Shown here: piece after piece, positions 1 through 40,710 of the stretch
How the letters are laid out: each line of letters begins with the position of its first letter
Numbering within the stretch: position 1 is the stretch's first letter
Sequence record: NC_019710.1
Length of the DNA: 40,710 nucleotides
Strand: one strand, 5' to 3'
Source: Enterobacteria phage HK140
Made by a program: the position numbers and the translations under genes
Notes under the pieces: generated by a model
Database searches by the model: none
Seen by the model: the letters and a program-made list of their open reading frames with translations, nothing else
Told to the model about the DNA's origin: nothing

Positions 1-46
1 CCTATCCCCTGTGTGCCTTGAGAGACGCCGACTACTACGTCTCTGT
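1..46. other. Terminal inverted repeat, left copy; probable sequencing-adaptor or assembly artefact
   Basis: nt 1-46 are the exact reverse complement of nt 40665-40710. Contains the palindromic pair GAGACG...CGTCTC. From memory only, the first 20 nt resemble a 454-type library primer. Confidence 0.6.
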
Positions 47-93
47 TTGAATTTAACGCTAACCCGATTTTTTTAGTTTTAAGGTGTTGACAT

Positions 94-579
94 ATGGCAG
101 ATAAACGAATCCGTTCCGACAGTTCGGCGGCAGCGGTTCAGGCCATGAAAAATGCAGCTGTGGACACCATCGATCCGCCGTCCCATGCAGGTTTGGAGAA
201 AAAAGCCGAACCATTCTGGCATGACAATATCAGATCGAAAGCTCTGGACAGCTGGACGCCTGCCGACCTTCTAGCCGCCGTAGAACTTGCTAATAATCAG
301 CTCTATATCACCGTTTTACGCAAGGATTTACGCAAAGAAGAGCGCATACGCGGGGAGGAGCGAGACGAAGGCCTTATAAAAGACCTCCGCAAGCAAATTG
401 TTGAGCTACAACGAACTATCCTGGCTCAGCGCCGCGACCTCCAGATCCACTCCCACGCAACCAACGGCGAAAGTCGCGACCAGAAGAAACGTAATCAGAA
501 CGATCGTGATGCACGGAATACCAAAAACGAGCATCAGGACCAGGACGATAACCTGATCGCCTTTCCCAAGCACGGATAA
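94..579 (+). CDS. Terminase small subunit (candidate)
   Basis: 161-aa ORF immediately upstream of the large terminase at the genome left end; RBS AAGGTG before the ATG; charged C-terminus. Confidence 0.55.
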   Translation: MADKRIRSDSSAAAVQAMKNAAVDTIDPPSHAGLEKKAEPFWHDNIRSKALDSWTPADLLAAVELANNQLYITVLRKDLRKEERIRGEERDEGLIKDLRKQIVELQRTILAQRRDLQIHSHATNGESRDQKKRNQNDRDARNTKNEHQDQDDNLIAFPKHG

Positions 580-585
580 AAGACT

Positions 586-2100
586 ATGACGCGAGGTGAG
601 CGTGTAATAGCGTTCATTGAGCGCTTTTGCATCGTGCCAGAAGGCAAGCTTATCGGCCAACCTATGCGGTTGGACCCCTTTCAGAAAGATTTCATCCTGG
701 CGGTTTACGACAATCCAGCCGGAACGGATATGGCGATCCTCTCCATCGCCCGAAAAAATGGTAAGACTGGCCTGATTGCCGGAATTCTGCTGGCTCACCT
801 GGTGGGGCCTGAAGCGGTGCAGAACACGCAGATTGTCAGCGGTGCACTCAGCCGGGAACAGGCGGCCATCGTTTTTAACCTCGCGGTGAAGATGGTTAAC
901 CTGAACCCCAAGCTGCAGGAGATTGTGCACATTACGCCCAGCGGCAAAAAGCTGATCGGCCTGCCGTGTAACGTCGAATACAAGGCTTTATCCGCAGAAG
1001 GTAAGACGACGCACGGCCTTTCCCCCATTCTGGCCATTCTCGATGAAACAGGGCAGGTTAGGGGCCCGCAGGATGATTTTATCGATGCAATAACTACGGC
1101 GCAGGGGGCTCATGAAAACCCGCTGCTAATCGTTATCAGTACGCAGGCAGCAAACGATGCTGACCTGCTTAGCATCTGGATTGATGATGCGGTCAAATCG
1201 AAAGATCCGCACATCGTGTGCCACGTTTATGAAGCGCCAAAAGACGCTGATATCAGTAAACGCGAGTCCTGGCTGGCTGCGAACCCGGCACTGGGAACAT
1301 TCAGGTCAGAAAAAGACATGGCGCGCCAGGCTGAGAAAGCTGGCCGAATGCCAAGCTTCGAAAACACCTTCCGAAACCTCAACCTCAATCAGCGCGTGTC
1401 TACCGTATCGCCGTTTATCTCCCGCAGCGTGTGGGAGCTTTGCGGAGAGATGCCGATTAACACCCCGAGGAAGTGGTACGCGGGGCTGGATCTGTCAGCC
1501 AGGAACGACTTAACGGCGCTGGTTATCGCTGGTGAAGCAGATGATGGTGTCTGGGATGTTTTCCCCTTCTTCTGGACACCGCAAAAGACTCTTGAAGAGC
1601 GAACCAAAACGGACCGAGCACCATATGACGTTTGGGTGAGGGAGGGGCTGCTGCGCACCACGCCAGGAGCTTCGGTGGATTACTCATTCGTCGTTGCGGA
1701 TATCGCTGAAATTATCGGTGATTTCGACCTTACCTCGATGGCTTTTGACCGCTGGCGCATTGACCAGTTCAGGAAGGATGCCGATGCCATTGGGCTGAGC
1801 CTCCCGCTGGTCGAGTTCGGCCAGGGCTTTAAGGATATGGGGCCAGCTGTAGACACGCTGGAGTCTCTGATGCTTAACGGGCGCGTGAGGCATGGCATGC
1901 ACCCCGTATTAACGATGTGTGCTGTGAATGCGGTGGTGGTGAAAGATGCTGCTGGCAACCGCAAGCTCGATAAATCCAAAGCAACGGGCCGTATTGATGG
2001 CATGGTCGCAATGACAATGTCCGTTGGTGCTGCTAATGGGGAAGTTACCGAACAGGGTGGTGACTTCGACGATTTCATTTTCCGACCGCTGAGCATGTGA
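586..2100 (+). CDS. terL: Terminase large subunit
   Basis: 504 aa; N-terminal ATPase-like region (KNGKTG Walker A-like motif, ILDETG); position between small terminase and portal. Confidence 0.85.
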   Translation: MTRGERVIAFIERFCIVPEGKLIGQPMRLDPFQKDFILAVYDNPAGTDMAILSIARKNGKTGLIAGILLAHLVGPEAVQNTQIVSGALSREQAAIVFNLAVKMVNLNPKLQEIVHITPSGKKLIGLPCNVEYKALSAEGKTTHGLSPILAILDETGQVRGPQDDFIDAITTAQGAHENPLLIVISTQAANDADLLSIWIDDAVKSKDPHIVCHVYEAPKDADISKRESWLAANPALGTFRSEKDMARQAEKAGRMPSFENTFRNLNLNQRVSTVSPFISRSVWELCGEMPINTPRKWYAGLDLSARNDLTALVIAGEADDGVWDVFPFFWTPQKTLEERTKTDRAPYDVWVREGLLRTTPGASVDYSFVVADIAEIIGDFDLTSMAFDRWRIDQFRKDADAIGLSLPLVEFGQGFKDMGPAVDTLESLMLNGRVRHGMHPVLTMCAVNAVVVKDAAGNRKLDKSKATGRIDGMVAMTMSVGAANGEVTEQGGDFDDFIFRPLSM

Positions 2101-3374
2101 TGGAAGAACCTAAATACACGATTGACCTGCGAACCAATAACGGCTGGTGGGCAAGGCTGAAGTCCTGGTTTGTCGGCGGGCGTTTAGTCACCCCAAATCA
2201 GGGCTCACAGACGGGGCCTGTTTCGGCCCACGGATACCTGGGCGATTCATCCATTAACGATGAACGGATACTGCAAATTTCGACTGTGTGGCGCTGCGTG
2301 AGCCTGATTTCAACGCTCACGGCATGCTTACCGCTTGATGTCTTCGAAACAGACCAGAATGACAACCGTAAAAAAGTGGATTTGAGCAATCCACTGGCGC
2401 GACTGCTGCGCTACTCACCGAATCAGTACATGACCGCCCAAGAATTCAGGGAGGCCATGACGATGCAGCTCTGTTTCTACGGTAACGCATATGCACTTGT
2501 GGACCGCAACAGCGCAGGTGACGTGATCAGCCTACTCCCGCTTCAGTCTGCCAATATGGATGTGAAACTCGTCGGAAAAAAAGTGGTTTATCGCTATCAA
2601 CGCGACAGCGAATACGCCGACTTTTCGCAGAAAGAGATTTTTCACCTTAAAGGCTTCGGATTCACCGGGCTTGTAGGCCTGTCACCCATTGCTTTTGCCT
2701 GTAAATCGGCAGGTGTGGCAGTTGCGATGGAGGACCAGCAGCGAGATTTCTTTGCCAACGGCGCCAAGTCTCCGCAAATCCTCTCAACTGGCGAAAAAGT
2801 GCTAACTGAACAGCAGCGCTCCCAGGTCGAAGAGAACTTCAAAGAGATCGCCGGCGGCCCGGTAAAAAAACGCCTCTGGATTCTGGAAGCGGGTTTTTCT
2901 ACATCGGCAATTGGCGTAACTCCGCAGGATGCCGAAATGATGGCGTCCCGAAAATTTCAGGTAAGTGAACTGGCGCGATTCTTTGGCGTACCGCCTCACC
3001 TTGTCGGCGACGTCGAGAAATCAACGAGCTGGGGATCGGGCATCGAGCAGCAGAATCTCGGCTTCCTGCAGTACACCCTGCAGCCCTATATCTCCAGGTG
3101 GGAAAACAGCATTCAGCGGTGGCTTATTCCTGCTAAGGATGTTGGCCGCATTCATGCTGAGCACAACCTCGACGGCCTGCTGAGGGGAGATTCGGCATCC
3201 CGCGCTGCCTTTATGAAGGCAATGGGAGAGTCAGGGCTACGCACCATCAACGAGATGCGACGAACGGACAACCTCCCGCCATTGCCGGGTGGCGATGTGG
3301 CAATGCGCCAGTCGCAATACGTGCCGATCACCGATTTAGGAACCAACAAAGAGCCCCGTAATAACGGGGCTTAA
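2100..3374 (+). CDS. Portal protein (HK97 family)
   Basis: 425 aa following terL; ATG overlaps the terL stop (GTGATGG); typical portal size and position. Confidence 0.8.
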   Translation: MEEPKYTIDLRTNNGWWARLKSWFVGGRLVTPNQGSQTGPVSAHGYLGDSSINDERILQISTVWRCVSLISTLTACLPLDVFETDQNDNRKKVDLSNPLARLLRYSPNQYMTAQEFREAMTMQLCFYGNAYALVDRNSAGDVISLLPLQSANMDVKLVGKKVVYRYQRDSEYADFSQKEIFHLKGFGFTGLVGLSPIAFACKSAGVAVAMEDQQRDFFANGAKSPQILSTGEKVLTEQQRSQVEENFKEIAGGPVKKRLWILEAGFSTSAIGVTPQDAEMMASRKFQVSELARFFGVPPHLVGDVEKSTSWGSGIEQQNLGFLQYTLQPYISRWENSIQRWLIPAKDVGRIHAEHNLDGLLRGDSASRAAFMKAMGESGLRTINEMRRTDNLPPLPGGDVAMRQSQYVPITDLGTNKEPRNNGA

Positions 3375-3379
3375 TTTTT

Positions 3380-4069
3380 ATGGGGGCCGTAATGCCTGAA
3401 ATCGTAAAAACGCTGTCCTTCGACGAGACAGAAATCAAATTCACCGGTGACGGTAAACAGGGGATTTTTGAAGGCTACGCCTCTGTTTTTAATAACACCG
3501 ATTCCGATGGCGACATCATTCTGCCCGGGGCGTTTAAAAACGCGCTGGCGAACCAGACCCGAAAAGTGGCGATGTTTTTTAACCACAGGACGTGGGAACT
3601 GCCGGTTGGCAAATGGGACAGCCTGGCTGAGGACGAAAAAGGCCTGTATGTGCGCGGTCAACTTACCCCAGGACACAGCGGCGCCGCTGACCTGAAAGCG
3701 GCAATGCAGCACGGTACGGTTGAAGGTATGTCGGTTGGCTTTTCCGTTTCGAAAGACGATTACACCATCATTCCAACAGGCCGCATTTTTAAGAATATCC
3801 AGGCTCTGCGCGAAATCAGCGTCTGCACTTTCCCCGCCAACGAACAGGCTGGCATCGCAGCCATGAAAAGTGTCGATGGTATTGAAACGATTCGTGATGT
3901 GGAGAACTGGCTGAGGGATTCAGTCGGCCTCACCAAATCACAGGCAGTTGGGCTAATTGCCCGGTTTAAGTCAGCGATTCGGAGCGAGTCCGAGGGCGAC
4001 GGAAACGAAGCACAAATAAACGCTCTGCTTCAGAGCATCAAATCTTTCCCTTCTAACTTAGGTAAATAA
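3380..4069 (+). CDS. Prohead maturation protease (HK97 type)
   Basis: 229 aa between portal and major capsid protein, the conserved HK97 gene order. Confidence 0.75.
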   Translation: MGAVMPEIVKTLSFDETEIKFTGDGKQGIFEGYASVFNNTDSDGDIILPGAFKNALANQTRKVAMFFNHRTWELPVGKWDSLAEDEKGLYVRGQLTPGHSGAADLKAAMQHGTVEGMSVGFSVSKDDYTIIPTGRIFKNIQALREISVCTFPANEQAGIAAMKSVDGIETIRDVENWLRDSVGLTKSQAVGLIARFKSAIRSESEGDGNEAQINALLQSIKSFPSNLGK

Positions 4070-4071
4070 TT

Positions 4072-5229
4072 ATGTCTGAACTCGCTCTCATTCAAAAAGC
4101 TATCGAAGAATCCCAGCAGAAAATGACCCAGCTTTTCGATGCGCAGAAAGCAGAAATCGAAAGCACAGGCCAGGTTTCCAAACAGTTGCAGTCCGACCTG
4201 ATGAAAGTACAGGAAGAGCTGACCAAATCCGGCACTCGCCTCTTCGATCTGGAACAGAAACTGGCATCCGGCGCTGAGAATCCTGGTGAGAAGAAATCCT
4301 TCTCTGAACGGGCTGCTGAAGAGCTTATTAAGTCATGGGACGGTAAACAGGGCACCTTTGGCGCTAAAACGTTTAACAAGTCACTAGGCAGTGACGCTGA
4401 TTCGGCTGGCTCACTGATCCAGCCTATGCAGATCCCAGGCATCATCATGCCAGGCCTGCGCCGTCTTACCATTCGTGATCTGCTGGCTCAGGGCCGCACT
4501 TCCAGTAACGCTCTGGAATATGTGCGTGAAGAGGTGTTTACCAATAACGCCGACGTGGTGGCAGAGAAAGCACTGAAGCCAGAATCGGATATCACCTTCA
4601 GCAAACAAACCGCGAACGTGAAGACCATCGCGCACTGGGTGCAGGCATCACGTCAGGTGATGGATGATGCGCCAATGCTTCAGTCCTACATTAACAACCG
4701 CCTCATGTACGGCCTGGCACTGAAGGAAGAGGGCCAGCTGCTGAACGGCGACGGTACCGGGGATAACCTGGAAGGGCTGAACAAAGTGGCAACCGCCTAT
4801 GACACCTCGCTGAATGCCACCGGCGACACCCGCGCTGACATTATCGCTCACGCTATTTATCAGGTGACCGAGTCTGAGTTCAGCGCTTCCGGTATCGTCC
4901 TGAACCCGCGCGACTGGCACAACATCGCGTTGCTGAAAGACAATGAAGGCCGCTATATCTTCGGTGGTCCTCAGGCATTCACCAGTAACATCATGTGGGG
5001 CTTGCCAGTGGTTCCGACTAAGGCGCAGGCCGCCGGCACCTTTACCGTAGGCGGTTTCGATATGGCCTCACAGGTCTGGGATCGCATGGATGCCACCGTG
5101 GAAGTTAGCCGTGAAGACCGCGATAACTTCGTGAAAAACATGCTGACCATCCTGTGCGAAGAGCGTCTGGCGCTGGCGCATTATCGCCCGACAGCAATCA
5201 TCAAGGGCACCTTCTCTTCTGGCTCATGA
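4072..5229 (+). CDS. Major capsid protein (HK97 fold)
   Basis: 385 aa directly after the protease; size and position match HK97-family capsid proteins. Confidence 0.85.
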   Translation: MSELALIQKAIEESQQKMTQLFDAQKAEIESTGQVSKQLQSDLMKVQEELTKSGTRLFDLEQKLASGAENPGEKKSFSERAAEELIKSWDGKQGTFGAKTFNKSLGSDADSAGSLIQPMQIPGIIMPGLRRLTIRDLLAQGRTSSNALEYVREEVFTNNADVVAEKALKPESDITFSKQTANVKTIAHWVQASRQVMDDAPMLQSYINNRLMYGLALKEEGQLLNGDGTGDNLEGLNKVATAYDTSLNATGDTRADIIAHAIYQVTESEFSASGIVLNPRDWHNIALLKDNEGRYIFGGPQAFTSNIMWGLPVVPTKAQAAGTFTVGGFDMASQVWDRMDATVEVSREDRDNFVKNMLTILCEERLALAHYRPTAIIKGTFSSGS

Positions 5230-5262
5230 TGGAGGGGGCGGGGAAACCCGCCCTTTTAACGT

Positions 5263-5589
5263 ATGGCGATAGATGTTCTGGATGTAATTTCCCTCAGTCT
5301 GTTTAAGCAGCAGATTGAGTTTGAGGAAGACGACAGGGACGAGCTGATCACGCTGTACGCCCAGGCCGCTTTTGACTACTGCATGCGCTGGTGCGATGAA
5401 CCAGCATGGAAGGTTGCGGCTGATATTCCTGCCGCCGTTAAGGGCGCCGTTCTGCTTGTCTTTGCTGACATGTTTGAACACCGGACGGCACAAAGCGAAG
5501 TGCAGCTTTATGAGAATGCAGCCGCCGAACGCATGATGTTCATTCATCGCAACTGGCGCGGTAAAGCCGAATCAGAGGAGGGCTCCTGA
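5263..5589 (+). CDS. Head-tail connector (gp6-like)
   Basis: 108 aa, first gene after the capsid gene; typical small connector protein position. Confidence 0.55.
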   Translation: MAIDVLDVISLSLFKQQIEFEEDDRDELITLYAQAAFDYCMRWCDEPAWKVAADIPAAVKGAVLLVFADMFEHRTAQSEVQLYENAAAERMMFIHRNWRGKAESEEGS

Positions 5590-5825
5590 TGGAACCAGGA
5601 CGATTCAGGCACCGGGTAAAAATTCTCACCTTCACGACTTCGCGCGATCCATCTGGTCAGCCGGTTGAATCGTGGACAGGTGGCAACCCGGTCCCGGCTG
5701 AGGTAAAGAGGATCAGCGGCAGAGAGCAGCTTTCAGGCGGCGCGGAAACGGCGCAGGCAACGATTCGCGTCTGGATGCGCGCAACGGAGCGAGTGGATAA
5801 AAAAGTGGGCAAAAATAGCTTATGA
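5589..5825 (+). CDS. Short head-tail adaptor-like protein
   Basis: 78 aa; N-terminus GRFRHRVKIL resembles GKLRHRITLQ of the head-closure protein at 6021; start overlaps the upstream stop. Confidence 0.4.
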   Translation: MEPGRFRHRVKILTFTTSRDPSGQPVESWTGGNPVPAEVKRISGREQLSGGAETAQATIRVWMRATERVDKKVGKNSL

Positions 5826-6019
5826 ACGAGCAACTGGTAAACGAACTGATAGCAGTGATACGGGAACAAATCACAGCGCAGAGGGAGCAGACGGAAGCGA
5901 TAAGCCGTCTGGCTGAATCAAATATGGCGCTTTGCGATGTCATTATCCAGTCGCTGGCTGGTGAACTAGATGAAACTGCAGAGCAACAAACCTATCTGAG
6001 CGGTAAACCCAGGGGGTAA
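5822..6019 (+). CDS. Hypothetical small protein
   Basis: 65-aa ORF with start overlapping the upstream stop, within the head-tail joining cluster. Confidence 0.3.
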   Translation: MNEQLVNELIAVIREQITAQREQTEAISRLAESNMALCDVIIQSLAGELDETAEQQTYLSGKPRG

Positions 6020-6020
6020 C

Positions 6021-6353
6021 ATGCAGGCCGGGAAATTGCGCCACAGGATTACTCTGCAGGAGCCAGTAAAAGTGCAGAACCCGACAACGGGAGCCGTAAT
6101 TAATACCTGGCGAGATGTTGCGACTGTCCGGGCCGAAGTTTCACCATTGTCAGCGCGTGAATTTATTGCTGCGCAGGCTTCTCAGGGTGAAATAACCACC
6201 CGTATTGTTATTCGCTACCGTGCCGGAGTTACCAGAAAACATCGCATCTTGTTTCGTGGTGCTGTGTATAACATCCATGGTGTTCTGCCCGATCCAAAAA
6301 GCGGACGTGAATACCTGACGCTTCCCTGTTCTGAGGGTGTTAATGATGGCTGA
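6021..6353 (+). CDS. Head closure / head-tail adaptor protein
   Basis: 110 aa with the RHR-ITLQ N-terminal motif typical of phage head-tail joining proteins. Confidence 0.55.
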   Translation: MQAGKLRHRITLQEPVKVQNPTTGAVINTWRDVATVRAEVSPLSAREFIAAQASQGEITTRIVIRYRAGVTRKHRILFRGAVYNIHGVLPDPKSGREYLTLPCSEGVNDG

Positions 6354-6885
6354 TAGTGTTGAGGTAAGTCTTACCGGGCTTGAATCACTTCTTGGGAAAA
6401 TGGAGGCCGTATCAGAAGTCACCCGTAATAAAGCCGGTCGGTTTGCATTGCGTAAGGCGGCAAACATTATAAGGGATCGGGCCAGAAGCAACGCGTCACG
6501 AGTTGATGATCCTCTGACTAAAGAAGCAATCCACAAAAATATCGTCGCCAGCTTCAGCAGCAAGCAATTCCGCAGGACAGGTGATCTGGCATTCCGTGTC
6601 GGGGTAATGGGCGGTGCCAGGCAGTATGCAAATACAAAGGCAAACGTCAGAAAAGGCAGAGCGGGTAAAACATACAAAACCTCAGGAGATAAAGGCAATC
6701 CAGGAGGAGATACCTGGTACTGGCGTTTTCTTGAGTTTGGTACTGAGCACACATCAGCGCGGCCTATCCTCCGACCTGCAATGAACGGCGTAGATAATGA
6801 CGTGATTAATGTTTTTTCTACGGAAATGGGAAAGGCTATTGATCGCGCTATCAGGCTGGCCATGAAGAAAGGAACCACTGCATGA
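6343..6885 (+). CDS. HK97 gp10-like tail component
   Basis: 180 aa; position between head closure and tail completion genes; RBS GAGGG before the ATG at 6343. Confidence 0.5.
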   Translation: MMADSVEVSLTGLESLLGKMEAVSEVTRNKAGRFALRKAANIIRDRARSNASRVDDPLTKEAIHKNIVASFSSKQFRRTGDLAFRVGVMGGARQYANTKANVRKGRAGKTYKTSGDKGNPGGDTWYWRFLEFGTEHTSARPILRPAMNGVDNDVINVFSTEMGKAIDRAIRLAMKKGTTA

Positions 6886-7247
6886 TTGCCCCTATTTTTT
6901 CTGTTTGCGCGTCGAGTCCTGAAGTCACTGACTTACTCGGAAGCAATCCGGTAAGAATTTATCCTTTCGGAATTCAGGACGACAACGTGGTCTATCCCTA
7001 TGTGGTCTGGCAGAACATCACCGGTTCTCCAGAGAACTACATTGCCCAGCGCCCTGACGCAGACTTTTTCACGCTGCAGGTGGATGCATATGCCGACACC
7101 GTGGATGAAGTGATTGCCGTGGCTACTGCGCTGCGGGATGCCATTGAGCCGCACGCGCATATCACGCGCTGGGGCGGACAGGAAAGAGACCCAGAAACAA
7201 AGCGCTATCGCTACTCATTCGATGTTGACTGGATAGTCACTCGATAA
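6882..7247 (+). CDS. Tail completion / tail terminator-like protein
   Basis: 121 aa immediately upstream of the major tail protein; overlapping start and stop. Confidence 0.5.
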   Translation: MIAPIFSVCASSPEVTDLLGSNPVRIYPFGIQDDNVVYPYVVWQNITGSPENYIAQRPDADFFTLQVDAYADTVDEVIAVATALRDAIEPHAHITRWGGQERDPETKRYRYSFDVDWIVTR

Positions 7248-7270
7248 ACGTATTATTCAACCACCGGCCT

Positions 7271-7295
7271 TGAGCCGGTTTTTTTATGACCGGAG
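7271..7295 (+). terminator. Intrinsic terminator
   Basis: Hairpin CCGGC-cttga-GCCGG followed by TTTTTTT. Confidence 0.65.
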
Positions 7296-7301
7296 ATAAC
7301 A

Positions 7302-7802
7302 ATGTCTGTATTGACGCAAGGTACGCAGCTCTTTGTGCTCGTAAAAGGCAAGGTGAGCGAAGTTGAATGTATCACTGCATTTTCACCCGGCAGCAATCCG
7401 GCTGACCAGATTGAAGACACCTGTCTTTCTGAACGCTTTGATCGCAGCTATAAGCGTGGTCTTCGAACGCCTGGCACAGCATCACTGACGCTTAACGCTG
7501 ATCCTAAAAATACCAGCCACATCATGCTCTACAACCTGTCCATTTCGGACGACGAAGAGGATCAGGACCTGACCTTCGCGATTGGATGGTCAGACGGAAC
7601 CGCATCGCCAACTGCGGCTGAAAATGGTGCATCCGGTGCAGTCGATGGCCTGGTGCTACCTGATAGCCGCACATGGTTCGTATTCAAAGGCTATGTGTCC
7701 GACTTCCCATTTGATTTTTCAGCAAACACGGTTGTTTCTACTTCTGCATCTATCCAGCGCTCCGGCTCTGCTGTATGGGTGCCAAAAGTCGTGACCCCAT
7801 AA
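7302..7802 (+). CDS. Major tail (tube) protein
   Basis: 166 aa, directly upstream of the G/GT chaperone pair, as in lambda V. Confidence 0.7.
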   Translation: MSVLTQGTQLFVLVKGKVSEVECITAFSPGSNPADQIEDTCLSERFDRSYKRGLRTPGTASLTLNADPKNTSHIMLYNLSISDDEEDQDLTFAIGWSDGTASPTAAENGASGAVDGLVLPDSRTWFVFKGYVSDFPFDFSANTVVSTSASIQRSGSAVWVPKVVTP

Positions 7803-7840
7803 AATCAGGGCGGCAACGCCCTTATTAATCAGGATTAATA

Positions 7841-8326
7841 ATGAAATTAACACTTGATGCACTCAAGGAGTCCGGCGCGTTTACCGGTCGCCCGGTTGAG
7901 AAAGAAATCACCTGGACGCAAGGCGATAAAAAAATCACCGCGACCGTGTATGTTCGCCCGATGGGTTATCACACAGCAACGTCCGATGTGCTGGCTTTTG
8001 GTGGTAAGGTCGATGGTGTGGCAGGGCGTATCGCCGCATCCATCTGCGATGAACATGGTAAACCCATCTTCACCCCGGCTGACATTACTGGTGAGGCAGA
8101 TCCTGAACGTGGTGCACTGGATGGCGGCCTGACGGTAGCACTGCTTCTGGCCATTCAGGAAGTTAACGATCTGGGAAAGACTTCGAGCTCAGCGCCGAAG
8201 ACGAATTCTGGTGCGAGCTCGTCCTCAACGGAATCGGAGGCAGAACAATCGCCGAAGCGCGGGAAGTCCTCTCATTCAAAGAGTCCCAACTCTGGGCAAA
8301 GTACCGGGAACGATACGGGAGTCTGA
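7841..8326 (+). CDS. G: Tail assembly chaperone G
   Basis: 161 aa between tail tube and tape measure; contains the slippery heptamer G GGA AAG at 8173-8179. Confidence 0.8.
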   Translation: MKLTLDALKESGAFTGRPVEKEITWTQGDKKITATVYVRPMGYHTATSDVLAFGGKVDGVAGRIAASICDEHGKPIFTPADITGEADPERGALDGGLTVALLLAIQEVNDLGKTSSSAPKTNSGASSSSTESEAEQSPKRGKSSHSKSPNSGQSTGNDTGV

Positions 8327-8502
8327 ACCCTATGTTGCGGGTTGAGTGGGGTGCCGGGCTGGTGAGCAGCATGATAGCCAACGTTAACAGAGACCCCAAG
8401 CGCCCACCATTCAACCCGACCGATTTCACACTTCACTTTACCAAAGTCAAAGCTGCTGATGGACCAATCTCGTTAGAGGAAGCCAGAGCCAGCTGGACAT
8501 AA
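7841..8502 (+). CDS. T: Tail assembly chaperone GT, made by a programmed -1 frameshift at 8173-8179
   Basis: The -1 frame downstream of GGGAAAG is open to TAA at 8500-8502 and encodes DFELSAEDEFWCELVLNGIGG...ARASWT, a lambda T-like sequence. Confidence 0.75.
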
Positions 8503-8521
8503 TGCCGCCAACGGAGAGTTT

Positions 8522-10942
8522 ATGGCTTCCAAATCACTGGGCACGCTGACGATCGACCTGATTGCCAAAGTGGGCGGTTTTGTCTCAGGCCTCTCGCAGG
8601 CTGAGCGAGCTTCACAAAAATGGCGTAAGCAGGTAAAGGAGGATGCCGCTGCCGCTGCAGCTGCCATGACCGGATTCGCAACAGCAGTCGGGGCTGCAGC
8701 CATCGGAGCCGGAGTGGCGGGGTATAACCTGCTCAAAACCACTTCACGTCAGATTACCGAATCAGACCGCTGGGCAAAGTCACTTAACATGTCCACGCAG
8801 TCCCTGTTAGCCTGGCAATATGCTGCAGAAAAAGCAGGTGTTTCCGGCGATCAGATGGCCGATATCTTTAAAGATGTCGGAGACAAAATCGGTGATGCCG
8901 TTCTTAATAAATCTGGTGAGGCGGTCGGTGCGCTGGACGCTCTGGGTTTGTCGGCTAAGAAACTGGCCGGAGAATCTCCCGACAAGCAACTCCTGGCTAT
9001 CAGCGACGCACTGGAGAAAGTTAAGTCCAACGCCGAGAAGACTACCATCCTGGAGAGTCTGGGTAATGACCTGTCAAAGATGCTGCCGCTCCTGGACAAT
9101 GGCAGTGAAAAGCTGCGTCAGTATATGGATGCCGCGAAGAAGTTTGGTGTGGCGCCCGATGACGCAGATATTGAAAAGCTGGTCAGAGTCAACGCCCTGT
9201 TTGAGGATATGGAGACGCAGGTCAACGGCGTCAAAATTGAACTTGCTGCAGGGCTCGCCAGCGTAGATTTGAGTGGGCTCCAGAAGTCTATTGGAGATAT
9301 GGGGGATGTATTTAAAGACCCGGCTGTTATTCAGGGTCTGACTGATCTGGTTGGTGGGGTAGTGGACCTTGCCACCTGGCTGGTAAGGGTAGGAGCCGAG
9401 GCCGGAAAGCTGATAGACCAGTACAAAGGTGGGAGTTCGGTCGGCCTGAATGCCTCCATTCCAGAAATTGAACGGCGCATCAAGAACCTGAATGCAGATC
9501 TCGATGATAAAGGCATACTGGCGAGTTTCAACAGAATAGGTATGGACGTATCCGGTAAGGAGGCCGAAAGGGCTGAGCTCCAGAGGCGACTGGCCTTTTT
9601 GAGAAACTCCCAATCTACTCTACCGAAAATAAAACTGCCCGAGCCAGTCAAAACAAACTATACCCTTGGCGCCGGGGAAACAAACGGTAAGCCGCAAAAA
9701 AATACCTCTGGTCAGAAACTGGATTCAGCGTTTAAAAGCGCTGAGCGCAGTTACATGCGTCAGATTGAGCTGATCGATACCACCGGCAAAAAAACTGCTG
9801 TTGTGACCGAGCAGCAAAAACTGCAGTTCGATATAGCTGACGGCAAGTTGCAGGGGCTTAACGAAACCCAGAAGAAACGACTTGCGTCTCTGGCTCAGGA
9901 AGTTGATCGCCTTAATGCCGTCAAAAAAGCTAATGAAGAAAACGCGAAGGTAGCGGCGTTCGTGGCAAATCTGCAGGAGCAGAACGAGAATGCACGTGCA
10001 GATTTGGGCGTGGATATTCAGGGGGCCGGACTCGGTGACAAGCAGCGTGAAAGGCTGAGGGAAAGGCTGAGTATAGAGCGCAGTTATCTCGATCAGCAGC
10101 GCGATCTGCAAAAGCAGTATCAGTCAGGAGATATCAGCCAGACAGTTTATGACCGCGAAACCCAGGCATTAAAGGATGCACAAGCTGAGAGGCTGGGCAT
10201 CCAGGAGGATTATTACAGTCAAATTGATGCGCTGCAGTCTGACTGGGTGACTGGCGCCAGAGACGGTCTCGCTGACTGGGTAGATGATTCAACTAACTAT
10301 GCGACGCTGGCGGCGGACGCTATGAAAAGCGCGCTTTCCGGTATCAGCAGCAATATCGTCGACATGCTCAACGGCAATAAAGCGAGCTGGAAAGACTGGG
10401 GTGTCAGTGTTCTGAAAATCATCGAACAGGTGATGGTTAACATGATGATCGCCAATGCAGCCAGCTCGATAGGCTCATTGTTCGGTGGTGCCGCATCGTC
10501 TTCCGCCAGCAGCGGTACTGCGATTCAGTCCTACGGGGCGAGCCTGCAATTCAACGCCAAAGGCGGCGTTTACTCTTCTGCCGATCTCAGTCAGTACAGT
10601 AACTCTGTCGTCAGCTCTCCAACACTGTTTGCCTTTGCCAAAGGGGCCGGATTGATGGGGGAGGCTGGGCCGGAGGCTATTATGCCACTGACCCGCGCCG
10701 CTGACGGATCGCTGGGCGTGCGTGCTATGGGAATCTCAGGCTTAACACCGGGTGGTAGTAGTGCTCCTCAGGTCAGTATTCAGATTGATGGCAATGGGAA
10801 TACCCAGACTCAGGCTAGCGGTGGATATGAGCAATTCGGGCGGGAGGTAGGTAGTTTTGTTGATCGGCGATACCGCGAGTTGATAGGCCGTGACCTTTCA
10901 CCCGGTGGCGCGGTCTGGAATCTGGCAAAAGGAGGGCGGTGA
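8522..10942 (+). CDS. H: Tail tape measure protein
   Basis: 806 aa, coiled-coil rich, downstream of G/GT. Confidence 0.9.
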   Translation: MASKSLGTLTIDLIAKVGGFVSGLSQAERASQKWRKQVKEDAAAAAAAMTGFATAVGAAAIGAGVAGYNLLKTTSRQITESDRWAKSLNMSTQSLLAWQYAAEKAGVSGDQMADIFKDVGDKIGDAVLNKSGEAVGALDALGLSAKKLAGESPDKQLLAISDALEKVKSNAEKTTILESLGNDLSKMLPLLDNGSEKLRQYMDAAKKFGVAPDDADIEKLVRVNALFEDMETQVNGVKIELAAGLASVDLSGLQKSIGDMGDVFKDPAVIQGLTDLVGGVVDLATWLVRVGAEAGKLIDQYKGGSSVGLNASIPEIERRIKNLNADLDDKGILASFNRIGMDVSGKEAERAELQRRLAFLRNSQSTLPKIKLPEPVKTNYTLGAGETNGKPQKNTSGQKLDSAFKSAERSYMRQIELIDTTGKKTAVVTEQQKLQFDIADGKLQGLNETQKKRLASLAQEVDRLNAVKKANEENAKVAAFVANLQEQNENARADLGVDIQGAGLGDKQRERLRERLSIERSYLDQQRDLQKQYQSGDISQTVYDRETQALKDAQAERLGIQEDYYSQIDALQSDWVTGARDGLADWVDDSTNYATLAADAMKSALSGISSNIVDMLNGNKASWKDWGVSVLKIIEQVMVNMMIANAASSIGSLFGGAASSSASSGTAIQSYGASLQFNAKGGVYSSADLSQYSNSVVSSPTLFAFAKGAGLMGEAGPEAIMPLTRAADGSLGVRAMGISGLTPGGSSAPQVSIQIDGNGNTQTQASGGYEQFGREVGSFVDRRYRELIGRDLSPGGAVWNLAKGGR

Positions 10943-11280
10943 TGGCTATAGAAACATTCAGCTGGTGTCCGCGCCCGAACGCGGAGCAGGAAGTGACATT
11001 CCGACGGCGCACCGCGCAGTTCGGTGACGGATATCAGCAGGTTTCCGGCGACGGGATTAATCCCCGCTCGCAGAAATGGACTCTCCAGTTTACCGGTACC
11101 GAAACGTATATCGGGGCGATTAAAGACTTTCTCGATCGCCATGCGGGCGTGACGGCGTTTCAGTGGCGCCCGCCGCTTGAGCCTCTCGGGCTTTACCGCT
11201 GCGACACCTACACACCAACGCCACTTGGTGCCGGGTTATTTAATCTTTCTGCAACTTTTGAACAGGCCTACAAACCATGA
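10939..11280 (+). CDS. M: Minor tail protein M
   Basis: 113 aa at the lambda M position; overlapping stop and start. Confidence 0.8.
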   Translation: MMAIETFSWCPRPNAEQEVTFRRRTAQFGDGYQQVSGDGINPRSQKWTLQFTGTETYIGAIKDFLDRHAGVTAFQWRPPLEPLGLYRCDTYTPTPLGAGLFNLSATFEQAYKP

Positions 11281-12032
11281 GTCTTAACGCAGATTTTCAG
11301 AAGCTCGAACCTGGCGATGTGGTCAGGCTTTTCGAAGTGGATGGCACGGCATTTGGTACAGGTGATGTGCTGCGATTTCACAGCTACAGTCTTGCGCACT
11401 CTGAAGCCGAAATTATCGCTGCTGGCGGTGATGAAAATAAACTGCCAGCAAAATCTATCTGGTGGCAGGGTGAGGAGTATAAAGCGTGGCCATGCCAGAT
11501 TGAGGGGATCGAAGCTTCAACCTCGGGAAGTAGTGCCCAGCCAAAACTTTCGGTTGCTAACCTCGACAGTTCGATCACCGCGCTTTGCCTGGCTTACGAC
11601 GATATGCTGCAGGCGAAGGTGACGATACATGACACCCTTGGTAAGTATCTCGATGCGAGAAACTTCACCGGAGGCAATCCGACAGCCGATCCGACCCAGG
11701 AGAAGCTGAAGGTTTTCTACATCGATGCAAAGAGCAGTGAAAACAATGAAGTTGTTGAGTTCACACTATCCAGCCCTATGGATCTGCAGGGGCTGATGAT
11801 ACCTACCCGCCAGCTTCATTCTCTGTGCACATGGTGCATCCGGAACAAGTACCGAACCGGCGACGGCTGCGACTATGCAGGTACGCGCTATTTCGACAAA
11901 AACAACAACCAGGTAAGCGATCCGTCACTGGATGAATGCAACGGAACGCTGACGGCCTGCAAACTTCGGTTCGGTGAAAACAACGAACTCTCGTTTGGTG
12001 GGTTCCCGGGTACGTCGCTGATCAGGAGTTGA
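11277..12032 (+). CDS. L: Minor tail protein L
   Basis: 251 aa with a Cys cluster (CTWCIRNKYRTGDGCDYAG...C) typical of lambda L. Confidence 0.85.
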   Translation: MSLNADFQKLEPGDVVRLFEVDGTAFGTGDVLRFHSYSLAHSEAEIIAAGGDENKLPAKSIWWQGEEYKAWPCQIEGIEASTSGSSAQPKLSVANLDSSITALCLAYDDMLQAKVTIHDTLGKYLDARNFTGGNPTADPTQEKLKVFYIDAKSSENNEVVEFTLSSPMDLQGLMIPTRQLHSLCTWCIRNKYRTGDGCDYAGTRYFDKNNNQVSDPSLDECNGTLTACKLRFGENNELSFGGFPGTSLIRS

Positions 12033-12033
12033 T

Positions 12034-12744
12034 ATGCGTCAGAAAACCATCGATGCGATTATGGCGCATGCTGCAGCTGAATATCCTCGTGAGTGTTGCG
12101 GCGTGGTGGCGCAAAAGAGCCGGGTAGAGAAATATTTTCCATGTAGTAACCTCGCTACCGAGCCGACAGAACATTTTCACCTGTCGCCAGAAGACTATGC
12201 AGCTGCTGAGGACTGGGGTACGGTGATCGCCATCGTTCACAGTCACCCTGACGCCACTACGCAGCCGAGCGAACTGGATAAAGCGCAATGCGACGCAACG
12301 CTTTTACCCTGGCATATTGTGAGCTGGCCGGAGGGGGATTTACGCACCATCCAGCCGCGCGGAGAACTGCCACTGCTGGAGCGTCCGTTTGTGCTTGGAC
12401 ACTTCGACTGCTGGGGGCTGGTAATGAGCTATTTCCGGCAAACGCATGGTATCGAGCTCCACGATTACCGGGTGGATTATCCCTGGTGGGAAAACGCCTA
12501 TCCGGACAATTTTTATCAGGATTGCTGGTATGAATGCGGATTCAGGGAGTTTGACGGCCCGCCTCAGGAAGGGGACCTCGTCATCATGCAGGTGCAGGCC
12601 GATAAGTGGAATCATGCCGGGATTTTACTGGAGGGTAACATGCTGCTGCACCACCTGTACGGACATCTGAGCCAGCGCGTGCCGTATGGTGGCTACTGGC
12701 AGGAAAGGACGATGAAGATTCTACGTTACAAATCTCTGTGCTAA
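12034..12744 (+). CDS. K: Tail assembly protein K (JAB/MPN plus NlpC/P60 type)
   Basis: 236 aa; HSHP motif (IVHSHPD) and a Cys/His region; lambda K position. Confidence 0.85.
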   Translation: MRQKTIDAIMAHAAAEYPRECCGVVAQKSRVEKYFPCSNLATEPTEHFHLSPEDYAAAEDWGTVIAIVHSHPDATTQPSELDKAQCDATLLPWHIVSWPEGDLRTIQPRGELPLLERPFVLGHFDCWGLVMSYFRQTHGIELHDYRVDYPWWENAYPDNFYQDCWYECGFREFDGPPQEGDLVIMQVQADKWNHAGILLEGNMLLHHLYGHLSQRVPYGGYWQERTMKILRYKSLC

Positions 12745-12773
12745 CCTTTTGCAAAACCAAAGGGGATAGGGAT

Positions 12774-13115
12774 ATGAAAAAAACATTATTGACACTTTCT
12801 TTGATAATCATGGCTGGTTGTTCGAGTATGCAGGATCTCCGGAAGGAACCAGCGTCAAATACTTTTCAATCGAAGAAACAAATTGACGCAGTAGCTGAAT
12901 GCATACTCTCTGGCTGGCAAGAAGAAAGCCAAAAATATGGAAGCGTTTTTATTCAGCCTTATGACGGTGGTAAAACTGTATTTACACAATCTCAACTTGA
13001 GATGGTTGATTTAATATCGGACGGCGGAATTACCAAGATTGAATTCCGTCATCAAGGTGGGCTATTTGCTTATCGAATAAACAGCCGGATTAAAGTAATA
13101 GAACGCTGTATCTAA
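12774..13115 (+). CDS. Lipoprotein moron between K and I
   Basis: 113 aa starting MKKTLLTLSLIIMAGCSS (signal peptide plus lipobox Cys); RBS AGGGGATAGGG; its own terminator follows at 13125-13148. Confidence 0.6.
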   Translation: MKKTLLTLSLIIMAGCSSMQDLRKEPASNTFQSKKQIDAVAECILSGWQEESQKYGSVFIQPYDGGKTVFTQSQLEMVDLISDGGITKIEFRHQGGLFAYRINSRIKVIERCI

Positions 13116-13124
13116 CCAAGACTT

Positions 13125-13148
13125 AACCCGCTTCGGCGGGTTTTTTTA
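13125..13148 (+). terminator. Intrinsic terminator
   Basis: Hairpin CCCGC-ttcg-GCGGG followed by TTTTTTT. Confidence 0.75.
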
Positions 13149-13158
13149 TGGTGAGAAT

Positions 13159-13767
13159 ATGAAAGAAGTAATGACAACAATTCAGCTCGGCGGAGTGTTA
13201 GGAAAGACATTCGGTAGAACCCATCAACGACTGATAGCGCGAACTGGTGAAGCTGCTATTGCTTTAAGTAAAACATTGCCCGGTTTCGAAAGTTTCATGA
13301 TCAGCAGTAAACGTCGCGGATTAACTTTCGCGGTGTTCAAAGGGAAAAGAAATATTGCCGCAGATGAGATGGGTTTTCCCTCTGAAGGCGATGTAGTAAG
13401 GATTATGCCTGTAATTATCGGTAGTAAACGCGCTGGTCTTTTGCAGACAATCCTGGGGGCCGTGCTTATTACTGCTGCTGTATTGACTGGCCCTGGCGGT
13501 ATTGGCGCTGCTTTCGCTGCTGGTGGATTGACGGGGTTTGCTGCTGCCACTGGCGCCTCGTTGGTCCTCGGTGGGGTTATTCAGCTTCTTTCACCGCAGC
13601 CATCAGGCATAGCCAGTAAACAAAGCGCAGATAACCGTGCATCGTATGCGTTTGGCGGGGTAACCAACACTGCAGCGCAAGGCTACCCGGTGCCTCTGCT
13701 TTATGGTAAGCGTCGAATCGGCGGAGCGATTATTTCTGCCGGAATTTATGTCGAAGATCAGCAGTAG
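13159..13767 (+). CDS. I: Tail assembly protein I
   Basis: 202 aa with a Gly/Ala-rich C-terminal half; position between K and J. Confidence 0.8.
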   Translation: MKEVMTTIQLGGVLGKTFGRTHQRLIARTGEAAIALSKTLPGFESFMISSKRRGLTFAVFKGKRNIAADEMGFPSEGDVVRIMPVIIGSKRAGLLQTILGAVLITAAVLTGPGGIGAAFAAGGLTGFAAATGASLVLGGVIQLLSPQPSGIASKQSADNRASYAFGGVTNTAAQGYPVPLLYGKRRIGGAIISAGIYVEDQQ

Positions 13768-13786
13768 ATAACTAACCTTTTTTCTG

Positions 13787-13809
13787 GCCACCTTCGGGTG
13801 GCTTTTTTA
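13787..13809 (+). terminator. Intrinsic terminator
   Basis: Hairpin GCCACC-ttcg-GGTGGC followed by TTTTTT. Confidence 0.7.
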
Positions 13810-13819
13810 TGGGCGCAAT

Positions 13820-16800
13820 ATGGCTACAGATAAAGTGTTAAAAGGCCGCAAGGGCGGCAGCTCAAGTTCCCGAACTCCTACCGAACAGCCTGATGATCTG
13901 CAATCTGTAGCGAAGGCAAAAATCCTCGTTGCGCTTGGGGAAGGTGAGTTTGCAGGGCAGCTCACCGGCAAAGATATCTACCTGGACGGAACAGCGCTGG
14001 AGAATGCTGACGGCTCCCAAAACTTCAGCGGGGTAACGTGGGAGTTTCGCGCGGGAACTCAGGCGCAAAAATATATTCAGGGTATTCCCGGTACCGAAAA
14101 CGAGATCAGCGTAGGAACTGAGGTATCAAGTGCCACAGCCTGGACGCGCACGTTTACCAATACGCAGCTTTCAGCAGTTCGCCTGCGTCTTAAATGGCCC
14201 TCGCTTTTCAAACAGGAAGACGACGGCGATCTGGTGGGTTACTCGGTCAATTATGCGATTGACCTACAGACGGACGGCGGCACATGGCAGACGGTACTCA
14301 ATACCAGCGTGACCGGTAAAACGACCTCAGGTTATGAGCGCAGCCACCGTATCGATTTACCGCAGGCTGGCAGCACCTGGACAATACGTCTGCGTAAGAT
14401 TACCTCTGACGCCAACAGCGCGAAGATCGGCGACACGATGATGCTGCAGAGCTTCACCGAGGTGATTGACGCCAAACTGCGCTACCCGAACACCGCGCTG
14501 CTCTACGTCGAATTCGACTCAAGCCAGTTCAACGGCTCTATTCCTCAAATTTCATGCGAACCGCGCGGCCGCGTTATCCGCGTTCCAGATACCTACGACC
14601 CTGAAACCCGCACTTATAGCGGTACATGGACCGGTGCGTTTAAGTGGGCATGGACGGATAACCCTGCGTGGATTTTTTACGACCTGGTTGTTTCTGACCG
14701 GTTCGGCCTTGGGCACCGTTTGACCGCTGCGAATATTGATAAATGGACGCTTTATCAGGTTGCTCAGTATTGTGATCAGATGGTACCAGACGGCAAAGGG
14801 GGCAATGGTACAGAACCACGTTATACCTGCAACGTGTACATTCAGGACCGGAACGACGCCTACACAGTCCTGCGTGATTTTGCCGCTATCTTCCGTGGCA
14901 TGACCTACTGGGGCGGGGATCAGATTGTGGCCCTGGCTGACATGCCGCGCGATGTTGATTACAGCTATACGCGCGCTAACGTTGTTGGCGGTCGCTTCAC
15001 CTATTCGAGCAGCACCACGAAAAGCCGCTACACCACAGCGCTGGTTTCATGGTCAGACCCGGGTAACGCTTATGCCGACGCGATGGAGCCGGTATTTGAG
15101 CAGGCGCTGGTGGCGCGGTACGGCTTCAATCAGCTGGAAATGACAGCCATCGGCTGCACCAGGCAGTCAGAGGCGAACCGAAAGGGGCGCTGGGGTATTC
15201 TCACCAATAACAAGGATCGCGTTGTTTCGTTTGATGTCGGGCTGGACGGAAACATTCCGCAGCCGGGCTACATCATCGCCGTGGCAGACGAGCTGCTTTC
15301 CGGAAAGGTTATGGGCGGCCGCATCAGCGCCGTTAACGGTCGCGTTATCAAACTTGACCGCGTAGCTGATGCAGCACCAGGTGATCGCCTTATTCTCAAC
15401 CTTCCCTCCGGAGCGTCGCAGAGCAGGACCATTCAGGCCGTGAACGGGGAATCAGTCACAGTCACCACGGCATACAGTGAGACGCCACAGGCCGAAGCTG
15501 TTTGGGTGGTTGAATCTGACGAGCTTTACGCGCAGCAGTATCGTGTTGTCAGCGTTTCCGATAACAATGATGGCACTTTCTCGATTACCGGCGCATGGCA
15601 CGACCCGGATAAATATGCCTGTATCGATACCGGAGCCATCATTGACCAACGGCCGGTGAGCGTGATCCCGCCGGGCAACCAGTCGCCGCCTGCGAATATC
15701 GTGATCAGCTCGTTTTCCGTGGTTCAGCAAAATATCAGCGTCGAAACAATGCGCGTGAGCTGGGACCAGGCGCAGAACGCTATCGCCTATGAAGCGCAAT
15801 GGCGCCGCAACGACGGGAACTGGGTTAACGTGCCGCGCACCTCCACCACGTCATTCGACGTCCCGGGGATTTATGCCGGGCGCTACCTGGTGCGGGTGCG
15901 CGCAATCAATGCCGCAGAAATTTCATCCGGATGGGGCTATTCAGAAGAGAAAACGCTGACGGGTAAAGTGGGCAATCCACCGAAGCCGGTTGGCTTTATC
16001 GCCTCTGAAAACGTGGTGTTCGGTATCGAGCTGAACTGGGGATTCCCGGCGAATACCGACGACACGCTGAAGACGGAAATTCAGTACAGCCTGACCGGGA
16101 GCGAAGATGATGCCATTCTTCTGAGCGATGTTCCCTATCCGCAGCGCAAGTATCAGCAGATGGGCCTGAAGGCGGGGCAAATTTTCTGGTACCGGGCGCA
16201 GCTGGTGGACAGGACAGGCAATGAGTCGGGTTATACCGACTGGGTACGTGGACAGGCCAGTATCGATGTGTCGGATATCACCGATGTTATCCTGGAGGAC
16301 ATTAAAGAATCGGACACGTTCAAGGAACTGATCGAAAGCGCAGTAGACAGCAACGAAAAAATTGCTGGTATGGCTGACGATATCAGACAGAACGCTGACG
16401 ATCTGGAGCAACAGGCGCTGGCCATCAAGGAAAACGCCGATGGGCTCGCCCAGGCCGAGGTGAAGATTGACGAAATCTCTGTCTCGATGGATGGCATGAC
16501 GGGAGGCGTTAAAAACTCCTCTATCGCGGTTATTCAGAACAGCCTCGCGCAGGTCACCAGCCGTCGATCCCAGACAGCCACCAACGCCGGGAACAGCGCC
16601 AGCATCGACCGTATCGATACCACCATTGCAGATACCAGCCAGGCGGTTGCCCGTGCGCTGGTTACGCTTGATGCTTCTGCCGGTGGTAATGTCTCAAACG
16701 CGACCGATCTCACCGAAACCCTTGCTGATTTCACGCAGGCCTCGGCCACGAAAATCAACTCCCTGACGGTTACGGTAAACGGCCAGACAGCGGCTATTAA

Positions 16801-17275
16801 CCAGACCGCGCAGGCGGTGGCTGATGTGAACGGTAACCTCAGCGCGATGTACAACATCAAGGTTGGTGTCTCCAGCAACGGGCAGTATTACGCCGCGGGG
16901 ATGGGTATCGGCGTGGAGAATACGCCATCCGGCATGCAGTCACAGGTAATCTTCCTGGCAGACCGTTTCGCCGTGACTACTATGGTCGGCGGGACTGTAA
17001 CACTGCCGTTCGTTATCCAGAATGGCCAGGCCATTATCAGGGATACAGTCATTGGCGACGGGACCATAAGCAATGCAAAAATTGGCAATTACATCCAGTC
17101 GAACAATTATGTTGCCGGCTCTGTTGGCTGGAAACTGGATAAGTCCGGGACGTTTGAGAACTACGGTTCGACAGCTGGGGAGGGAGCCATGAAGCAGACC
17201 AACCAGACAATCAGCGTCAAGGATGACAACAACGTTCTGAGAGTGCAGTTTGGCCGATTAACGGGGGTGTTCTGA
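13820..17275 (+). CDS. J: Host specificity protein J (central tail fibre)
   Basis: 1151 aa, the largest ORF, following I. Confidence 0.9.
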   Translation: MATDKVLKGRKGGSSSSRTPTEQPDDLQSVAKAKILVALGEGEFAGQLTGKDIYLDGTALENADGSQNFSGVTWEFRAGTQAQKYIQGIPGTENEISVGTEVSSATAWTRTFTNTQLSAVRLRLKWPSLFKQEDDGDLVGYSVNYAIDLQTDGGTWQTVLNTSVTGKTTSGYERSHRIDLPQAGSTWTIRLRKITSDANSAKIGDTMMLQSFTEVIDAKLRYPNTALLYVEFDSSQFNGSIPQISCEPRGRVIRVPDTYDPETRTYSGTWTGAFKWAWTDNPAWIFYDLVVSDRFGLGHRLTAANIDKWTLYQVAQYCDQMVPDGKGGNGTEPRYTCNVYIQDRNDAYTVLRDFAAIFRGMTYWGGDQIVALADMPRDVDYSYTRANVVGGRFTYSSSTTKSRYTTALVSWSDPGNAYADAMEPVFEQALVARYGFNQLEMTAIGCTRQSEANRKGRWGILTNNKDRVVSFDVGLDGNIPQPGYIIAVADELLSGKVMGGRISAVNGRVIKLDRVADAAPGDRLILNLPSGASQSRTIQAVNGESVTVTTAYSETPQAEAVWVVESDELYAQQYRVVSVSDNNDGTFSITGAWHDPDKYACIDTGAIIDQRPVSVIPPGNQSPPANIVISSFSVVQQNISVETMRVSWDQAQNAIAYEAQWRRNDGNWVNVPRTSTTSFDVPGIYAGRYLVRVRAINAAEISSGWGYSEEKTLTGKVGNPPKPVGFIASENVVFGIELNWGFPANTDDTLKTEIQYSLTGSEDDAILLSDVPYPQRKYQQMGLKAGQIFWYRAQLVDRTGNESGYTDWVRGQASIDVSDITDVILEDIKESDTFKELIESAVDSNEKIAGMADDIRQNADDLEQQALAIKENADGLAQAEVKIDEISVSMDGMTGGVKNSSIAVIQNSLAQVTSRRSQTATNAGNSASIDRIDTTIADTSQAVARALVTLDASAGGNVSNATDLTETLADFTQASATKINSLTVTVNGQTAAINQTAQAVADVNGNLSAMYNIKVGVSSNGQYYAAGMGIGVENTPSGMQSQVIFLADRFAVTTMVGGTVTLPFVIQNGQAIIRDTVIGDGTISNAKIGNYIQSNNYVAGSVGWKLDKSGTFENYGSTAGEGAMKQTNQTISVKDDNNVLRVQFGRLTGVF

Positions 17276-17276
17276 T

Positions 17277-17579
17277 ATGGCTTATGGAATACAGACCTGG
17301 GATGCTTCAGGAAAACCCAACAACTATGGCATCAAACCCGTTTCCGTCGTTGGACGTATACAACTTGCCGCCGGACAAAACTCCGGCAGCTGGTCTTTCA
17401 CTGTACCCTCAGGAATGAAGGTCGGTTTTGCGCTCTCACTTGATGAAGGAGGTAACAGCGTAGGGAGGAGCATTGTCGCGTCAGGGAACACAATAACCGT
17501 AACCGCAGCCTCTTCTGTGGGCCTGGGTAATTACCCGGCCTCTAAATGTGAGGTGGTCGTTTTCATGGAGAAAGCATAA
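17277..17579 (+). CDS. Hypothetical tail-associated protein with WDASGK motif
   Basis: 100 aa; start 2 nt after the J stop; shares the motif WDASGK with the next ORF. Confidence 0.4.
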   Translation: MAYGIQTWDASGKPNNYGIKPVSVVGRIQLAAGQNSGSWSFTVPSGMKVGFALSLDEGGNSVGRSIVASGNTITVTAASSVGLGNYPASKCEVVVFMEKA

Positions 17580-18253
17580 TGGCCGAATTTGGCGCGATGA
17601 TATTAATGGATAACGGGAATCCCTTTGTAACGCCACAATCAACGCCTTTCTGTCTTTACGGGAAGTATACCTTCAATTCATCCGCGAATGGCAGTTCTCA
17701 GCAGGTTGCTCAAAATATCGCTTTAAACGCTGATTACCCAGTGATGGTTTTTATCAAGACCACCAATACAGCACAGCCCACTCCGGTTATGTCTTACAGG
17801 AACGGCGGTAATGTGTATGTTGCTGGTGTTAATCCCTACAACCAAAGTTTCACTTTAACGTCGTACGTTTTTGCCATATTCCCGCAGATATTACCGAAAT
17901 GGGGTTTGGCAATATGGGATGCGAGCGGAAAGCTTGTGTTAACTAATGAGTCCCGTGTGCTATCAGACCTGCAGACGGTTGGCACGCCTGGTGCAAACGG
18001 CGGGATAAATATTGACCAGACGCTGAGCGGGTCATGGGCCGTTGCACCTGCTCAGTTGGGTCAGACCATCATTGTGAATAATTCAACCCAGCCTCCGACT
18101 ATCTACACGATAAATGCTTATTCTTCATGCAGGTTTGACGGGGCCAATACGAGGATAAACGCAGGGGGGACCTCCACTGGGGCAGGTTCACCTGGAGGGG
18201 GAACGAATACTGGCATTTCATTAACCGCCATAAATACAGCGGCCTATGATTGA
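17579..18253 (+). CDS. Hypothetical tail-associated protein with WDASGK motif
   Basis: 224 aa; start overlaps the upstream stop; Gly-rich C-terminus. Confidence 0.4.
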   Translation: MAEFGAMILMDNGNPFVTPQSTPFCLYGKYTFNSSANGSSQQVAQNIALNADYPVMVFIKTTNTAQPTPVMSYRNGGNVYVAGVNPYNQSFTLTSYVFAIFPQILPKWGLAIWDASGKLVLTNESRVLSDLQTVGTPGANGGINIDQTLSGSWAVAPAQLGQTIIVNNSTQPPTIYTINAYSSCRFDGANTRINAGGTSTGAGSPGGGTNTGISLTAINTAAYD

Positions 18254-18364
18254 TTGATCGTTTTTAGCGATCAATAACATAATATTGATCTATCCAATCA
18301 ATTATACCCACCAGAATTGTATTGGTATCGTCTAAGATACTGAATTCCTCTGGATACTATCAAA

Positions 18365-18598
18365 ATGAGAAAACTGATTATCTGCATGGCAGGCGCTGTC
18401 ATGCTTACAGGATGCGCTGGCGTAATTGAGAAACAGGAACCAGTTTGCAGCGGCACTGCAATCGTTGGCGGTCAGGAAACTACGGTTCAGATTTACGGTG
18501 TGCGTAAACAAAACAACCAGACGCAGTACCGGGCTGGATATCCTTTCAGCTGGCGCTGGGTAAGTGCGAATACATTTACCGAAACAACCTGCAAATAA
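18365..18598 (+). CDS. Small lipoprotein, candidate Cor-like superinfection exclusion protein
   Basis: 77 aa starting MRKLIICMAGAVMLTGC (lipobox); sits downstream of the J region where cor is found in phi80/N15-type phages; terminator follows. Confidence 0.5.
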   Translation: MRKLIICMAGAVMLTGCAGVIEKQEPVCSGTAIVGGQETTVQIYGVRKQNNQTQYRAGYPFSWRWVSANTFTETTCK

Positions 18599-18619
18599 CC
18601 CACTACGCTTAAACATAAA

Positions 18620-18643
18620 CCTCGCTCCGGCGGGGTTTTTTTA
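18620..18643 (+). terminator. Intrinsic terminator
   Basis: Hairpin CCTCGC-tccg-GCGGGG (one G-U pair) followed by TTTTTTT. Confidence 0.7.
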
Positions 18644-18658
18644 TTGCCTGGAGAAAAT

Positions 18659-20032
18659 ATGCTTTATAACACCGGCACCATCGCCATTAATGGAAATACC
18701 GCCACCGGGAAGGGTACAAACTGGACGGCACCGGCCAGCCAGGTTCGCGCTGGCCAGACAATTATCGTGATGTCTAACCCGGTGCAACTGTTCCAGATTT
18801 CATCCGTGAACAGCGCCACGTCAATGACGGTTACGCCTGCCGCTTCCCCGGCGCTGAGCGGCCAGAAATACGCCATTCTGGTGTCAGACATTATCTCCGT
18901 GGACGGACTGGCCCAGGCAATGTCGCAGCTCATCAAAGAGTATGACGAGAACATTGGCGCGTGGGAGACGTTCGCCACTACCTCAGCAAACCAGACCATC
19001 ACCGTTACCATCAACGGGACCACCGTAACCATCCCTGGCATCGGTAAACTGGCACAGAAAGGGAGCAACGGTGCGGTTACTGTCGCAGACGGCGGAACCG
19101 GGGCAACAACGGCAGAAGGGAGTCGCACAAACCTCGGTTTAGGAGACAGCGCCACAAGGAACGTCGGAACGGCTGCCGGAACTGTGGCGGCCGGGGATGA
19201 TTCGCGATTCGAAAAGATTGCCAAATTAGGAAGTGCAGCAACAAAAGATACTGGTGAGGGTGAAGGAAATGTGCTGATAACGGGGTCATTTGGTGTGGGT
19301 TCTAAAATTTTACCAGTCATCAGCGATATTTGGGATAAAAGCCAAGGCTCGCGCTTCTGCAACGTTACCCCTGCGACATTGGGAGGTCCTGGTATTTACG
19401 GCTCAGGCATCCGGCTGTCTGATCGAAACATCGGAAGTGGAGCAACCTATGCCGCACAGCAATCCTTTTTTGCTCTGATTTTTAGCGGCAAAGTCATTCA
19501 ATTTATGGGGATGACTGATGGCGTCGACACCGGGTGGATGAAGATTTACCACACAGGGAACACGACCAGGGCATCTGATGGCACGCTGAAGGCCGCCTCC
19601 CCGATTGTACGGTTGTTTGGGAATGGCAAATGCCAGCTTAACGACGAATCAGAGGGGTGCACTGTAACCCGCTTGGCTACGGGAAAATATCTGGTTGAAG
19701 GGTGTGAGGGGCTTAACTCTGATGCCGCCTGGGGCGGTATTGATGGCGGTTTCGACATCCCAACCGACCGCAACAAACAACCGCTCATCTGGCTGGACTA
19801 CGAAGTAAACGCTGATGGTTCTGTGCTGATTCAAACCTACCACCGCACACATCCTTCGGCACCTGCTTATGCCAGAAATGAACGTGACGGGATCAATGAC
19901 GGAGAGCCTATTGATATCCCGTCAGATCAGTTCGTCAGCGTTCGAGTAGAAATGCCTGCTAACAGCATCTGGAATCAGAAACAGAAAGCAATAGAAGAAG
20001 CTGCGAAAAGCGCGTCCGAAGAGGTTCAATAA
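18659..20032 (+). CDS. Side tail fibre protein
   Basis: 458 aa from the ATG at 18659 (RBS GGAG); Gly/Thr/Ala-rich with motif DGGTGATTAEGSRTNLGLGDSATRNVG. Confidence 0.75.
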   Translation: MLYNTGTIAINGNTATGKGTNWTAPASQVRAGQTIIVMSNPVQLFQISSVNSATSMTVTPAASPALSGQKYAILVSDIISVDGLAQAMSQLIKEYDENIGAWETFATTSANQTITVTINGTTVTIPGIGKLAQKGSNGAVTVADGGTGATTAEGSRTNLGLGDSATRNVGTAAGTVAAGDDSRFEKIAKLGSAATKDTGEGEGNVLITGSFGVGSKILPVISDIWDKSQGSRFCNVTPATLGGPGIYGSGIRLSDRNIGSGATYAAQQSFFALIFSGKVIQFMGMTDGVDTGWMKIYHTGNTTRASDGTLKAASPIVRLFGNGKCQLNDESEGCTVTRLATGKYLVEGCEGLNSDAAWGGIDGGFDIPTDRNKQPLIWLDYEVNADGSVLIQTYHRTHPSAPAYARNERDGINDGEPIDIPSDQFVSVRVEMPANSIWNQKQKAIEEAAKSASEEVQ

Positions 20033-20042
20033 AATAATTGTG

Positions 20043-20074
20043 ACGGCAGTAAAGCGACTCTTTTACTGCCGTCA
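20043..20074. terminator. Bidirectional terminator between convergent tail fibre and dinI genes
   Basis: 12-bp inverted repeat GACGGCAGTAAA / TTTACTGCCGTC with A/T-rich flanks. Confidence 0.6.
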
Positions 20075-20078
20075 AATA

Positions 20079-20345
20079 TCACACTCCATTCTGGAGAACG
20101 GTCGGGAACTCAGAAACCAGCCACATATCGGACTCTTCAAACATTTCCTCCAGCATGCGGTTCAGTTTTTCCCGATCACTTTTGCTGGCATCGCTATTTA
20201 AACCGTTCGCCTGCATTGGCTTCACCTTCACTTCGGCATCGGGGAAAATCTGGTGCACCCGCTTCTTCAACTCGGCCAGTATGATCTCTCTGGCCCCTTT
20301 GAGCCCCTCAACATTACGCTTGTCATAAACTAGTTCAACGAACAT
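20079..20345 (-). CDS. dinI: DinI-like damage-inducible protein
   Basis: Aligns with E. coli DinI along its length (IFPDAEVKV, DREKLNRMLEEMFEESDMWLVSE); alternative ATG at 20351. Confidence 0.8.
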   Translation of the reverse strand: MFVELVYDKRNVEGLKGAREIILAELKKRVHQIFPDAEVKVKPMQANGLNSDASKSDREKLNRMLEEMFEESDMWLVSEFPTVLQNGV

Positions 20346-20387
20346 AACCATCCCTCTCGCTTACTTGATCTCTGCAAATAAAAATAC

Positions 20388-20407
20388 TACTGTATTCATA
20401 TACAGTC
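20388..20407. promoter_or_regulatory. LexA (SOS) box TACTGTATTCATATACAGTC
   Basis: Perfect CTGT-N8-ACAG in the divergent intergenic region between dinI (-) and the impC-like/umuD' operon (+). Confidence 0.8.
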
Positions 20408-20430
20408 AATGTGTCATGAGGGCTATACTT

Positions 20431-20670
20431 ATGCCTCGTAAATCAGATATTCATGCAGCTTTTTTAGCCTCTATAGAACAGAATCAAAAGGGTTACCTTT
20501 GTCTCAATACAAATAAATTCATCAATAAGTTGCGCGAGAAGAGCTGGCATTTCAGCCAGGCGGATGCAAATACATGGATCGAGCGATACCAGCCGGACTT
20601 CGCCGATAAGACGACAAACGGCAGCCAGAACCGGTACTGGATCCTGCGTAACATGGGGAGGGTTTTCTAA
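20431..20670 (+). CDS. Small protein upstream of umuD', positionally ImpC-like
   Basis: 79 aa from the ATG at 20431 (RBS GAGGG); stop overlaps the umuD' start (TAATG). Confidence 0.4.
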   Translation: MPRKSDIHAAFLASIEQNQKGYLCLNTNKFINKLREKSWHFSQADANTWIERYQPDFADKTTNGSQNRYWILRNMGRVF

Positions 20671-21059
20671 TGGGCTTTCCTTCGCCGGCTACGGATTACG
20701 TTGAACAGCGTATATCGCTTGACGAGCGCATCATCACCAGGCCAGCGGCTACGTACTTTATGCGGGCCGGTGCAACGCATTACCGAGAAGGTATCCTCAA
20801 TGGTGCTTTGCTGGTTGTCGACGCGTCAATGTCTCCATGTGATGGTTCATTGCTGGTTTGCACAGATAGCGGTGAGTTTAGGATTAAGCGGTATCGCACA
20901 CACCCGCGGCCACACCTGGAAAACCTTGAGAACGGTAAACGGGAGAGTTTGCTAGATAAGGATGAGGTATCCGACACTTCGCGTCCGGTATTTGGGGTGA
21001 TCACGTATATCATCAACGACGCGCGGTCTGGTGAGTTTGATGACTACCCGCTGAAGTGA
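20670..21059 (+). CDS. UmuD'-like protein (S24 family), natively lacking the N-terminal cleavage segment
   Basis: 129 aa starting MGFPSPATDYVEQRI, matching UmuD from Gly25 (GFPSPAADYVEQRI); the position of the UmuD Ser nucleophile aligns to Thr/His. Confidence 0.8.
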   Translation: MGFPSPATDYVEQRISLDERIITRPAATYFMRAGATHYREGILNGALLVVDASMSPCDGSLLVCTDSGEFRIKRYRTHPRPHLENLENGKRESLLDKDEVSDTSRPVFGVITYIINDARSGEFDDYPLK

Positions 21060-21065
21060 AAATAG

Positions 21066-21092
21066 TGTTGTGTACCAAATTGCGTACCAAAC
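21066..21092. repeat. attP arm-type repeats, P arm (2 copies of GTACCAAA)
   Basis: TGTGTACCAAA ttgc GTACCAAA seen directly. Confidence 0.5.
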
Positions 21093-21317
21093 TAAAATCA
21101 CAAATCATGAAACCCTTGTTCATGGCGGTTCTCAGGGGTATTGCGCGTAATCGTGAAAGAGGAAGGTAGGTTGTTTATCTGTGTCTGTCATTGTCTAGCA
21201 TTGTCCACTGTAGTTAATTAACTGCCTGTTATAACTCGAAAAACAACCATTTTTTCACCTGAGTATGTCTACGAACGTCAAATATAGTTGTTTACTGTGC
21301 GCTGTTGTCCATGTGAT

Positions 21318-21365
21318 ATTGTGTACCAGATGTGTACCAAACCATTATTTCTGAGCGTACCAAAT
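21318..21365. repeat. attP arm-type repeats, P' arm (3 copies of GTACCA(A/G)A)
   Basis: TGTGTACCAGA, TGTGTACCAAA and GCGTACCAAA directly upstream of int. Confidence 0.5.
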
Positions 21366-21372
21366 ATTATTT

Positions 21373-22551
21373 ATGGCTATAAGCGACACAAAACTGCGTA
21401 CTATTTATGGTAAACCATATTCGGGCCCACAAGAAGTGGCTGATGCCGATGGCCTCAGCGTACGAATTTCACCGAAGGGGGTCATTCAGTTCCAGTACCG
21501 TTATCGCTGGCATGGCAAGCCTAATCGACTTGGGCTTGGTCGATACCCATCCCTGTCTTTGAAGGATGCCAGACAGATCACTGCTGACTTGCGAAATCTC
21601 TATTTCTCAGGAACGGATCCACGCACCTATTTTGAAGAGAAGGTGGAGAACTCCATGACGGTCGCCCAGTGTCTCGACTACTGGTTCGACAACTACGTCT
21701 CTACAACTCTCAGAGAAAAGACCCAGGCACTTTACCGATCAACGGTTATGAAGCGCATGCATGACGCCTTTCCTAATCGTCCGGCATCTTCTATCACGGT
21801 TAAGCAATGGGTTGACCTGCTTACCGAAGAAGAAAGAGATAATCCACGCCGAGCAAGGCAGGTGCTAAGTCAACTAAGATCAGCAATAAGTTGGTGCATG
21901 CGGCGTCAGTTGATAGATAGTTGCGCAATTATGAGCATCCAACCAAGGGACTTCGGCTCCCGCGCTGAGGTAGGGGATCGGGTACTGTCGTATCACGAAC
22001 TGGCTAAGATTTGGCTTGCTATTGAAAGAAGCCGTGCGTCTACGTCAAATAAGCTACTTCATCAGATGCTTATGCTGTGGGGGGCGAGGCTCTCAGAGCT
22101 TAGGCTGGCAAAAAAGACAGAATTTGACCTGCTGGAAAACGTATGGACCGTACCGAAAGAGCATAGCAAGATGGGTAATGTTATCCGCCGTCCAATCTTC
22201 GAACAAATTAAGCCTTTCCTCGAAAAGGCCATGACAACGTACAATGATGTTCTTTTCCCTGGAGAAGACATAAACAAACCGATCAGCATCGCTGCAGCCA
22301 ACCGATTCGTAAATAGAATAAGGGGAGGGATGGATCTAGGTTACTGGCGAACACACGATTTCAGAAGAACGCTTGTTACACGTCTGTCCGAGATGAATGT
22401 CGAGCCTCATGTTACTGAGCGAATGCTCGGTCATGAACTTGGCGGGATAATGTCCGTGTACAATAAACACGACTGGATAGAGGCTCAGCGCAAAGCGTAT
22501 GAGCTTCACGCTGATAAATTGTTCTGGCACATCAGGAGCATTTCTGATTAA
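21373..22551 (+). CDS. int: Tyrosine integrase (P4-like, with N-terminal arm-binding domain)
   Basis: 392 aa; C-terminal catalytic region with HDFRRT and a terminal Tyr-containing segment (SVYNKHD). Confidence 0.9.
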   Translation: MAISDTKLRTIYGKPYSGPQEVADADGLSVRISPKGVIQFQYRYRWHGKPNRLGLGRYPSLSLKDARQITADLRNLYFSGTDPRTYFEEKVENSMTVAQCLDYWFDNYVSTTLREKTQALYRSTVMKRMHDAFPNRPASSITVKQWVDLLTEEERDNPRRARQVLSQLRSAISWCMRRQLIDSCAIMSIQPRDFGSRAEVGDRVLSYHELAKIWLAIERSRASTSNKLLHQMLMLWGARLSELRLAKKTEFDLLENVWTVPKEHSKMGNVIRRPIFEQIKPFLEKAMTTYNDVLFPGEDINKPISIAAANRFVNRIRGGMDLGYWRTHDFRRTLVTRLSEMNVEPHVTERMLGHELGGIMSVYNKHDWIEAQRKAYELHADKLFWHIRSISD

Positions 22552-22723
22552 CGCCACCGTTAAGAATCCACCCTTCAACAGCTTCACGAAGGTATGATTT
22601 GGGGTGGGTTCTGACTGGCTTCGGAAATCCGTGCCGTTTGGTATAGTTCCAGATTGTCTGACGTGATGAAACACCGAGCTTGTTCATCACTTCTTTCTCA
22701 GGAATCAGGCTGGTATCGGTCAT
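22532..22723 (-). CDS. xis: AlpA-family excisionase / transcriptional regulator
   Basis: 63 aa, helix-turn-helix pattern LGVSSRQTIWNY...FPKPV...WI; RBS GGAG; 3' end overlaps the int 3' end by 20 nt. Confidence 0.75.
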   Translation of the reverse strand: MTDTSLIPEKEVMNKLGVSSRQTIWNYTKRHGFPKPVRTHPKSYLREAVEGWILNGGVNQKCS

Positions 22724-22736
22724 CTTAATTCTCCAG

Positions 22737-22762
22737 GCAAAAAGAAACCGCCATCAGGCGGC
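22737..22762 (-). terminator. Intrinsic terminator on the minus strand, upstream of xis
   Basis: Minus-strand hairpin GCCGCC-tgat-GGCGGT followed by TTCTTTTT. Confidence 0.6.
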
Positions 22763-22921
22763 TTGGTGTTCTTTCAGTTCTTCAATTCGAATATTGGTTA
22801 CGTCTGCATGTGCTATCTGCGCCCATATCATCCAGTGGTCATAGCAGTCGTTGATGTTCTCCGCTTCGATAACTCTGTTGAATGGCTCTCCATTCCATTC
22901 ACCTGTGACTCGGAAGTGCAT
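22754..22921 (-). CDS. Hypothetical small protein (55 aa, below the ORF-track cutoff)
   Basis: Translated by hand as MHFRVTGEWNGEPFNRVIEAENINDCYDHWMIWAQIAHADVTNIRIEELKEHQAA; RBS GGAGATGATAA before the ATG; stop lies in the terminator loop. Confidence 0.4.
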   Translation of the reverse strand: MHFRVTGEWNGEPFNRVIEAENINDCYDHWMIWAQIAHADVTNIRIEELKEHQAA

Positions 22922-23021
22922 TTATCATCTCCATAAAACAAAACTCGCCGTAGCGAGTTCAGATAAAAGAAATCCCCGAGAGTGCGAGGATTGTTATTCA
23001 CCTTTAACGGCAAGTTGCAGG

Positions 23022-23861
23022 TTAGCCACGGTTTACCTCCTGCGGCGGTTCTGGTAGTGGCATCCAGTGTGTGACATTGCTAATCAGACCATATTCATTA
23101 GTTTGAGGATGGTTGCCGTTATCGTCTCCGTATTTAAGACTCTCCATAAAGCCATAATGCCTATCACCATTAACGCTCACAAAGCCGTAATAAGCAGGTA
23201 TAACGCCGATCTCACACGTAACCAGCAAAGGAAAACTAGTTCTCCAATTTAGCTCGCCGATTACAGGCATCTGCTCACTACAGCTTATCCAACCATCTGG
23301 AATCACCGGAGAGTTGCCACCCTGAACAGTAGGCATATCCGGACCTTTGCGAATCGCCCTGGCAAGATCGATTTGGTCGTCGTACAACCAGTCACCTGTT
23401 TGCGGATGATTGGCTTCTGCCAATTGTGCAGCCCACTCCAGGCCGTCTTTGTGTCCTTGCAGATAGTCCAGCGGTAACTCATCACTATTACTTACAGGTT
23501 CGGCCTGAAGCATGGAGGCGCGATAGGCGTTCCAGCCGACAGCTTTTCCGTGTTCAAACGCGCTGTCAAAGTCATCATCAATTTCCATCGCAGCGGGCAC
23601 AGATACCGGCGCTGGCGGGGCGGTGTAAAGCGGCGTTACTTCTCGCAGCGGGTCGGCATAAGCATTGCCACTATCGAAGCTGACGTTGTTTTTTGCCCCG
23701 CCTCCTGACAGCAACCACGCCACCGGCTCCGCTTCGAGCGATGCCAACGCTATACGCGCCATCTCTTTGACAACGTCACAGTTTTTATTTCCTTCGCAAT
23801 CATCCATCAAAAGCCAATCGTCATTGATTATTTCTTTAATCTTATCCCGTGAAAGTTCCAT
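23022..23861 (-). CDS. DUF551-domain protein
   Basis: 279 aa; C-terminal WISCSEQMP...VTHWMPLPEPP matches the DUF551 signature as I recall it. Confidence 0.55.
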   Translation of the reverse strand: MELSRDKIKEIINDDWLLMDDCEGNKNCDVVKEMARIALASLEAEPVAWLLSGGGAKNNVSFDSGNAYADPLREVTPLYTAPPAPVSVPAAMEIDDDFDSAFEHGKAVGWNAYRASMLQAEPVSNSDELPLDYLQGHKDGLEWAAQLAEANHPQTGDWLYDDQIDLARAIRKGPDMPTVQGGNSPVIPDGWISCSEQMPVIGELNWRTSFPLLVTCEIGVIPAYYGFVSVNGDRHYGFMESLKYGDDNGNHPQTNEYGLISNVTHWMPLPEPPQEVNRG

Positions 23862-24061
23862 TAATTCACCGCCTTAGCTTTACGCTCTGCTTCACTAAAA
23901 TCCCAGTCAACACGATGCGATATTTCAATTGCCGCCCTAACGGAATGCTCAATCATGATGTCGAGCTTTTGAAGTGTCATGGCCATATTTGGATTTCGAG
24001 CCAATATTTCTGCGCGAAGAATTTGCCAGTCATTGCATGTTTCAAGTAATGAATTAGCCAT
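23861..24061 (-). CDS. Hypothetical protein
   Basis: 66 aa from the internal ATG at 24061 of the listed ORF; the listed N-terminal extension overlaps the neighbouring gene. Confidence 0.35.
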   Translation of the reverse strand: MANSLLETCNDWQILRAEILARNPNMAMTLQKLDIMIEHSVRAAIEISHRVDWDFSEAERKAKAVN

Positions 24062-24368
24062 TATCTTTACCCCGCGCTCCATATGCAGATAAGCACTCTT
24101 CAAATCCAGCCTGATTATCCGTTTGACCAAAACTGAAGCCATGCTGAAGACCATGACGAAATGCGCTATCTTGCAATTTATCTGCGCTATCGAGCTTCGC
24201 TTCCAGTTCAGCGATTCGCTTCTCTGCGGCTTCCAGCGATGCCAGTGCAATACGCAGGGCAGCCAGGATATTCCCCTGGTAATCATCAAGCCCGAAAGGA
24301 AGCTCATCACGAACGCTTTCATAATCGTTGATAGCCTGCTGAAGCCATTCTCTTGTGATAGTGCTCAT
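24054..24368 (-). CDS. Hypothetical protein sharing a coiled-coil segment with the Ea22-like gene
   Basis: 104 aa; contains LEAAEKRIAELEAKL, repeated in the upstream gene. Confidence 0.4.
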   Translation of the reverse strand: MSTITREWLQQAINDYESVRDELPFGLDDYQGNILAALRIALASLEAAEKRIAELEAKLDSADKLQDSAFRHGLQHGFSFGQTDNQAGFEECLSAYGARGKDNG

Positions 24369-25099
24369 GATGCCTCTCCTTTACATGCTTCGGTGACGTT
24401 TATTCCAGCGTTGTGCAGTGCCTCAAGAACCTGATGCTGCCTGTAAACCATTTCAGTGTGGTAAGGCTCGTCAAAATCGACGCGATGCAACATGCTATAG
24501 CATTGCGGAAGCACAACCTCCCGCAACTCCAGCTCAGCAATGCGCTTCTCTGCGGCTTCCAGCTTCTCGCGCATATCGTCAACGTACTCGACCAGAGATC
24601 CGCCAGCAGGAATTTCGCACTCCTCGACCAGTTGGAAGTAGATATCAGCTGCGGCCCGTGTGTTGCTATGCCTAGCGTCGCCCATCTCACCTTCACGAAG
24701 AGCATCGCGTTCGGCGGTAAGATTGGCTATTTTGCTGTCTTTGCCTTCCAGCTCAACGCGCAGCTTCCCTACCGTTAGCGCAATTTCCTCGTTCTCCTGG
24801 TCACGGCGTTTTATGTATTGCTGGTTTCTTTCCCGTTCATCCAGCAGTGCCAGCACAGTAGCCGGATTGGATGCGGCGATGAATTCAGCATTGGCCTGCT
24901 GTTCCATTTGGAAATCTTCATCGAAACCGCTTTCTGGATGCGCGCCTTCAATTCTGCAAATGGGAATATATCCAGCAGCCTCGCGATGAATTAGCGCATC
25001 ATCACCATCAAATCGGCCATCTCCATATTCGAGCGACCACTCGCCACACGTTGCTTTTTCTGCCTTAGCACGCAGTGCCTGATAATCAATCTGGCTCAC
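24365..25099 (-). CDS. Ea22-like family protein
   Basis: 244 aa; N-terminus [22 protein letters not shown] and central coiled coil resemble ead/Ea22-like early proteins (from memory). Confidence 0.5.
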   Translation of the reverse strand: MSQIDYQALRAKAEKATCGEWSLEYGDGRFDGDDALIHREAAGYIPICRIEGAHPESGFDEDFQMEQQANAEFIAASNPATVLALLDERERNQQYIKRRDQENEEIALTVGKLRVELEGKDSKIANLTAERDALREGEMGDARHSNTRAAADIYFQLVEECEIPAGGSLVEYVDDMREKLEAAEKRIAELELREVVLPQCYSMLHRVDFDEPYHTEMVYRQHQVLEALHNAGINVTEACKGEAS

Positions 25100-25578
25100 T
25101 GGCTGCCTCCTTTGCGAAGCTGGTCGGCGAACAAACGTACACCAGACGCTTCACTGCGTAGAAACCTAACGGCATAATCAAAACCACCTCGTTCTGCGTC
25201 GTCTGCTCCGTTGTCGAGGTTATCTGCGTACATCTCTACCCCCTGCGCCCGCACTTCAGCCAGGAAGGCGTCGGTTGCTGTGGTGTTAAGTGAAAAGTCC
25301 TGTCGGCCTGATTTCAGATACGCAATGGCGATCTTTGTTGCTGCGCATTCGACAGCGAATTTCTCTTTTTCAGCATCCAGCGCCGCGCACTTGGCCTCAA
25401 GGTTATCAATCGTGATTCCAGCAGAACGACACTCCCGCAACGCCGTTTCTAGTTTTGATTCAAGTTCACCGAACTTACGCACCAGATATTCAGCGTTTGT
25501 TTCGTTAACCTTTAAATCTCGGGGGATGCATTTACCTTTCAGAAAACCATCCATCTCAATTAGTGACATTTGTTTCAT
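25096..25578 (-). CDS. Hypothetical protein
   Basis: About 160 aa, coiled-coil rich; start at MKQMSL chosen because it overlaps the upstream stop (ATGA); alternative start at 25596. Confidence 0.4.
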
Positions 25579-25739
25579 TTCTTCCCACTCCGCCACATTG
25601 CATTCAGATATTTGTTGTCATTAACAGAGCCGAAACTATTTCTCTTAAGCAATTCCTCTCTCGATGGCATTGGCTTTACGCGTTGGCGAATAATCATTTC
25701 TGCCGGAAGAATGCCGGGATTGTATGCAAGTCCTCTCAT
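25575..25739 (-). CDS. Hypothetical small protein (54 aa)
   Basis: Hand translation [54 protein letters not shown]; ATGA overlaps with both neighbours. Confidence 0.3.
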
Positions 25740-26017
25740 GATTTACTCTCCACGAACTGGTCAATAGCCATGCTAAGTGATACACCTAAAGTCTCGATAT
25801 GCTGCTGAATATCCTGTAGCGTCTGCGCCTGAGATAACAGGATTTCACGGTTGCATAACTCTTTGACCAGATGCTCAAACTTGCTGTAATAACCGATACG
25901 ACTTAGTGTTTCTTTCCCTGCATTCTCGCCTTCTTTGATAATTCCTCTTTCGCTAAGAATCAGGTCGTGTTTGGTTCCGGTAATAACGTATTTTCCGAGG
26001 TCGATGTTTAGCTTCAT
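25736..26017 (-). CDS. Hypothetical protein
   Basis: 93-aa ORF in the leftward early operon. Confidence 0.4.
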
Positions 26018-26033
26018 TGTTAATTACTCCATG

Positions 26034-26348
26034 TTAATTTATTTGTATGCCTGCTCTTTCTTCATCGAGTTTTTTTAGCTTGTATCGCATAGCTCTTACT
26101 GAATAAATTGAGCGGCAGGTTGCAATTGCTATTTCTTCTGCGGAGAACTTACCGAAAAGTGATACTTCGGCTCTTGTCCAGCGTCTTCCACGAAGTCGGC
26201 TAACAATGTCAGCGCCAATCCTTGTTGCTTTTGCCATTACTGCTTTTTCAGTCCTTTCCAGTTTTTCAGCGATAACTTCAACTGGCATTGTCGCCGCTAC
26301 TTCGCGCAAGAAATCGACTTCCCATTTCTCCCATGGAGTCTTTTTCAT
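26034..26348 (-). CDS. Hypothetical protein with two helix-turn-helix-like repeats
   Basis: 104 aa; two segments with a W...E...L...IA..L.R pattern. Confidence 0.4.
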   Translation of the reverse strand: MKKTPWEKWEVDFLREVAATMPVEVIAEKLERTEKAVMAKATRIGADIVSRLRGRRWTRAEVSLFGKFSAEEIAIATCRSIYSVRAMRYKLKKLDEERAGIQIN

Positions 26349-26359
26349 AGTCGATACCG

Positions 26360-26848
26360 TTATTTGATAAGAAGTGAAGGTTTCCCAACTTTGAGTTGAG
26401 CGCCGGGGATATTTATTCCTGCTTTTAGTTGGTGTTTGATTGCCAGTTTGTCGGCTTTAATTGTCGTTTCAAACTCAACGTATTCAGGAGGAAGGGCGCT
26501 TGAGTCGATGATTTCTACAATTTCTGACGGTTTGCGGATTGTTACCTGGTGAATACCTGCTCTAATCTTTTTCTTGCCAACCATTTCAAGCGATGAGGCT
26601 ATATATGCCATAATGCTGTCAATCTTATTTTGAATTACTGCTGCTCGTTCATTCAGTGACTTTGCCTCTTCCTTGAGGCGTTCAGCATAACCAGATTCAT
26701 TTTTAATAATGGCGAGAAGTTGTTCTATTTTATCGGTAAATTCTCCTTCCATGCCTTCTATTGTGTCAGCAATCATCTCTGGCTCTAAATCTGAATCCAT
26801 CAATTTTGCGTATTCATTGGCTATTTCATATAGTTTGCTCACTGGCAA
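26360..26848 (-). CDS. Gp157-family protein
   Basis: 162 aa adjacent to recT; resemblance to the siphovirus Gp157 family by sequence character and position (from memory). Confidence 0.55.
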   Translation of the reverse strand: MPVSKLYEIANEYAKLMDSDLEPEMIADTIEGMEGEFTDKIEQLLAIIKNESGYAERLKEEAKSLNERAAVIQNKIDSIMAYIASSLEMVGKKKIRAGIHQVTIRKPSEIVEIIDSSALPPEYVEFETTIKADKLAIKHQLKAGINIPGAQLKVGKPSLLIK

Positions 26849-27737
26849 CCTCCAGTTTCGCTTTGCATTCTATGTAAATGGCTTGTACGTTCTGCTGCAA
26901 TTTCATTCCAGCTGTCAGGCGATATGCTTCTGCAAAATATCGCTTCAAATCATCCATGTTTTCTGCCTGAGCCATTTCATCGCAAAGAAGTTGTGCTTTA
27001 TCCATTATTTCCTGCTGGCGTTTCCGTTCATCTTCGCGGATATCTTCCTCTGATTTGTGCGGCATAACTGGTTCAGTCCATACACCTTCTTCTTCGTTTA
27101 GTACGTGAATAGCACTATCAAGACGTGATGCCTTAGGCCAATACTTGCTTGCACGCTTTACGACCGTCTTTCGCGCCATCTCATTCCAGTGATTTACCCA
27201 TGGTCCTTTATCGCTGAATGCTGCCTTGCTTGTTTTCCTTACAGCCTCAATTTCAGCCAGACTCATCTCTTCCGTTAGATAATCACCTGCTGGCGTCTTA
27301 ACTGTGCAGTAAACGCCAACGATATCACCACGATCACCGAAGGCGTTGTATTTATGGGTTGGTGCTTTATCAAGCCCGTTTGACTCATAGGTATCGTTAG
27401 CATGAACAAGTTTTGCCTGACCCCATGAGATAACACCAGACTCCATTGCAATATGGAGCAATCCCATATAGCTGATATCAAGGCAAACCATGCCGTCGCG
27501 AGGAACCAGATAAGCCAGTTTGCTGGCAGGGTTTAAGGTGATGCCGATCGCAGCAACATTGATGATAGCGTTCTGTGCGCTGGTTGGATTTGCCAGTGCC
27601 GTTTTAGCCAGGTAATCGTTTTTCTGGAAATACTGAATTGCAAACTGGCTTTCCTTAGCCCATGTCACCGTCTGTTCAGTCAATGCTCCACAGAATAACT
27701 GCTCCTGCTGTTTAACGAATTCAACGATATTGCTCAT
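26826..27737 (-). CDS. recT: RecT-family single-strand annealing recombinase
   Basis: 303 aa with typical RecT/Bet-like sequence character; no adjacent exonuclease gene recognised. Confidence 0.8.
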   Translation of the reverse strand: MSNIVEFVKQQEQLFCGALTEQTVTWAKESQFAIQYFQKNDYLAKTALANPTSAQNAIINVAAIGITLNPASKLAYLVPRDGMVCLDISYMGLLHIAMESGVISWGQAKLVHANDTYESNGLDKAPTHKYNAFGDRGDIVGVYCTVKTPAGDYLTEEMSLAEIEAVRKTSKAAFSDKGPWVNHWNEMARKTVVKRASKYWPKASRLDSAIHVLNEEEGVWTEPVMPHKSEEDIREDERKRQQEIMDKAQLLCDEMAQAENMDDLKRYFAEAYRLTAGMKLQQNVQAIYIECKAKLEVASEQTI

Positions 27738-28045
27738 GCTGCTTCTCCATAAATGTGTCTGCGTTTGAATATTGCGAAGGCATATTCAGCCTTAACTCTT
27801 TCGGTTATTGCATCCCAGAACCATTCAGCGGCTTTTTCCTGATAGTTACAATCATCATCTTCCAGCCAGTCGATAGCGTCCTTAGTGTGTTCATCTGGTT
27901 TATATGAGCGAAGCATTTCGCTTATTGGGTCGCAACGTTTGCAGAGGCGATCAACTTCACTGTTGATTCGTTCGTAATCTTCATCAGTAAAACTTGCGAT
28001 TATTTGCGATATTTCACGCTTATCATTCAGAGTCAGAATCATCAT
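27734..28045 (-). CDS. Hypothetical protein
   Basis: 103-aa ORF; ATGA overlap with recT. Confidence 0.4.
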   Translation of the reverse strand: MMILTLNDKREISQIIASFTDEDYERINSEVDRLCKRCDPISEMLRSYKPDEHTKDAIDWLEDDDCNYQEKAAEWFWDAITERVKAEYAFAIFKRRHIYGEAA

Positions 28046-28126
28046 CTTTCTCCTGTTCTTTGTGCTGATTGAGCATTTTGTTCATCTGACGAATGAATTC
28101 TTCGTCTGACCAGTTATCTGTAAAAC

Positions 28127-28297
28127 TCATGGGCGGCCTTGTTGTTTCAAAATATCCCAAAGCTTTTCGAGCAAACTTTTCATTCTTGGTTGTTTAAAGT
28201 CTGCTCCGGTTAAAATGTTTTTTCGTGAATGCTGTACCGATAAAATCGGGTTGAAAGGGCGAACCGATGCCGCCCCTGCAATAGCGAACTGTTGCAT
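28127..28297 (-). CDS. cIII: CIII-like protein (candidate FtsH inhibitor)
   Basis: 56 aa from the internal ATG at 28297 (RBS AGGAG): MQQFAIAGAAS...KSLLEKLWDILKQQG resembles lambda CIII (MQYAIAGWPVAG...ESLLERITRKLRDGWKRLIDILNQPG). Confidence 0.55.
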   Translation of the reverse strand: MQQFAIAGAASVRPFNPILSVQHSRKNILTGADFKQPRMKSLLEKLWDILKQQGRP

Positions 28298-28523
28298 AGG
28301 ATGCTCCTTCTGTTTGATTACATAACGAAAACGCCTCGAGTGAAGCGTTATTGGTATGCATATAAAAAAGCCCTCACACTGGAGGGCAAAGAAGATTTCC
28401 AATAATCAGAACAAGTCGGCTCCTGTTTAGTTACGAGCGACATTGCTCCGTGTATTCACTCGTTGGAATGAATACACAGTGCAGTGTTTATTCTGTTATT
28501 TATGCCAAAAATAAAGGCCACTA

Positions 28524-28724
28524 TCAGGCAGCTTTGTTGTTCTGTTTACCAAGTTCTCTGGCAATCATTGCCGTCGCTCGTATTGCCCATTTATCGACAT
28601 ATTTCCCATCTTCCATTACAGGAAACATTTCTTCAGGCTTAACCATGCATTCCGATTGCAGCTTGCATCCATTGCATCGCTTGAATTGTCCACACCATTG
28701 ATTTTTATCAATAGTCGTAGTCAT
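28524..28724 (-). CDS. Hypothetical Cys-rich small protein
   Basis: 66 aa with four Cys (C-x5-C-x2-C-x5-C); RBS AGGA before the ATG; start overlaps a 27-aa acidic upstream ORF. Confidence 0.4.
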   Translation of the reverse strand: MTTTIDKNQWCGQFKRCNGCKLQSECMVKPEEMFPVMEDGKYVDKWAIRATAMIARELGKQNNKAA

Positions 28725-28937
28725 AAGGATAGTCCTGGTATTGTTCCATCACATCCTGGGGATGCTCTTCGAACTCTTCAAATTCTTCTTCCATATATCA
28801 CCTTAAATAGTGGATTGCGGTAGTAAAGATTGTGCCTGTCTTTTAACCACATCAGGCTCGGTGGTTCTCGTGTACCCCTACAGCGAGAAATCGGATAAAC
28901 TCTATTCACCCCTACAGAGAGCAAAAGAGAAACGCCG

Positions 28938-29519
28938 ATGAACAACTCATGGTGGCAGGAACTAATGCATTTTTTCCTGCAAGGAATGACACTTAAACAG
29001 TTGATTCATATGCTAATCATCCTGATCATATTGATTATTGTTATGCCGGTAAGCGTAAAAGAATGGATAAACCTGCATAATCCAGAAATCCTTCCTCATT
29101 ACTGGATGTATTACATCCTGTTGTTTTGCGTTAGCTATGTGCTTAACGGCGTTGTTAATTCCGCTTATCACGCTGTGACTGAAAGAATTGAGGTATTCGC
29201 TGCTCAGAAGCGCAAATCTAAAGAAGAAAAATATGTGCAAGATTTGTTTGATTCGTTAACTCTTGGAGAAAGAGCGTATTTGGCATTCGCTGTAGCCGCG
29301 AATAACCAGCTAAAGACAGAAAAGGGAAGCCCTGAAGCAATCTCATTGCTCGAAAAAGGGCTTCTTATTCGGATACCTTCTGCTACTGGATATCCTGAAA
29401 TCGACCGTTTTGTTATCCCGGAACGCTATAGAAATGAGTGCTACATTAGGTTTGCTGGGAAGAAAGACAGTCTTATGGATGAACTTATCGCTCAGGATAA
29501 GCATGGCAAAAACAAGTAA
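28938..29519 (+). CDS. Membrane protein, candidate SieB-like superinfection exclusion protein
   Basis: 193 aa; two N-terminal hydrophobic helices (LIHMLIILIILIIVMPVSV, YWMYYILLFCVSYVLNGVV) and a charged C-terminal domain; opposite strand to the surrounding early operon. Confidence 0.45.
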   Translation: MNNSWWQELMHFFLQGMTLKQLIHMLIILIILIIVMPVSVKEWINLHNPEILPHYWMYYILLFCVSYVLNGVVNSAYHAVTERIEVFAAQKRKSKEEKYVQDLFDSLTLGERAYLAFAVAANNQLKTEKGSPEAISLLEKGLLIRIPSATGYPEIDRFVIPERYRNECYIRFAGKKDSLMDELIAQDKHGKNK

Positions 29520-29534
29520 TTAGCAAATGATTTA

Positions 29535-29807
29535 TCATCTCGCCGTCAGTTGTTTTGATTTCCTGTAGCCTGCCGCGTAAATGGCTACGTTTGGCAGGCA
29601 AACACTTCCACTGCATTCATCAACTTTCTTGCAGCGAAGACTTCCGAGTGATGCTGCTTTGTCTGCTCTGACGCAACCAGAGAGCTTTAGCGCAATTTTT
29701 CGCGCCAGTCGCTGCTCTTGCATCGCCTGTTCACGTTGAGCCTGTCTGCGTGCTCTGCGGCGATTTCTGGCGTTATCGTCAGCCAGATATGTAATGACTA
29801 CTGTCAT
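29535..29807 (-). CDS. N: N-like antitermination protein
   Basis: 90 aa from the ATG at 29807 (RBS GGAGG); N-terminal arginine-rich motif DNARNRRRARRQAQREQ; first gene downstream of nutL. Confidence 0.6.
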   Translation of the reverse strand: MTVVITYLADDNARNRRRARRQAQREQAMQEQRLARKIALKLSGCVRADKAASLGSLRCKKVDECSGSVCLPNVAIYAAGYRKSKQLTAR

Positions 29808-30118
29808 GTTGACCTCCGATGAAACAACTTTGGAATTGATAGTGATTGCAAAGTGGTTTCTGGCCCCTCGAATTGAGGGGCAGAAAGAGCATCTCGCCAC
29901 CTAATAGGTCGATGCTCGGATCGAGAGATTTAATTAACCTCGGTTTTGAAGTTATGCATTCACATAAATCCTCCTGTTGCATGTGCAGCATTGGCTGTGT
30001 TTGGCGGCTGCATTTCGCCTATGGAATTGACTTTGGCGGTGACGCGCCGGGTGCTTATCTTCCGGTTGCCGTCGTGCAGCTGCACTTCACGTCACCCCAA
30101 AGCCAACTACTCTTTGGT

Positions 30119-30159
30119 TCCCGCATTTCGGCGGGACAATCCCATCAATGTTAAAGAGC
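30119..30159 (-). promoter_or_regulatory. nutL (boxA-like GGCTCTTTAA plus boxB hairpin)
   Basis: Minus-strand boxB TCCCGCCGAAATGCGGGA is identical to the nutR boxB; boxA-like element lies 14 nt upstream. Confidence 0.6.
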
Positions 30160-30206
30160 CTGCCAATCTGTTCCGTTTGGCTACCAGCGTCCTGCTGATG
30201 GTTAAA

Positions 30207-30292
30207 GAATACTGTAGGTATTTTATTTTGTAAATACTCAAGGTATTTATTTTGGTGAAATAATGATAAGCAAATGAATACAAAGGATATTT
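30207..30292. promoter_or_regulatory. OL operators (three 17-bp sites) and presumed pL
   Basis: GAATACtgtagGTATTT (30207-30223), AAATACtcaagGTATTT (30232-30248), GAATACaaaggATATTT (30276-30292). Confidence 0.6.
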
Positions 30293-30377
30293 ATTTTTTC
30301 GGCGTCTGCTTGTTCAGTGCTTTTTATGCGGGATATGTGAAGTGGATCCCGATAGCTATTGCTGCCGGGATTATGGG

Positions 30378-30746
30378 TTAGTCAGCGAAGGTTAAGACGA
30401 GAATTACCTTAATGATGTCTGCTACAACAGACACGGCCATAGATAAACCAAAGACGATCCAAGCCATAGAGATGTCTTCACTACCATCGTATAGAGTTCC
30501 GTAATCACTGGTATAAGGCGTAAATGTCGCGCCTTGATACAATAGGTATAAGCTTGATCCATAGAGGATAAATGCAGATATCCCTTGTATTGCTATGATC
30601 ACCAGAATCATGAAACGAGCTGATCTATGCGCCCAAGCCTGGCTTATTTTTTCTGATAGAGATTTCGCAAGAAAAGCATGCGCTAAGCCGTAAATTGTCG
30701 AGATTGCCAACATCCCAAAAAAGCTTGCTATAGCGGTTCCAACCAT
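30378..30746 (-). CDS. Small three-helix membrane protein co-transcribed with cI (lambda rexAB position)
   Basis: 122 aa from the ATG at 30746 (RBS AAGGGG), or 129 aa from the TTG at 30767 overlapping the cI stop; three hydrophobic segments; lies between cI and OL. Confidence 0.6.
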   Translation of the reverse strand: MVGTAIASFFGMLAISTIYGLAHAFLAKSLSEKISQAWAHRSARFMILVIIAIQGISAFILYGSSLYLLYQGATFTPYTSDYGTLYDGSEDISMAWIVFGLSMAVSVVADIIKVILVLTFAD

Positions 30747-30763
30747 AAGCGCCCCTTGCGTGA

Positions 30764-31480
30764 TCAAACCAGCCTTAGTTTTGTCTCAATTGCAACGCCT
30801 ATAATCTTGCAGTTTCCATTGATTGGCACGAGAGGCCATGCAGGATTAAGTCCCTTGAGGTATTTATTTCCGCCGTCGATTATCAGCTTCTTGAATGTTG
30901 CTTCGTTAGAGTCAGAAAGTTTTGCTATGACCAAGCTGCCGTTGACCGCCTCCCTTCCGGTATCGAAAAGAACGAATGTTCCCTCTGGAATGCTTAACCC
31001 AACCGGTGCCGTCATTGAATCACCTTCCACTTTAAGCCAGAACGCATTACCTTGAATATGCGCGTCAGACTCAAGCCAAACATCTATGTCTTTAATGGTG
31101 TATGGTTCGCATGCTTCACACCACGAGCCAGCCTGGATACTGCTTAACACCGGATACCTCTTTCCTGCTCTGTATTCCCCTGCATACCTTACGTTGGCAT
31201 CGCTCTTAAGGCTTTCTGCCTGTTCTGCAACCTTGGCAGCAATTGACTGGCTAAAATCAGCAATTGAGACTTGCAACAACCGTGCAAAACCAGATGCAAC
31301 CTCAACGTTTAGCGCGTTTCTGCCATTAAGATAATGCCCTACCGCTCCTTGGGTGATACCCAGTTCATCAGCGATTGAGTATTGGGTTATTCCCAATTCT
31401 TTCTTTTTTGACTCATACAAAGCCTTAAGCCGCTTAGCGTCTTCGAGCTGTTCTGTCGTCAGTGATTTTTTATTTTCCAT
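30764..31480 (-). CDS. cI: CI repressor (HTH plus S24 autopeptidase)
   Basis: 238 aa; N-terminal HTH (QYSIADELGITQGAVGHYLNG), C-terminal GDSM serine motif and downstream Lys; divergent from cro across OR. Confidence 0.9.
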   Translation of the reverse strand: MENKKSLTTEQLEDAKRLKALYESKKKELGITQYSIADELGITQGAVGHYLNGRNALNVEVASGFARLLQVSIADFSQSIAAKVAEQAESLKSDANVRYAGEYRAGKRYPVLSSIQAGSWCEACEPYTIKDIDVWLESDAHIQGNAFWLKVEGDSMTAPVGLSIPEGTFVLFDTGREAVNGSLVIAKLSDSNEATFKKLIIDGGNKYLKGLNPAWPLVPINGNCKIIGVAIETKLRLV

Positions 31481-31490
31481 AGCTTAATTC

Positions 31491-31556
31491 TAATAGCTAA
31501 GGTACTTAAACTAAAAATACCCTGAGTATTGATTGATTTGAATACCTGTAGTATTC
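31491..31556. promoter_or_regulatory. OR operators (three sites) with pRM and pR
   Basis: TAATAGctaagGTACTT (31491-31507, weak), AAATACcctgaGTATTG (31515-31531), GAATACctgtaGTATTC (31540-31556, perfect palindrome); spacing 24-25 bp. Confidence 0.65.
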
Positions 31557-31586
31557 TTTGTTCATGGTTAATAACGGAGAGTGCAT

Positions 31587-31781
31587 ATGATTCGAATGAC
31601 ACTTGCCGATTACGCCAAAATCCATGGACAGGCTAAAGCAGCCAGTGACTTTGGTGTAATCCAGTGCGCTATCAGCAAGGCCATTCTGGCAGGCCGTAAC
31701 ATCATGGTTACGGTAAAGCCTGATGGCAGTGTGATTGGAGAGGAAGTTCGTCCTTTCCCAAGCAACAAGAAAAACAAATAG
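31587..31781 (+). CDS. cro: Cro repressor
   Basis: 64 aa aligning with lambda Cro (ITLKDYA...GVYQSAINKAIHAGR...EEVKPFPSNKK) but with a different recognition helix ([12 protein letters not shown]). Confidence 0.9.
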
Positions 31782-31787
31782 TAACAC

Positions 31788-31831
31788 CGCTCTTTAACAG
31801 TCATGGTCATCACTCCCGCCGAAATGCGGGA
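31788..31831 (+). promoter_or_regulatory. nutR (boxA CGCTCTTTA plus boxB hairpin)
   Basis: boxA at 31788-31796; boxB TCCCGC-cgaaat-GCGGGA at 31814-31831. Confidence 0.7.
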
Positions 31832-31889
31832 ATACAACGCGCATAATTTGATGCGCATAACTTCTTATTTGTTAAGGAAATACTTACAT

Positions 31890-32168
31890 ATGCAACTTAC
31901 AAGTACTCGCAAGAAAGCGAATGCAATTACAAGCAACATCCTGAATCGAATTGCTGTACGTGGTCAGCGAAAGGTTGCCGACGCGTTAGGGATTAATGAA
32001 TCGCAAATTTCGCGATGGAAAGACAGCTTTATCCCAAAGATGGCCATGCTTCTGGCTGTGCTGGAGTGGGGTGTTGAAGACGAGGAATTAGCAAAGCTAG
32101 CAAAGAAAGTAGCCATGGTGCTGACAAAAGAAAAGCCTCAAGACTGCTGCAACAGTTTTGAGGCCTGA
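31890..32168 (+). CDS. cII: CII transcriptional activator
   Basis: 92 aa from the ATG at 31890 (RBS AAGGA); QISRWK...IPKMAMLLAVLEWGVEDEE matches lambda CII (SQISRWKRDWIPKFSMLLAVLEWGV). Confidence 0.85.
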   Translation: MQLTSTRKKANAITSNILNRIAVRGQRKVADALGINESQISRWKDSFIPKMAMLLAVLEWGVEDEELAKLAKKVAMVLTKEKPQDCCNSFEA

Positions 32169-32202
32169 TGTAGAAAGACTGGATCAATCCACAGGAGTCA
32201 TT

Positions 32203-33102
32203 ATGACAAATACAGCAAAAATACTCAACTTCTGCAGAGGTAACTTTGCCAAACAGGAGCGTAATGTGGCAGATCTCGATGATGGTTACGCCAGACTATC
32301 AAATATGCTGCTTGAGGCTTATTCAGGCGCAGATCTGACCAAGCGACAGTTTAAAGTGCTGCTTGCCATTCTGCGTAAAACCTATGGGTGGAATAAACCA
32401 ATGGACAGAATCACCGATTCTCAACTTAGCGAGATTACAAAGTTACCCGTCAAACGGTGCAATGAAGCCAAGTTAGAACTCGTCAGAATGAATATTATCA
32501 AGCAGCAAGGCGGCATGTTTGGACCAAATAAAAACATCTCAGAATGGTGTATCCCTCAAAACGAGGGAAAATCCCCTAAAACGAGGGATAAAACATCCCT
32601 CAAATTGGGGGATTGCTATCCCTCAAAACAGGGGGACACAAAAGACACTAATACAAAAGAAAAAAGAAAAGATTATTCGTCAGAGAATTCTGGCGAATCC
32701 TCTGACCAGCCAGAAAACGATCTTTCTGTGGTTAAACCGGATGCTGCAATTCAGAGCGGCAGCAAGTGGGGAACAGCAGAAGACCTGACCGCCGCAGAGT
32801 GGATGTTTGACATGGTGAAGACTATCGCACCATCAGCCAGAAAACCGAATTTTGCTGGGTGGGCTAACGATATCCGCCTGATGCGTGAACGTGACGGACG
32901 TAACCATCGCGACATGTGTGTACTGTTCCGCTGGGCATGCCAGGACAACTTCTGGTCCGGTAACGTTCTTAGCCCGGCCAAACTCCGCGACAAGTGGACC
33001 CAGCTCGAAATCAACCGTAACAAGCAACAGGCAGTCGTGACAGCCAGCAAACCAAAACTCGACCTGACAAACACAGACTGGATTTACGGGGTGGATCTAT
33101 GA
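32203..33102 (+). CDS. O: Replication initiator O
   Basis: 299 aa from the ATG at 32203; appears near-identical to lambda O from memory (MTNTAKILNF...); contains the ori iterons. Confidence 0.9.
   Translation: MTNTAKILNFCRGNFAKQERNVADLDDGYARLSNMLLEAYSGADLTKRQFKVLLAILRKTYGWNKPMDRITDSQLSEITKLPVKRCNEAKLELVRMNIIKQQGGMFGPNKNISEWCIPQNEGKSPKTRDKTSLKLGDCYPSKQGDTKDTNTKEKRKDYSSENSGESSDQPENDLSVVKPDAAIQSGSKWGTAEDLTAAEWMFDMVKTIAPSARKPNFAGWANDIRLMRERDGRNHRDMCVLFRWACQDNFWSGNVLSPAKLRDKWTQLEINRNKQQAVVTASKPKLDLTNTDWIYGVDL
32552..32636. repeat. ori iterons (four copies of the TCCCTCAAAACGAGGGA-type repeat) with adjacent A/T-rich region
   Basis: Four related ~18-bp repeats at 32552, 32572, 32597 and 32619, followed by an A/T-rich stretch at 32641-32675, inside the O gene. 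Confidence 0.8.
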
Positions 33103-33800
33103 AAAACATCGCCGCACAGATGGTTAACTTTGACCGTGAGCAGATGCGTCGGATCGCCAACAACATGCCGGAACAGTACGACGAAAAGCCGCAGGTACAG
33201 CAGGTAGCGCAGATCATCAACGGTGTGTTCAGCCAGTTACTGGCAACTTTCCCGGCGAGCCTGGCTAACCGTGACCAGAACGAACTGAACGAAATCCGCC
33301 GCCAGTGGGTTCTGGCTTTCCGGGAAAACGGGATCACCACAATGGAACAGGTTAACGCAGGAATGCGCGTAGCCCGTCGGCAGAATCGACCATTTCTGCC
33401 ATCACCCGGGCAGTTTGTTGCATGGTGCCGGGAAGAAGCATCCGTTATCGCCGGACTGCCAAACGTCAGCGAGCTGGTTGATATGGTTTACGAGTATTGC
33501 CGGAAGCGAGGCCTGTATCCGGATGCGGAGTCTTATCCGTGGAAATCAAACGCGCACTACTGGCTGGTTACCAACCTGTATCAGAACATGCGGGCCAATG
33601 CGCTTACTGATGCGGAATTACGCCGTAAGGCCGCAGATGAGCTTGTCCATATGACTGCGAGAATTAACCGTGGTGAGGCGATCCCTGAACCAGTAAAACA
33701 ACTTCCTGTCATGGGCGGTAGACCTCTAAATCGTGCACAGGCTCTGGCGAAGATCGCAGAAATCAAAGCTAAGTTCGGACTGAAAGGAGCAAGTGTATGA
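33099..33800 (+). CDS. P: Replication protein P (helicase loader)
   Basis: 233 aa; ATGA overlap with O; matches lambda P from memory. Confidence 0.9.
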   Translation: MKNIAAQMVNFDREQMRRIANNMPEQYDEKPQVQQVAQIINGVFSQLLATFPASLANRDQNELNEIRRQWVLAFRENGITTMEQVNAGMRVARRQNRPFLPSPGQFVAWCREEASVIAGLPNVSELVDMVYEYCRKRGLYPDAESYPWKSNAHYWLVTNLYQNMRANALTDAELRRKAADELVHMTARINRGEAIPEPVKQLPVMGGRPLNRAQALAKIAEIKAKFGLKGASV

Positions 33801-34087
33801 CGGGCAAAGAGGCAATTATTCATTACCTGGGGACGCATAATAGCTTCTGTGCGCCGGACGTTGCCGCGCTAACAGGCGCAACAGTAACCAGCATAAATCA
33901 GGCCGCGGCTAAAATGGCACGGGCAGGTCTTCTGGTTATCGAAGGTAAGGTCTGGCGAACGGTGTATTACCGGTTTGCTACCAGGGAAGAACGGGAAGGA
34001 AAGATGAGCACGAACCTGGTTTTTAAGGAGTGTCGCCAGAGTGCCGCGATGAAACGGGTATTGGCGGTATATGGAGTTAAAAGATGA
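33797..34087 (+). CDS. ren: Ren protein
   Basis: 96 aa; ATGA overlap with P; matches lambda Ren from memory. Confidence 0.8.
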   Translation: MTGKEAIIHYLGTHNSFCAPDVAALTGATVTSINQAAAKMARAGLLVIEGKVWRTVYYRFATREEREGKMSTNLVFKECRQSAAMKRVLAVYGVKR

Positions 34088-34160
34088 CCATCTACATTAC
34101 TGAGCTAATAACAGGCCTGCTGGTAATCGCAGGCCTTTTTATTTGGGGGAGAGGGAAGTC

Positions 34161-34601
34161 ATGAAAAAACTAACCTTTGAAATTCGATCTCCAGCACATC
34201 AGCAAAACGCTATTCACGCAGTACGGCAAATCCTTCCAGACCCAACCAAACCAATCGTAGTAACCATTCAGGAACGCAACCGCAGCTTAGACCAGAACCG
34301 AAAGCTTTGGGCTTGCCTTGGTGACGTCTCTCGTCAGGTTGAATGGCATGGTCGCTGGCTGGATGCAGAAAGCTGGAAGTGTGTGTTTACCGCAGCATTA
34401 AAGCAGCAGGATGTTGTTCCTAACCTTGCCGGGAATGGCTTTGTGGTAATAGGCCAGTCAACCAGCAGGATGTGTGTAAGCGAATTTGCGGAGCTATTAG
34501 AGCTTATACAGGCATTCGGTACAGAGCGTGGCGTTAAGTGGTCAGACGAAGCGCGACTGGCTCTGGAGTGGAAAGCGCGATGGGGAGATCGGGCTGCATG
34601 A
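34161..34601 (+). CDS. ninB: NinB (Orf-family recombination mediator)
   Basis: 146 aa from the ATG at 34161 (MKKLTFEIRSPAHQQNAIHA...), lambda NinB-like. Confidence 0.85.
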   Translation: MKKLTFEIRSPAHQQNAIHAVRQILPDPTKPIVVTIQERNRSLDQNRKLWACLGDVSRQVEWHGRWLDAESWKCVFTAALKQQDVVPNLAGNGFVVIGQSTSRMCVSEFAELLELIQAFGTERGVKWSDEARLALEWKARWGDRAA

Positions 34602-35125
34602 CTATCAAATCAAATACGCCAGCGCACGACAAGGACTGCTGGCAAACGCCGCTTTGGCTTTTTGATGCACTGGATATTGAGTTTGGATTCTGGCTGGATT
34701 CGGCAGCGAGCGACAAAAATGCTCTGTGTGCTCACTGGCTAACTGAGGCCGACGACGCGCTCAATTCTGAGTGGGTAAGCCACGGTGCAATCTGGAATAA
34801 CCCACCGTACAGCAATATCAGGCCGTGGGTGGAAAAAGCCGCTGAGCAGTGCATACAACAGCGACAGACGGTAGTGATGCTTGTGCCAGAGGATATGTCA
34901 GTCGGATGGTTCAGCAAGGCTCTGGAGAGTGTTGACGAAGTTCGTATTATCACTGATGGACGGATTAATTTTATCGAACCATCGACAGGGCTGGAGAAGA
35001 AGGGAAACAGCAAAGGTTCCATGCTGCTGATTTGGCGACCGTTCATCAGTCCTCGACGGATGTTTACTACCGTATCCAAAGCGGCATTGATGGCGATCGG
35101 GCAGGGCGTCAGGAGGGCGGCATGA
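34598..35125 (+). CDS. DNA N6-adenine methyltransferase (phage Dam type)
   Basis: 175 aa from the ATG at 34598 (ATGA overlap with ninB); NPPYS motif (the DPPY-type catalytic motif). Confidence 0.8.
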
Positions 35126-35304
35126 GGCGACAGCGACGAAGTTTCACCGACATCATCTGCGAAAACTGCAAATACCTTCCAACGAAACGCTCCAGAAATA
35201 AACGCAAGCCAATCCCGAAAGAATCTGACGTAAAAACCTTCAACTACACGGCTCACCTGTGGGATATCCGGTGGCTTAGAGAACGTGCGAGGAAAACAAG
35301 GTGA
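35122..35304 (+). CDS. ninE: NinE
   Basis: 60 aa ([20 protein letters not shown]...) from the internal ATG at 35122; ATGA overlap with the methyltransferase stop. Confidence 0.7.
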
Positions 35305-35471
35305 TTGACCCAAATCGAAGTTACGAACAACAAAGCGTCGAGCGGGCTTTAACGTGCGCTAACTGCGGTCAGAAGCTGCATGTGCTGGAAGTTCACGTGT
35401 GTGAGCACTGCTGCGCAGAACTGATGAGCGATCCGAATAGCTCAATGTACGAGGAAGAAGACGATGAATGA
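35301..35471 (+). CDS. ninF: NinF
   Basis: 56 aa from a GTG start ([38 protein letters not shown]...); below the ORF-track cutoff, translated by hand. Confidence 0.6.
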
Positions 35472-36186
35472 GTTAATAAATGGCAATGCCATCAAAATGA
35501 CAAGCATTGAAATCGCTGAGTTGGTGGGTAAGCGTCATGACAATGTGAAACGTACCATCGAAACGCTGGCTAAAAATGGTGTTATCCGGCTTCCTCAAAT
35601 TGAGGTTTCCGAAAGAATCAATAACTTAGGGTTCAATGTTCAGTACGAGCATTACGTCTTCGAAGGCGAACAAGGTAAGCGAGATAGTATTGTTGTTGTT
35701 GCCCAGTTGTCGCCAGAGTTCACCGCTCGCCTTGTTGACCGCTGGCGAGATCTTGAAGAAGCTGCGGTTAATATCCCCAAAACGCTACCGGAAGCGTTGC
35801 GCCTTGCTGCTGATCTTGCTGAGCAGAAAATGCAACTGGAAAACCAGCTTGCAATTGCCGCACCTAAAGTTGAGTTTGCCGATCGCGTTGGCGAGGCCAG
35901 CGGAATTTTGATTGGAAACTTTGCAAAGGTTGTCGGTATTGGTCCAAACAAACTGTTTGCGTGGATGCGCGATCACAAAATCCTTATTGCTTCAGGTTCC
36001 CGGCGCAATGTGCCAATGCAGGAATATATGGATCGCGGCTATTTCACAGTGAAAGAAACAGCGGTCAACACAAATCACGGAATACAGATATCGTTCACCA
36101 CAAAAATCACCGGGCGTGGTCAACAGTGGCTGACCAGAAAGCTGCTCGATAATGGAATGCTGAAAGTAACAGGGGAGGCTGCTTAA
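35464..36186 (+). CDS. Phage antirepressor (Rha-like N-terminus, KilA-C/ANT-like C-terminus)
   Basis: 240 aa; the N- and C-terminal regions resemble Rha and KilAC antirepressor domains by sequence character (from memory). Confidence 0.7.
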   Translation: MNELINGNAIKMTSIEIAELVGKRHDNVKRTIETLAKNGVIRLPQIEVSERINNLGFNVQYEHYVFEGEQGKRDSIVVVAQLSPEFTARLVDRWRDLEEAAVNIPKTLPEALRLAADLAEQKMQLENQLAIAAPKVEFADRVGEASGILIGNFAKVVGIGPNKLFAWMRDHKILIASGSRRNVPMQEYMDRGYFTVKETAVNTNHGIQISFTTKITGRGQQWLTRKLLDNGMLKVTGEAA

Positions 36187-36476
36187 TGGCTAATCTACGC
36201 AAAGAAGCACGCGGCAGAGAATGCCAGGTACGTATTTACGGCGTATGCAATGGTAATCCTGAAACTACAGTTCTGGCACATTACCGGATGGCTGGAATTT
36301 GCGGAACGGGAATGAAGCCTGACGACCTGATCGGCGCATGGGCTTGTAGCGCGTGTCACGATGAAATCGACCGACGCACCCATAATCTCGACAACAAAGA
36401 CGCCAAACTTTACCACCTCGAAGGCGTGATCAGGACGCAGGCGATACTGCTGAAGGAGGGGAAGATTAAGCCATGA
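36186..36476 (+). CDS. DUF1364 (YbcO-like) protein
   Basis: 96 aa; MANLRKEARGRECQVRIYGVCNGNPETTVLAHYR with Cys/His cluster, YbcO-like from memory. Confidence 0.6.
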   Translation: MANLRKEARGRECQVRIYGVCNGNPETTVLAHYRMAGICGTGMKPDDLIGAWACSACHDEIDRRTHNLDNKDAKLYHLEGVIRTQAILLKEGKIKP

Positions 36477-36835
36477 ACGAATATCAGTTTGTGCTTCCAT
36501 ACCCGCCGTCGGTGAACACCTACTGGCGAAGACGGGGAAGCCAATACTACATCAGCGCTAAAGGCCAGAAATACCGAAAAGATGTACAGCAAATAATCCG
36601 CCAACTCAAGTTAGACATTTTCACCAAATCACGACTCCGCATCAAAGTCATCGCAGACGTTCCAGACTCCCGCCGCCGCGACCTCGACAACATCCTGAAA
36701 GGTTTACTCGACTCCCTTATCCACGCCGGATTTGCGGAAGACGACGAGCAATTCGATGACATTCGTGTAATTCGTGGTGTGAAAGTACCAGGCGGAAGGC
36801 TTGGAATAAAAATCACCGAACTGGAGAACGCATGA
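36473..36835 (+). CDS. rusA: RusA Holliday junction resolvase
   Basis: 120 aa; LPYPPSVNTYWRRRG, DVPDSRRRDLDNILKGLLDSL and GGRLGIKITE align with E. coli RusA. Confidence 0.85.
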   Translation: MNEYQFVLPYPPSVNTYWRRRGSQYYISAKGQKYRKDVQQIIRQLKLDIFTKSRLRIKVIADVPDSRRRDLDNILKGLLDSLIHAGFAEDDEQFDDIRVIRGVKVPGGRLGIKITELENA

Positions 36836-37020
36836 ACGCCACAATTCAAACGATACCAGAGCTTCTTATCCAGACACGAGGCAATCAGACCGAAGTGGCG
36901 AGGATGCTTTCCTGCGCAAGAGGAACAGTGCTCAAGTACAACCGAGACAGCAAAGGCGAGCGTCACGTAATAGTTAACGGCGTCCTGATGGTCAAACAGG
37001 GCAAGAGGGGAAGACCATGA
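36832..37020 (+). CDS. ninH: NinH
   Basis: 62 aa; GNQTEVARMLSCARGTVLKY matches the lambda NinH HTH region. Confidence 0.7.
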   Translation: MNATIQTIPELLIQTRGNQTEVARMLSCARGTVLKYNRDSKGERHVIVNGVLMVKQGKRGRP

Positions 37021-37640
37021 GACTCGAAAGCGTAGCTAAATTTCATTCGCCAAAAAGCCCGATGATGAGCGACTCACCACGGGCTACGGCTTCTGACTCT
37101 CTTTCCGGTACTGATGTGATGGCTGCTATGGGGATGGCGCAATCACAAGCCGGATTCGGAATGGCTGCATTCTGTGGCAAGCACGAACTCAGCCAGAACG
37201 ACAAACAAAAGGCTATCAACTATCTGATGCAATTTGCACACAAGGTATCGGGGAAATACCGTGGTGTGGCAAAGCTCGAAGGAAATACTAAGGCAAAGGT
37301 ACTGCAAGTGCTCGCAACATTCGCTTATGCGGATTATTGCCGTAGTGCCGCGACGCCGGGCGCAAGATGCAGAGATTGTCACGGTACTGGCCGGGCCGTT
37401 GATATTGCCAAAACAGAACGGTGGGGGAGAGTTGTCGAGAAAGAGTGCGGAAGATGCAAAGGCGTCGGCTATTCAAGGATGCCAGCAAGCGCAACATATC
37501 GCGCTGTGACGATGCTAATCCCAAACCTTACTCAACCCACCTGGTCACGCACTGTTAAGCCGCTGTATGACGCTCTGGTGGTTCAATGCCACAAGGAAGA
37601 GTCAATCGCAGACAACATTTTGAACGCGGTCACACGTTAG
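37017..37640 (+). CDS. Q: Late antiterminator Q
   Basis: 207 aa; appears near-identical to lambda Q from memory; Zn-finger CRDCHGTG...CGRCKG. Confidence 0.9.
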   Translation: MRLESVAKFHSPKSPMMSDSPRATASDSLSGTDVMAAMGMAQSQAGFGMAAFCGKHELSQNDKQKAINYLMQFAHKVSGKYRGVAKLEGNTKAKVLQVLATFAYADYCRSAATPGARCRDCHGTGRAVDIAKTERWGRVVEKECGRCKGVGYSRMPASATYRAVTMLIPNLTQPTWSRTVKPLYDALVVQCHKEESIADNILNAVTR

Positions 37641-37682
37641 CAGCATGATTGCCACGGATGGCAACATATTAACGGCATAATA

Positions 37683-37711
37683 TTGACTTTTTGAATAAAA
37701 TTGGGTAAATT
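37683..37711 (+). promoter_or_regulatory. Late promoter pR' (-35 TTGACT, 17-bp spacer, -10 TAAATT) with overlapping qut region
   Basis: Matches the lambda pR' sequence as recalled: TTGACTttttgaataaaattgggTAAATT. Confidence 0.7.
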
Positions 37712-37746
37712 TGACTCAACGATGGATAAATGCACTCGTTAAATAA

Positions 37747-37782
37747 AGCCCTGAGTTAATATCTCGGGGCTTTTTGCGTTTT
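37747..37782 (+). terminator. Intrinsic terminator about 30-65 nt downstream of the pR' start (tR'-like)
   Basis: Hairpin AGCCCTGAG-ttaatat-CTCGGGGCT followed by TTTTTGCGTTTT. Confidence 0.7.
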
Positions 37783-38073
37783 AAGCACGGCCTTTCTGAA
37801 AGCACATCAAACCAAATACCAGACAGACAAAAATAATCACCTTATCCGCTGTGGCTACGGTGCGGTGTGCTTTGCATAAAAGAAAACCAGCGCAATGGCT
37901 GGCTTCGTGAAAGCGGGTGGCATGAGGTTGCCCTAACAACCTCCTGCCGTTTTGCCCGTGCATATCGGTCACGAACAAATCTGATTACTAAACACAGTAG
38001 CCTGGATTTGTTCTATCAGTAATCGACCTTATTCCTAATTAAATAGAGCAAATCCCCTTATTGGGGGTAAGAC

Positions 38074-38397
38074 ATGAAGATGCCAGAAAAAAATGACCTG
38101 TTAGCCGCCATTCTCGCGGCAAAGGAACAAGGCATCGGGGCAATCCTTGCGTTTGCAATGGCGTACCTTCGCGGCAGATATAATGGCGGTGCGTTTACAA
38201 AAACAGTAATCGACGCAACGATGTGCGCCATTATCGCCTGGTTCATTCGTGACCTTCTCGACTTCGCCGGACTAAGTAGCAATCTCGCTTATATAACGAG
38301 CGTGTTCATCGGCTACATCGGTACTGACTCGATTGGTTCGCTTATCAAACGCTTCGCTGCTAAAAAAGCCGGAGTAGAAGATGGTGGAAATCAATAA
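38074..38397 (+). CDS. S: Holin S (dual-start motif MKM)
   Basis: 107 aa matching lambda S ([40 protein letters not shown]...). Confidence 0.9.
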
Positions 38398-38857
38398 TCA
38401 ACGTAAGGCGTTCCTCGATATGCTGGCGTGGTCAGAGGGAACAGATAACGGACGTCAGAAAACCAGAAATCATGGTTATGACGTCATTGTAGGAGGAGAG
38501 CTATTCACTGATTACTCCGATCACCCTCGCAAACTTGTCACGCTAAACCCAAAACTCAAATCAACAGCAGCCGGACGCTACCAGCTTCTTTCCCGTTGGT
38601 GGGATGCCTACCGCAAGCAGCTTGGGCTGAAAGACTTCTCTCCGAAAAGCCAGGACGCTGTTGCACTACAGCAGATTAAAGAGCGTGGCGCTTTACCGAT
38701 GATTGATCGCGGTGATATTCGTCAGGCTATCGACCGTTGCAGCAATATCTGGGCTTCACTGCCGGGCGCTGGTTATGGTCAGTTCGAGCATAAGGCTGAC
38801 AACCTGATTGCAAAATTCAAAGAAGCAGGCGGAACGGTCAGAGAGATTGAGGTATGA
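38381..38857 (+). CDS. R: Endolysin R (lytic transglycosylase)
   Basis: 158 aa matching lambda R ([39 protein letters not shown]...). Confidence 0.9.
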
Positions 38858-39291
38858 GCAGAGTAACCGCGATTATCTCCGCTCTGGTTATCTGCATCAT
38901 CGTTTGCCTGTCATGGGCTGTTAATCATTACCGTGATAACGCCATTACCTACAAAGCCCAGCGCGATAAAGCCACGTACATCATCGCTGACATGCAGAAG
39001 CGTCAACGTGATGTAGCAGAACTCGACGCCAGATACACAAAGGAGCTTGCTGATGCTAACGCGACTATCGAAAGTCTCCGTGCTGATGTTTCTGCTGGGC
39101 GTAAGCGCCTGCAAGTCGCCGCCACCTGTGCAAAGTCAACGACCGGAGCCAGCAGCATGGGCGATGGAGAAAGCCCAAGACTTACAGCAGATGCTGAACT
39201 CAATTATTACCGTCTCAGAAGTGGAATCGACAGGATAACCGCGCAGGTTAACTACCTGCAGGAATACATCAGGACGCAATGCCTGAAATGA
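38854..39291 (+). CDS. Rz: Spanin Rz (inner-membrane subunit)
   Basis: 145 aa; N-terminal 40 residues match lambda Rz, C-terminal half divergent. Confidence 0.85.
39053..39238 (+). CDS. Rz1: Spanin Rz1 (outer-membrane lipoprotein), embedded in Rz in the +1 frame
   Basis: 61 aa from the ATG at 39053 (RBS AAGGAG); lipobox LLGVSAC followed by the Pro-rich stretch [13 protein letters not shown]. Confidence 0.75.
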
Positions 39292-39327
39292 TCGGGCGAT
39301 GAAAACCAAAAAAAACAGGAGCAATAC

Positions 39328-39603
39328 ATGACTAAGCTTTATCACCGCATCTCAACTTTTCTCTCTGGTTGCTGGGCGTTTATCACGTCTATTTCGTTCG
39401 CCATCTTTAGTTTCGGCAGCACAGCGTGCTCGCTTAGTCGGGGTCTGTGGCGTGCTATTTCAGCACTAGCGCCGAAATTTTTACCTGAAAAGGCTGTTTG
39501 GCGAATTGTAGAGCGAATGTGTAGTGAGAGCGTTCGCGAGAAGATTAACGTATTTGGACGTCATCCTCGAAATACAGGCGCATTGTGCAGTCCGTTACTG
39601 TAG
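39328..39603 (+). CDS. Hypothetical membrane protein downstream of the lysis cassette
   Basis: 91 aa; strong RBS AGGAG 7 nt before the ATG; hydrophobic N-terminal half. Confidence 0.35.
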   Translation: MTKLYHRISTFLSGCWAFITSISFAIFSFGSTACSLSRGLWRAISALAPKFLPEKAVWRIVERMCSESVREKINVFGRHPRNTGALCSPLL

Positions 39604-39994
39604 TCATTACAAAGCCCATCTACGGGTGGGCTTGATAATGAAACCGGAATTTATTCTTGGCAACCAGTTACGGCAGTACCACGAAACAACCCAAGCCAGA
39701 AAGTGTGGAAATAACACTGGCAGCCACTGAAAGATAAACCTCCTGCCTTATGGCAAAAAAGATTCTTTGTGGTGGCGGACTGATGGAAAGACATCGGTTA
39801 TTGCAGAGACCATTCAATGAGTGGTCTCGACAATGGCTTATACCCTACACGGGATAACTTAACTGATATCCCTTTTAACGGATAAACGGAGCCAACAATG
39901 GCAGAGATTATTCCCATGACTGAAGAACAGAAATTCCAGTTAGAGATTTACAAACTGGTCATGAACCAGAACGCCGCCGTGCATGGAGACTGGC

Positions 39995-40336
39995 ATGAAC
40001 AAAGAGCTCCGCGTATATGGCAGCCGATGGGATAAGGCCCGTCTGCGTTTTCTCCAGCAGCACCCACTGTGTGTGATGTGCGAGCAGCAGGGGCGCATAA
40101 CACCAGCAACGGTGGTCGACCATATCGTGCCCCACAAACTGAAAGATGCGCTTAAGTCAGGTAACCCTCTGGCCATATCGAAAGCACAGCTCCTGTTCTG
40201 GAGTAAAGAGAACTGGCAGCCACTGTGCAAAGCGCATCATGACTCAACGAAACAGAGAATGGAGAAGAGCGGCGCGGTAATAGGTTGTGATGCCAACGGC
40301 TACCCGCTCGATCCTGCGTCTCACTGGAGCACGTAA
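39995..40336 (+). CDS. HNH endonuclease (terminase-associated type)
   Basis: 113 aa from the ATG at 39995 (RBS GGAGA); Cys pairs CVMC...C and CKAHHD with VDHIVPH, an HNH fold; located just before the genome right end. Confidence 0.8.
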   Translation: MNKELRVYGSRWDKARLRFLQQHPLCVMCEQQGRITPATVVDHIVPHKLKDALKSGNPLAISKAQLLFWSKENWQPLCKAHHDSTKQRMEKSGAVIGCDANGYPLDPASHWST

Positions 40337-40539
40337 TGAAAGACCTCATCATTGAATACCGAGACGGTAAGTTTGTTCAGCTGGCGATTGATGGCGTGGA
40401 GATGAAGCGCGTAACGTCTATCCAGTTCTCCCACACCGTAGGCGAGGACGTACCGACATTGACCGTCTCAGGACATGTGTGGTCCGAGTATGGGAAAGGC
40501 GATCACAAACTCGAACAGGTAGACAAACATTCGGCATAG
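40336..40539 (+). CDS. Hypothetical protein
   Basis: 67 aa; ATG overlaps the HNH stop. Confidence 0.35.
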   Translation: MKDLIIEYRDGKFVQLAIDGVEMKRVTSIQFSHTVGEDVPTLTVSGHVWSEYGKGDHKLEQVDKHSA

Positions 40540-40664
40540 CGCGGCGGCGGCAAGTCGATTATCTATCATGTGAAATCATTTCAAATGCAACGATATCAAA
40601 TGAGAATGAATCGCATTCATGGCAGGGGGGGGGGATCAAATCTTCAAAACCTTTTCCCTAAATG

Positions 40665-40710
40665 ACAGAGACGTAGTAGTCGGCGTCTCTCAAGGCACAC
40701 AGGGGATAGG
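40665..40710. other. Terminal inverted repeat, right copy; probable sequencing-adaptor or assembly artefact
   Basis: Exact reverse complement of nt 1-46. Confidence 0.6.

Follow-up and report, generated by a model that had tools for sequence, protein, structure and literature searches.

A Roche 454 Rapid Library adaptor as the near-certain source of the terminal inverted repeat in the Enterobacteria phage HK140 record

The sequence record of Enterobacteria phage HK140 (NC_019710.1), analysed here over its whole length of 40,710 nucleotides (the window), starts and ends with a perfect inverted repeat. This repeat is almost certainly an artefact, namely the Roche 454 Rapid Library adaptor bearing the RL10 barcode, attached to the virion DNA of an HK97-like cos phage. 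The evidence lies in the identity of three adaptor modules, their absence from related phages, the coincidence of the junctions with the termini of HK97, and a gap of 10 nt at the point where the two ends of the genome would meet.

The repeat and its modules

Bases 1-46 (CCTATCCCCTGTGTGCCTTGAGAGACGCCGACTACTACGTCTCTGT) are 100% complementary, in inverted orientation, to bases 40665-40710, with the match broken at base 47. A first-pass annotation of the sequence had described the former as the exact reverse complement of the latter, and direct comparison bears this out. The terminal pair is by far the longest inverted repeat of the window, the next perfect one measuring 19 nt. The outer 33-mer occurs at the two ends only and in 0 of 100 dinucleotide-preserving shuffles.

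The same annotation had regarded the repeat as probable adaptor or assembly contamination to be trimmed. The contamination stands, with the B-Rapid primer, the GACT key and RL10 at each end, and its length has to be corrected from 46 to 44 nt, as window bases 45 and 40666 are the counterparts of HK97 bases 1 and 39722 in the alignment. The first two true phage bases are thus GT (45..46, plus strand) and the last two AC (40665..40666, plus strand), and their fortuitous match stretches the 44-nt repeat to 46 nt. A symmetric cos site was considered as the source of this extension and rejected, since the symmetry spans just 2 nt, in keeping with chance (1 in 16), and since 8 of 28 other adaptor-made repeats are likewise lengthened by 1-3 nt through chance.

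The outermost module is the synthetic 454 B-Rapid adaptor/primer, CCTATCCCCTGTGTGCCTTGAGAGACGCC (1..29, plus strand), recognised by a regular-expression match to the published primer, CCTATCCCCTGTGTGCCTTGAGAGACGHC (PMC4034615), which has a degenerate H at the position where the window has C. The first-pass annotation was right in likening the first 20 nt to a 454-type primer; they match B-Rapid and are found at the ends of numerous public contigs of unrelated origin. Next comes the synthetic Rapid Library key GACT (30..33, plus strand), assigned from the 3′ end of the A-Rapid primer, which as published ends ...CGACGACT, i.e., in GACT (PMC4034615), and from contaminated bacterial contigs, in which primer, spacer and GACT are likewise arranged (CCTCCCAC-GACT). 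The innermost module is the synthetic multiplex identifier (MID) RL10, ACTACGTCTCT (34..44, plus strand), given with this sequence in barcode lists (PMC4403950; PMC5085084). The RL barcodes are 11 nt long and all end in T, and bases 34-44 conform to this.

The right end carries the same modules on the minus strand: the reverse complement of the RL10 MID, AGAGACGTAGT (40667..40677), and that of the key, AGTC (40678..40681), both placed by sequence match, and the reverse complement of the B-Rapid primer, GGCGTCTCTCAAGGCACACAGGGGATAGG (40682..40710), which matches the published primer. The three-part pattern of B-Rapid, GACT and RL10 is found without a mismatch at both ends (44/44 nt). Each end carries the B side alone, oriented outward, and the A primer has no match in the window even at 3 mismatches. 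Literature searches with the full 29-mer in either orientation returned no match, no paper of the library searched prints the 44-mer, and shorter pieces gave B-Rapid and the RL10 list; the identification is the sum of three separately documented modules rather than one printed 44-mer.

The phage genome and its cos ends

Between the adaptors lies the double-stranded genome of a mosaic HK97-like lambdoid temperate phage (45..40666, plus strand; 40,622 bp). Over 2,956 nt, from window base 45 to base 3000, the sequence is 99.9% identical to HK97 (bases 1-2956). The early and immunity regions are mosaic: bases 10000-34000 are covered to at most 51% by any single phage record, the best being mEpX2 (51% covered at 94% identity), and the phage collection holds no full-length match to the window. 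The small terminase subunit gene (TerS; 94..579, plus strand) is placed by the annotation of HK97 and its relatives under the 99.9% identical match, and the large subunit gene (TerL; 586..2100, plus strand) by the Pfam domains TerL_ATPase and TerL_nuclease. A tyrosine integrase gene (21373..22551, plus strand) is recognised by Arm-DNA-bind_3 and Phage_integrase. Just upstream of cos is a gene for an HNH endonuclease resembling HK97 gp74 (39983..40336, plus strand), assigned by Pfam HNH and by the annotation of relatives and prophages; gp74 stimulates cos cleavage in HK97 (PMC11331095).

The Pfam scan of 30 proteins returned lambda O/P replication, integrase, RecT, terminase, portal and HNH functions, and the lambda-type O/P replication module is accompanied by ori iterons. 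Among these 30 proteins, a set that does not take in every small ORF, there is no transposase, protelomerase, terminal protein or family-B (protein-primed) polymerase, and neither a tRNA scan nor an Rfam scan found RNA genes. In gene content, the phage is an ordinary lambdoid one. The first-pass view of a cos-type lambda-like phage with a tyrosine integrase agrees with the HK97 match and with Pfam, and its statement that transposase and protelomerase are lacking holds for the proteins scanned.

Both adaptor junctions fall at the termini of HK97. On the left, the first 66 bases of HK97 recur unchanged in the window at 45-110. On the right, the last phage base of the window lies 10 nt before the HK97 right end, and past this point HK97 reads CGCCGCCAAA, its 3′ cohesive end; a 10-nucleotide 3′ overhang has been reported for HK97 cos (PMC11331095). 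The decamer stands between the two junction points in all seven sequences read at base level (HK97, mEp234 and five prophages), with the five E. coli prophages and the permuted mEp234 reading ...AAATGAC-CGCCGCCAAA-(G/A)TTTGA... uninterrupted over the junction. The flanks of cos, ...AAATGAC on one side and GTTTGAATTTAACGC... on the other, are conserved in the window. The decamer itself is absent from the entire window, and the insert (45-40666) has no terminal direct repeat. By coordinates, the spacing of the two homologous points is exactly 10 nt in each of 10 related phages: the records of HK97, HK022 and HK75 extend past the match by 10 nt; six that begin with the terminase ATG extend past it by 59 nt (10 + 49); and the two points are 10 nt apart in mEp234 (PV340539).

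When a 3′ overhang is polished, its bases are lost, whereas a 5′ overhang is filled in and is then seen at both ends. Since the decamer is missing from the window and no terminal direct repeat is present, it appears that a 3′ overhang was polished away. The adaptor junctions very probably form a footprint of the virion termini at single-base resolution. In that case, this mosaic HK97-like phage is cut at the cos positions of HK97, and its cohesive ends would be 3′ extensions, because the 10 nt were lost and not duplicated. Extrapolation from the seven relatives makes CGCCGCCAAA the most likely overhang of this phage. The complete genome is most likely bases 45-40666 (40,622 bp) together with the 10-nt 3′ overhang, that is 40,632 nt. 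The earlier advice to trim the ends is sound for 44 nt at each end, although trimming alone leaves a genome without its 10-nt 3′ cohesive end. The HK97 study places binding of the small terminase 15-29 bp downstream of the cleavage point (PMC11331095), which predicts a binding site within cos at 59..73 (plus strand), coordinates counted from base 45 that may be off by at least one base relative to the numbering of that paper.

Formation of the artefact and alternative readings

The Rapid Library method employs a Y-adaptor design and an enzyme mix, and its reads start on the A side and run toward the B side. From the way in which this method works, we infer the platform and the steps of end-polishing, ligation and read-through; no entry listed by a literature search on the sister phages of the HK/mEp series named a sequencing method. 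Virion DNA purified from an HK97-like cos phage would have been taken into a GS FLX Titanium or GS Junior Rapid Library with the RL10 barcoded adaptor. End-polishing would strip the 10-nt 3′ cohesive overhangs, leaving the DNA blunt exactly at the inner boundaries of cos, and these blunt genome ends would be A-tailed and joined to the T-overhang adaptor. It is at such polished natural cos ends that the adaptors appear to have been ligated, because the junctions equal the HK97 termini and only the 10-nt overhang is missing. Reads that reach the end of a fragment would finish with the complement of the MID, AGTC and the complement of the B primer. As the ends of internal fragments are random, adaptor tails there should never reach the consensus; the natural genome ends are fixed, so that many reads would share one junction and, at either end, the assembler could carry the consensus on into the adaptor. 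On one strand this would give B primer, key and MID on the left and their reverse complement on the right, a perfect inverted repeat of 44 nt. Across a rejoined cos, the junction would read ...CCCTAAATGAC-CGCCGCCAAA-GTTTGAATTT...

The adaptor could instead have come to lie at arbitrary contig ends, if a circular or permuted assembly had been broken at random and extended by stray adaptor-bearing reads; the junctions would then carry no information on the virion termini. Such placements do occur, as the B primer is often found at arbitrary places in bacterial draft genomes, or even inside contigs (43 of 64 matches are internal), and one deposited phage record, annotated as circular, has the 454 primer in mid-genome. 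Here, however, the left junction is HK97 base 1 and the right one is the HK97 length minus 10, the published length of the overhang, and comparison with the prophages shows exactly those 10 nt missing and nothing else. Two random breakpoints would coincide in this way with a probability of about (1/40,000)^2, and random breakage is judged very unlikely. That a linear sequence is bounded by a perfect 46-nt repeat might, taken by itself, also suggest a terminal inverted repeat native to the virion DNA, of the kind found in protein-primed phages (phi29, PRD1), in a telomere plasmid-prophage (N15) or in a transposable element. This is contradicted by a repeat composed of three documented synthetic modules and missing from every relative and from all collections scanned, by lambda-type O/P replication with its ori iterons and a tyrosine integrase, and by a TerS/TerL/HNH cos packaging module 99.9% identical to that of HK97; nor do the 30 proteins scanned include a terminal protein, family-B polymerase, protelomerase or transposase. 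Gene content and the relatives both led to the rejection of a native origin, whose chance of being correct is minute.

Deliberate engineering has a comparably minute chance. The first-pass annotation had pointed to type IIS recognition sequences in inverted orientation; these are indeed present (GAGACG at 22-27, CGTCTC at 38-43), and they are incidental, belonging to the adaptor spacer and to the RL10 barcode. They might be read as the scar of a genome cloned between inverted BsmBI/Esp3I (CGTCTC) sites for seamless release in the manner of Golden Gate. The cut geometry of BsmBI/Esp3I is 1/5. With CGTCTC at 38-43 followed by one base and then the phage, the cut would fall exactly at the adaptor/genome junction, and the right end mirrors this. 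The enzyme would, however, fragment the phage insert, which holds 13 further sites (7 CGTCTC and 6 GAGACG), and such a design was rejected on account of these internal sites. CGTCTC here simply belongs to the RL10 barcode, no design would call for a 454 B primer and a GACT key beyond the sites, and a designer would not omit the 10-nt cohesive end.

Occurrence in public data, consequences and comparison with known systems

Exact scans found the 20-nt B primer in unrelated organisms, at 64 genome loci, at least 120 metagenome loci and 83 viral loci. It faces outward at a contig end in 110 of 113 viral matches and in 104 of 120 among the metagenome matches listed. Adaptor-made perfect repeats of 53-56 nt are present at both ends of 28 IMG/VR contigs. 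The record of phage HK633 retains 3 leftover bases and lacks the overhang. The 33-mer of the present record was not found in 2.9 million viral contigs, 32 million genome contigs or 241 million metagenome records, and the full-length 44-mer was not found by BLAST in 50,697 phage records or 72,556 plasmid records. The BLAST search of phages and plasmids with the 44-mer did return matches to the 20-nt primer and one weak 31-nt match in an Azospirillum plasmid. Control scans with the 20-mer worked, and the viral, genome and metagenome scans yielded no second public example of the exact RL-MID form.

The value of these observations is practical and not biological. Left untrimmed, the 88 adaptor bases create false terminal inverted repeats, by which tools that judge completeness or replication mode could be misled. 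The junctions also mark, to the base and at no added cost, the boundaries of cos cleavage in this phage. If they are a footprint of the virion termini, untrimmed adaptors in other phage assemblies of the 454 era could be mined for termini without experiments. Comparable artefacts in public data include the 28 IMG/VR contigs, the phage record with the internal 454 primer and the HK633 record.

The IMG/VR contigs (samples 3300022558/559/657/658/659) share with the window the same 20-nt 454 B primer, outward-facing at both ends, and the resulting perfect inverted repeats. They carry the Lib-L form, GCAGTCTCAG followed by CCTCTCTATGGGCAGTCGGTGAT, in contrast to the Rapid Library MID form seen here, and their junctions are not known to be natural genome ends. 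With phi29, PRD1 and N15 only the geometry of inverted repeats at linear ends is shared; the window has a synthetic repeat that its relatives lack, and the proteins scanned include no terminal protein, polymerase B or protelomerase. The RL10 adaptor of the Roche 454 GS FLX Titanium / GS Junior Rapid Library, in B-side read-through, is the same as the terminal sequence described here, with no sequence difference. HK97 (AF069529 / NC_002167) has a homologous TerS/TerL/portal module, with HNH upstream of cos and TerS/TerL downstream. Its record includes the 10-nt overhang, which the window lacks, and over the last 45 nt the two differ by 2 substitutions and by a longer G run in the window (10 vs 8; 40625-40634). 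The cos flanks are conserved between them, and the double-stranded part of HK97 ends at the same bases as the phage sequence of the window.

Composition of the terminal repeat

The first 46 bases of the window (CCTATCCCCTGTGTGCCTTGAGAGACGCCGACTACTACGTCTCTGT) are the perfect reverse complement of 40665-40710, and with both strands read the match is broken by base 47. This agrees exactly with the terminal inverted repeat described in the first-pass annotation. It is the longest inverted repeat of the window, the runner-up perfect repeat being 19 nt. The outer 33-mer has no occurrence in the window besides those at its two ends, and 100 shuffles never produced it; the repeat is far beyond chance.

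On its sequence, the repeat resolves into three documented synthetic modules with no bases left over. At the left end, window 1-29 matches the “454 B-Rapid” primer, given as CCTATCCCCTGTGTGCCTTGAGAGACGHC (PMC4034615). This is followed at 30-33 by GACT, the key with which the A-Rapid primer CCATCTCATCCCTGCGTGTCTCCGACGACT ends (PMC4034615), and at 34-44 by ACTACGTCTCT, the Rapid Library barcode RL10 (PMC4403950, PMC5085084), a sequence that also serves as a MID (PMC5450337). The three-module pattern fits both window ends with 0 mismatches, and the A primer was not found in the window with up to 3 mismatches allowed. The sequence thus reads as the RL10 Rapid Library adaptor. The earlier suspicion of adaptor contamination is supported by these module matches, with its length corrected from 46 to 44 nt. 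The GAGACG and CGTCTC sites to which it drew attention are present, but they belong to the adaptor, the former lying within the spacer and the latter within the RL10 barcode.

Phage ends and a probable missing cohesive end

Window 45-3000 aligns with Escherichia phage HK97 1-2956 at 99.9% identity, with window base 45 corresponding to HK97 base 1, while the right-end alignment stops at HK97 base 39722 of 39732, corresponding to window base 40666. Read side by side, HK97 starts with GTTTGAATTTAACGC and finishes with AAATGAC-CGCCGCCAAA, and the window reads adaptor-GTTTGAATTTAACGC at the left and AAATGAC-adaptor at the right. Because HK97 sequence begins at window 45 and stops at 40666, the adaptor accounts for 44 nt at each end. 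The match is stretched to 46 by the phage's own GT (45-46) and AC (40665-40666), for which the chance is 1 in 16. Of 28 other adaptor-made repeats, five run 1 nt past the adaptor, two run 2 nt and one runs 3 nt, matching the expected distribution. The adaptor junctions, as judged from these alignments, very probably mark the true cos ends of the phage genome.

The 10-mer CGCCGCCAAA was not found on either strand of the window, and a search for a terminal direct repeat of the insert returned none. In the permuted mEp234 genome (PV340539), exactly these ten bases lie between the homologues of window 40666 and window 45, and the junction runs without interruption as AAATGAC-CGCCGCCAAA-(G/A)TTTGA in five independent E. 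coli prophages. A 10-nt gap is seen by coordinates in eight further records. The records of HK022 and HK75 end 10 nt past the right-end match, and six that have the terminase ATG as their start continue for 59 nt (10 + 49) past it. For HK97 itself, a 3′ overhang of 10 nucleotides at cos is reported (PMC11331095). Such a loss is expected if end-polishing took off 3′ overhangs before ligation; a 5′ overhang would be filled in and so be visible at both ends, unlike in the window. The assembly thus appears to lack a 10-nt 3′ cohesive end, and the correct sequence is 45-40666 plus the overhang, probably CGCCGCCAAA, to a total of 40,632 nt.

The mechanism that we infer draws on the Rapid Library workflow, and the adaptor geometry supports it. 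Virion DNA would have been fragmented and end-polished, then given A tails and joined to adaptors with T overhangs. Rapid Library reads begin on the A side, and those reaching the fragment end would run out through the complement of the MID, AGTC and the complement of the B primer. Random internal fragment ends would not accumulate, while the two fixed natural ends would; since these ends are fixed and accumulate, the consensus would have run on into the B adaptor at both. All sixteen RL barcodes given in PMC4403950 have T as the last base. The mechanism predicts B-only, outward-facing copies at both ends, which is what the window shows. The terminal repeat is an artefact, without biological novelty.

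Gene content and rival readings

The HK140 insert is an ordinary lambdoid temperate phage. It carries structural and packaging genes (TerS, TerL, portal, prohead protease, HK97-fold capsid, tail tip J, tail fibre), genes for integration, recombination and exclusion (tyrosine integrase, RecT, SieB), and genes for regulation and replication (N, S24/HTH repressor, lambda O and P, NinB, Dam, antirepressor, RusA, Q). An HNH endonuclease gene lies directly upstream of cos, close to the right end, near which the lysis genes are annotated in relatives. No transposase, protelomerase or protein-primed polymerase occurs among the 30 proteins scanned, bearing out the earlier statement on the first two. 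The central part of the genome is mosaic, with the best single record in the phage collection (without the window's own record) spanning at most 51% of 10000-34000.

A native inverted repeat, which would account for the exact complementarity of the ends, is rejected: the sequence is identical to synthetic oligonucleotides and absent from relatives, and the gene content, as seen in the 30 proteins scanned, is contrary to it. The exact RL-MID 33-mer was not found in the viral, genome or metagenome contig collections, all three scanned, nor the 44-mer in 50,697 phage records (the window's own record lying outside this set) or 72,556 plasmid records; a mobile sequence of natural origin is thereby ruled out. 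The flanking sites might suggest a BsmBI release cassette, a reading ruled out by 13 BsmBI sites inside the insert, the flanking site being a mere part of RL10. Contamination at random breakpoints would also leave adaptor at contig ends; it is rejected because the two junctions match the HK97 termini to the exact base, with precisely the overhang absent.

Several other sites were observed. A 19-nt perfect inverted-repeat pair corresponds to two N-utilisation sites, nutL (30118-30160, minus strand), which on the leftward strand lies upstream of the N gene, and nutR (31789-31832, plus strand), directly after the cro-like gene; each has boxA CGCTCTTTAACA and, after it, the boxB hairpin TCCCGC-CGAAAT-GCGGGA. 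At 32550-32634, within the replication protein O gene (32158-33102), an 18-nt unit (TATCCCTCAAAACGAGGG, with variants) occurs three times; these copies are the iterons of a lambda-type origin. A 129-aa ORF at 20670-21059, flanked by the tail fibre genes and the integrase gene, partially matches Peptidase_S24 (LexA/UmuD-like; profile positions 8-84 of 116, E = 1.4e-6). It may be an accessory gene, or a truncated one, at the site where morons usually lie. The ORFs of NinB (34143-34601) and of a Dam-family adenine methyltransferase (34538-35125, with GTG as the listed start) overlap by 64 nt, and the methyltransferase probably has its true start downstream of 34538. A run of 10 G lies at 40625-40634, 32 nt short of the right cos boundary; among relatives its length is 8 (HK97, HK633 and three prophages of the five), 9-10 (the remaining two prophages) or 11 (mEp234, PV340539). 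As homopolymer length is unreliable in 454 assembly, the true length of the run in HK140 is uncertain.

The 454 primer in other public sequences

The 20-nt B primer is present in metagenomes (at least 120 loci), in viral sequences (83 loci) and in the genomes of unrelated bacteria such as Sphingomonas, Janthinobacterium, Dyella and Caloramator (64 loci). It faces outward at a contig end in 110 of 113 viral matches and, among the matches listed, in 104 of 120 from metagenomes, while 43 of the 64 in bacterial genomes are internal. In a few bacterial draft assemblies, e.g., Actinobacillus seminis ATCC 15768, Sediminibacterium salmoneum NBRC 103935, Labrenzia sp. DG1229 and Cupriavidus basilensis OR16, scaffolds hold many copies of the primer followed by CCTCCCAC-GACT, presumably the non-barcoded Rapid Library form. 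The internal draft-genome copies point to adaptor-mediated chimeric joins or scaffolding across untrimmed contig ends.

Two phage records also carry apparent traces of 454 adaptors. Escherichia phage HK633 (JQ086377.1) starts with ACT-GTTTGAATTT and finishes with AAATGAC, the 10-nt cohesive end being absent; its bases 1-3 equal the final 3 nt of barcodes RL1, RL5 or RL7. This looks like the same adaptor artefact, trimmed incompletely. Xenohaliotis phage pCXc-HC2016 (KY296500.1), annotated as circular and complete, contains all 30 nt of the 454 Lib-L B primer at 19605-19634 in an intergenic position, which suggests that the assembly was joined there across adaptor.

A parallel is provided by 28 viral contigs of IMG/VR (samples 3300022558, 3300022559, 3300022657, 3300022658 and 3300022659) whose two ends carry the B primer within perfect inverted repeats, 53-56 nt long. 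These are composed of the 454 Lib-L B primer CCTATCCCCTGTGTGCCTTGGCAGTCTCAG and CCTCTCTATGGGCAGTCGGTGAT, which we take to be an Ion Torrent P1 adaptor tail. Like the ends of HK140, such adaptor-made repeats could pass for proof of complete linear genomes.

Follow-up and report, generated by a model that had tools for sequence, protein, structure and literature searches.

The stretch of DNA analysed here (the window: 40,710 nucleotides of Enterobacteria phage HK140, NC_019710.1) almost certainly encodes counterparts of G and T in a lambdoid tail module of the HK022 type, with the G-T fusion protein (GT) predicted to be made by a programmed -1 slip at the heptamer G GGA AAG. Four observations made in this analysis carry the interpretation: the architecture of the locus, the family membership of both protein parts, the conservation of the slip site at the nucleotide level, and a switch of coding frame at the heptamer. 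Together they support a lambda-type G/GT -1 frameshift at the tail chaperone locus. The feature is already known, as the same product is annotated in the near-identical record of phage HK022, and there is nothing new in it for the window. The G/GT frameshift is a textbook case of recoding that sets the ratio of two chaperones for correct tail length. Recognising it avoids calling the T frame a truncated 'hypothetical protein', a mistake still present in several related records and in RefSeq annotations of prophages.

Architecture of the G-T locus

The features of the locus are collected in Table 1. In the ORF that begins at 7841, the codons around the slip site are CTG (8171-8173), GGA (8174-8176) and AAG (8177-8179), and with this codon phase the heptamer reads as X XXY YYZ in the 0 frame, as had been proposed from a first reading of the sequence. 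The -1 frame is open from 8167, two codons 5' of the heptamer, until the TAA at 8500-8502. The earlier statement that this frame is open to 8502 was therefore correct, and a stop straight after the heptamer, which had been named as evidence against a frameshift, is absent.

Table 1. Features of the G-T locus and its surroundings (positions in the window).
Feature	Position	Strand	Remarks
Major tail tube gene	7302-7802	+	Lambda-like tail tube protein (Phage_TTP_11, 219.8 bits); GenBank gp12, major tail subunit; directly upstream
0-frame ORF (G)	7841-8326	+	161 aa, 16.6 kDa; HK022 gp13; residues 1-113, conserved chaperone domain
TAA in -1 frame	8164-8166	+	Upstream bound of the shift window 8167-8326
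Open -1 frame (T frame)	8167-8502	+	
Slippery heptamer G GGA AAG	8173-8179	+	Putative site of -1 tandem tRNA slip
T-domain segment	8179-8502	+	HK022 gp14; 107 codons and stop, -1 frame
gp13 read-on tail	8180-8326	+	0 frame; residues 114-161, 48 aa, Ser-rich (16 Ser)
15-bp hairpin	8184-8221	+	RNAfold, about -24 kcal/mol; 4 nt 3' of the heptamer
Tape measure gene	8522-10942	+	Pfam Tape_meas_lam_C (lambda C-terminal domain); GenBank gp16; directly downstream

The predicted fusion is join(7841..8179, 8179..8502), in which base 8179 is read twice. It comprises 113 + 107 = 220 residues (24.0 kDa), and its predicted translation passes from ...VNDLGK to DFE... at the junction. The recipe originally given for the fusion, 7841-8178 joined to 8179-8502, has to be corrected: the two segments form one contiguous sequence, which yields gp13 without any change of frame. 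No ATG, GTG or TTG codon occurs in the -1 frame between 8167 and 8331, the earliest being located at 8332, and both the conserved T motif EFWCELVLNGIGGRTIAEA and the T-frame tryptic peptide DFELSAEDEFWCELVLNGIGGR are encoded upstream of this first possible start. We consider it nearly certain that the T domain would be produced solely as the C-terminal part of the predicted G-T fusion. As anticipated, this product is missed by an ORF track, which shows only a 56-aa ORF (8332-8502) in that frame.

The genes run in the order tail tube, G, T and tape measure, so that on the assignments given in Table 1 G and T occupy their canonical place. The heptamer by itself is unremarkable, with GGGAAAG occurring 13 times in the whole window when both strands are counted; the improbable part is the configuration. 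The overlap of the two reading frames (8167-8326) is 160 nt long and contains a single in-register X XXY YYZ heptamer, GGGAAAG. The chance expectation for this overlap is about 0.2 slippery heptamers in register, whatever their type, and about 0.003 copies of GGGAAAG, and the probability of a 112-codon open frame in random sequence is about 0.005.

Across 7200-8600 the window shares 99.9% identity with phage HK022 (AF069308, NC_002166), 99.4-99.7% with mEpX2 and mEp235, and 100% with prophages of E. coli QL57EC and YZ_2_2. HK022 has effectively the same G-T locus as the window, and the two phages have the 220-aa fusion in common at 100% identity. Over the first 25 kb, 72% of the length aligns with HK022 at 97% identity and a coordinate offset of +44; judged by this alignment, the window is an HK022-like mosaic and not the HK022 record itself. 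In AF069308, gp14 (HK022_14) is a CDS joined from two pieces and described as 'presumed to be expressed as the downstream part of a translational frameshift product', and in NC_002166 the start of gp14 is the base matching position 8173 of the window. Full-text literature searches found no open paper that discusses the HK022 G-T site itself. The primary paper on HK022 gp13 and gp14 is reportedly that of Juhala et al. from 2000.

Protein families and comparison with lambda

The G part of the fusion matches Pfam PF16459 (Phage_TAC_13) with 116.9-117.9 bits (gathering score, 28.8). The match covers residues 6-109 and spans the full profile (positions 1-98 of 98). Among PHROG families, the G part matches phrog_1749, 'tail assembly chaperone', with E = 2e-56. 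The T part matches Pfam PF06223 (Phage_tail_T) with 35.2 bits against a gathering score of 25.9, over fusion residues 146-215 and profile positions 2-68 of 73, as well as phrog_337 and phrog_5297 (tail protein). A phmmer search of the fusion against the PDB sequences returned no solved structure with E <= 1, and a single-sequence AlphaFold model of gp13 was unusable (mean pLDDT, 46).

Phage lambda agrees with the window in heptamer, register and -1 direction, and its site is likewise located between the tail tube and tape measure genes. Its G-T proteins match Phage_TAC_2 and Phage_tail_T, the latter with 52.6 bits for lambda GT, and the T parts of the HK022-type and lambda proteins thus have the Pfam family PF06223 in common. 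The lengths differ: T comprises 107 residues in HK022 and 144 in lambda, and the 0 frame continues past the slip for 48 codons in HK022 gp13, compared with six in lambda G. When the T part is compared directly with lambda gpT, BLASTP gives a marginal similarity (E = 0.022, 22% identity over 55 aa). Comparison of an alignment of T domains (A1) with lambda T by hhalign gave a probability of 2.4% and an E value of 0.019. For the G part, BLASTP revealed no similarity to lambda gpG (E = 49); the lambda gpG family in Pfam, PF06894 (Phage_TAC_2), was not matched, and Phage_TAC_13 was the only family found.

From these matches, the upstream ORF is predicted to work like gpG but is placed outside the gpG sequence family Phage_TAC_2. 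The description of the downstream polypeptide as lambda T-like, which formed part of the original prediction, holds at the family level, given a Phage_tail_T score above the gathering score; pairwise, the resemblance to lambda gpT itself is marginal. The related claim of a lambda-type tail module is justified for the architecture and several of the genes, but not for every gene, as the assignment of the G part to Phage_TAC_13 illustrates.

Slip-site conservation and change of coding frame

A tblastn search of 50,697 phage records with the fusion matched 75 records, 60 of which showed at least 80% query coverage in two pieces in different frames, at identities down to 35%. The hosts of the matching phages include Klebsiella, Pseudomonas, Vibrio, Halomonas and Synechococcus. 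Altogether, we examined about 170 related loci from phages of Enterobacterales, Pseudomonas, Halomonas, Vibrio, Acinetobacter and Synechococcus, in which a slippery heptamer, most often GGGAAAG, recurs at the same junction with the exceptions given below, and the site deserves the label 'conserved' that it had been given. All of the 12 phage loci inspected by hand have a canonical heptamer at the junction: GGGAAAG in E. coli F467, 733R5, Klebsiella ST16-OXA48phi5.3, D3, SC_8, Yong-L1-251, QHHSV-1 and fEg-Aba01; A AAA AAC in PAJU2 and PP9W2; and C CCA AAG in Vibrio pVa-3 and VPBES.

A wider scan of GTDB genomes and IMG/VR with the T-domain alignment A1 yielded 160 further loci, many of which are closely related, so that the following counts do not represent independent events. 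A script that required a canonical heptamer, in register and 7-15 codons before the invariant T-domain Trp, was positive for 143 loci (135 GGGAAAG, three GGGAAAA, three AAAAAAC, one CCCAAAG and one CCCAAAA). Six of the 17 loci missed by the script have a canonical heptamer by eye (three GGGAAAG, one GGGAAAA and two AAAAAAC), giving a total of 149 out of 160. The sites at the other 11 loci are non-canonical: six G GGG AAG, two G GTA AAG, two G GCA AAG and one G GGG GAA. Not every member of the family, therefore, permits perfect tandem re-pairing. This census of how rigidly GGGAAAG is kept in gammaproteobacterial and other phages, and of the variant heptamers that replace it, has modest practical value.

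The change of coding frame was analysed in a set of 59 non-redundant sequences with identical spacing, 58 of which have GGGAAAG and one GGGAAAA. The Gly codon is GGA in every sequence and the Lys codon is AAG in all but the one with AAA. The third base of the preceding codon is always G, whether that codon specifies Leu, Ser, Pro, Ala, Met or Val, while the third positions neighbouring the slip site are freely variable. Such constancy of the two codons and of the base before them indicates selection at the nucleotide level, as expected of a slip site. In the 45 nt before the heptamer, the entropies at codon positions 1, 2 and 3 of the 0 frame are 0.86, 0.60 and 1.54 bits (n = 59); in the 54 nt after it, the corresponding values for the -1 frame are 0.64, 0.46 and 1.17 bits (n = 59). 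Up to the heptamer the variable third position is that of the 0 frame, and directly after it that of the -1 frame. After the heptamer, the mean pairwise amino acid identity is 66% in the -1 frame (T), 43% in the 0 frame (G read-on) and 45% in the +1 frame, which served as a control. A stop codon is encountered within 19 codons in none of the 59 sequences in the -1 frame, compared with 32 in the 0 frame and 31 in the +1 frame.

Pseudomonas phage D3 (orf17/orf18), PAJU2, ST16-OXA48phi5.3, Yong-L1-251 and QHHSV-1 contain true homologues of both parts, at 35-62% identity. In these D3-type relatives the slip site is at the same codon as in the window. PAJU2 has A AAA AAC as its heptamer and the Vibrio pVa phages have C CCA AAG; the 0 frame reads on for 0-37 aa. 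Most of their records give two separate genes with no frameshift annotated. In Acinetobacter phage fEg-Aba01, an unrelated G-type chaperone is joined to a homologous T domain via the same GGGAAAG, an arrangement which, as far as can be read from these proteins, shows that G-type and T-type modules are exchangeable exactly at the slip site.

Could the -1 ORF be a separate gene, starting at the ATG at 8332 and encoding a 56-aa protein without any frameshift? The ORF finder does list 8332-8502, and relatives are often annotated, several of them automatically, with a stand-alone 'tail protein' or 'hypothetical protein'. We regard this explanation as highly improbable. Initiation at 8332 cannot give the most conserved part of T, because that part (the stretch beginning with EFWCELVLNGIGGRTIAEA, with 15 invariant columns in A1) is encoded within 8179-8331, before any start. 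This same stretch has the codon periodicity of the -1 frame and is free of -1-frame stops in all 59 relatives, and the first possible start varies in position from one relative to another. Even less probable, to the point of being negligible, is a single ancestral G-T gene that has been split by mutation or a sequencing error, leaving a pseudogene or an artefact. A mutated gene would also give a two-piece tblastn match, but it would not account for about 170 loci from many genera that share this -1 architecture and have a slippery heptamer at the corresponding codon, nor for the presence of this architecture in the viable sequenced phages HK022, mEpX2, mEp235 and D3.

A change of frame could also arise at the RNA level, through transcriptional slippage of RNA polymerase rather than on the ribosome. 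Some relatives use A AAA AAC, with a seven-A run able to support such slippage, and the present sequence data do not tell an RNA-level from a ribosome-level shift. However, the runs within GGGAAAG consist of three identical bases at most. Known transcriptional slippage tracts are far longer than this. Moreover, the conserved X XXY YYZ codon register and preceding third base suit tandem tRNA re-pairing instead, and the shift at lambda's identical heptamer is ascribed to the ribosome (PMC4493119). Polymerase slippage thus seems extremely doubtful to us, and we favour a slip of the ribosome.

Proposed mechanism and elements around the slip site

The ribosomal slip, its efficiency and the roles of both proteins are what we infer by analogy with lambda. 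Most ribosomes would translate 7841-8326 and release the 161-aa chaperone gp13. In a minority, the tRNA-Gly in the P site would re-pair from GGA to GGG and the tRNA-Lys in the A site from AAG to AAA, both moving back by one base, and translation in the -1 frame from 8179 to 8502 would then give the 220-aa G-T fusion. In lambda, the slipping minority amounts to a few per cent. If the analogy holds, the G domain, which is common to G and GT, would bind the tape measure protein, the T domain would recruit the major tail (tail tube) protein, and the slip would hold GT at the low, fixed proportion to G on which correct tail assembly depends. G and GT would not be expected to stay in the virion. Mature lambda virions contain neither G nor GT, and the mass spectrometry of virions suggested in the original prediction is therefore no fair refutation test. 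Levin et al. reportedly ascribed the shift at the lambda G GGA AAG to the ribosome in 1993, and the lambda G/GT frameshift and the roles of its products are said to be the subject of papers by Xu, Hendrix and Duda from 2004, 2013 and 2014. A summary of the G/GT mechanism is available (PMC4493119), according to which a fusion at a low fixed ratio to G is needed for tail assembly in both lambda and TP901-1.

The read-on tail of gp13 has no Pfam match, and the length of the corresponding segment ranges from 0 to 48 aa in relatives. Among the 59 relatives, conservation of the 0 frame in this region does not exceed that of the non-coding +1 frame. When the T frame was randomly recoded with synonymous codons, 13% of trials still had a 0 frame open over 48 codons or more (P = 0.13). 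Conservation at the level of the +1 frame, the frequent stops (32 of 59) and this P value argue against a functional read-on tail. A read-on of 48 codons past the slip is atypical when compared with lambda, but it is compatible with chance and needs no special explanation.

The hairpin downstream of the heptamer was also rejected as a conserved stimulator: the folding z-score of 8180-8260 is -1.4, pairing across the 59 relatives is at the level of shuffled sequences (66.8% of cells, compared with 65.5% in shuffles), and RNAalifold found no consensus helix at this location in the 59 relatives. The hairpin is built largely from two GAGCTC (Glu-Leu) palindromes and is probably an incidental by-product of these.

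In E. coli dnaX, a -1 slip of the same tandem class, with tRNA-Lys on AAG, takes place on A AAA AAG and is accompanied by an upstream Shine-Dalgarno-like element and a downstream hairpin. Compared with dnaX, the window has a hairpin 4 nt downstream of the heptamer and AGGA 12 nt upstream, but neither is supported as a conserved feature. That the slip in the HK022 lineage is tuned by local elements absent from lambda, namely the 15-bp hairpin and a Shine-Dalgarno-like element, or that the Ser-rich tail is functional (dual-coding), is unlikely; the tests argue against both the tuning elements and the dual-coding tail (no covariation; P = 0.13; 0 frame similar to the +1 frame). The Shine-Dalgarno-like AGGA/GAGGT, 9-12 nt 5' of the heptamer, falls on Glu-Val codons that are themselves conserved. 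At this upstream Glu codon the enrichment of GAG is only weak (32 of 50, compared with 150 of 324 elsewhere; P = 0.02, uncorrected for relatedness). The window's own Glu codon at this position is GAA, where GAG would create GAGGT.

Apparent exchange of G-type and T-type modules at the slip site

In Acinetobacter phage fEg-Aba01 (L013) the T domain is homologous to that of HK022, with 44% identity, and a tblastn search with the HK022 G part found no similarity to the chaperone encoded upstream. The junction between this chaperone and the T domain consists of the heptamer found in HK022-type phages, GGGAAAG, at position 704. Because the chaperone is dissimilar, the T domain homologous and the heptamer shared, the slip site appears to be a breakpoint at which G-type and T-type modules get swapped.

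The heptamer itself is not invariant. At the homologous G/T junction, sites departing from the X XXY YYZ pattern occur in the Pantoea-type loci L067, L126, L129, L133, L138 and L150, as well as in L084 and L095, L089 and L093, and L087, the variants being G GGG AAG, G GTA AAG, G GCA AAG and G GGG GAA. Following a -1 slip at these variants, perfect re-pairing is possible for one of the two tRNAs or for none. The -1 T frame is unbroken in all of these relatives, in which the efficiency or mechanism of slippage may differ.

Fate and annotation of the T frame

In Vibrio phage VPBES (L012) the -1 (T) frame is open from 818 as far as the fetched sequence extends, and enters the tape measure gene annotated from 1043 on. 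Relative to its counterpart in Vibrio phage pVa-3, the VPBES T ORF has apparently lost its C-terminus and stop codon, and seems to be fused in frame to the tape measure protein.

We surveyed annotation in E. coli prophage loci H9–H15 (e.g. L015, 840-1501) and phage loci L004–L011. In RefSeq/PGAP and many phage records the 0-frame chaperone is the sole annotated product, the T frame being either blank or occupied by a short 'hypothetical/tail protein' begun at an internal ATG. In automated annotation, this family is systematically left without its frameshift product.

Features of the window outside the G/T junction

Coordinates of features in the window and in related phages
Feature	Source	Position	Strand	Length
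Head-tail adaptor-like ORF, HK022 gp7	Window	5589-5825		78 aa
Head-tail adaptor-like ORF, HK022 gp9	Window	6021-6353		110 aa
GGGAAAG examples	Window	561, 1018, 3828, 4044, 24828, 25912	minus
Chaperone + T domain	fEg-Aba01 (L013)	366-1033
-1 (T) frame	VPBES (L012)	818-1509

Base 1 of the HK022 record (40,751 bases, as compared with 40,710 in the window) corresponds to window position 45, so that window coordinates are shifted by +44. Over the first 25 kb of the window, alignment to HK022 is limited to 72% of the length, with 97% identity there. The window is a mosaic HK022-like genome or prophage, permuted differently from the HK022 record.

The gp7 and gp9 ORFs share 29% identity (BLASTP, E = 4e-9) and are head-tail adaptor-like paralogues, the former looking truncated at its C-terminus. 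Between them sits a 65-aa ORF, and the whole arrangement looks like a fossil mosaic recombination joint.

GGGAAAG occurs 13 times in the whole window (5.4 expected), a count attained by none of 100 dinucleotide-preserving shuffles; nine of the 13 copies lie on the minus strand.

What the first reader, a model, noticed from the sequence alone, without database searches (positions are those of the whole stretch)
12774..13148. Lipoprotein moron inserted between tail genes K and I
In lambda, K and I are adjacent. Here a 113-aa lipoprotein (signal peptide plus lipobox MAGC) with its own strong terminator is inserted between them. Morons in tail operons commonly encode lysogenic-conversion or superinfection-exclusion factors, for example outer-membrane proteins that block receptors.
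Basis: partly seen in the sequence, partly recalled or inferred. Interest (0 to 1): 0.6.

Follow-up and report, generated by a model that had tools for sequence, protein, structure and literature searches.

The report
Prophage lipoprotein cassette between tail genes
A small self-contained accessory gene for an outer-membrane lipoprotein of unknown function sits between two tail genes of this lambda-like phage, in a slot long known to hold such add-on genes, so it is a real but fairly ordinary example of a known kind.

Summary
ORF 12774-13115 encodes a 113-aa prolipoprotein (lipobox MAGC, Cys16). A C(UUCG)G hairpin plus a T-run (13125-13147) follows it. It lies between K (12034-12744) and I (13159-13767), which overlap in lambda.

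It behaves as a moron:
- Composition: GC is 0.39 and GC3 0.33, against about 0.54 and 0.6 in the flanking tail genes.
- Slot: HK022 and HK97 carry an unrelated moron (gp20) at the same place.
- Mobility: homologues occupy the K-I slot in all 78 IMG/VR hits and in Kosakonia, Photorhabdus, Acerihabitans and Pseudomonas prophages. They occupy the chaperone-tape-measure slot in two other phages.
- Promoter: an extended -10-like motif (TGnTAnnnT) lies 24-31 nt upstream of the start in 30 of 38 distinct upstream regions.

The gene is under purifying selection (dN/dS about 0.13) and is identical to a 'hypothetical protein' of phage mEpX2 (phrog_914, function unknown).

Function is not established. 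No Pfam, NCBIfam, PADLOC or PDB relative was found, and the predicted alpha+beta fold is generic. The window also carries phi80-type Cor, and the lipoprotein does not co-vary with the J receptor-binding end, so a blocker of the phage's own receptor is unlikely. Distant chromosomal cousins in Bordetella are coupled to an M23 peptidase gene.

My best guess is a prophage-expressed envelope protein that excludes incoming phages. Verdict: new member of a known kind, modest interest.

The parts
12722..13344 (+). Exchanged mosaic module: last 22 nt of K, the lipoprotein cassette, and the first ~186 nt of I
   Evidence: blastn against HK022 and HK97 is 95-99% identical up to 12722 and again from 13345, with no similarity between. 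K differs only in its last 5 residues. I residues ~1-90 are about 60% identical and the rest is identical. GC is low across the block. This I N-terminal allele occurs only in mEpX2 among 50,697 phage records.
12739..12747 (+). Extended -10-like promoter element TGCTAACCT, overlapping the K stop codon (TAA 12742-12744), 26 nt upstream of the ATG
   Evidence: TGnTAnnnT ends 24-31 nt upstream of the start codon in 30 of 38 distinct upstream regions of homologues, including non-homologous contexts (TGCTATCAT, TGCTATGAT, TGTTAATAT, TGCTACCCT). Random 39-nt segments carry it 1.6% of the time. Coordinates. The consensus -35/-10 scan found no promoter, so promoter activity is inferred, not shown.
12761..12766 (+). 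Shine-Dalgarno-like AGGGGA, 7 nt before the ATG
   Evidence: Read from the sequence. The GGGGATAGGGAT-ATG block recurs in homologues in the K-I slot and in the chaperone-tape-measure slot (L017 GGGAATAGGGATATG, L012 GGGGATTGGGATGTG).
12774..13115 (+). Gene for the 113-aa prolipoprotein. Signal peptide residues 1-15, lipobox MAGC with Cys16 at 12819-12821, mature ~98-aa alpha+beta domain with conserved Cys43 and Cys112
   Evidence: ORF. phrog_914 E 7e-37. 100% identical to the mEpX2 'hypothetical protein'. Invariant C16, C43, C112. Lipobox in 111/111 members, no Asp at +2, exactly two further Cys in 108/111. AF2 model pLDDT 86.5. dN/dS 0.125.
13125..13147 (+). Intrinsic terminator: 7-bp stem, UUCG loop, T-run
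   Evidence: Equivalent hairpin plus T-run follows the homologous gene in L004, L015, L009, L012 and L017.
12034..12744 (+). Tail tip gene K (JAB/MPN + NlpC/P60), the left flank
   Evidence: Pfam PF14464 and PF00877, phrog_30.
13159..13767 (+). Tail assembly gene I, the right flank. Its N-terminal third belongs to the exchanged module
   Evidence: phrog_32 E 6e-70.

Best explanation
Shown, or strongly supported (about 0.9): bases 12739-13147 form a compact accessory cassette (a 'moron') in the K-I junction of an HK022/mEpX2-like lambdoid phage. Its parts are an extended -10-type promoter-like element overlapping the K stop codon, a ribosome-binding site, a 113-aa prolipoprotein gene and a strong intrinsic terminator. 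It entered this genome by homologous recombination within the 3' end of K and the 5' third of I, displacing the unrelated gp20-type moron that HK022 and HK97 carry there.

Inferred from the sequence and from established lipoprotein biology:
- The precursor is exported, lipidated on Cys16 and cleaved by signal peptidase II.
- With Ser at +2 it is sorted by Lol to the inner leaflet of the outer membrane.
- It exposes a ~98-residue alpha+beta domain, probably stabilised by a Cys43-Cys112 disulfide, to the periplasm.

Inferred from lambdoid biology: in a lysogen the cassette is transcribed on its own and stops at its own terminator. During lytic growth, RNA polymerase modified by the phage's Q protein (37017-37640) reads through it.

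Function is a guess (about 0.35-0.4). I think the protein most likely protects the lysogen, and perhaps the progeny at lysis, from other phages. It would act on the envelope from the periplasmic side, either by jamming an outer-membrane protein or by interfering with an incoming lambda-type tail tip. This action would not be matched to the phage's own receptor-binding domain.
For: Anatomy.

Foreign composition: GC 0.386 and GC3 0.325, against 0.52-0.55 and 0.56-0.64 in H, L, K and J. The gene is 10-17 GC points below its flanks in seven of the eight phage-borne homologues checked, including high-GC Pseudomonas L015.

Known moron slot with other cargo: HK022 gp20 is annotated 'moron gene product', and HK97 has the same element with a terminator.

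Recombination joints.

Mobility:
- K-I slot in 78/78 IMG/VR loci and in Kosakonia, Photorhabdus, Acerihabitans and Pseudomonas prophages.
- Chaperone-tape-measure slot, the HK97 gp15 slot, in L012 and L017.
- Non-tail islands in L013, L016 and L167.

Lipoprotein features.

Real gene under constraint.

Not the spanin: Rz, holin and endolysin are at 38074-39291.

Precedents for exclusion by tail-operon morons and by small phage lipoproteins: HK97 gp15 and Cor (PMC3594210); T5 Llp, a periplasmic outer-membrane lipoprotein that jams FhuA (PMC9586334).
Against: - No experiment and no homology ties the family to any function. Pfam, NCBIfam, PADLOC and PDB sequence searches are all negative.
- The promoter is only a conserved motif. 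The window's copy, TAACCT, matches TATAAT at 3 of 6 positions, and the consensus scan found nothing.
- The counts include related sequences, so they are not independent events.
- The strong purifying selection (dN/dS 0.125) is not what an arms-race protein usually shows.
- The phage already has Cor.
- The gene is rare: 3 of 5,426 complete E. coli genomes.
Confidence: 0.4

Rival explanations
1. Partner or inhibitor of a peptidoglycan endopeptidase. The protein would bind a periplasmic cell-wall peptidase. The target could be a host M23 or NlpC/P60 enzyme, or the NlpC/P60 domain of gpK on an incoming tail tip. It would thereby change wall remodelling or block wall penetration.
For: A distant chromosomal subfamily has the same length, lipobox, Cys43/Cys112 equivalents and usually Trp48 (profile E 5e-8). 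In Bordetella-like genomes it is conserved in the order MoCF_biosynth - lipoprotein - M23 peptidase. The peptidase start overlaps the lipoprotein stop. This holds in four contigs whose outer flanks differ. In the K-I-slot phages the gene lies between K, which carries an NlpC/P60 domain, and I.
Against: The link to the Bordetella subfamily is remote (20-23% identity). Gene neighbourhood in one bacterial family is weak evidence. Phage members in the chaperone-tape-measure slot are not adjacent to K. Even in the K-I slot up to 3.4 kb can separate K from the gene. No known peptidase inhibitor appears among the fold matches.
Confidence: 0.15
2. Host-fitness or virulence lipoprotein of the Bor/Iss or TraT type. 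It would alter serum resistance, adhesion or stress tolerance of the lysogen and have no role in phage exclusion.
For: It is a prophage-borne outer-membrane lipoprotein cassette with its own terminator. Bor and Lom are precedents for such lysogenic-conversion genes (PMC3594210). Purifying selection and long residence fit a housekeeping-like benefit.
Against: There is no similarity to Bor or any other named family. The family occurs in prophages of insect, plant and soil bacteria (Photorhabdus, Acerihabitans, Kosakonia, Pseudomonas, Rosenbergiella). That argues against a role specific to mammalian serum.
Confidence: 0.2
3. Cor/Llp-type blocker of the phage's own receptor. It would jam the outer-membrane transporter that J recognises, and might be expressed mainly with the late operon to protect progeny from cell debris.
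For: It is a small periplasmic outer-membrane lipoprotein in a tail-gene neighbourhood. Llp works exactly this way, and Cor and Llp disable receptors to protect offspring. Late transcription must pass through the gene in any case.
Against: The window already has phi80-identical Cor. Lipoproteins at least 88% identical to the window's accompany at least four different J C-terminal clusters, and one J cluster pairs with lipoproteins of 36-96% identity. Cor co-occurs in only 13 of 66 loci. There is no sequence or fold similarity to Cor or Llp.
Confidence: 0.1
4. Tail structural or assembly component, or the outer-membrane spanin.
For: It sits inside the tail operon, always immediately upstream of I or H. 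There is a weak phrog_6073 'Rz-like spanin' hit (E 0.008).
Against: It is an exported lipoprotein, whereas tails assemble in the cytoplasm. It is absent from lambda, HK022 and HK97, which have homologous tails. It occupies different slots in different phages. The spanin hit covers only residues 1-22, the signal peptide. The window has its own Rz-type spanin and lysis cassette.
Confidence: 0.03

Closest known systems
HK022 gp20 / HK97 gene 20 moron at the K-I junction (Juhala et al. 2000 annotation, as carried in NC_002166 and NC_002167)
   Same: Same slot between K and I in closely related tails (flanks 91-97% identical). Same layout: a short spacer after K, a small ORF, then a hairpin plus T-run directly before the I ribosome-binding site.
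   Different: The protein is unrelated. gp20 is a 74-aa protein with a hydrophobic N-terminal stretch (phrog_5031), not a lipoprotein. The K 3' end and the I N-terminal allele also differ.
HK97 gp15 moron (superinfection exclusion, inner membrane)
   Same: An accessory cassette inside the tail operon. Two homologues of the window's lipoprotein occupy the chaperone-tape-measure slot, the slot of gp15 in HK97.
   Different: gp15 is described as an inner-membrane protein (PMC3594210), not a lipoprotein. Exclusion has been demonstrated for gp15 only. Sequence similarity to gp15 was not tested here.
Cor (phi80, N15, HK022, T1) and Llp (T5) exclusion lipoproteins
   Same: Small phage-encoded lipoproteins. 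Llp is a periplasmic outer-membrane lipoprotein encoded near tail and receptor-binding genes.
   Different: No sequence or fold similarity. The window encodes a separate genuine Cor at 18365-18598. Cor and Llp are tied to the receptor of their own phage, whereas this family does not track the J C-terminus.
phrog_914 / mEpX2 hypothetical protein XSB41260.1
   Same: The window protein is a member: E 7e-37 over the full length, and 100% identical to the mEpX2 protein.
   Different: Nothing differs. The family has no assigned function, no Pfam entry and no literature that I could find.
Bordetella-type chromosomal lipoprotein upstream of an M23 peptidase
   Same: Same size, lipobox and two conserved Cys. 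Detected with the family profile.
   Different: 20-23% identity. Core-genome context with native GC content, not a mobile cassette. Also uncharacterised.

Membership tests
Moron (Juhala/Hendrix sense; criteria as summarised in PMC3594210) | Extra DNA between genes that are adjacent in related phages | tested here: met
   Lambda K and I overlap. In L017 K and I are also contiguous while the homologue sits elsewhere.
Moron (Juhala/Hendrix sense; criteria as summarised in PMC3594210) | Nucleotide composition different from the surrounding genes | tested here: met
   GC 0.386 and GC3 0.325, against 0.52-0.55 and 0.56-0.64. The same offset holds in seven of the eight phage-borne homologues checked.
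Moron (Juhala/Hendrix sense; criteria as summarised in PMC3594210) | Own transcription terminator | tested here: met
   13125-13147, C(UUCG)G hairpin plus T-run.
Moron (Juhala/Hendrix sense; criteria as summarised in PMC3594210) | Own promoter | tested here: inconclusive
   There is no -35/-10 consensus site. A TGnTAnnnT element is conserved in position in 30/38 upstream regions against 1.6% background. The window copy, TGCTAACCT, is weak.
Moron (Juhala/Hendrix sense; criteria as summarised in PMC3594210) | Expressed from the repressed prophage | not testable with these tools
   Needs RNA-seq or a reporter assay in a lysogen.
Bacterial lipoprotein (signal peptidase II substrate) | Positively charged n-region, hydrophobic h-region, and a lipobox ending in Cys within the first ~35 residues (PROSITE PS51257 pattern) | tested here: met
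   MKK-TLLTLSLII-MAGC16. The pattern is met in 111/111 family members, and the Cys is invariant.
Bacterial lipoprotein (signal peptidase II substrate) | Actual lipidation and cleavage, and outer-membrane location | not testable with these tools
   Ser at +2, and no Asp at +2 in any member, predicts Lol export to the outer membrane. This is a prediction only.
Cor superinfection-exclusion family (phrog_1119) | Sequence membership | tested here: not met
   The protein hits only phrog_914. The window's true Cor is a different gene.
T5 Llp | Sequence or fold similarity to Llp | tested here: not met
Lambda Bor / Iss | Match to the Pfam or PHROG family | tested here: not met
   No Bor or Iss family appears at E <= 0.1 in Pfam or PHROGs.
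Outer-membrane spanin (Rz1-like) | Homology beyond the signal peptide, and pairing with an inner-membrane spanin in the lysis cassette | tested here: not met
   The phrog_6073 hit covers residues 1-22 only (E 0.008). The lysis cassette with an Rz-like spanin lies at 38074-39291.
T6SS immunity periplasmic lipoprotein (NF045617) | Score above the curated cut-off | tested here: not met
   13 bits against a cut-off of 43, E 0.08.
Known anti-phage defence systems (PADLOC-DB) | Match to any model | tested here: not met
   0 families at E <= 1.

The most novel reading that the evidence does not exclude
The family descends from a cellular lipoprotein that partners an M23 peptidoglycan endopeptidase. 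Lambda-type prophages of Enterobacterales and Pseudomonas would have captured it as a receptor-independent exclusion factor. Anchored under the outer membrane, it would stop incoming siphovirus tail tips at the cell-wall step, for example by neutralising the gpK NlpC/P60 domain or a host peptidase the tip relies on. That would be a new exclusion mechanism, and it would assign a function to the enigmatic peptidase domain of gpK.
Probability: 0.08. Interest if true: 0.75.

Novelty: new member of a known kind. Interest (0 to 1): 0.33.

Why it matters
Morons in tail operons are a recognised source of prophage-encoded host benefits, but most are still 'hypothetical'.

This one belongs to a compact, well-delimited family: about 113 aa, an invariant lipobox and two invariant Cys. 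The family has stayed in lambda-type tail operons from E. coli to Pseudomonas, moves between two moron slots, and carries a recognisable promoter-like signature.

That makes it a clean and cheap candidate for functional testing: one small gene, a known model phage relative (mEpX2), and the E. coli K-12 host. If it excludes phages independently of the receptor it would add a new envelope-level defence. If not, it is one more annotated accessory gene.

In itself the finding does not change any current view.

Tried and rejected
Searches that gave nothing:
- Pfam, NCBIfam and PADLOC gave no family.
- The PDB profile search gave only signal-peptide matches.
- Foldseek on the PDB gave a best hit of Flpp3 at E 6e-3. 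Foldseek on viral structures gave only two weak uncharacterised hits.
- The afdb50 library was unavailable.
- The genome-contig scan with the diverse alignment A2 failed for lack of a conserved stretch. It was rerun with A1.
- The sigma-70 consensus scan found no promoter. It was replaced by a comparative search for extended -10 elements.
- Rfam at E <= 1 gave only sub-threshold isrK and rsmX matches that include the terminator hairpin.
- Literature searches for mEpX2, phrog_914 and lambdoid lipoprotein morons found nothing on this protein. Tai systems (PMC11364771) lie upstream of the packaging module and are unrelated.

Readings rejected:
- Spanin, structural tail protein and Cor, Llp or Bor membership are rejected for the reasons given in the membership table.
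- I considered whether the tight co-inheritance with the N-terminal allele of I implies a functional tie to I. Plain linkage is more likely, because homologues in the chaperone-tape-measure slot lack it.

Full report
**What is there.** The window is a complete lambdoid phage genome. Its left arm is 96-97% identical to Escherichia phages mEpX2 and HK022. The tail-tip genes run as follows:

| Gene | Coordinates | Evidence |
|---|---|---|
| H | 8522-10942 | |
| M | 10939-11280 | |
| L | 11277-12032 | |
| K | 12034-12744 | JAB + NlpC/P60 domains |
| (small ORF) | 12774-13115 | see below |
| I | 13159-13767 | phrog_32 |
| J | 13820-17275 | |

The ORF at 12774-13115 encodes 113 residues beginning MKKTLLTLSLIIMAGC|SS. 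A 7-bp hairpin with a UUCG loop and a T-run follows it at 13125-13147. In lambda, K and I overlap.

**It is a real gene for a lipoprotein.**
- The protein matches phrog_914 ('unknown function') over its full length at E 7e-37.
- It is 100% identical to a 'hypothetical protein' of mEpX2.
- An exhaustive HMMER search of 1.84 billion representatives found only 45 clusters, nearly all 108-129 aa.
- Across 39 diverse members the lipobox Cys16 and two further cysteines (Cys43, Cys112) are invariant. Arg23, Trp48 and Asp79 are nearly invariant.
- All 111 family members of at least 100 aa satisfy the PROSITE-type lipobox pattern. None has Asp at +2, and 108 have exactly two cysteines in the mature part.
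- Among close homologues dN/dS has a median of 0.125.
- From established rules of lipoprotein sorting in Enterobacteria, Ser at +2 predicts an outer-membrane, periplasm-facing protein. The two conserved cysteines suggest a disulfide. Both points are inferences.
- AlphaFold2 gives a confident model (pLDDT 86.5) of a two-layer alpha+beta domain.

**It behaves as a moron.**

*Composition.* GC is 0.386 and GC3 0.325, against 0.52-0.55 and 0.56-0.64 in H, L, K and J. The homologous gene is 10-17 GC points below its neighbours in seven of the eight phage-borne homologues checked, including a 65-69% GC Pseudomonas prophage.

*Slot.* GenBank records for HK022 and HK97 already annotate a 'moron gene product' (gp20) plus terminator between K and I. 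gp20 is an unrelated 74-aa protein with a hydrophobic N-terminal stretch (phrog_5031).

*Recombination joints.* Similarity between the window and HK022 or HK97 stops at 12722 and resumes at 13345. As a result:
- K differs only in its last five residues.
- The first ~90 residues of I are a diverged allele.
- The rest of I is identical.

This is cassette exchange by recombination in the flanking genes, not a de novo insertion. That I allele is found only in mEpX2 among 50,697 phage records.

*Mobility.* The homologue lies between K and I, always 30-90 nt upstream of I:
- in all 78 IMG/VR loci recovered;
- in prophages of Kosakonia, Photorhabdus and Acerihabitans;
- in two Pseudomonas species at 24-27% identity.

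In several of these, 0.8-3.4 kb of other cargo separates it from K. [quoted passage not shown] That is the slot of the HK97 gp15 moron, and in that contig K and I abut. More distant members sit in integrative islands. A gene that hops between slots, and that lambda, HK022 and HK97 lack, is not a tail component.

*Signals.* A hairpin plus T-run follows the gene in most contexts. The simple sigma-70 scan found no promoter. A comparative look, however, showed an extended -10-type motif (TGnTAnnnT) ending 24-31 nt before the start codon in 30 of 38 distinct upstream regions. Variants include TGCTATCAT, TGCTATGAT and TGTTAATAT in otherwise unrelated sequence. Random segments carry the motif 1.6% of the time.

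In the window the motif is TGCTAACCT at 12739-12747 and overlaps the K stop codon. That may explain why the last codons of K travel with the cassette. The window's copy is weak, and the counts are not phylogenetically independent. I therefore treat the promoter as likely but unproven. Read-through in lytic growth would rely on the phage's Q-type antiterminator (37017-37640). That step rests on established lambdoid biology, not on a test here.

**What it does.** No evidence assigns a function.
- Pfam, NCBIfam, PADLOC and a PDB profile search are negative beyond the signal peptide.

Three observations constrain the options.

1. The window already encodes a Cor protein identical to that of phi80 (18365-18598). 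A second blocker of a FhuA-type receptor is therefore not needed.
2. The lipoprotein does not co-vary with the receptor-binding end of J. Proteins at least 88% identical accompany at least four J C-terminal clusters, and one J cluster accompanies lipoproteins of 36-96% identity. Cor is present in only 13 of 66 such loci. A blocker matched to the phage's own receptor, as Cor and Llp are, is therefore unlikely.
3. A distant chromosomal subfamily in Bordetella-like genomes is conserved immediately upstream of an M23 peptidoglycan peptidase gene, overlapping its start. In the K-I-slot phages the gene likewise lies just downstream of K, which carries an NlpC/P60 peptidase domain. This hints at a cell-wall connection, but it is thin.

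**Ranking of explanations.**

| Reading | Probability |
|---|---|
| Prophage-expressed periplasmic outer-membrane lipoprotein that excludes other phages at the envelope, not matched to its own receptor | about 0.35-0.4 |
| Host-fitness lipoprotein | about 0.2 |
| Peptidoglycan-peptidase partner or inhibitor | about 0.15 |
| Own-receptor blocker | about 0.1 |
| Structural or lysis role | about 0.03 |

The anatomy (a moron cassette encoding a lipoprotein) I hold at about 0.9.

**Comparison with what is known, and novelty.** The kind of element and even the slot are textbook for HK97 and HK022. The exact protein is already in GenBank as a hypothetical protein of mEpX2 and in PHROGs as an unnamed family. 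I found no paper that discusses it. What is added here:
- the family's definition;
- its restriction to lambda-type tail operons across two bacterial orders;
- its use of two different moron slots;
- the conserved promoter-like element;
- the lack of coupling to J or Cor;
- the chromosomal cousins next to an M23 peptidase.

It is rare in E. coli, in 3 of 5,426 complete genomes. I rate it a new member of a known kind, of modest interest. Its main value is as a clean, easily testable candidate.

Noticed in passing
window 18365-18598 (+): A second lipoprotein gene encodes Cor, the FhuA-inactivating exclusion protein. It is 100% identical to phi80 and HK225 Cor and 79% to HK022 Cor. It lies between a phrog_425 'membrane associated protein' gene (17579-18253) and the side tail fibre gene (18644-20032). 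The default 90-aa ORF listing does not show it.
   Followed up: yes
window 13786-13803 (+), between I (stop 13767) and J (start 13820): A second terminator-like hairpin, GGCCACC-TTCG-GGTGGCT plus a T-run, sits in the I-J junction. HK022 and HK97 carry further morons there (gp22, srb/gp23). In the window the slot holds only the terminator, as if the cargo had been lost or never gained.
   Followed up: partly
window 12739-12747 and homologous loci (e.g. L006, L134, L142, L146, L150): The TGnTAnnnT element upstream of the lipoprotein gene overlaps or directly follows the K stop codon in many phages. In the window, TGC-TAA is the Cys codon plus stop codon of K. The promoter-like signal and the end of K are therefore fused.
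   Followed up: partly
L010, L011, L165, L166 (Bordetella-like chromosomes): A conserved gene trio: MoCF_biosynth, a ~112-aa lipoprotein (distant homologue), and an M23 peptidase with a Peptidase_M23_N domain. The peptidase start overlaps the lipoprotein stop. This suggests an uncharacterised lipoprotein partner of a cell-wall endopeptidase.
   Followed up: partly
L007-L009 (Pseudomonas kurunegalensis prophage), L126, L148, L149: In these prophages the K-I slot has grown to 2-3.4 kb, with several small ORFs between K and the lipoprotein gene. In L007 and L008 an IS element and loss of downstream tail genes suggest a decaying prophage that still keeps the lipoprotein gene.
   Followed up: no
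window 20079-20351 (-) and 20670-21059 (+): DinI-like and UmuD-like genes lie between the side tail fibre gene and the integrase gene (21373-22551). These are further accessory genes of the prophage.
   Followed up: no
L003 1697-2018 (HK97 K-I junction): The HK97 copy of the gp20 moron ORF has an in-frame stop relative to HK022 gp20, so it looks like a pseudogene. This may be why NC_002167 annotates only the terminator there.
   Followed up: no

Follow-up and report, generated by a model that had tools for sequence, protein, structure and literature searches.

A phi80-type cor gene and its predicted part in FhuA-directed exclusion in Enterobacteria phage HK140

The cor locus and its surroundings

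The DNA analysed here (the window) is the whole 40,710-nucleotide stretch of Enterobacteria phage HK140 in sequence record NC_019710.1. Upstream of its side tail fibre gene, stf, lies a short open reading frame on the + strand, which begins with ATG at 18365, ends with TAA at 18596-18598, and encodes a 77-aa protein starting MRKLIICMAGAVMLTGCAGV (complete product MRKLIICMAGAVMLTGCAGVIEKQEPVCSGTAIVGGQETTVQIYGVRKQNNQTQYRAGYPFSWRWVSANTFTETTCK). The N-terminus, MRK-LIICMAGAVM-LTGC, combines a positively charged n-region (MRK) with a hydrophobic core and a lipobox that ends in Cys17 and was recognised by regular-expression match. The gene order is J, gp22-like, gp23-like, cor, terminator and stf, and cor occupies the same slot in phi80, mEp237, HK022 and N15. 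A preliminary description of this DNA, drawn up from the letters alone, had proposed a 77-aa lipoprotein gene with its own terminator, placed between the J-region genes and the side tail fibre; the reading frame is exactly as quoted there and carries the lipobox LTGC, the gene order bears out the slot, and both a terminator scan and RNA folding confirm the terminator. Coordinates are collected in Table 1.

Table 1. Features of the HK140 cor region and of the separate K-I lipoprotein gene (positions in the window)
Feature	Coordinates	Strand	Basis or detail
K-I putative lipoprotein, 113 aa, between K-like and I-like tail genes	12774..13115	+	PHROG 914
J, central tail fibre / host specificity protein; C-terminal third phi80/mEp237-type	13820..17275	+	blastp
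gp22-like gene, 100 aa, first cassette partner of cor	17277..17579	+	PHROG 557, E 3e-36
gp23-like gene, 224 aa, second cassette partner of cor	17579..18253	+	PHROG 425, E 5e-80
Two overlapping perfect 8-bp inverted repeats, ATTGATCG/CGATCAAT and GATCAATA/TATTGATC	18253..18290	.	repeat search
Putative cor promoter	18301..18339	+	-35 18301-18306 ATTATA; extended -10 18323-18331 TGGTATCGT; start site 18339; from FN582354 features
cor coding sequence, 77-aa prolipoprotein	18365..18598, stop codon included	+	ORF list; NF047972; PHROG 1119; phi80/mEp237/mEp213 protein identity; HK022 third-position bias
Cor lipoprotein signal peptide, residues 1-16	18365..18412	+	lipobox LTGC at residues 14-17, regular-expression match
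Mature Cor, 61 aa	18413..18595	+	acylated Cys17 first, Ala at +2, conserved Cys28 and Cys76
Rho-independent terminator of cor	18617..18645	+	terminator scan; RNA fold; annotated at homologous phi80 and mEp237 position
Side tail fibre gene, directly downstream of the cor terminator	18659..20032	+	PHROG 1591, E 5e-175; Pfam PF25670 (Phage_tail_C_2), E 5e-59

The pattern of divergence from HK022 is that of a translated gene. The two cor sequences are 78.6% identical at the nucleotide level, with 33 of the 50 differences falling at third codon positions, and the differing codons divide into 24 synonymous and 16 non-synonymous changes. An antisense reading frame of 94 aa (18332-18616) overlaps the gene and was weighed as an alternative, but stop codons break it up in HK022, and the substitutions fit the + frame. 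Together, the third-position bias and the broken antisense frame argue that the + frame is the one under selection.

Both partner genes immediately upstream are close to their counterparts in other phages: the gp22-like protein is 95% identical to phi80 gp22 and 99% identical to mEp237 gp21, and the gp23-like protein is 93% identical to phi80 gp23 and 99.6% identical to mEp237 gp22. Over its full length (blastp), J is 88.5% identical to the J protein of HK022, 92% to that of mEp237 and 62% to that of phi80; against phi80, identity is 76-88% over residues 801-1151, compared with 46-61% over the first 800. The start of stf corresponds to that of phi80 stf in an ungapped alignment of the two phages (alignment A1).

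Downstream of cor, a G+C-rich nine-pair hairpin (18617-18638), set 18 bases beyond the stop codon, is followed by a T-tract that extends to about 18645. The predicted RNA fold has an energy of -15.7 kcal/mol (z = -3.5 relative to dinucleotide shuffles), and the element is nucleotide-identical to the position annotated as a terminator in phi80 and mEp237. Upstream, promoter coordinates were transferred from the phi80 record FN582354 via alignment A1, and it is from this correspondence only that we infer a cor promoter, the site being a weak match to consensus. Its putative -10 differs from that of phi80 by one base (TATCGT vs TATTGT), and a consensus promoter scan did not list the site, returning 18254-18283 instead. 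Starting at the gp23-like stop codon, the two inverted repeats lie ahead of the putative promoter; they are largely kept in phi80, mEp237 and HK022. These repeats were also considered as a Fur box that would tie cor to iron regulation in the manner of fhuA, a reading we rejected because more than 200 sites in the window score as well as the best match, 11/19, which is thus at chance level.

Identity of the gene and its relatives

Family models identify the protein with scores far beyond chance. It matches the NCBIfam equivalog NF047972 (lamb_exclu_cor, 'phage exclusion lipoprotein Cor'), scoring 140.9 bits where the curated cut-off is 31 (E 9e-42), with residues 1-76 aligned to model positions 1-76 of 78, and PHROG 1119, 'Cor superinfection exclusion protein', at E 7e-37. 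Pfam holds no Cor family, and its models returned sub-threshold noise alone for this protein (DUF4223, MiAMP1). A tblastn search of 50,697 phage records gave matches in 240 of them. Identity was 100% to the products of phi80 (FN582354 and NC_021190) and mEp213, as it was to that of mEp237 by blastp; it fell to 79% for the Cor proteins of HK022, mEp234, mEp235 and mEpX1, to 63% for N15 Cor, and to 33-44% for those of SSU5 and of T1-like and Dhillonvirus phages.

The residues that characterise the family are likewise present. In an alignment of 44 Cor sequences (alignment A2), C12 of the mature protein (precursor residue 28) is nearly invariant and C60 (precursor residue 76) is invariant, as are Q36, T37, G42, P44 and F45, all of which HK140 Cor retains; the conserved core, made up of the cysteine pair in the mature protein and a QTQYRAGYPF-W-W motif, is therefore present in HK140. 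Among bacterial sequences, 45 of the 5,426 complete E. coli genomes searched carry the 407-bp cor locus, 40 of them at an identity of at least 99%; for the 15 records listed, the PGAP name is cor in 14 and hypothetical in the other. A search of 5.8 billion proteins gave 113 clusters drawn from Escherichia, Enterobacter, Salmonella, Klebsiella, Cronobacter, Rahnella and their relatives, in which every source name that identifies a function is either cor or phage exclusion lipoprotein Cor.

We conclude that 18365-18598 is almost certainly cor, the gene by which lambdoid phages of the phi80 type bring about lysogenic conversion (superinfection exclusion). The preliminary description had suggested, from position and N-terminus, a Cor-like lipoprotein that blocks FhuA, to be checked by alignment with the Cor family; the full-length family match, the complete identity to phi80 Cor, PHROG 1119 and the genomic slot now make it cor itself. 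Its designation of the gene as a moron also agrees with the phi80 and HK022 records. In FN582354, the identical phi80 gene is annotated as 'conversion resistant protein Cor precursor', a moron gene whose product blocks the TonB-dependent FhuA receptor of the outer membrane and is processed by signal peptidase II, with signal peptide (sig_peptide), acylated cysteine, promoter and terminator all marked as features. The finding is thus correct but already known, as the product is identical to the founding phi80 member and lies in its usual genomic place. As the lysogenic conversion gene of phi80 and N15, cor was already known in the 1980s-90s, the NCBI pipeline names it automatically, and the protein is the phi80 protein, so that its discovery value is small.

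The relatives of HK140 Cor differ in how much else they have in common with it. The 77-aa protein is identical in phi80 (UniProt P17651; CBH95076.1; NC_021190 gp24), mEp237 and mEp213, and in phi80 the likeness extends to the coding DNA, the terminator, the start of stf and the order J, gp22, gp23, cor, stf; the rest of the HK140 genome, however, resembles HK022 and mEpX2 rather than phi80. The Cor proteins of HK022 (gp27) and N15 (gene 24) have the same family, length, lipobox, cysteine pair and slot as HK140 Cor, of which they are sequence variants. In T1-like phages and Dhillonvirus (Drexlerviridae; T1, SSL-2009a, bob, KanT1), Cor belongs to the same PHROG and family at 35-43% identity, often lies in the same three-gene cassette and is in every case linked to the use of FhuA; these phages are lytic, though, and their Cor acts during infection and not as a lysogenic conversion factor.

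A second part of the preliminary description, that the putative lipoprotein encoded between the K-like and I-like tail genes (MKKTLLTLSLIIMAGCSS) might be a further exclusion gene, is speculative: the protein has no established connection with exclusion and matches PHROG 914 (unknown function) as its sole PHROG, together with hypothetical proteins. Only mEpX2, which encodes the identical protein (hypothetical), and, distantly, two Klebsiella phages share it; the latter, ST846-OXA48phi9.1 (hypothetical) and Kpn_R1 (a record without annotation), do so at 38% identity. By blastp it has no homology to the 'gp20 moron' that HK022 carries in the same slot. A weak NCBIfam match (E 0.08) to a family of T6SS immunity lipoproteins falls short of significance, and this reading was set aside. 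That the K-I product is a second receptor-blocking lipoprotein and, likewise, that the repeats at 18253-18290 form an operator regulating cor are proposals which, taken jointly, we regard as quite improbable.

FhuA, exclusion and the competing accounts of Cor action

The phages phi80, HK022, N15 and T1 are all users of FhuA. In HK140, the phi80/mEp237-type C-terminus of J and the gp22-like and gp23-like genes make use of FhuA by the phage probable, and together with cor they indicate FhuA as its own receptor; on these sequence grounds, HK140 itself most probably uses FhuA. According to a recent paper, siphophages that are otherwise unrelated carry the three-gene cassette (gp22-like, gp23-like, cor) along with the use of FhuA (PMC13164509). 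A publication on the Enterobacter phage FRphi refers to FhuA and does not name Cor as a whole word. In HK140, cor would protect the lysogen, or the infected cell, against phages of its own kind as well as against T1, T5 and phi80.

Such protection is in keeping with what has been reported for related genes. The cor gene of phi80 prevents T1 infection via the shared FhuA receptor (PMC2885432), a block of FhuA-dependent phages and of FhuA transport has been reported in the literature for the Cor proteins of phi80, mEp167 and N15, and passages in later work describe Cor proteins as functionally inactivating FhuA (Uc-Mass 2004, as cited in bioRxiv 10.64898/2026.03.26.714494; also PMC11436027). By analogy, the HK140 precursor would be exported and receive a diacylglyceryl group on Cys17; cleavage by signal peptidase II and N-acylation would follow. 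The resulting all-beta domain of 61 aa, probably closed by a Cys28-Cys76 disulfide, would then bind FhuA, a TonB-dependent transporter, on its periplasmic side and, like Llp of T5, lock it, such that the surface loops no longer accept phage receptor-binding proteins and transport is blocked. With FhuA locked in this way, lysogens or infected cells that express Cor would resist adsorption of T1, T5, phi80, N15, HK022, the mEp phages and HK140 itself, and would lose the FhuA functions exploited by ferrichrome, albomycin and colicin M. We predict that HK140 lysogens resist T1, T5, phi80 and other FhuA-dependent phages, and that their uptake of ferrichrome, albomycin and colicin M is impaired. An expected further benefit is that released progeny would not be wasted on the debris of lysed cells.

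The model for this proposal is Llp, the lytic conversion lipoprotein of T5 (PDB 8A60 chain B, 7QJF). In our comparison Cor and Llp share a three-dimensional fold, in agreement with two recent reports (bioRxiv 10.64898/2026.03.26.714494; PMC13164509), and an intramolecular disulfide is also present in T5 Llp (PMC9586334), which binds FhuA and is thought to act like Cor (PMC9586334). The link is structural only, and the fold is small and common. Neither phmmer nor hmmsearch with a profile of the 44 Cor sequences recovered Llp, or anything else of relevance, from the full set of PDB sequences at E up to 10, and Foldseek with Cor gave non-significant Tudor/SH3-like barrels alone. A confident AF3 model has been reported for a T1-like Cor with FhuA (PMC13164509). 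Given the shared fold and the disulfide in Llp, we consider that an Llp-like periplasmic mechanism is probable for Cor and the likeliest of those considered.

The main competing account accepts that Cor excludes, but holds that it needs, or acts through, other outer-membrane proteins (OmpA, OmpC, OmpF or others), for example by reorganising their neighbourhood around FhuA, so that no simple, direct lock of the Llp type would exist. The work of Arguijo-Hernandez et al. counts in its support, as does the statement in a 2026 preprint that the molecular mechanism of Cor is not yet elucidated (bioRxiv 10.64898/2026.03.26.714494). We think this account unlikely, although a simple one-to-one model of Cor with FhuA may be incomplete.

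The Lol sorting rule for residue +2 of lipoproteins is established, and we invoke it for the alanine that follows Cys17 in Cor. With this residue, an ordinary lipobox and no known surface-export signal, Cor hardly resembles a protein that would be displayed on the cell surface to mask the external, phage-binding loops of FhuA sterically. Such a location recalls an early in vitro study, mentioned in a passage of PMC9586334, which put the analogous Llp outside the cell, and initial AF3 runs did dock Cor on the outer side of FhuA (PMC13164509); the authors of those runs nevertheless deem outside docking unavailable in vivo, and the crystal structure of FhuA with Llp (8a60) has Llp on the periplasmic side (PMC9586334). 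Surface masking is thus very improbable, and the periplasmic, Llp-like action of Cor remains the preferred reading. That the gene is a silent passenger, intact yet unexpressed in the prophage and conferring no conversion phenotype, would suit the altered -10, the poor -35 and a weak Shine-Dalgarno sequence, but is extremely improbable given that the sequence upstream of cor matches mEp237, a cor-carrying phage that has been isolated, at 100% identity and is conserved in HK022, that the coding sequence is under purifying selection, and that read-through from the late tail operon is possible.

A mosaic genome and exchange of the cor island

The DNA around cor differs in ancestry from most of the genome. 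Positions 18347-18691 (345 bp), which span cor, its terminator and the first stf codons, are base-for-base identical to phi80, and positions 17862-18710 (849 bp) are base-for-base identical to mEp237. In the 90 bp upstream of cor, about 20 positions differ from phi80 and all are identical to mEp237. The flanks of the island are 78-92% identical to phi80, and similarity drops to about 64% after position 19000, where what looks like a recombination joint lies inside stf. HK022 is the source of most of the HK140 virion genes (about 97% DNA identity), whereas the cor cassette is of the mEp237/phi80 type. A nucleotide-identical cor island within diverged neighbours is a clear case of modular exchange, among lambdoid phages, of a cassette that joins receptor specificity to exclusion.

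More broadly, the left arm of the genome is about 97% identical to HK022 and mEpX2 at the DNA level, and the right arm is pieced together from mEpX1-, mEpX2- and E212-like segments. The window, similar in size to HK022, looks like a single entire lambdoid genome of mosaic build; its alignments with HK022 and mEpX2 start at positions 45 to 94. This combination of segments may be undescribed, because neither half of the genome is covered to 80% by any record of the phage collection.

The J protein is itself a mosaic. Residues 1-800 are 96-100% identical to J of HK022; residues 901-1000 are 49% identical to HK022 and 82-83% identical to phi80 and mEp237; and the C-terminal end is 86-99% identical to HK022, phi80 and mEp237 alike. 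Next after stf come a DinI-like gene (20082-20351, - strand; PF06183), an unassigned 101-aa open reading frame (20365-20667), a short Peptidase_S24 (UmuD/LexA-like) open reading frame (20670-21056) and, downstream of the latter, an integrase gene on the + strand (21373-22548). At the region that matches 20082-22548, phi80 and mEp237 have instead a DinI/MsgA gene and a DNA invertase.

Follow-up and report, generated by a model that had tools for sequence, protein, structure and literature searches.

A probable SOS-inducible HumD module at the attP end of the lambdoid phage HK140

Phage HK140, a lambdoid temperate prophage of E. coli, most probably carries at its tail-fibre/attP end an SOS-inducible accessory module that represents the HumD system, of which phage P1 gave the first characterised example; we put the probability of this reading at about 75%. 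The window analysed here is the whole 40.7-kb phage (40,710 nucleotides). The cassette is ordered as a minus-strand DinI-family gene, a LexA box, the plus-strand gene pair orf79-humD, attP and int. A sequence-only reading of the same DNA had described a LexA-controlled divergent module, with the box between a DinI homologue and a two-gene operon, and had proposed it as a phage device for modulating host translesion synthesis or the SOS response. The arrangement is confirmed by our analysis and the role is likely, given the homology to P1 HumD, but a claim to novelty does not hold: HumD is a named protein family, and the divergent layout is already annotated in phiKO2 and P1. Modestly new are the linkage of orf79 to pre-truncated UmuD'-like genes and an acidic C-terminal tail common to HumD proteins. 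The features are listed in Table 1.

Table 1 Features of the HK140 cassette and related elements in the window.
Feature	Position	Strand	Description
GC-rich stem-loop	20041..20074	.	Terminator-like, 13 pairs and T-run
DinI-family gene	20079..20351	-	90 aa; Pfam PF06183 E=1.2e-22; phrog_189 E=8.9e-22
Putative orf79-humD operon promoter	20365..20393	+	Read by eye; consensus scan made no call
Two overlapping sigma-70-like candidate promoters, dinI-like gene	20381..20417	-	Consensus scan
LexA (SOS) box TACTGTATTCATATACAGTC	20388..20407	.	Single; predicted repressor site for both divergent promoters
orf79	20431..20670	+	79 aa, basic winged-helix protein, phrog_3893
humD	20670..21059	+	129-aa pre-truncated UmuD' homologue; coupled translationally to orf79 via TAATG
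attP core CGTAATCGTGAAA	21146..21158	.	13-mer identical to annotated mEp234 attachment site
Tyrosine integrase int	21373..22551	+	Pfam Arm-DNA-bind_3 E=1.6e-17, Phage_integrase E=1e-16
Lambda-type CI repressor	30764..31480	-	Pfam HTH_3 E=8e-10; Peptidase_S24 1-116 of 116, E=1.3e-23

The downstream gene of the plus-strand pair codes for a HumD-family protein. Its product matched the NCBIfam model NF051876 ('HumD family') with 221.8 bits at a cut-off of 120, residues 1-128 aligning with positions 1-128 of the 129-position profile, and is 66% identical to HumD of P1 and 69% identical to gp26 of N15. By comparison, it reached 82.2 bits against the self-cleaving UmuD family PRK10276, which is under the cut-off of 110, and the match to Pfam Peptidase_S24 was limited to residues 1-77 (28.4 bits). 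Identity to the UmuD' structures 1UMU and 1I4V amounts to ~40% over 115 residues. In the alignment to crystallised UmuD' (1UMU), residue 2 of HumD falls on residue 1 of the structure, which is Gly25 of UmuD. A Cys/Ala-Gly cleavage site with a preceding arm is absent, as the protein begins at the Gly and nothing is left to cleave. The same start, a Met right before the Gly25 equivalent and no N-terminal arm, was found in 127 of 128 family members. A longer, cleavable UmuD initiated further upstream was considered and rejected: an in-frame stop lies six codons upstream of humD with no start codon in between, which excludes a longer form. The claim that this protein is made already truncated thus stands, as does that of a two-gene operon, the two plus-strand reading frames overlapping in TAATG. 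A further conserved trait of HumD proteins is an acidic C-terminal extension of ~10 residues (INDARxGEFDDxP), which is absent from E. coli UmuD'.

A polymerase subunit is missing from the phage, as the earlier reading had stated. A tblastn search of the whole window with ImpB gave a best E-value of 0.35, on which grounds a hidden umuC elsewhere in the genome was rejected, and UmuC was found in none of 160 related loci. The function of HumD is known only for the P1 protein, whose GenBank record, with a LexA site, states that HumD 'functionally complements E. coli UmuD''. PMC7092418 describes P1 as encoding an already activated, shorter UmuD named HumD, and humD is called LexA-regulated in PMC9603915. 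By analogy to this 66%-identical protein, HK140 HumD would replace UmuD' in a partnership with host UmuC in SOS mutagenesis. In relatives humD decays easily: that of APC_JM3.2 has internal stops, and mEp234, Sf101 and Stx phages retain just C-terminal remnants next to attP, which means that the gene is of conditional benefit.

The residues that form the catalytic dyad of UmuD were compared using HMMER and MAFFT alignments. Both placed Thr34 of HumD at the position of Ser60, where GATHY replaces the GDSM motif of UmuD and one residue is deleted; due to this deletion, His35 is the ungapped alternative. Lys73 occupies the position of Lys97. This agrees with the by-eye assignment of Thr/His and a retained Lys made beforehand. 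The pair of a G-D/E-S-M serine nucleophile and a Lys general base is therefore not present in HumD, as Thr34 stands in GATHY while Lys73 is kept. Within the family, the Ser60 position is Thr in 109 of 128 members and Thr or Ser in 123, and the Lys is kept in 113 of 128. The versions of HK639 and of plasmids have Met at the Lys97 position and short Flotzy-type relatives are without the whole Ser60 segment, so some branches of the family can do without catalysis. The suggestion that the protein no longer needs to cleave itself is plausible on these grounds, but the change at Ser60 is, judged by these alignments, not free decay, with both dyad positions still constrained. A pure adaptor role does not account for the conserved Thr and Lys.

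The LexA box, which lies in the 79-bp gap between the DinI-family gene and the plus-strand gene pair, was judged by its mismatches to the consensus and by its conservation across loci. It deviates from the 20-mer consensus at 3 positions with CTGT-N8-ACAG intact, and it is the sole site in the window at up to 5 mismatches; the exact coordinates given by the sequence-only reading were correct. Shuffled sequence contained 0 matches to TACTGTAT-N4-ATACAGT, for a chance expectation of 0. The box is present at a fixed offset in 77 of 80 humD loci; it precedes the orf79 ATG by ~44 nt in 76 of 80 loci and the humD ATG by ~35 nt in loci without orf79, and a LexA site is annotated in the P1 and phiKO2 records. 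We thus regard it as a predicted LexA operator in the humD promoter region. The putative promoter of the orf79-humD operon consists of a -35 element TTGATC (20365-20370), a 17-nt spacer and a -10 element TACTGT (20388-20393) that falls within the box; TTGATC and the spacing are common to phage Flotzy. On the opposite strand, the two candidate promoters ATGACA-17-TACAGT and TTGACT-17-TATTTT, which are consensus matches only (9/12 positions each), both overlap the box as well.

The minus-strand gene belongs to the DinI family, in line with the earlier assignment. It scored 80.4 bits against PF06183 (gathering cut-off 24.2) over profile positions 2-63 of 63, and its sequence includes the acidic C-terminal helix segment LEEMFEESDMW. 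With 40 bits it stays under the equivalog cut-off of 111 of the NCBIfam DinI model, so it belongs to the family without being orthologous to chromosomal DinI. By analogy, its product is assigned as a RecA-filament modulator of the ImpC/DinI type. The label 'impC-like', which had been given to the first plus-strand gene, had to be dropped. Authentic ImpC, whose gene was verified to lie immediately before impA/impB on IncI1 plasmids and is annotated there as DinI-like, gave no BLASTP alignment to orf79 at E<=100, so that orf79 as ImpC was rejected. The same protein matched the minus-strand gene at E=5e-8 (BLASTP). ImpC belongs to the DinI family, and its true relative in HK140 is therefore the minus-strand gene.

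orf79, the first gene after the LexA box, is a member of phrog_3893, a family without a name. In 68 of 80 phage loci the gene directly downstream of it codes for a UmuD'-like protein of 100 aa or more. It also occurs on IncX3 and IncFIB plasmids, the linkage of orf79 to a UmuD'-like gene being found on ~1000 plasmids, among them IncX3 plasmids that carry NDM-5. Since orf79 is found without humD in HK225 and other loci, and humD without orf79 in P1, N15, phiKO2 and HK639, the two are not obligate partners. We consider that orf79 probably works together with HumD; what its role would be is guesswork. Natural fusions of orf79 and HumD were rejected as evidence for an interaction, as the three long matches (P0431, P0323 and P0355) read like frameshifted read-throughs. 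Neither protein had a PADLOC match at E<=0.1, and components of anti-phage defence were rejected on this basis.

The cassette has defined boundaries on either side. The stem-loop, which separates the tail-fibre gene (end 20032) from the 3' terminus of the dinI-like gene, is likely a bidirectional terminator insulating the cassette; at the matching place the phiKO2 record annotates a terminator as 'putative bidirectional'. On the other side attP and int follow directly, as had been noted, and int marks the adjoining prophage end. The attachment site is of type 2851, and the mEp234 annotation ties it to host sbcB. Structured RNA matching Rfam at the gathering threshold was found neither in the attP gap nor elsewhere in the window.

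These features suggest the following mechanism. In a lysogen, host LexA bound at the single box would silence transcription in both directions, of the dinI-like gene to the left and of the orf79-humD pair to the right. Upon DNA damage, active RecA would promote self-cleavage of LexA and all three genes would be expressed. HumD, starting at the Gly25 equivalent, would be made directly in the UmuD' form and thereby skip the slow RecA-dependent cleavage of UmuD. A HumD dimer would then join host UmuC to build a pol V-like translesion polymerase, and the use of host UmuC would explain a phage without umuC. On the model of P1 HumD and E. coli DinI, the cassette would also affect RecA: the DinI/ImpC-type protein is expected to bind RecA filaments, and high levels of DinI block RecA-mediated cleavage of UmuD (PMC6590174). 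Such inhibition at high dose would favour the phage-made subunit over host UmuD'. orf79, the usual companion of pre-truncated UmuD'-like genes, would probably act with HumD.

Of the known systems, P1 has a HumD that, like that of HK140, has 129 aa and an MGFPSPA start at the UmuD Gly25 position, a LexA box directly upstream, a divergent LexA-regulated partner gene and no umuC. In P1, however, lxr (190 aa) instead of a short DinI gene lies opposite humD, orf79 is missing, Ser is kept at the Ser60 position where HK140 has Thr, and the plasmid prophage has phd-doc downstream instead of attP-int. The gp22/gp23 region of phiKO2 shows the HK140 layout of a tail gene, a bidirectional terminator, a minus-strand DinI gene, a LexA site and a plus-strand UmuD'-like gene. 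The HumD homologues of phiKO2 and N15 (gp26 in the latter; 65-69% identity) share the Thr at the Ser60 position, but these linear plasmid prophages have no orf79 between box and humD and parBA rather than attP-int downstream, and phiKO2-type loci have two tandem LexA boxes in place of the single one in HK140. The impCAB operon of IncI1 plasmids (TP110 type) likewise encodes both a DinI-family protein (ImpC) and a UmuD homologue (ImpA), yet as one co-directional operon together with the polymerase ImpB, whereas the HK140 DinI gene is divergent and a polymerase gene is missing. ImpA is full length (145 aa) with a cleavage site and a GESM serine motif, in contrast to the pre-truncated HumD; orf79 holds the position of ImpC only and is unrelated to it in sequence. 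With E. coli umuDC/UmuD', the cassette shares the S24 fold and LexA control. HumD differs from UmuD in lacking the 24-residue N-terminal arm, any need for RecA-mediated cleavage and an adjacent umuC, and from UmuD' in the Thr for Ser60, the one-residue deletion and the acidic extension.

HumD might instead serve mainly as a modulator of SOS and RecA rather than as a builder of polymerase, with DinI tuning the same filament. It could do so by filling the groove of the RecA filament that LexA, CI and UmuD use, as a heterodimer with host UmuD, or by cleavage in trans, in which case the conserved Thr-Lys pair would cut host UmuD or another S24 protein. The constraint on the dyad positions without a remaining self-cleavage site points in this direction, as does the N-terminal motif GFPSPAxD, which is at least 90% conserved in the family despite having ceased to be a substrate for cleavage. 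HumD is paired with a RecA-filament binder in the cassette, a modulating effect of UmuD'C on RecA recombination is reported (PMC6590174), and HK140 CI is a RecA-dependent self-cleaver, so that filament tuning would matter to the phage. We nevertheless hold this reading to be unlikely: P1 HumD is recorded, in its GenBank entry and in PMC7092418, as complementing UmuD' in mutagenesis, a process that needs UmuC, GDSM has changed to GATHY with loss of a residue, and the HK639, plasmid and Flotzy-type versions lack one or other dyad position. Quite unlikely, in our estimate, is a related proposal that orf79 and the pre-truncated UmuD'-like protein form a two-part unit independent of UmuC. In one version, orf79 may bring a HumD dimer to DNA or RecA filaments, like a LexA-like regulator in two pieces; in the other, the Thr-Lys pair and the acidic tail may process or sequester UmuD, LexA and CI in trans.

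orf79, alone or with HumD, could also be an induction factor or antirepressor, possibly acting in trans on other prophages, in the manner of GfoA/GftA of Gifsy, Tum of 186 and AntC of N15, which are LexA-controlled and located beside dinI homologues. Such loci, described for Gifsy, 186, PSP3 and N15 (PMC3121763), resemble the HK140 cassette in that a dinI homologue and the gene of a small protein are combined with a LexA box outside the immunity region of a temperate phage. orf79 is small, basic, of winged-helix type and first behind the box, and it occurs without humD, as in HK225. The Gifsy, 186 and N15 phages, however, have non-cleavable repressors, whereas the lambda-type CI of HK140 is cleavable and carries a complete S24 self-cleavage domain, so induction needs no antirepressor. 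With orf79 as the tblastn query, the phage collection yielded no Salmonella phage record and hence no Gifsy phage. The usual neighbour of orf79 is, unlike in the antirepressor loci, a UmuD'-like gene (68/80), which points to a role related to translesion synthesis, and orf79 is also present on conjugative plasmids without a phage repressor. Taken together, an antirepressor seems highly improbable. We give hardly any credence to a drifting moron that is at present functionless in HK140. Pseudogenes and remnants of humD are common beside attP in close relatives and plasmid copies are truncated by IS elements, but in HK140 neither the LexA box nor any of the three reading frames is damaged, the genes have Shine-Dalgarno sequences, TAATG couples orf79 to humD, and hundreds of loci preserve the family, whose alignment contains strongly conserved columns.

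The reading as a HumD module of the P1 type makes HK140 one more lambdoid prophage for the HumD family, and as such the finding matters little. HumD of P1 was reportedly described by McLenigan in 1999, and its logic, a ready-made UmuD', a borrowed host UmuC and LexA control, has been known since that year. The linkage of orf79 makes phrog_3893 a candidate accessory factor of translesion synthesis on mobile elements, and if the two-part unit were true, phages and ~1000 conjugative plasmids could re-time the host SOS response. The cassette was found in hundreds of IMG/VR prophages, and of 5426 complete E. coli genomes 617 had a match to its region, none of them covering 80% of it. This frequency is relevant to stress-induced mutagenesis and to the evolution of resistance in lysogens.

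The 40.7-kb window looks like a complete lambdoid temperate E. coli phage, in which terminase and head-tail genes are followed by a tail-fibre gene, the cassette region, attP and int, and beyond int by a leftward early region that holds a RecT-family gene, a homologue of antiterminator N and lambda-type CI, CII, O, P and Q. The DNA round the cassette is mosaic. For the int-attP stretch, identity is 97-99% with mEp234, HK544 and Stx phages; the dinI-orf79 stretch matches phages Flotzy, Eeyore and HK225 at ~81%, and the humD stretch matches APC_JM3.2 at 87%. As the sequence-only reading had it, attP and int follow the cassette, and the attP core CGTAATCGTGAAA is identical to the site annotated in mEp234. 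The small gene overlapping the int 3' end is probably an excisionase, judging by its mEp234 equivalent, annotated as an AlpA-family, excisionase-similar regulator.

Features of the cassette, its surroundings and two plasmid counterparts
Feature	Position	Strand	Remarks
Tail-fibre gene	18644-20032		Phage_tail_C_2, E=5.5e-59
dinI-like gene	20079-20351	-	90 aa; Pfam E=1.2e-22, phrog_189 E=8.9e-22
LexA box	20388-20407		TACTGTATTCATATACAGTC
orf79	20431-20670	+	79 aa
humD	20670-21059	+	129 aa; TAATG overlap with orf79
HumD C-terminal extension	21014-21056		residues ~116-129
attP core	21146-21158		exact match to annotated 'type 2851' site of mEp234
int	starts 21373		downstream of attP
AlpA/HTH_17-like gene	22532-22723	-	antisense overlap with int 3' end; Pfam E=0.003, weak
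DUF551 protein	23022-23861	-	279 aa; early-left region, downstream of int and AlpA-type gene
SieB superinfection-exclusion protein	28938-29519	+	E=1.4e-25; early-left region
orf79 homologue and pre-truncated UmuD'-like gene	L009:3001-3599		IncX3 plasmid pP785-NDM5; orf79 homologue ~36% identical
orf79 homologue and pre-truncated UmuD'-like gene	L008:3001-3625		IncFIB plasmid; orf79 homologue ~36% identical

The second gene of the two-gene plus-strand operon begins where UmuD' begins. Residue 2 of its product aligns with residue 1 of crystallised UmuD' (1UMU, E=6e-19), which corresponds to Gly25 in the uncleaved UmuD (8GMT chain B). The frame carries a stop six codons before the ATG, with no start codon between, so a longer, cleavable form is impossible; the full-length UmuD from an upstream start, named in advance as a refutation of the truncation, is ruled out. 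By sequence the protein is a textbook HumD family member: it scores 221.8 bits over its full length against NCBIfam NF051876 ('HumD family translesion DNA polymerase', cut-off 120) and 82.2 bits, under the cut-off of 110, against the self-cleaving UmuD subfamily model. It is 66% identical to P1 HumD, 69% to N15 gp26, 65% to phiKO2 gp23 and 73% to HK639 gp28. According to the P1 GenBank record, HumD 'functionally complements E. coli UmuD'', and humD shares an annotated LexA site with the divergent gene lxr. The phiKO2 record has the layout of the window, with a bidirectional terminator, a leftward DinI gene, a LexA site and a rightward UmuD'-like gene, and one listed match in a complete E. coli genome is annotated 'HumD family translesion DNA polymerase | DinI family protein | hypothetical protein'. 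Given this family membership and these annotations, a born-activated UmuD' without umuC is a known, named kind. No UmuC-type polymerase was found in the window (tblastn with ImpB, best E-value 0.35), and no UmuC homologue lies within 6 kb in any of 80 humD-carrying IMG/VR loci.

In an alignment of 128 HumD-type proteins with UmuD and ImpA, all but one (127) carry Met where UmuD has Cys24, followed by Gly at position 25, and every one of the 128 lacks one residue at Ser57. At the Ser60 position 109 have Thr, 14 have Ser (P1 among them) and five have another residue; at the Lys97 position 113 have Lys, while 13, HK639 and the plasmid forms among them, have Met. Thr34 and Lys73 of the window protein are therefore the family norm. 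The earlier reading of a lost nucleophile and a retained Lys stands as to the residues, but both positions seem to be under constraint and not in decay, a pattern only partly explained by the argument that cleavage is no longer needed. HumD proteins also end in an extension, INDARxGEFDDxP, conserved at 90% or more; UmuD and ImpA lack it, and this acidic tail is HumD-specific.

The LexA box lies in the 79-bp gap separating the divergent genes, at exactly the position first proposed. It departs from the consensus TACTGTATATATATACAGTA at three positions with CTGT-N8-ACAG intact, and is the sole site in the window within five mismatches; the pattern TACTGTAT-N4-ATACAGT was matched in 0 of 100 shuffles. 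The box overlaps both sigma-70-like promoter candidates of the leftward gene and also a candidate rightward promoter picked by eye (TTGATC-17 nt-TACTGT). A LexA box is present in 77 of the 80 humD-carrying IMG/VR loci, ~35 nt upstream of the humD ATG, or ~280 nt upstream where orf79 lies between. Whereas the window has a single box, phiKO2-type cassettes often carry two in tandem, 24 bp apart (L006:1955-2000, e.g. TACTGGATGGATATACAGTA and TACTGTGTTTTTATCCGGTA; IMG/VR examples are L048, L052 and L071). In three other IMG/VR loci (L049, L050, L051) the intergenic region and box are lost, and upstream of humD dinI-like sequence runs into a truncated orf79-like region.

The minus-strand gene encodes, by its profile matches, a DinI-family protein, as had been proposed. 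The label impC-like for orf79 proved mistaken. Our ImpC query matched, at 100% identity, the gene immediately preceding impA/impB, the umuD/umuC homologues of IncI1 plasmids; it occurs in more than 1600 plasmid records at 99% identity or above and is annotated among the matches listed as 'DinI-like family protein'. With BLASTP, ImpC failed to align with the orf79 product at E<=100 but aligned with the minus-strand protein (E=5e-8; tblastn E=1.8e-5), so that the ImpC-type gene of the cassette is the one called dinI-like. The sole likeness of orf79 to impC is its position in front of a umuD homologue.

The orf79 protein belongs to phrog_3893 (unknown function, E=1e-39) and to no Pfam, NCBIfam or PADLOC family. 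Its family, a small one, comprises 214 clusters (50% identity) out of 1.84 billion representatives, and the members are nearly always stand-alone and ~79 aa long. A confident AlphaFold model (49 homologues, pLDDT 90.7) predicts a winged helix, H-b-H-H-b-b. The net charge of the protein is ~+5 by residue count, and no relationship could be detected between it and the N-terminal domain of LexA. Among the 80 best IMG/VR orf79 loci, 76 have a LexA box ~44 nt 5' of the ATG, 67 a divergent DinI gene, 68 a UmuD'-like gene (100 aa or longer) immediately 3' and none UmuC; the 3' genes matched at least one of three pre-truncated queries (129-aa HumD, 106-aa Flotzy, 127-aa plasmid type). The 106-aa type, which lacks the Ser60 segment and keeps the MGFPSPAxDYxE start, stands behind orf79 in Flotzy (L002:3114-3434) and in many IMG/VR loci among L094-L173. 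Plasmid matches to orf79 number 1018 records, 942 of them conjugative, and both plasmids inspected (IncX3 NDM-5 and IncFIB) carry a UmuD'-like gene behind the homologue without umuC. The IncX3 pair is clipped, ISKox3 just upstream leaving half a LexA box and IS26 downstream truncating the UmuD'-like gene at its 3' end. HK225 has orf79 without humD, and P1, N15, phiKO2 and HK639 have humD without orf79, which makes orf79 a frequent, optional companion between operator and humD. Three apparent orf79-HumD fusions among metagenome gene calls (P0431, P0323, P0355) have out-of-frame sequence between the halves and look like frameshifted read-throughs, not true fusions.

Many humD-carrying IMG/VR loci end a few bases past humD, which is thus typically the last gene ahead of the prophage boundary, a place it also has in the window. 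In APC_JM3.2, whose humD (L001:2459-2908) is the closest phage-database relative at 74% identity, the gene has two in-frame stop codons and only a 98-aa 'DNA polymerase V subunit' is annotated, so it is probably a pseudogene. Unannotated C-terminal remnants, matching query residues 45-129, 73-129 or 101-129 at 51-86% identity, lie beside the type-2851 attP of mEp234, E212, Sf101, HK544, phage 2851 and several Stx phages, Stx2a_WGPS8 included; relative to the window they correspond to 20989-21059 and the attP side. From the attP side the cassette seems to have been eroded repeatedly. Taken together, the stops and remnants indicate that humD is often gained and lost, as expected of an accessory moron of conditional benefit.

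In the best-supported model, built on the gene identities, the operator, the truncation and the missing umuC, LexA on the single box would repress both divergent promoters until DNA damage lifts repression of both. HumD, made as UmuD', would skip the RecA-dependent processing delay and activate host UmuC, a partnership suggested by analogy with P1. The DinI/ImpC-type protein would act on RecA filaments, as does E. coli DinI, which stabilises them when present stoichiometrically and inhibits the cleavage of UmuD when abundant (PMC6590174); pol V assembly would then tilt towards the phage subunit. A minor rival takes the cassette for an antirepressor system like those of Gifsy, 186 and N15, phages that also have LexA-controlled dinI loci (PMC3121763), but the CI of this phage carries a complete S24 self-cleavage domain, so the cassette is not needed for that purpose. 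Equally minor is a UmuC-independent role in which HumD modulates RecA or the SOS response.

The original observation is essentially correct, its coordinates included, and the proposal of a phage device acting on host translesion synthesis or the SOS response was right in direction; the device, however, belongs to a family already described, and its arrangement is known too. What remains of interest is the linkage of orf79 with UmuD', the conserved Thr and Lys positions and the HumD-specific acidic C-terminal tail.

What the first reader, a model, noticed from the sequence alone, without database searches (positions are those of the whole stretch)
21060..21372. attP region with five arm-type integrase-binding repeats
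The motif (T/G)GTGTACCA(A/G)A occurs twice at 21066-21092 and three times at 21318-21365, flanking a ~225-bp region directly upstream of int. This is the layout expected for P and P' arm sites around the attP core. The core could not be pinpointed and no tRNA-like segment is visible, so the bacterial target is unknown.
Basis: seen in the sequence. Interest (0 to 1): 0.5.

Follow-up and report, generated by a model that had tools for sequence, protein, structure and literature searches.

The report
Phage attP site targeting sbcB
This is the attachment site a lambda-like E. coli phage uses to insert into the host gene sbcB: the crossover point and target were already known for close relatives, the five flanking integrase-docking repeats are real and conserved across many bacterial genera, and the site also carries a spare start of sbcB that repairs the gene after insertion.

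Summary
Five same-strand copies of (T/A)G(T/C)GTACCA(A/G)A lie at 21069-21079, 21081-21091, 21320-21330, 21331-21341 and 21354-21364. They are the only GTAC tetramers in the 420 bp before int.

The core is the 13-bp CGTAATCGTGAAA at 21146-21158. It is identical to the published and annotated 'type 2851' attP of phages 2851, Sf101, HK544 and mEp234. The target is codons 13-17 (F-H-D-Y-E) of E. coli sbcB. Homology to prophage junctions in about 600 E. coli genomes starts at 21146.

Int has an arm-DNA-binding domain (PF13356) and a tyrosine-recombinase domain. Int relatives down to about 50% identity, from more than ten genera, keep the layout: three GTAC sites at about -50/-39/-15 from the int start, and, where the P arm is on the contig, two at about -300/-288. 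The spacers between sites diverge. The fifth motif base (C or A) tracks one residue of the arm-binding domain.

The P' arm also encodes, on the minus strand, a replacement sbcB start codon and N-terminus. This is conserved in all sbcB-targeting relatives.

Verdict: an ordinary lambda-type attP; the core and target were already known, but I found no description of the arm sites.

The parts
21069..21079 (+). P1 arm-type site, TGTGTACCAAA
   Evidence: It is retained in the attR of phage 1717. Equivalent sites lie at -300/-296 in relatives with 73% and 54-56% Int identity.
21081..21091 (+). P2 arm-type site, TGCGTACCAAA, 12 bp start-to-start from P1
21146..21158 (.). attP core: 13-bp identity with attB in sbcB (CGTAATCGTGAAA; TTTCACGATTACG on the sbcB coding strand, codons F13-H14-D15-Y16-E17). 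Strand exchange must occur inside it.
   Evidence: The same 13 bp is annotated as attP in HK544 and mEp234 and as the insertion duplication in phage 1717. The attP/attL/attR/attB alignments agree. The published sequence is in PMC4159516. Lysogen homology starts at 21146.
21146..21191 (-). Surrogate 5' end of sbcB. An ATG (21191-21189) is followed by MTDTDKQPTFLFHDY, which fuses in frame to host sbcB at attL.
   Evidence: Searches show the sequences. PGAP annotates an intact 474-aa sbcB that starts in phage DNA in a lysogen. That protein is 98% identical to K-12 SbcB. An in-frame start is conserved in all sbcB-type relatives.
21292..21320 (+). Predicted int promoter (inferred): -35 TTACTG 21292-21297, 17-bp spacer, TGn-extended -10 GATATT 21315-21320. 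The -10 abuts and overlaps P'1.
   Evidence: TTG.TG and TGn(G/A)ATATT blocks are conserved in the alignment of diverged P' arms. The strict consensus scan found no promoter. The KplE1 PintS precedent is in PMC2951348.
21320..21330 (+). P'1 arm-type site, TGTGTACCAGA
   Evidence: Its GTAC is invariant in 7 diverged P' arms. A site lies at about -50 from the int start in nearly all relatives.
21331..21341 (+). P'2 arm-type site, TGTGTACCAAA, 11 bp start-to-start from P'1
21354..21364 (+). P'3 arm-type site, AGCGTACCAAA, 23 bp start-to-start from P'2 and ending 8 bp before the int ATG
21373..22551 (+). int: heterobivalent tyrosine integrase, 392 aa
   Evidence: PF13356 Arm-DNA-bind_3 (residues 4-85, E = 1.6e-17) and PF00589 (residues 204-366). 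It is 98-99.7% identical to the Int of HK544 and sbcB-inserted Stx phages.
22532..22723 (-). Candidate excisionase (recombination directionality factor), AlpA-like HTH, converging on int and overlapping its 3' end by 20 bp
   Evidence: PHROG 66 'excisionase and transcriptional regulator', E = 1.9e-8. Pfam AlpA and HTH_17 score below threshold. Relatives annotate it as AlpA family.

Best explanation
Positions 21066-21365 are the attP of an HK022/mEpX2-like lambdoid phage that carries the 'type 2851' integration module.

Proposed mechanism: Int is a P4-family tyrosine recombinase with a separate N-terminal arm-binding domain. Its N-domain binds the five direct GTACCARA repeats, two in the P arm 55-77 bp left of the core and three in the P' arm 162-206 bp right of it. 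Its catalytic domain binds the core at 21146-21158. Bridging the arms and the core folds attP into an intasome. Strands are then exchanged within the 13-bp identity shared with codons 13-17 of host sbcB.

After integration, attL joins host sbcB to a phage-supplied start codon and N-terminal codons. The sbcB promoter must then presumably also come from the phage. The gene therefore stays intact.

The int gene reads away from the core, so its promoter must lie inside the P' arm. The predicted -10 touches P'1, so Int probably represses its own synthesis.

Shown here: the repeats, the core, the junctions, the Int domains, the conservation of the layout, and the intact hybrid sbcB ORF. Inferred: Int binding to the repeats, the promoter positions, and autoregulation.
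For: - Core and junctions. The published 13-bp attP is in PMC4159516.
- Int domains: PF13356 and PF00589.
- The repeat cluster exceeds chance.
- All five GTACs of the 420 bp upstream of int lie in the repeats.
- Phylogenetic footprint: Int relatives of about 50-99% identity keep three GTAC sites at -50/-39/-16 (+/-2 in most loci; shifted 3-7 bp in a few). Only the most distant relatives (Photobacterium 48%, Parendozoicomonas 40%) and a decayed Klebsiella copy lack them. Relatives whose contig holds the complete attP keep two sites at about -300/-288. The spacers between sites diverge. In seven diverged P' arms, mean column identity is 73% and the twelve GTAC columns are invariant.
- Covariation: the Int residue before FQYRYRW is Q, R or L where the sites read GTACC, and A, N, S or T where they read GTACA. 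There were several independent switches among Ints that are all 72-74% identical to the window's (L092 vs L093, L095 vs L094).
- Hybrid sbcB is intact.
- Precedent for a self-repressed int promoter overlapping P' sites: KplE1 IntS, PMC2951348.
Against: - No binding or recombination data exist for these repeats.
- No IHF consensus site lies in the window attP.
- The strict sigma-70 scan found no promoter in 20950-21450.
- The single-residue code has exceptions. Tatumella and L112 have N with GTACC sites, and L040 and L103 have mixed sites.
- The candidate excisionase is co-inherited with Int in every lineage, so conservation alone cannot tell an Int motif from an excisionase motif.
- All five sites point the same way, which I believe differs from lambda; that rests on my memory of the lambda map and was not checked here.
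Confidence: 0.85

Rival explanations
1. The GTAC repeats are binding sites for the AlpA-like excisionase (or another regulator), not for the Int arm-binding domain. Int arm sites would then lie elsewhere or be absent.
For: Excisionases often bind phased direct repeats about 10-12 bp apart, and the repeats here are spaced 11-12 and 23 bp. [quoted passage not shown] The excisionase homologue is co-inherited with Int in all lineages examined, so conservation does not exclude it.
Against: Int carries a dedicated arm-binding domain that needs sites, and no other repeat family lies on both arms in all lineages. A 2+3 split at the outer ends of both arms is, from my knowledge of lambda and P22, the arm-site layout. 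The motif's fifth base tracks a residue of the Int N-domain. A separate, second conserved motif (GTYCA at 21118, 21203, 21307) is available as the excisionase or host-factor site.
Confidence: 0.08
2. The three int-proximal repeats are only operators for transcriptional control of int, and the two distal copies have no function. The repeats would play no architectural role in recombination.
For: The three proximal sites lie at -50 to -9 from the int ATG, over or just downstream of the predicted -10. Int autoregulation through such sites is documented in KplE1.
Against: The two distal copies lie just after a stop codon, far from any start. They are nevertheless conserved in position (-301/-289, -300/-288, -296/-284) in relatives with 73% and 54-56% Int identity and different flanking genes. 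They also stay with attR in lysogens. Regulation and architecture are not mutually exclusive.
Confidence: 0.05
3. The repeats are a chance cluster or a neutral remnant of local duplication.
For: They are short motifs in an AT-rich non-coding stretch.
Against: No shuffle of 200 reached the observed 8-mer cluster. Site positions are kept across more than ten genera while the intervening sequence diverges.
Confidence: 0.01

Closest known systems
attP 'type 2851' of Stx2c phages 2851 and 1717, Shigella phage Sf101, and coliphages HK544 and mEp234 (integration into sbcB)
   Same: The Int is 98-99.7% identical. The 13-bp core CGTAATCGTGAAA is identical and lies the same distance from int. The arms are the same. 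The target is the 5' end of sbcB (PMC4159516).
   Different: The rest of the phage is a different mosaic: HK022/mEpX2-like structural genes and an intact UmuD-like gene next to the P arm. The literature and annotations I could read give only the 13-bp core. They describe neither the arm sites nor the sbcB 5' replacement. Strauch et al. 2008 was not available.
Bacteriophage lambda attP (P1, P2 / core / P'1, P'2, P'3) and the related P22 attP
   Same: A heterobivalent tyrosine integrase is encoded next to the site. Two arm-type sites lie on the int-distal arm and three on the int-proximal arm. The core is short and unrelated in sequence to the arm motif. (The lambda layout is from my own knowledge and from the introductions of PMC2951348 and PMC9791396.)
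   Different: The arm-binding domain family differs (PF13356, P4-type). The motif is different. All five sites are in direct orientation. The long arm is P', not P. The int gene reads away from the core from its own promoter instead of towards it from pL/pI. The target is inside a protein-coding gene. No IHF consensus was found.
KplE1 (CPS-53) IntS/TorI module at argW, also found in HK620 and Sf6
   Same: It has a tyrosine integrase with arm-type sites and a small HTH excisionase. The int promoter lies inside attL and overlaps the P' arm sites, with P'1 over the -10, which gives negative autoregulation (PMC2951348). Whether IntS belongs to the same integrase family as this Int was not tested. 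The same geometry is predicted here.
   Different: The arm motif differs (a conserved TAAA). The core differs (16 bp at the 3' end of argW). KplE1 replaces the 3' end of a tRNA gene, whereas this module replaces the 5' end of a protein gene. Autoregulation is untested here.
argW-inserting Stx2a phages (e.g. phi346, Stx2_16002) and Proteus phage Brookers, whose Int is 54-59% identical
   Same: The 2+3 layout has almost the same spacing (-296/-284 and -52/-41/-17), a GTAC core in every site, and the same int and excisionase arrangement. They too recombine in the 5' part of their target gene, so the phage supplies the gene's 5' end.
   Different: The motif is GTACA(T/G)(A/G)A rather than GTACCARA. 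The core is 24 bp within the 5' half of tRNA-Arg(CCU). A consensus IHF site is present in the P arm.

Membership tests
Lambda-type (heterobivalent tyrosine integrase) attP | Adjacent gene for a tyrosine recombinase with a catalytic domain | tested here: met
   PF00589, residues 204-366, E = 1e-16; PHROG 1 integrase.
Lambda-type (heterobivalent tyrosine integrase) attP | Separate N-terminal arm-DNA-binding domain in Int | tested here: met
   PF13356 Arm-DNA-bind_3, residues 4-85, 63.8 bits against a cutoff of 27.
Lambda-type (heterobivalent tyrosine integrase) attP | Repeated arm-type motif on both sides of the core, unrelated to the core sequence | tested here: met
   Two copies lie left and three right of 21146-21158. 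Their positions are conserved in relatives.
Lambda-type (heterobivalent tyrosine integrase) attP | Short core identical to attB, with prophage junctions falling in it | tested here: met
   A 13-bp identity is bounded by mismatches on both sides in the attP/attB/attL/attR alignments. Homology to about 600 E. coli genomes begins at 21146. This was shown for near-identical modules, not for lysogens of this exact phage.
Lambda-type (heterobivalent tyrosine integrase) attP | Physical binding of Int to arm and core sites | not testable with these tools
   This needs EMSA or footprinting.
Lambda-type (heterobivalent tyrosine integrase) attP | Host bending-factor (IHF) sites between arm sites and core | tested here: inconclusive
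   No WATCARNNNNTTR match lies in the attP. The argW-type relatives have one in the P arm. IHF sites are degenerate, so absence of a consensus match does not settle the point.
Lambda-type (heterobivalent tyrosine integrase) attP | Neighbouring excisionase (recombination directionality factor) gene | tested here: met
   The 63-aa ORF at 22532-22723 (-) matches PHROG 66 'excisionase and transcriptional regulator', E = 1.9e-8. Pfam AlpA scores 17.8 bits, below the cutoff of 21.
'Type 2851' sbcB-integrating module | Int nearly identical to that of phages 2851, 1717, HK544, mEp234 and Sf101 | tested here: met
   98.2-99.7% amino-acid identity over 392 aa.
'Type 2851' sbcB-integrating module | Core CGTAATCGTGAAA upstream of int | tested here: met
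   An exact match lies at 21146-21158, at the same distance from int as in HK544.
P4-like integrases that insert at the 3' end of tRNA genes | attB in the 3' part of a tRNA or tmRNA gene, with the phage restoring the 3' end | tested here: not met
   The target is the 5' end of the protein gene sbcB. The domain family (PF13356) is shared, but this target rule is not.
KplE1-type autoregulated int (promoter inside attL) | int promoter overlaps P' arm sites and is repressed by Int | tested here: inconclusive
   The geometry requires a promoter between 21159 and 21372. A TGn-extended -10 next to P'1 is conserved, but the strict scan was negative. Repression is untested.

The most novel reading that the evidence does not exclude
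The attP is more than a docking site. It would be a compact two-way cassette that rebuilds sbcB with a phage-supplied start codon, N-terminus and promoter. Expression of host exonuclease I in lysogens would then fall under phage sequences that sit back-to-back with the Int- and excisionase-controlled int promoter. This 5'-end replacement has been maintained from Escherichia to Gilliamella and Orbus. The argW-type sister clade of the same integrase family does the same with a tRNA gene. If the phage promoter changes ExoI levels, lysogeny would tune host recombination and single-strand DNA degradation, which matters for phages that carry Erf or anti-RecBCD functions nearby.
Probability: 0.3. Interest if true: 0.55.

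Novelty: new member of a known kind. Interest (0 to 1): 0.3.

Why it matters
This gives a complete map of an integration module used by Stx2c-converting phages, a Shigella serotype-converting phage and many other enterobacterial prophages. The map covers the arm sites, the core, the replacement of the target gene's 5' end and the likely int promoter.

It corrects the common description of sbcB as 'disrupted' in these lysogens, because the ORF is restored. It defines about 300 bp as the attP needed for integration vectors based on this integrase. It also offers a natural series of motif and residue variants for studying how PF13356 arm-binding domains read DNA.

None of this changes the general picture of lambda-type site-specific recombination.

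Tried and rejected
- IHF consensus search: there is no match in the attP, and the three matches in the window are at chance level.
- Strict sigma-70 promoter and terminator scan of 20950-21450: nothing found. The int promoter I propose rests only on conserved blocks. I could not define a convincing minus-strand promoter for the hybrid sbcB.
- The original phage 2851 paper (Strauch et al. 2008) could not be retrieved by DOI or by the PMC id I recalled, which may be wrong. I therefore cannot say whether arm sites or the sbcB replacement were described there.
- I compared excisionase homologues across lineages to separate Int-bound from excisionase-bound motifs. The test is uninformative because the excisionase is co-inherited everywhere.
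- A one-residue recognition code (Int residue 39 against motif base 5) holds in 26 of 27 unique Int/site combinations whose Int carries the FQ(Y/F)RYR signature (25, plus L024 and L027; L040 has one GTACC site). It fails in Tatumella and L112, which also differ at RYR>RFK/RFL, and is mixed in Yersinia L103. I treat it as suggestive only.
- I could not assign core-type Int sites. attB has GTTTC/GAAAC inverted around the core, but attP keeps only the right half.
- A tRNA target was considered and rejected for this module. It applies only to the 54-59% relatives.

Full report
**Observation.** The sequence at 21060-21372 contains five same-strand copies of a motif whose shared core is GTACCARA:
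- TGTGTACCAAA, 21069-21079
- TGCGTACCAAA, 21081-21091
- TGTGTACCAGA, 21320-21330
- TGTGTACCAAA, 21331-21341
- AGCGTACCAAA, 21354-21364

The coordinates and the roughly 225-bp gap (228 bp) are correct. GTACCARA occurs nine times in the window against 1.4 expected, and no shuffle of 100 reached nine. Five of the nine lie within 294 bp on one strand. Four exact GTACCAAA copies within 300 bp is the strongest 8-mer cluster in the window, and no dinucleotide shuffle of 200 matched it. These five are also the only GTAC tetramers in the 420 bp before int.

**Context.** The int ORF (21373-22551, +) encodes a 392-aa protein with PF13356 (Arm-DNA-bind_3, residues 4-85) and PF00589. A 63-aa AlpA-like HTH ORF (22532-22723, -) converges on int and matches the PHROG excisionase family. 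Upstream lies a UmuD-like S24 peptidase gene (20670-21059). The structural half of the window is 97% identical to mEpX2 and HK022, so this is a lambdoid siphovirus of the Hendrixvirinae.

**Core and target.** The int region is 98% identical at the DNA level to HK544, mEp234 and Sf101 and 98.5-99% to sbcB-inserted Stx phages; its Int protein is 98-99.7% identical. GenBank annotates a 13-bp 'attP (type 2851)' in HK544 and mEp234, and a 13-bp insertion duplication at both ends of Stx2c phage 1717.

Alignment places this sequence, CGTAATCGTGAAA, at window 21146-21158. The window matches the attL of phage 1717 from the core rightwards. It matches the attR of 1717 from about 20990 through the core, including both left-hand repeats. 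In 604 of 5,426 complete E. coli genomes the homology typically starts at query position 547, which is window 21146, with sbcB annotated alongside.

[quoted passage not shown] In K-12 the 13 bp are TTT CAC GAT TAC G, codons 13-17 of sbcB. To my knowledge D15 and E17 are catalytic residues of exonuclease I. That would explain why this stretch is conserved enough to serve as a target in many genera.

The junctions fall where the attP reading predicts.

**Are the repeats Int arm sites?** Four lines of evidence support this.

1. Int has the domain that needs such sites.

2. The layout survives deep divergence. In IMG/VR contigs, GenBank phages and GTDB genomes, Int relatives of about 50-99% identity keep three GTAC-centred sites at -50/-39/-16 from the int start. 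The positions hold to within 2 bp in most loci and are shifted 3-7 bp in a few. Only the Photobacterium (48%) and Parendozoicomonas (40%) relatives and a decayed Klebsiella copy lack the pattern. Where the contig holds the complete attP (phage form), two further sites follow:
   - -301/-289 in the window
   - -300/-288 in L037 (73% Int identity)
   - -296/-284 in phi346 and Proteus phage Brookers (54-56%)

   In an alignment of seven diverged P' arms, mean column identity is 73%, the twelve GTAC columns are invariant, and the spacers between sites are scrambled.

3. The motif varies with the protein. Sites read GTACC when the residue before FQYRYRW (residue 39 here) is Q, R or L. They read GTACA when it is A, N, S or T. 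There were independent switches among Ints that are all 72-74% identical to the window's: L092 against L093, and L095 against L094. Exceptions exist (Tatumella, L112), so this is suggestive, not a code.

4. No other repeat family lies on both arms in all lineages.

The main rival is that the repeats bind the AlpA-like excisionase. Conservation cannot exclude this, because that gene is co-inherited with int everywhere. However, the 2+3 placement at the outer ends of both arms is the lambda and P22 arm-site pattern as I know it. A distinct second motif is also available for the excisionase or a host factor: GTYCA on the + strand at 21118, 21203 and 21307, with the -170 and -66 positions conserved in relatives.

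I put Int arm sites at 0.85.

**What else the 228-bp interval holds.** On the minus strand, 21191-21146 reads ATG ACA GAC ACA GAT AAA CAA CCT ACC TTC CTC TTT CAC GAT TAC G. This translates to MTDTDKQPTFLFHDY, against native MMNDGKQQSTFLFHDY. It is a diverged copy of the sbcB 5' end.

In a lysogen, PGAP annotates an intact 474-aa sbcB whose first 46 nt are phage DNA. The protein is 98% identical to K-12 SbcB.

Every sbcB-targeting relative does the same. The FHDYE codons lie 203-214 bp from the int start in all but a decayed Klebsiella copy (231 bp). An in-frame ATG, TTG or GTG lies 10-12 codons upstream. The N-terminal tail is variable and PTF(L/Y)FHDY is conserved. This holds in prophages of Escherichia, Buttiauxella, Erwinia, Pantoea, Rosenbergiella, Tatumella, Rahnella, Orbus, Gilliamella and Klebsiella.

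So sbcB is restored, not disrupted. Its promoter in lysogens must be phage DNA, though I could not define one.

The 54-59% argW-type relatives recombine within the 5' half of tRNA-Arg(CCU) and likewise supply the 5' end.

**The int promoter.** The int gene reads away from the core, so its promoter must lie in the P' arm. Conserved blocks suggest a -35 TTACTG (21292-21297; TTGATG or TTGCTG in relatives), a 17-bp spacer, and a TGn-extended -10 GATATT (21315-21320) abutting P'1. The strict scan found no promoter. KplE1 provides the precedent: PintS overlaps the P' sites and is repressed by IntS and TorI (PMC2951348). Autoregulation here is inference.

**Comparison and novelty.** This is a member of the already described 'type 2851' sbcB attP, with the same core, Int and target. 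It works like lambda's attP. It differs from lambda in five ways: the P4-type arm-binding domain, all-direct site orientation, the long arm on the int side, a divergent self-promoted int, and a protein-gene 5' target. No IHF consensus was found.

The arm sites and the sbcB 5' replacement are not mentioned in the papers and annotations I could read. The original 2851 paper was unavailable.

I rate it a new member of a known kind and of modest interest. The conserved 5'-end gene replacement is the most noteworthy by-product.

Noticed in passing
window 21146-21191 (-); also L012-L054 and L091-L120 upstream of int: The phage carries a diverged copy of the sbcB start (ATG plus 11 codons before the core). 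It fuses in frame to host sbcB at attL, giving an intact 474-aa ExoI. An in-frame start 10-12 codons before FHDYE is conserved in sbcB-inserted prophages of at least ten genera. The literature usually calls sbcB 'disrupted'.
   Followed up: yes
window 21118-21122, 21203-21207, 21307-21311 (+): A second same-strand motif, GTYCA(C/T), lies at -255, -170 and -66 from the int ATG. The -170 and -66 positions recur in relatives, including argW-type phi346 (-172/-109/-68). In L040 the copies come in 10-bp phased pairs. These are candidate excisionase or host-factor sites. The -66 copy lies in the spacer of the predicted int promoter.
   Followed up: partly
L090 (E. coli STEC799, NZ_CP173115.1 1983877-1995486); hits H21-H23: Some O157:H7 and other STEC chromosomes hold an uninterrupted P-core-P' sequence. 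It sits between the tail-fibre/nleG7 end of one prophage and the int of the next. This indicates tandem prophages at sbcB that recreate an attP-like junction.
   Followed up: partly
window 20990-21059: The last roughly 70 bp of the UmuD-like gene survive as a non-coding remnant next to the P arm in HK544, mEp234 and the attR of phage 1717, where the gene itself is absent or decayed. The mobile att-int module therefore has its left boundary near 20990, not at the first repeat.
   Followed up: partly
L010 1-69; L007 600-720; L008 600-720: Relatives with 54-59% Int identity (argW-inserted Stx2a phages, Proteus phage Brookers) use a 24-bp core in the 5' half of tRNA-Arg(CCU), so the phage supplies the tRNA's 5' end and promoter. 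Their P arm has a consensus IHF site (AATCAATGACTTA), which the window lacks.
   Followed up: partly
window 21106-21124: A perfect 6-bp inverted repeat, CATGAA-N7-TTCATG, lies between P2 and the core. It is not conserved in the 73% relative L037.
   Followed up: no
window 22532-22551: The int ORF and the convergent AlpA-like ORF overlap by 20 bp at their 3' ends. The same arrangement is annotated in HK544, mEp234, phi346 and Brookers.
   Followed up: no
L121, L122 (Shigella flexneri SFBU1023, E. coli ECMA0423): Only the first 107 codons of this int are matched at 99% identity. These appear to be truncated integrase remnants at the locus, consistent with the IS-mediated decay of sbcB prophages reported for Shigella in PMC4159516.
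   Followed up: no

What the first reader, a model, noticed from the sequence alone, without database searches (positions are those of the whole stretch)
28860..29519. Opposite-strand membrane protein gene between N and the early operon (SieB-like candidate) with paired upstream direct repeats
A 193-aa protein with two N-terminal transmembrane helices is encoded on the plus strand, convergent with N, inside an otherwise leftward operon. It is preceded by two copies of ACCCCTACAG(C)GAGA at 28874-28888 and 28909-28921, about 35 bp apart, which could be a promoter or regulator binding site. Position and architecture resemble superinfection-exclusion SieB genes of lambda and P22, but I could not confirm homology. 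Its antisense arrangement relative to pL transcription suggests lysogen-specific expression.
Basis: partly seen in the sequence, partly recalled or inferred. Interest (0 to 1): 0.65.

Follow-up and report, generated by a model that had tools for sequence, protein, structure and literature searches.

The report
SieB exclusion gene with its regulatory cassette
The ORF is an ordinary, already-annotated copy of the phage superinfection-exclusion gene sieB, and the two upstream repeats sit at the -35 region and the first ten transcribed bases of its known promoter, inside the known antisense RNA sas. The same conserved upstream block also precedes many unrelated prophage genes.

Summary
ORF 28938-29519(+) is SieB: Pfam PF14163 scores 90 bits, and it is 84% identical to P22 SieB and 99% to VT1-Sakai SieB. 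It lies between N and ral on the opposite strand and occurs in about one third of complete E. coli genomes.

By near-identity with the curated P22 record, the rest of the known system is present. This includes the PsieB -10 TAAACT (28896-28901), the transcription start at 28908, the in-frame inhibitor Esc (ATG 29010, codon 25), and the antisense RNA sas (about 28942 to 28838/28815, minus strand).

The two ACCCCTACAG copies are therefore not a free-standing operator pair. Copy 2 is +1..+10 of sieB mRNA. Copy 1 is -34..-25 and lies inside a conserved hairpin. Both are transcribed in antisense as part of sas. Their exact role is not established. I favour RNA-level pairing between sas and the mRNA 5' end, built on an old 34-bp duplication of the leader.

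One result goes beyond the finding. The 85-bp upstream block, especially its left 33 bp, is a portable cassette found before at least 21 unrelated small gene families in enterobacterial prophages. A sister version carries a different repeat pair that has changed in both copies together.

As a gene this is already known. The cassette deserves follow-up.

The parts
28938..29519 (+). sieB coding sequence (193 aa), the superinfection-exclusion (abortive infection) membrane protein
   Evidence: ORF listed. Pfam SieB 90.1 bits. PHROG 1301, E=8e-124. 84% identity to P22 SieB and 99% to VT1-Sakai SieB. Annotated as SieB in 1790 of 5426 complete E. coli genomes.
29010..29519 (+). esc-equivalent: an in-frame internal start at SieB codon 25 (169 aa). 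Esc is the truncated product that inhibits SieB.
   Evidence: The P22 record annotates esc at 29830..30336, which is sieB codon 25. The window has the same ATGCTAATCATCCTG at 29010. M25 is invariant in the window, P22, lambda and VT1-Sakai. Translation from this codon in this phage was not tested.
28896..28901 (+). PsieB -10 hexamer TAAACT
   Evidence: It lies at the 3' end of the promoter feature of NC_002371.2 (29690..29720), in sequence identical to the window. All variants carry TAnnnT at this place, always 6 nt before repeat 2. The generic sigma-70 scan missed it because the -35 region is poor.
28908..28917 (+). Repeat copy 2 (ACCCCTACAG). This is +1..+10 of the sieB mRNA, with the transcription start inferred at 28908.
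   Evidence: The 'sieB RNA start site' at 29727 in NC_002371.2 is the first A of this 10-mer in P22. The window is identical from 28834 to 28921 except for one base.
28874..28883 (+). Repeat copy 1 (ACCCCTACAG). This is -34..-25 of PsieB, overlapping the annotated -35 region, and forms the loop part of hairpin C.
   Evidence: The annotated P22 promoter starts at TGTACC, three bases before this copy.
28865..28889 (.). Hairpin C: TTCTCG / CGAGAA arms enclosing repeat 1
   Evidence: Folded. Compensatory variants include CTCT/AGAG (L150), TTCTCT/AGAGAA (L209) and the many different stems of the Type III cassettes. Eight sequences have C.A on the plus strand, which is G.U on the minus strand.
28834..28866 (.). 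'A/B element': interleaved inverted repeats GCCTG(28834-38)/CAGGC(28853-57) and AACCAC(28845-50)/GTGGTT(28861-66). It forms the left end of the conserved block and the 3' part of sas.
   Evidence: Invariant in the window, P22, lambda and VT1-Sakai although the flanks differ. Compensatory variants are GCCGGG/CCCGGC, GCCTA/TAGGC, GCCCGG/CCGGGC and AACCTCA/TGAGGTT. 95.8% of cells are paired, and the covariation score of 0.111 compares with 0.043 in shuffles, with 0 of 500 shuffles reaching it.
28815..28942 (-). sas-equivalent antisense RNA. The 5' end lies 5 nt inside sieB. The classical 105-nt length would end near 28838, while P22 small-RNA reads extend to the equivalent of about 28816.
   Evidence: The P22A-sas read contig (P22 11387..11513, minus strand; table in PMC13397905) matches the reverse complement of the window at 123 of 127 positions. 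The 105-nt length comes from the table in PMC12197685. Transcription in this phage was not tested, and no promoter for it could be recognised.
28925..28932 (+). Purine-rich Shine-Dalgarno-like stretch AAGAGAAA, ending 5 nt before the sieB ATG. It is covered by sas.
   Evidence: Read directly from the sequence. A similar (A)AGAGA stretch follows repeat 2 in most variants.
28955..28980 (.). Hairpin inside sieB codons 6-15 (GCAGGAA ... TTCCTGC), between the sieB and esc starts and just upstream of the sas 5' end on the minus strand
   Evidence: Inverted repeat I2, folded. The stem is kept while the loop varies in distant homologues (L209, L350). Its function is unknown.

Best explanation
This is the sieB-esc-sas superinfection-exclusion module of a lambdoid (mEpX1/E212-like mosaic) phage, essentially the P22 version.

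Known from P22 work, and carried over here by near-identity:
- The prophage transcribes sieB rightwards from its own promoter PsieB, against the repressed pL operon. The -10 is TAAACT at 28896-28901 and the start is at 28908.
- The mRNA gives full-length SieB, a membrane protein that aborts the lytic growth of superinfecting phages.
- From an internal in-frame AUG (29010, codon 25) the mRNA also gives Esc, a truncated form that neutralises SieB.
- A phage carrying the module makes the antisense RNA sas, about 105-127 nt, running leftwards from about 28942. It covers the sieB leader, ribosome site and start codon. It shuts off SieB translation while Esc continues, so the phage escapes its own exclusion.

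Shown by position:
- The two ACCCCTACAG copies are part of this apparatus.
- Copy 2 is the first ten bases of the sieB mRNA.
- Copy 1 lies 34 bp upstream at -34..-25, in the loop region of a conserved hairpin.
- Both are contained, as CUGUAGGGGU, in sas.

Inferred:
- The pair arose by a 34-bp duplication of an ancestral promoter/leader. The single-copy 'Type III' form of the same cassette still exists in other phages.
- Both copies are kept alike because the second, hairpin-borne CUGUAGGGGU of the antisense RNA gives an extra pairing site for the 5' end of the mRNA.
- The left part of the block (the A/B element plus the hairpin) is the structured 3' body of the antisense RNA.
For: Identity of the gene:
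- Pfam SieB, 90 bits.
- PHROG 1301 over the full length.
- 84% identity to P22 SieB and 99% to VT1-Sakai SieB.
- Annotated as SieB in hundreds of phage and E. coli records.
- Synteny ral - sieB(+) - N, as in lambda and P22.

Promoter, start and Esc:
- NC_002371.2 annotates the sieB promoter at 29690..29720, the RNA start at 29727 and esc at 29830..30336.
- The P22 sequence matches the window from 28834 to 28921 with a single base difference.
- This places the start on the first A of repeat 2 and esc at 29010.

sas:
- The published P22 small-RNA contig matches the minus strand at 123 of 127 positions.

Conservation of the block:
- It is far more conserved than the protein. It is near-identical upstream of lambda sieB (27% amino-acid identity).
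- It is retained in loci found by protein alone at 41-54% identity and in the E. coli K-12 Rac sieB.
- The -10 is always TAnnnT, exactly 6 nt before copy 2.
- When only copy 1 was required in the search, copy 2 was exact in 185 of 246 loci and one base off in 41.
- The commonest variant, ACCCTTACAG, would still give a G.U pair with the antisense copy.

Coupling of the two copies:
- A sister cassette ('Type II') has the same layout but the repeat TCCCCAACA(A/G). The sequence differs from this window in both copies, so the two copies changed in parallel.

RNA structure:
- Hairpin C and helices A and B show compensatory changes.
- G.U pairs fall mainly on the minus strand for hairpin C and for the outer pair of helix B.
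Against: - Nothing was measured in this phage. Transcription, the start site, Esc and sas are all transferred from P22 by sequence identity.
- The original papers (Ranade and Poteete 1993) could not be read. What I say about sas and Esc function therefore rests on my memory of their abstracts, on later reviews and on the curated record.
- No convincing sigma-70 promoter for sas could be found upstream of 28942 on the minus strand, and no intrinsic terminator follows the A/B element. How sas is made and ended is open.
- The RNA-pairing role of the duplicated 10-mer is inference only. sas already carries the perfect complement of the mRNA leader, so a second site is not obviously needed.
- In the partition function the 10-mers are only about 0.4 unpaired. 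Copy 1' is largely inside a UGUA/UACA inner stem, with only GGGG exposed.
- In Type I variants where copy 2 carries a mismatch, copy 1 has not changed to match.
- The sas-like sequence does not fold better than shuffles (z = -0.76).
- The strand of helices A and B is not settled: G.U-type pairs occur on both strands.
Confidence: 0.8

Rival explanations
1. The two repeats are DNA binding sites for a regulatory protein. Such a factor would bind direct repeats 34 bp apart and occlude or activate PsieB at -34..-25 and +1..+10.
For: - The copies bracket the -10 and overlap a poor -35 region (TGTACC/TACCCC), so an activator or repressor would make sense.
- Both copies are strongly conserved while the spacer between them drifts.
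Against: - There is no third copy anywhere in the 40.7-kb window, as a phage regulator's operators might show.
- The cassette is shared by heteroimmune phages of Escherichia, Salmonella, Yersinia, Klebsiella and Arsenophonus, with different neighbours and different downstream genes. No linked phage-encoded factor is therefore evident.
- A sister cassette has a different repeat changed in both copies, which a single host factor would not explain well.
- The sequence is not a LexA or CRP site, by inspection.
Confidence: 0.12
2. The repeat is a relic of a 34-bp tandem duplication of the promoter/leader and has no function of its own. It is kept because each copy is constrained separately. Copy 1 would be constrained as part of the -35 region and hairpin, and copy 2 as the initially transcribed sequence.
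For: - Single-copy 'Type III' cassettes exist. In them an extended -10 (TGgTATnCT) directly follows the A/B element, and the C-rich loop of the hairpin sits where the start site is expected.
- In this window the corresponding hexamer is degenerate (TTCTCG) and a second -10 plus a second copy of loop and 3' arm follows (ACCCCTACAG-CGAGA versus ACCCCTACAG-AGAG).
- Copy 2 tolerates single mismatches without a matching change in copy 1.
Against: - Exact 10/10 identity persists in lineages whose 24-bp spacer has diverged by about half and whose proteins are 27-50% identical.
- The Type II version has a different sequence in both copies.
- Both observations argue for a constraint that links the copies.
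Confidence: 0.25
3. The conserved block, ending exactly at repeat 2, is mainly a recombination joint. On this view it is a shared 'boundary sequence' that lets lambdoid phages swap the downstream cargo gene by homologous recombination. Its conservation would reflect that exchange rather than regulation.
For: - Similarity stops abruptly at the end of repeat 2 on the right and at GCCTG on the left, whatever the flanks.
- At least 21 unrelated protein clusters follow the A/B element.
- Tandem cassettes occur in some contigs.
Against: - A mere joint would not show a conserved TAnnnT at fixed distance, compensatory stem changes or a mapped transcription start.
- The two ideas are not exclusive, since a functional promoter cassette can also serve as a joint.
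Confidence: 0.15
4. The ORF is not a functional exclusion gene here. It would be a decayed or repurposed copy.
For: None specific. Truncated and fused SieB fragments do exist in databases.
Against: The ORF is full length and 98-99% identical to hundreds of intact copies. The promoter, leader, esc start and antisense region are all intact.
Confidence: 0.03

Closest known systems
Salmonella phage P22 sieB / esc / sas (Susskind et al. 1974; Ranade and Poteete 1993; curated in NC_002371.2)
   Same: - The protein is 84% identical over its full length.
- The -75..+14 promoter/leader region is identical apart from one base.
- The esc start falls at the same codon 25.
- The antisense region matches published sas reads at 123 of 127 positions.
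- The position between the N analogue and ral is the same.
   Different: - The host is E. coli rather than Salmonella.
- The protein is 193 aa rather than 192 aa.
- The leader is 1 nt shorter.
- The long upstream in-frame extension of the P22 ORF (242 codons, recalled from the paper's abstract) is absent. Here an out-of-frame 43-aa ORF ends at 28941.
- There are no functional data for this allele.
Phage lambda sieB (NP_597779; lambda 34482..35036)
   Same: - Same Pfam family, same position and orientation between ral/orf28 and N.
- The same upstream block, including both ACCCCTACAG copies and TAAACT.
- M25 is conserved.
   Different: - Only 27% protein identity.
- Similarity ends right after repeat 2, so the leader, the start region and any sas 5' part differ completely.
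HK620 hkaP and relatives (PHROG 1244, function unknown)
   Same: They carry the same Type I upstream cassette with both repeats, in the same genomic slot. HK620 hkaP is annotated 'putative superinfection exclusion protein'.
   Different: The protein is unrelated: 164-189 aa, a coiled-coil region plus CxxC...CxxC motifs, and no Pfam or PADLOC family. The cassette is thus not specific to SieB.
IS10 RNA-IN / RNA-OUT antisense control and IS10 'fold-back inhibition'
   Same: This is a 'works like' comparison only. A short antisense RNA overlaps the 5' end and ribosome site of its target mRNA. In IS10, pairing nucleates between the extreme 5' end of the mRNA and a loop of the antisense RNA (established knowledge). 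In the Type III cassettes, the 5' arm of the hairpin lies upstream of the predicted start while the 3' arm abuts or contains the Shine-Dalgarno sequence. As in IS10, only transcripts from the element's own promoter would then have a free ribosome site.
   Different: There is no sequence relation. The outcome in P22 is a switch between two in-frame products rather than simple repression. The loop-to-5'-end pairing proposed here is untested.

Membership tests
SieB superinfection exclusion protein B (Pfam PF14163) | Match to the family profile above the curated threshold over most of the domain | tested here: met
   90.1 bits against a cut-off of 26. Residues 24-164 match profile positions 2-144 of 147. 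PHROG 1301 matches over 1-193 of 193.
SieB superinfection exclusion protein B (Pfam PF14163) | Full-length similarity to an experimentally characterised member (P22 SieB) | tested here: met
   84% identity with no large gaps. tblastn against P22 records gives 84.8% over residues 1-191.
SieB superinfection exclusion protein B (Pfam PF14163) | N-terminal membrane-spanning region followed by a soluble C-terminal domain | tested here: inconclusive
   One clear hydrophobic helix (residues ~20-40) and a second segment just under the threshold (residues 55-73, Kyte-Doolittle 1.53). No dedicated topology predictor was available.
SieB superinfection exclusion protein B (Pfam PF14163) | Located in the early-left region between the N-type antiterminator and ral, transcribed against pL | tested here: met
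   N peptide at 29535..29810(-) and Ral at 28524..28724(-). The order is the same in lambda and P22.
SieB superinfection exclusion protein B (Pfam PF14163) | Aborts lytic growth of superinfecting phages when expressed from the prophage | not testable with these tools
   This needs an exclusion or efficiency-of-plating assay.
sieB-esc dual-product gene (P22 type) | In-frame internal initiation codon giving the truncated inhibitor Esc | tested here: met
   The ATG at 29010 corresponds to codon 25, the same codon and surrounding DNA as the annotated P22 esc. Met25 is invariant in four homologues. Actual translation was not tested.
PsieB promoter | Sequence identity with the mapped P22 promoter and RNA start | tested here: met
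   The window from 28834 to 28921 differs from P22 at one base. The annotated promoter (29690..29720) and start (29727) map to 28871-28901 and 28908.
sas antisense RNA (P22) | Minus-strand sequence matching the sas RNA and overlapping the sieB leader and start codon | tested here: met
   123 of 127 positions are identical to the P22A-sas contig. The region overlaps sieB mRNA at 28908-28942.
sas antisense RNA (P22) | Actually transcribed, and switches translation from SieB to Esc | not testable with these tools
   There are no expression data for this phage. No recognisable sigma-70 promoter was found for it (and inspection).
Any Rfam RNA family | Covariance-model match in 27500-32500 | tested here: not met
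   Only two sub-threshold chance hits appeared (snoR126, RpsF leader), and nothing on 28815-28942. Neither sas nor the A/B element is matched by any Rfam 15 family.

The most novel reading that the evidence does not exclude
The 85-bp block in front of sieB belongs to a widespread and, as far as I could find, undescribed portable regulatory cassette of enterobacterial temperate phages.

What the cassette contains:
- A 33-bp element of two interleaved helices. This is pseudoknot-like, with a short first loop and an A-rich 6-nt third loop on the minus strand.
- A hairpin whose stem varies by compensatory changes.
- A C-rich leader start.

What the data show about it:
- It precedes at least 21 unrelated small genes, including SieB, HK620 hkaP-like proteins and small membrane proteins.
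- It can occur in tandem.
- It exists in three architectures. Two of them carry a leader duplication whose two copies have changed in parallel.

The novel reading has two alternatives. In the first, every such cassette specifies a sas-like antisense RNA with a common structured 3' scaffold and a cargo-specific 5' part. In the second, it is a fold-back device that restricts translation to transcripts from its own promoter. Either way, it would be a general on/off module for prophage-expressed defence and moron genes.
Probability: 0.3. Interest if true: 0.6.

Novelty: already known. Interest (0 to 1): 0.3.

Why it matters
The gene itself adds nothing new. It is one more copy of a common, annotated exclusion gene whose biochemical mechanism is still unknown.

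The value of the second look is twofold. First, it turns an anonymous 'repeat pair' into precisely placed parts of a mapped promoter, leader and antisense RNA. This lets the role of the duplicated 10-mer be tested with a handful of point mutants.

Second, the same upstream block is reused in front of many unrelated prophage genes, including sieB in the Rac prophage of E. coli K-12. If the block proves to be a general antisense or fold-back control module, it would serve as a marker for lysogen-expressed cargo genes, many of them candidate defence genes. It would also be a new structured RNA family.

Tried and rejected
- Generic sigma-70 and terminator scan of 28500-29900. It found neither PsieB nor any terminator near the block. 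Its one promoter-like hit, at 28986-29014 inside sieB, is at chance level (1 found against 3.0 expected).
- Rfam at E<=1. Nothing relevant.
- Reading the two original 1993 papers. They are not held in the library. Full-text searches for the motif strings and for 'hkaP' returned nothing relevant, and searches for sieB transcription data were unproductive.
- LexA box (CTGT-N8-ACAG) and CRP site (TGTGA-N6-TCACA) in or around the repeats and the A/B element. Rejected by inspection because spacing and half-sites do not fit.
- Intrinsic terminator reading of the A/B element or hairpin C on either strand. There is no U-run after the stems in the window or in the variants.
- A sas promoter. The best minus-strand hexamer before 28942 is CACCAT with no -35, which is not convincing. 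An alternative antisense -10 inside the block (TAGAGT) is not conserved in variants.
- Deciding the transcribed strand of the helices from G.U versus A.C pairs. Hairpin C leans to the minus strand in the Type I set. An unbiased hairpin search gave mixed counts, and minus-strand folding was only slightly more stable.
- RNAalifold on 37 diverse minus-strand sequences. It recovered only helix A, because the hairpin arms are out of register in the alignment.
- 'Loop-displayed 10-mer' idea. The partition function gives only about 0.4 unpaired for both copies, so it is kept as a hypothesis only.
- PADLOC and Pfam on the alternative cargo proteins and on the 129-aa protein next to cI. No family was found.
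- The genome-contig scan gave only three loci. tblastn against cultured phages reached only P22-type relatives.
Full report
**1. What is at 28860-29519**

The plus strand carries a 193-codon ORF, 28938..29519. It converges on a 91-codon gene that matches the N antitermination peptide family (29535..29810, minus strand). To its left lie three leftward genes:
- a 28-codon acidic peptide identical in type to lambda orf28 (28708..28794);
- ral (28524..28724; Pfam Ral, 160 bits);
- further leftward early genes.

To the right are a cI-type repressor (30764..31480, minus strand), cro, cII and O. The window is a mosaic lambdoid phage whose right half is closest to mEpX1, mEpX2 and E212, at about 96% identity over about half the query.

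**2. The repeats**

ACCCCTACAG occurs exactly twice, at 28874-28883 and 28908-28917, 34 bp apart. The copies extend to 17 nt at 88% identity. They are the only exact copies in the window. Such a repeat appeared in 0.4% of shuffles of the 140-bp intergenic region.

**3. The protein is SieB**

- Pfam PF14163 (SieB): E=1.4e-25, 90.1 bits against a cut-off of 26.
- PHROG 1301 ('superinfection exclusion; inhibits SieB'): matched end to end at E=8e-124.
- Identity: 99% to SieB of VT1-Sakai, 84% to P22 SieB, 27% to lambda SieB.
- The 1.2 kb around it hits 250 phage records, and 1790 of 5426 complete E. coli genomes where PGAP calls it 'super-infection exclusion protein B'.
- The large protein database returns 118 clusters, nearly all carrying PF14163, from Escherichia, Salmonella, Citrobacter, Leclercia, Yersinia, Obesumbacterium and Arsenophonus.

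The hydropathy profile shows one strong membrane helix (residues ~20-40). A second, weaker hydrophobic stretch (residues 55-73) is followed by a balanced-charge soluble domain.

The gene is therefore already known and annotated. Its biochemical mode of action is not known from the literature available to me, beyond the classical description as an abortive-infection function (PMC10883804 abstract; PMC12888859).

**4. The rest of the known system is present**

The curated P22 record NC_002371.2 annotates four features:
- a sieB promoter (29690..29720);
- a 'sieB RNA start site' (29727);
- sieB (29758..30336);
- an in-frame esc gene (29830..30336).

In the P22 sequence the start site is the first A of the second ACCCCTACAG, and the promoter feature ends with TAAACT. 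The window is identical to P22 from 28834 to 28921 except for one base. This transfers the following coordinates to the window:
- -10 at 28896-28901;
- transcription start at 28908;
- sieB ATG at 28938, giving a 30-nt leader;
- esc ATG at 29010, which is codon 25, inside the first hydrophobic helix, giving a 169-aa product.

Met25 is invariant even in lambda SieB.

A recent small-RNA study of P22 lists the previously described antisense RNA sas as a 127-nt contig at P22 11387..11513 on the minus strand, and prints its sequence (PMC13397905). In the P22 record with those coordinates (AF217253), sieB starts at 11509, so sas begins 5 nt inside sieB. The reverse complement of window 28815-28942 matches that contig at 123 of 127 positions. 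A review gives the sas length as 105 nt (PMC12197685), which would end at about 28838.

According to these reviews and to my recollection of Ranade and Poteete (1993, not readable here), sas blocks SieB synthesis while Esc synthesis continues. Esc neutralises SieB, which lets a phage carrying the module escape exclusion.

**5. Where that puts the repeats**

- Copy 2 is +1..+10 of the sieB mRNA.
- Copy 1 is -34..-25. It overlaps the weak -35 region and lies between the arms TTCTCG (28865-70) and CGAGAA (28884-89) of a hairpin.
- Both copies, as CUGUAGGGGU, lie inside sas.

The promoter is there, but the repeats flank its -10 rather than constituting its hexamers.

**6. Comparative evidence on the block**

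Similarity between the window, P22, lambda and VT1-Sakai is perfect or nearly so from GCCTG (28834) to the end of copy 2 (28917), and collapses outside. VT1-Sakai has a different left flank, and lambda a completely different leader and protein.

A pattern search for the two copies returned at least 119 viral contigs with 65 distinct versions. In all real ones the spacer contains TAnnnT (TAAACT, TAAAAT, TATAAT, TAATAT, TAGCAT and others) exactly 6 nt before copy 2. This fits a sigma-70 -10 element and a fixed start.

Because that search required both copies, I repeated it in ways that did not.
- Loci found only through protein similarity (41-54% identity) all keep the block. These came from Yersinia, Phytobacter and Arsenophonus genomes and from Logan assemblies. 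Copy 2 is exact or one base off (ACCCTTACAG).
- A search requiring only copy 1 gave 246 loci. Copy 2 was exact in 185, one base off in 41, and otherwise the module was truncated or the match spurious.

E. coli K-12 itself carries the block in front of Rac sieB, with copy 2 as ACCCTTACAG at NC_000913 position 1418646.

**7. Structure in the block**

Left of copy 1 lie two interleaved inverted repeats:
- A: GCCTG (28834-38) / CAGGC (28853-57);
- B: AACCAC (28845-50) / GTGGTT (28861-66).

Variants keep the complementarity:
- GCCGGG/CCCGGC, GCCTA/TAGGC and GCCCGG/CCGGGC for A;
- AACCTCA/TGAGGTT and CGGG/CCCG for B.

On 37 diverse minus-strand sequences, 95.8% of cells pair and four pairs show double changes. 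The covariation score is 0.111 against 0.043 in shuffles, with 0 of 500 shuffles reaching it, and slid controls collapse. Most pairs never vary, and the shuffle control does not correct for relatedness, so this is supportive rather than conclusive.

On the minus strand the arrangement has the proportions of a classical H-type pseudoknot: 6-bp and 5-bp stems, a 3-nt first loop, and an A-rich 6-nt third loop (AAAAGA).

The hairpin around copy 1 has many fully compensated stems across the wider family. In eight Type I sequences it has C.A on the plus strand, which is G.U on the minus strand. This mildly favours the antisense RNA as the folded molecule. Other counts are mixed.

Thermodynamically the sas-like sequence is not exceptional (z = -0.76).

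**8. The block is not specific to sieB**

After the same Type I block some phages carry an unrelated protein of 164-189 aa. This is the HK620 hkaP family (PHROG 1244), with a coiled-coil region plus two CxxC pairs and no Pfam or PADLOC family. Others carry small membrane proteins.

The left 33 bp (the A/B element) also occurs without the ACCCCTACAG pair, in SfV, SfII, Salmonella 118970_sal3, Klebsiella phages and at least 120 viral contigs for one 21-nt version alone. Three layouts emerge.
- Type I: this window.
- Type II: the same plan (hairpin, TCGGtTAATCT, second copy), but the repeat is TCCCCAACA(A/G) in both places (L219, L224, L244, L317 and others).
- Type III: an extended -10 (TGgTATnCT, with TTCACC 16 bp upstream) follows GGTGG directly. 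Then comes a hairpin with highly variable, compensated stems and a C/A-rich loop. The Shine-Dalgarno sequence and ATG of the cargo gene come immediately after the 3' arm.

In the sequences sampled, at least 21 unrelated protein clusters follow the element, and some contigs have two cassettes about 800 bp apart.

In this window the hexamer corresponding to the Type III -10 is TTCTCG. The sequence from ATCGG to the second ACCCCTACAG-AGAG looks like a second copy of the -10, start and 3' arm. This suggests that Types I and II arose from a Type III-like ancestor by a 34-bp duplication.

**9. What the repeats most likely do**

Their positions are shown. Their function is inferred.

The parallel change of both copies between Types I and II argues that the two copies are functionally linked. 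So does the persistence of exact identity while the spacer and the protein diverge strongly.

An RNA explanation needs no extra factor. The antisense RNA carries a second CUGUAGGGGU in a conserved hairpin, which can pair with the first ten bases of the mRNA (-19 kcal/mol for the isolated duplex). The commonest copy-2 variant would still pair through G.U.

Three points count against this:
- sas already contains the perfect complement of the leader;
- the 10-mers are only partly exposed in predicted folds;
- copy 1 does not follow single changes in copy 2.

The main rivals, with my subjective weights, are:
- a functionless duplication relic with each copy constrained separately (0.25);
- a recombination joint (0.15);
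- a protein operator pair (0.12).

None is excluded by the data.

**10. Verdict**

The finding is a correct recognition of a well-known gene. As such it is ordinary, with novelty 'already known' and overall interest 0.3.

The added value is the exact anatomy. This comprises PsieB, the start at 28908, esc at 29010, the sas region, and the repeats at -34..-25 and +1..+10.

The further observation is that the upstream block is a portable, structured cassette shared by many unrelated prophage genes. I could not find this described in the accessible literature, and it has no Rfam family.

Noticed in passing
window 28834-28866; also L214 (SfV NC_003444 24983-25017), L217, L218, L219, L221-L335: The 33-bp 'A/B element' (GCCTGTCTTTT[A/C]ACCAC-N-TCAGGCTCGGTGG) has two interleaved helices. 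It occurs upstream of at least 21 unrelated small ORF families in enterobacterial phages and prophages, with or without the ACCCCTACAG pair. It has no Rfam match, and I found no description of it.
   Followed up: partly
L219 1201-1300 (Klebsiella phage Kp4884-1); L224, L244, L239, L253, L317: 'Type II' cassettes have the same layout as the sieB block: A/B element, hairpin, TCGGtTAATCT, then a second copy. They carry a different direct repeat, TCCCCAACA(A/G). The two copies therefore changed in parallel.
   Followed up: partly
L214 1501-1575 (SfV) and many IMG/VR loci (L115, L222, L235, L248 and others): In 'Type III' cassettes an extended -10 (TGgTATnCT) directly follows the A/B element. The 5' arm of a variable hairpin overlaps it, and the 3' arm abuts or contains the Shine-Dalgarno sequence of the cargo gene. 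Only transcripts started at the cassette's own promoter would then have a free ribosome site, an IS10-like fold-back logic. In SfV the downstream plus-strand ORF (MTFDEKELDNAINK..., 81 aa) is not annotated.
   Followed up: partly
L244 2931 and 3718; L115 3792 and 4599: Two A/B cassettes lie on the same strand about 800 bp apart, each before its own small gene. This is a tandem cargo array.
   Followed up: no
window 28955-28980: A hairpin (GCAGGAA / TTCCTGC) lies inside sieB codons 6-15, between the sieB and esc starts. On the minus strand it ends about 13 nt before the sas 5' end. The stem is conserved while the loop varies in homologues of 41-50% protein identity. It may belong to the translational switch, to sas biogenesis, or be a tL1-type signal.
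   Followed up: partly
window 28986-29014: This is the only sigma-70-like match of the consensus scan in the region (ATGACA-17-TATGCT). It lies inside sieB and overlaps the esc ATG at 29010. One match is at chance level, and a transcript from it would start after the esc ATG.
   Followed up: no
L395 2067-2156 (E. coli K-12 MG1655 NC_000913 1418566-1418655): The Rac prophage sieB of E. coli K-12 carries the Type I cassette, with helix A as GCCCGG/CCGGGC and copy 2 as ACCCTTACAG. The annotated small RNA KilS (1418405-1418502, minus strand) lies 64 nt further left. Public K-12 transcript-end data could test the predicted start and any antisense RNA.
   Followed up: no
window 30378-30767 (-): A 129-aa predicted multi-pass membrane protein lies immediately downstream of the cI-type repressor, in the position rexB holds in lambda. 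It matches PHROG 6534 (unknown function) and has no Pfam or PADLOC match. It is a candidate lysogen-expressed function.
   Followed up: partly
L215 1602-2096 (HK620 hkaP) and L098, L123, L162, L149: A family of 164-189-aa proteins replaces SieB behind the same promoter block. It has an N-terminal coiled-coil region and a C-terminal CxxC...CxxC. It matches PHROG 1244 (unknown function) and is called 'putative superinfection exclusion protein' only by position.
   Followed up: partly
L340, L357 (IMG/VR); L342, L363, L378: These are truncated Type I blocks. The module is cut right after the start of copy 2 or after the hairpin and joined to unrelated sequence. This is consistent with the block edges being recombination points.
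   Followed up: no
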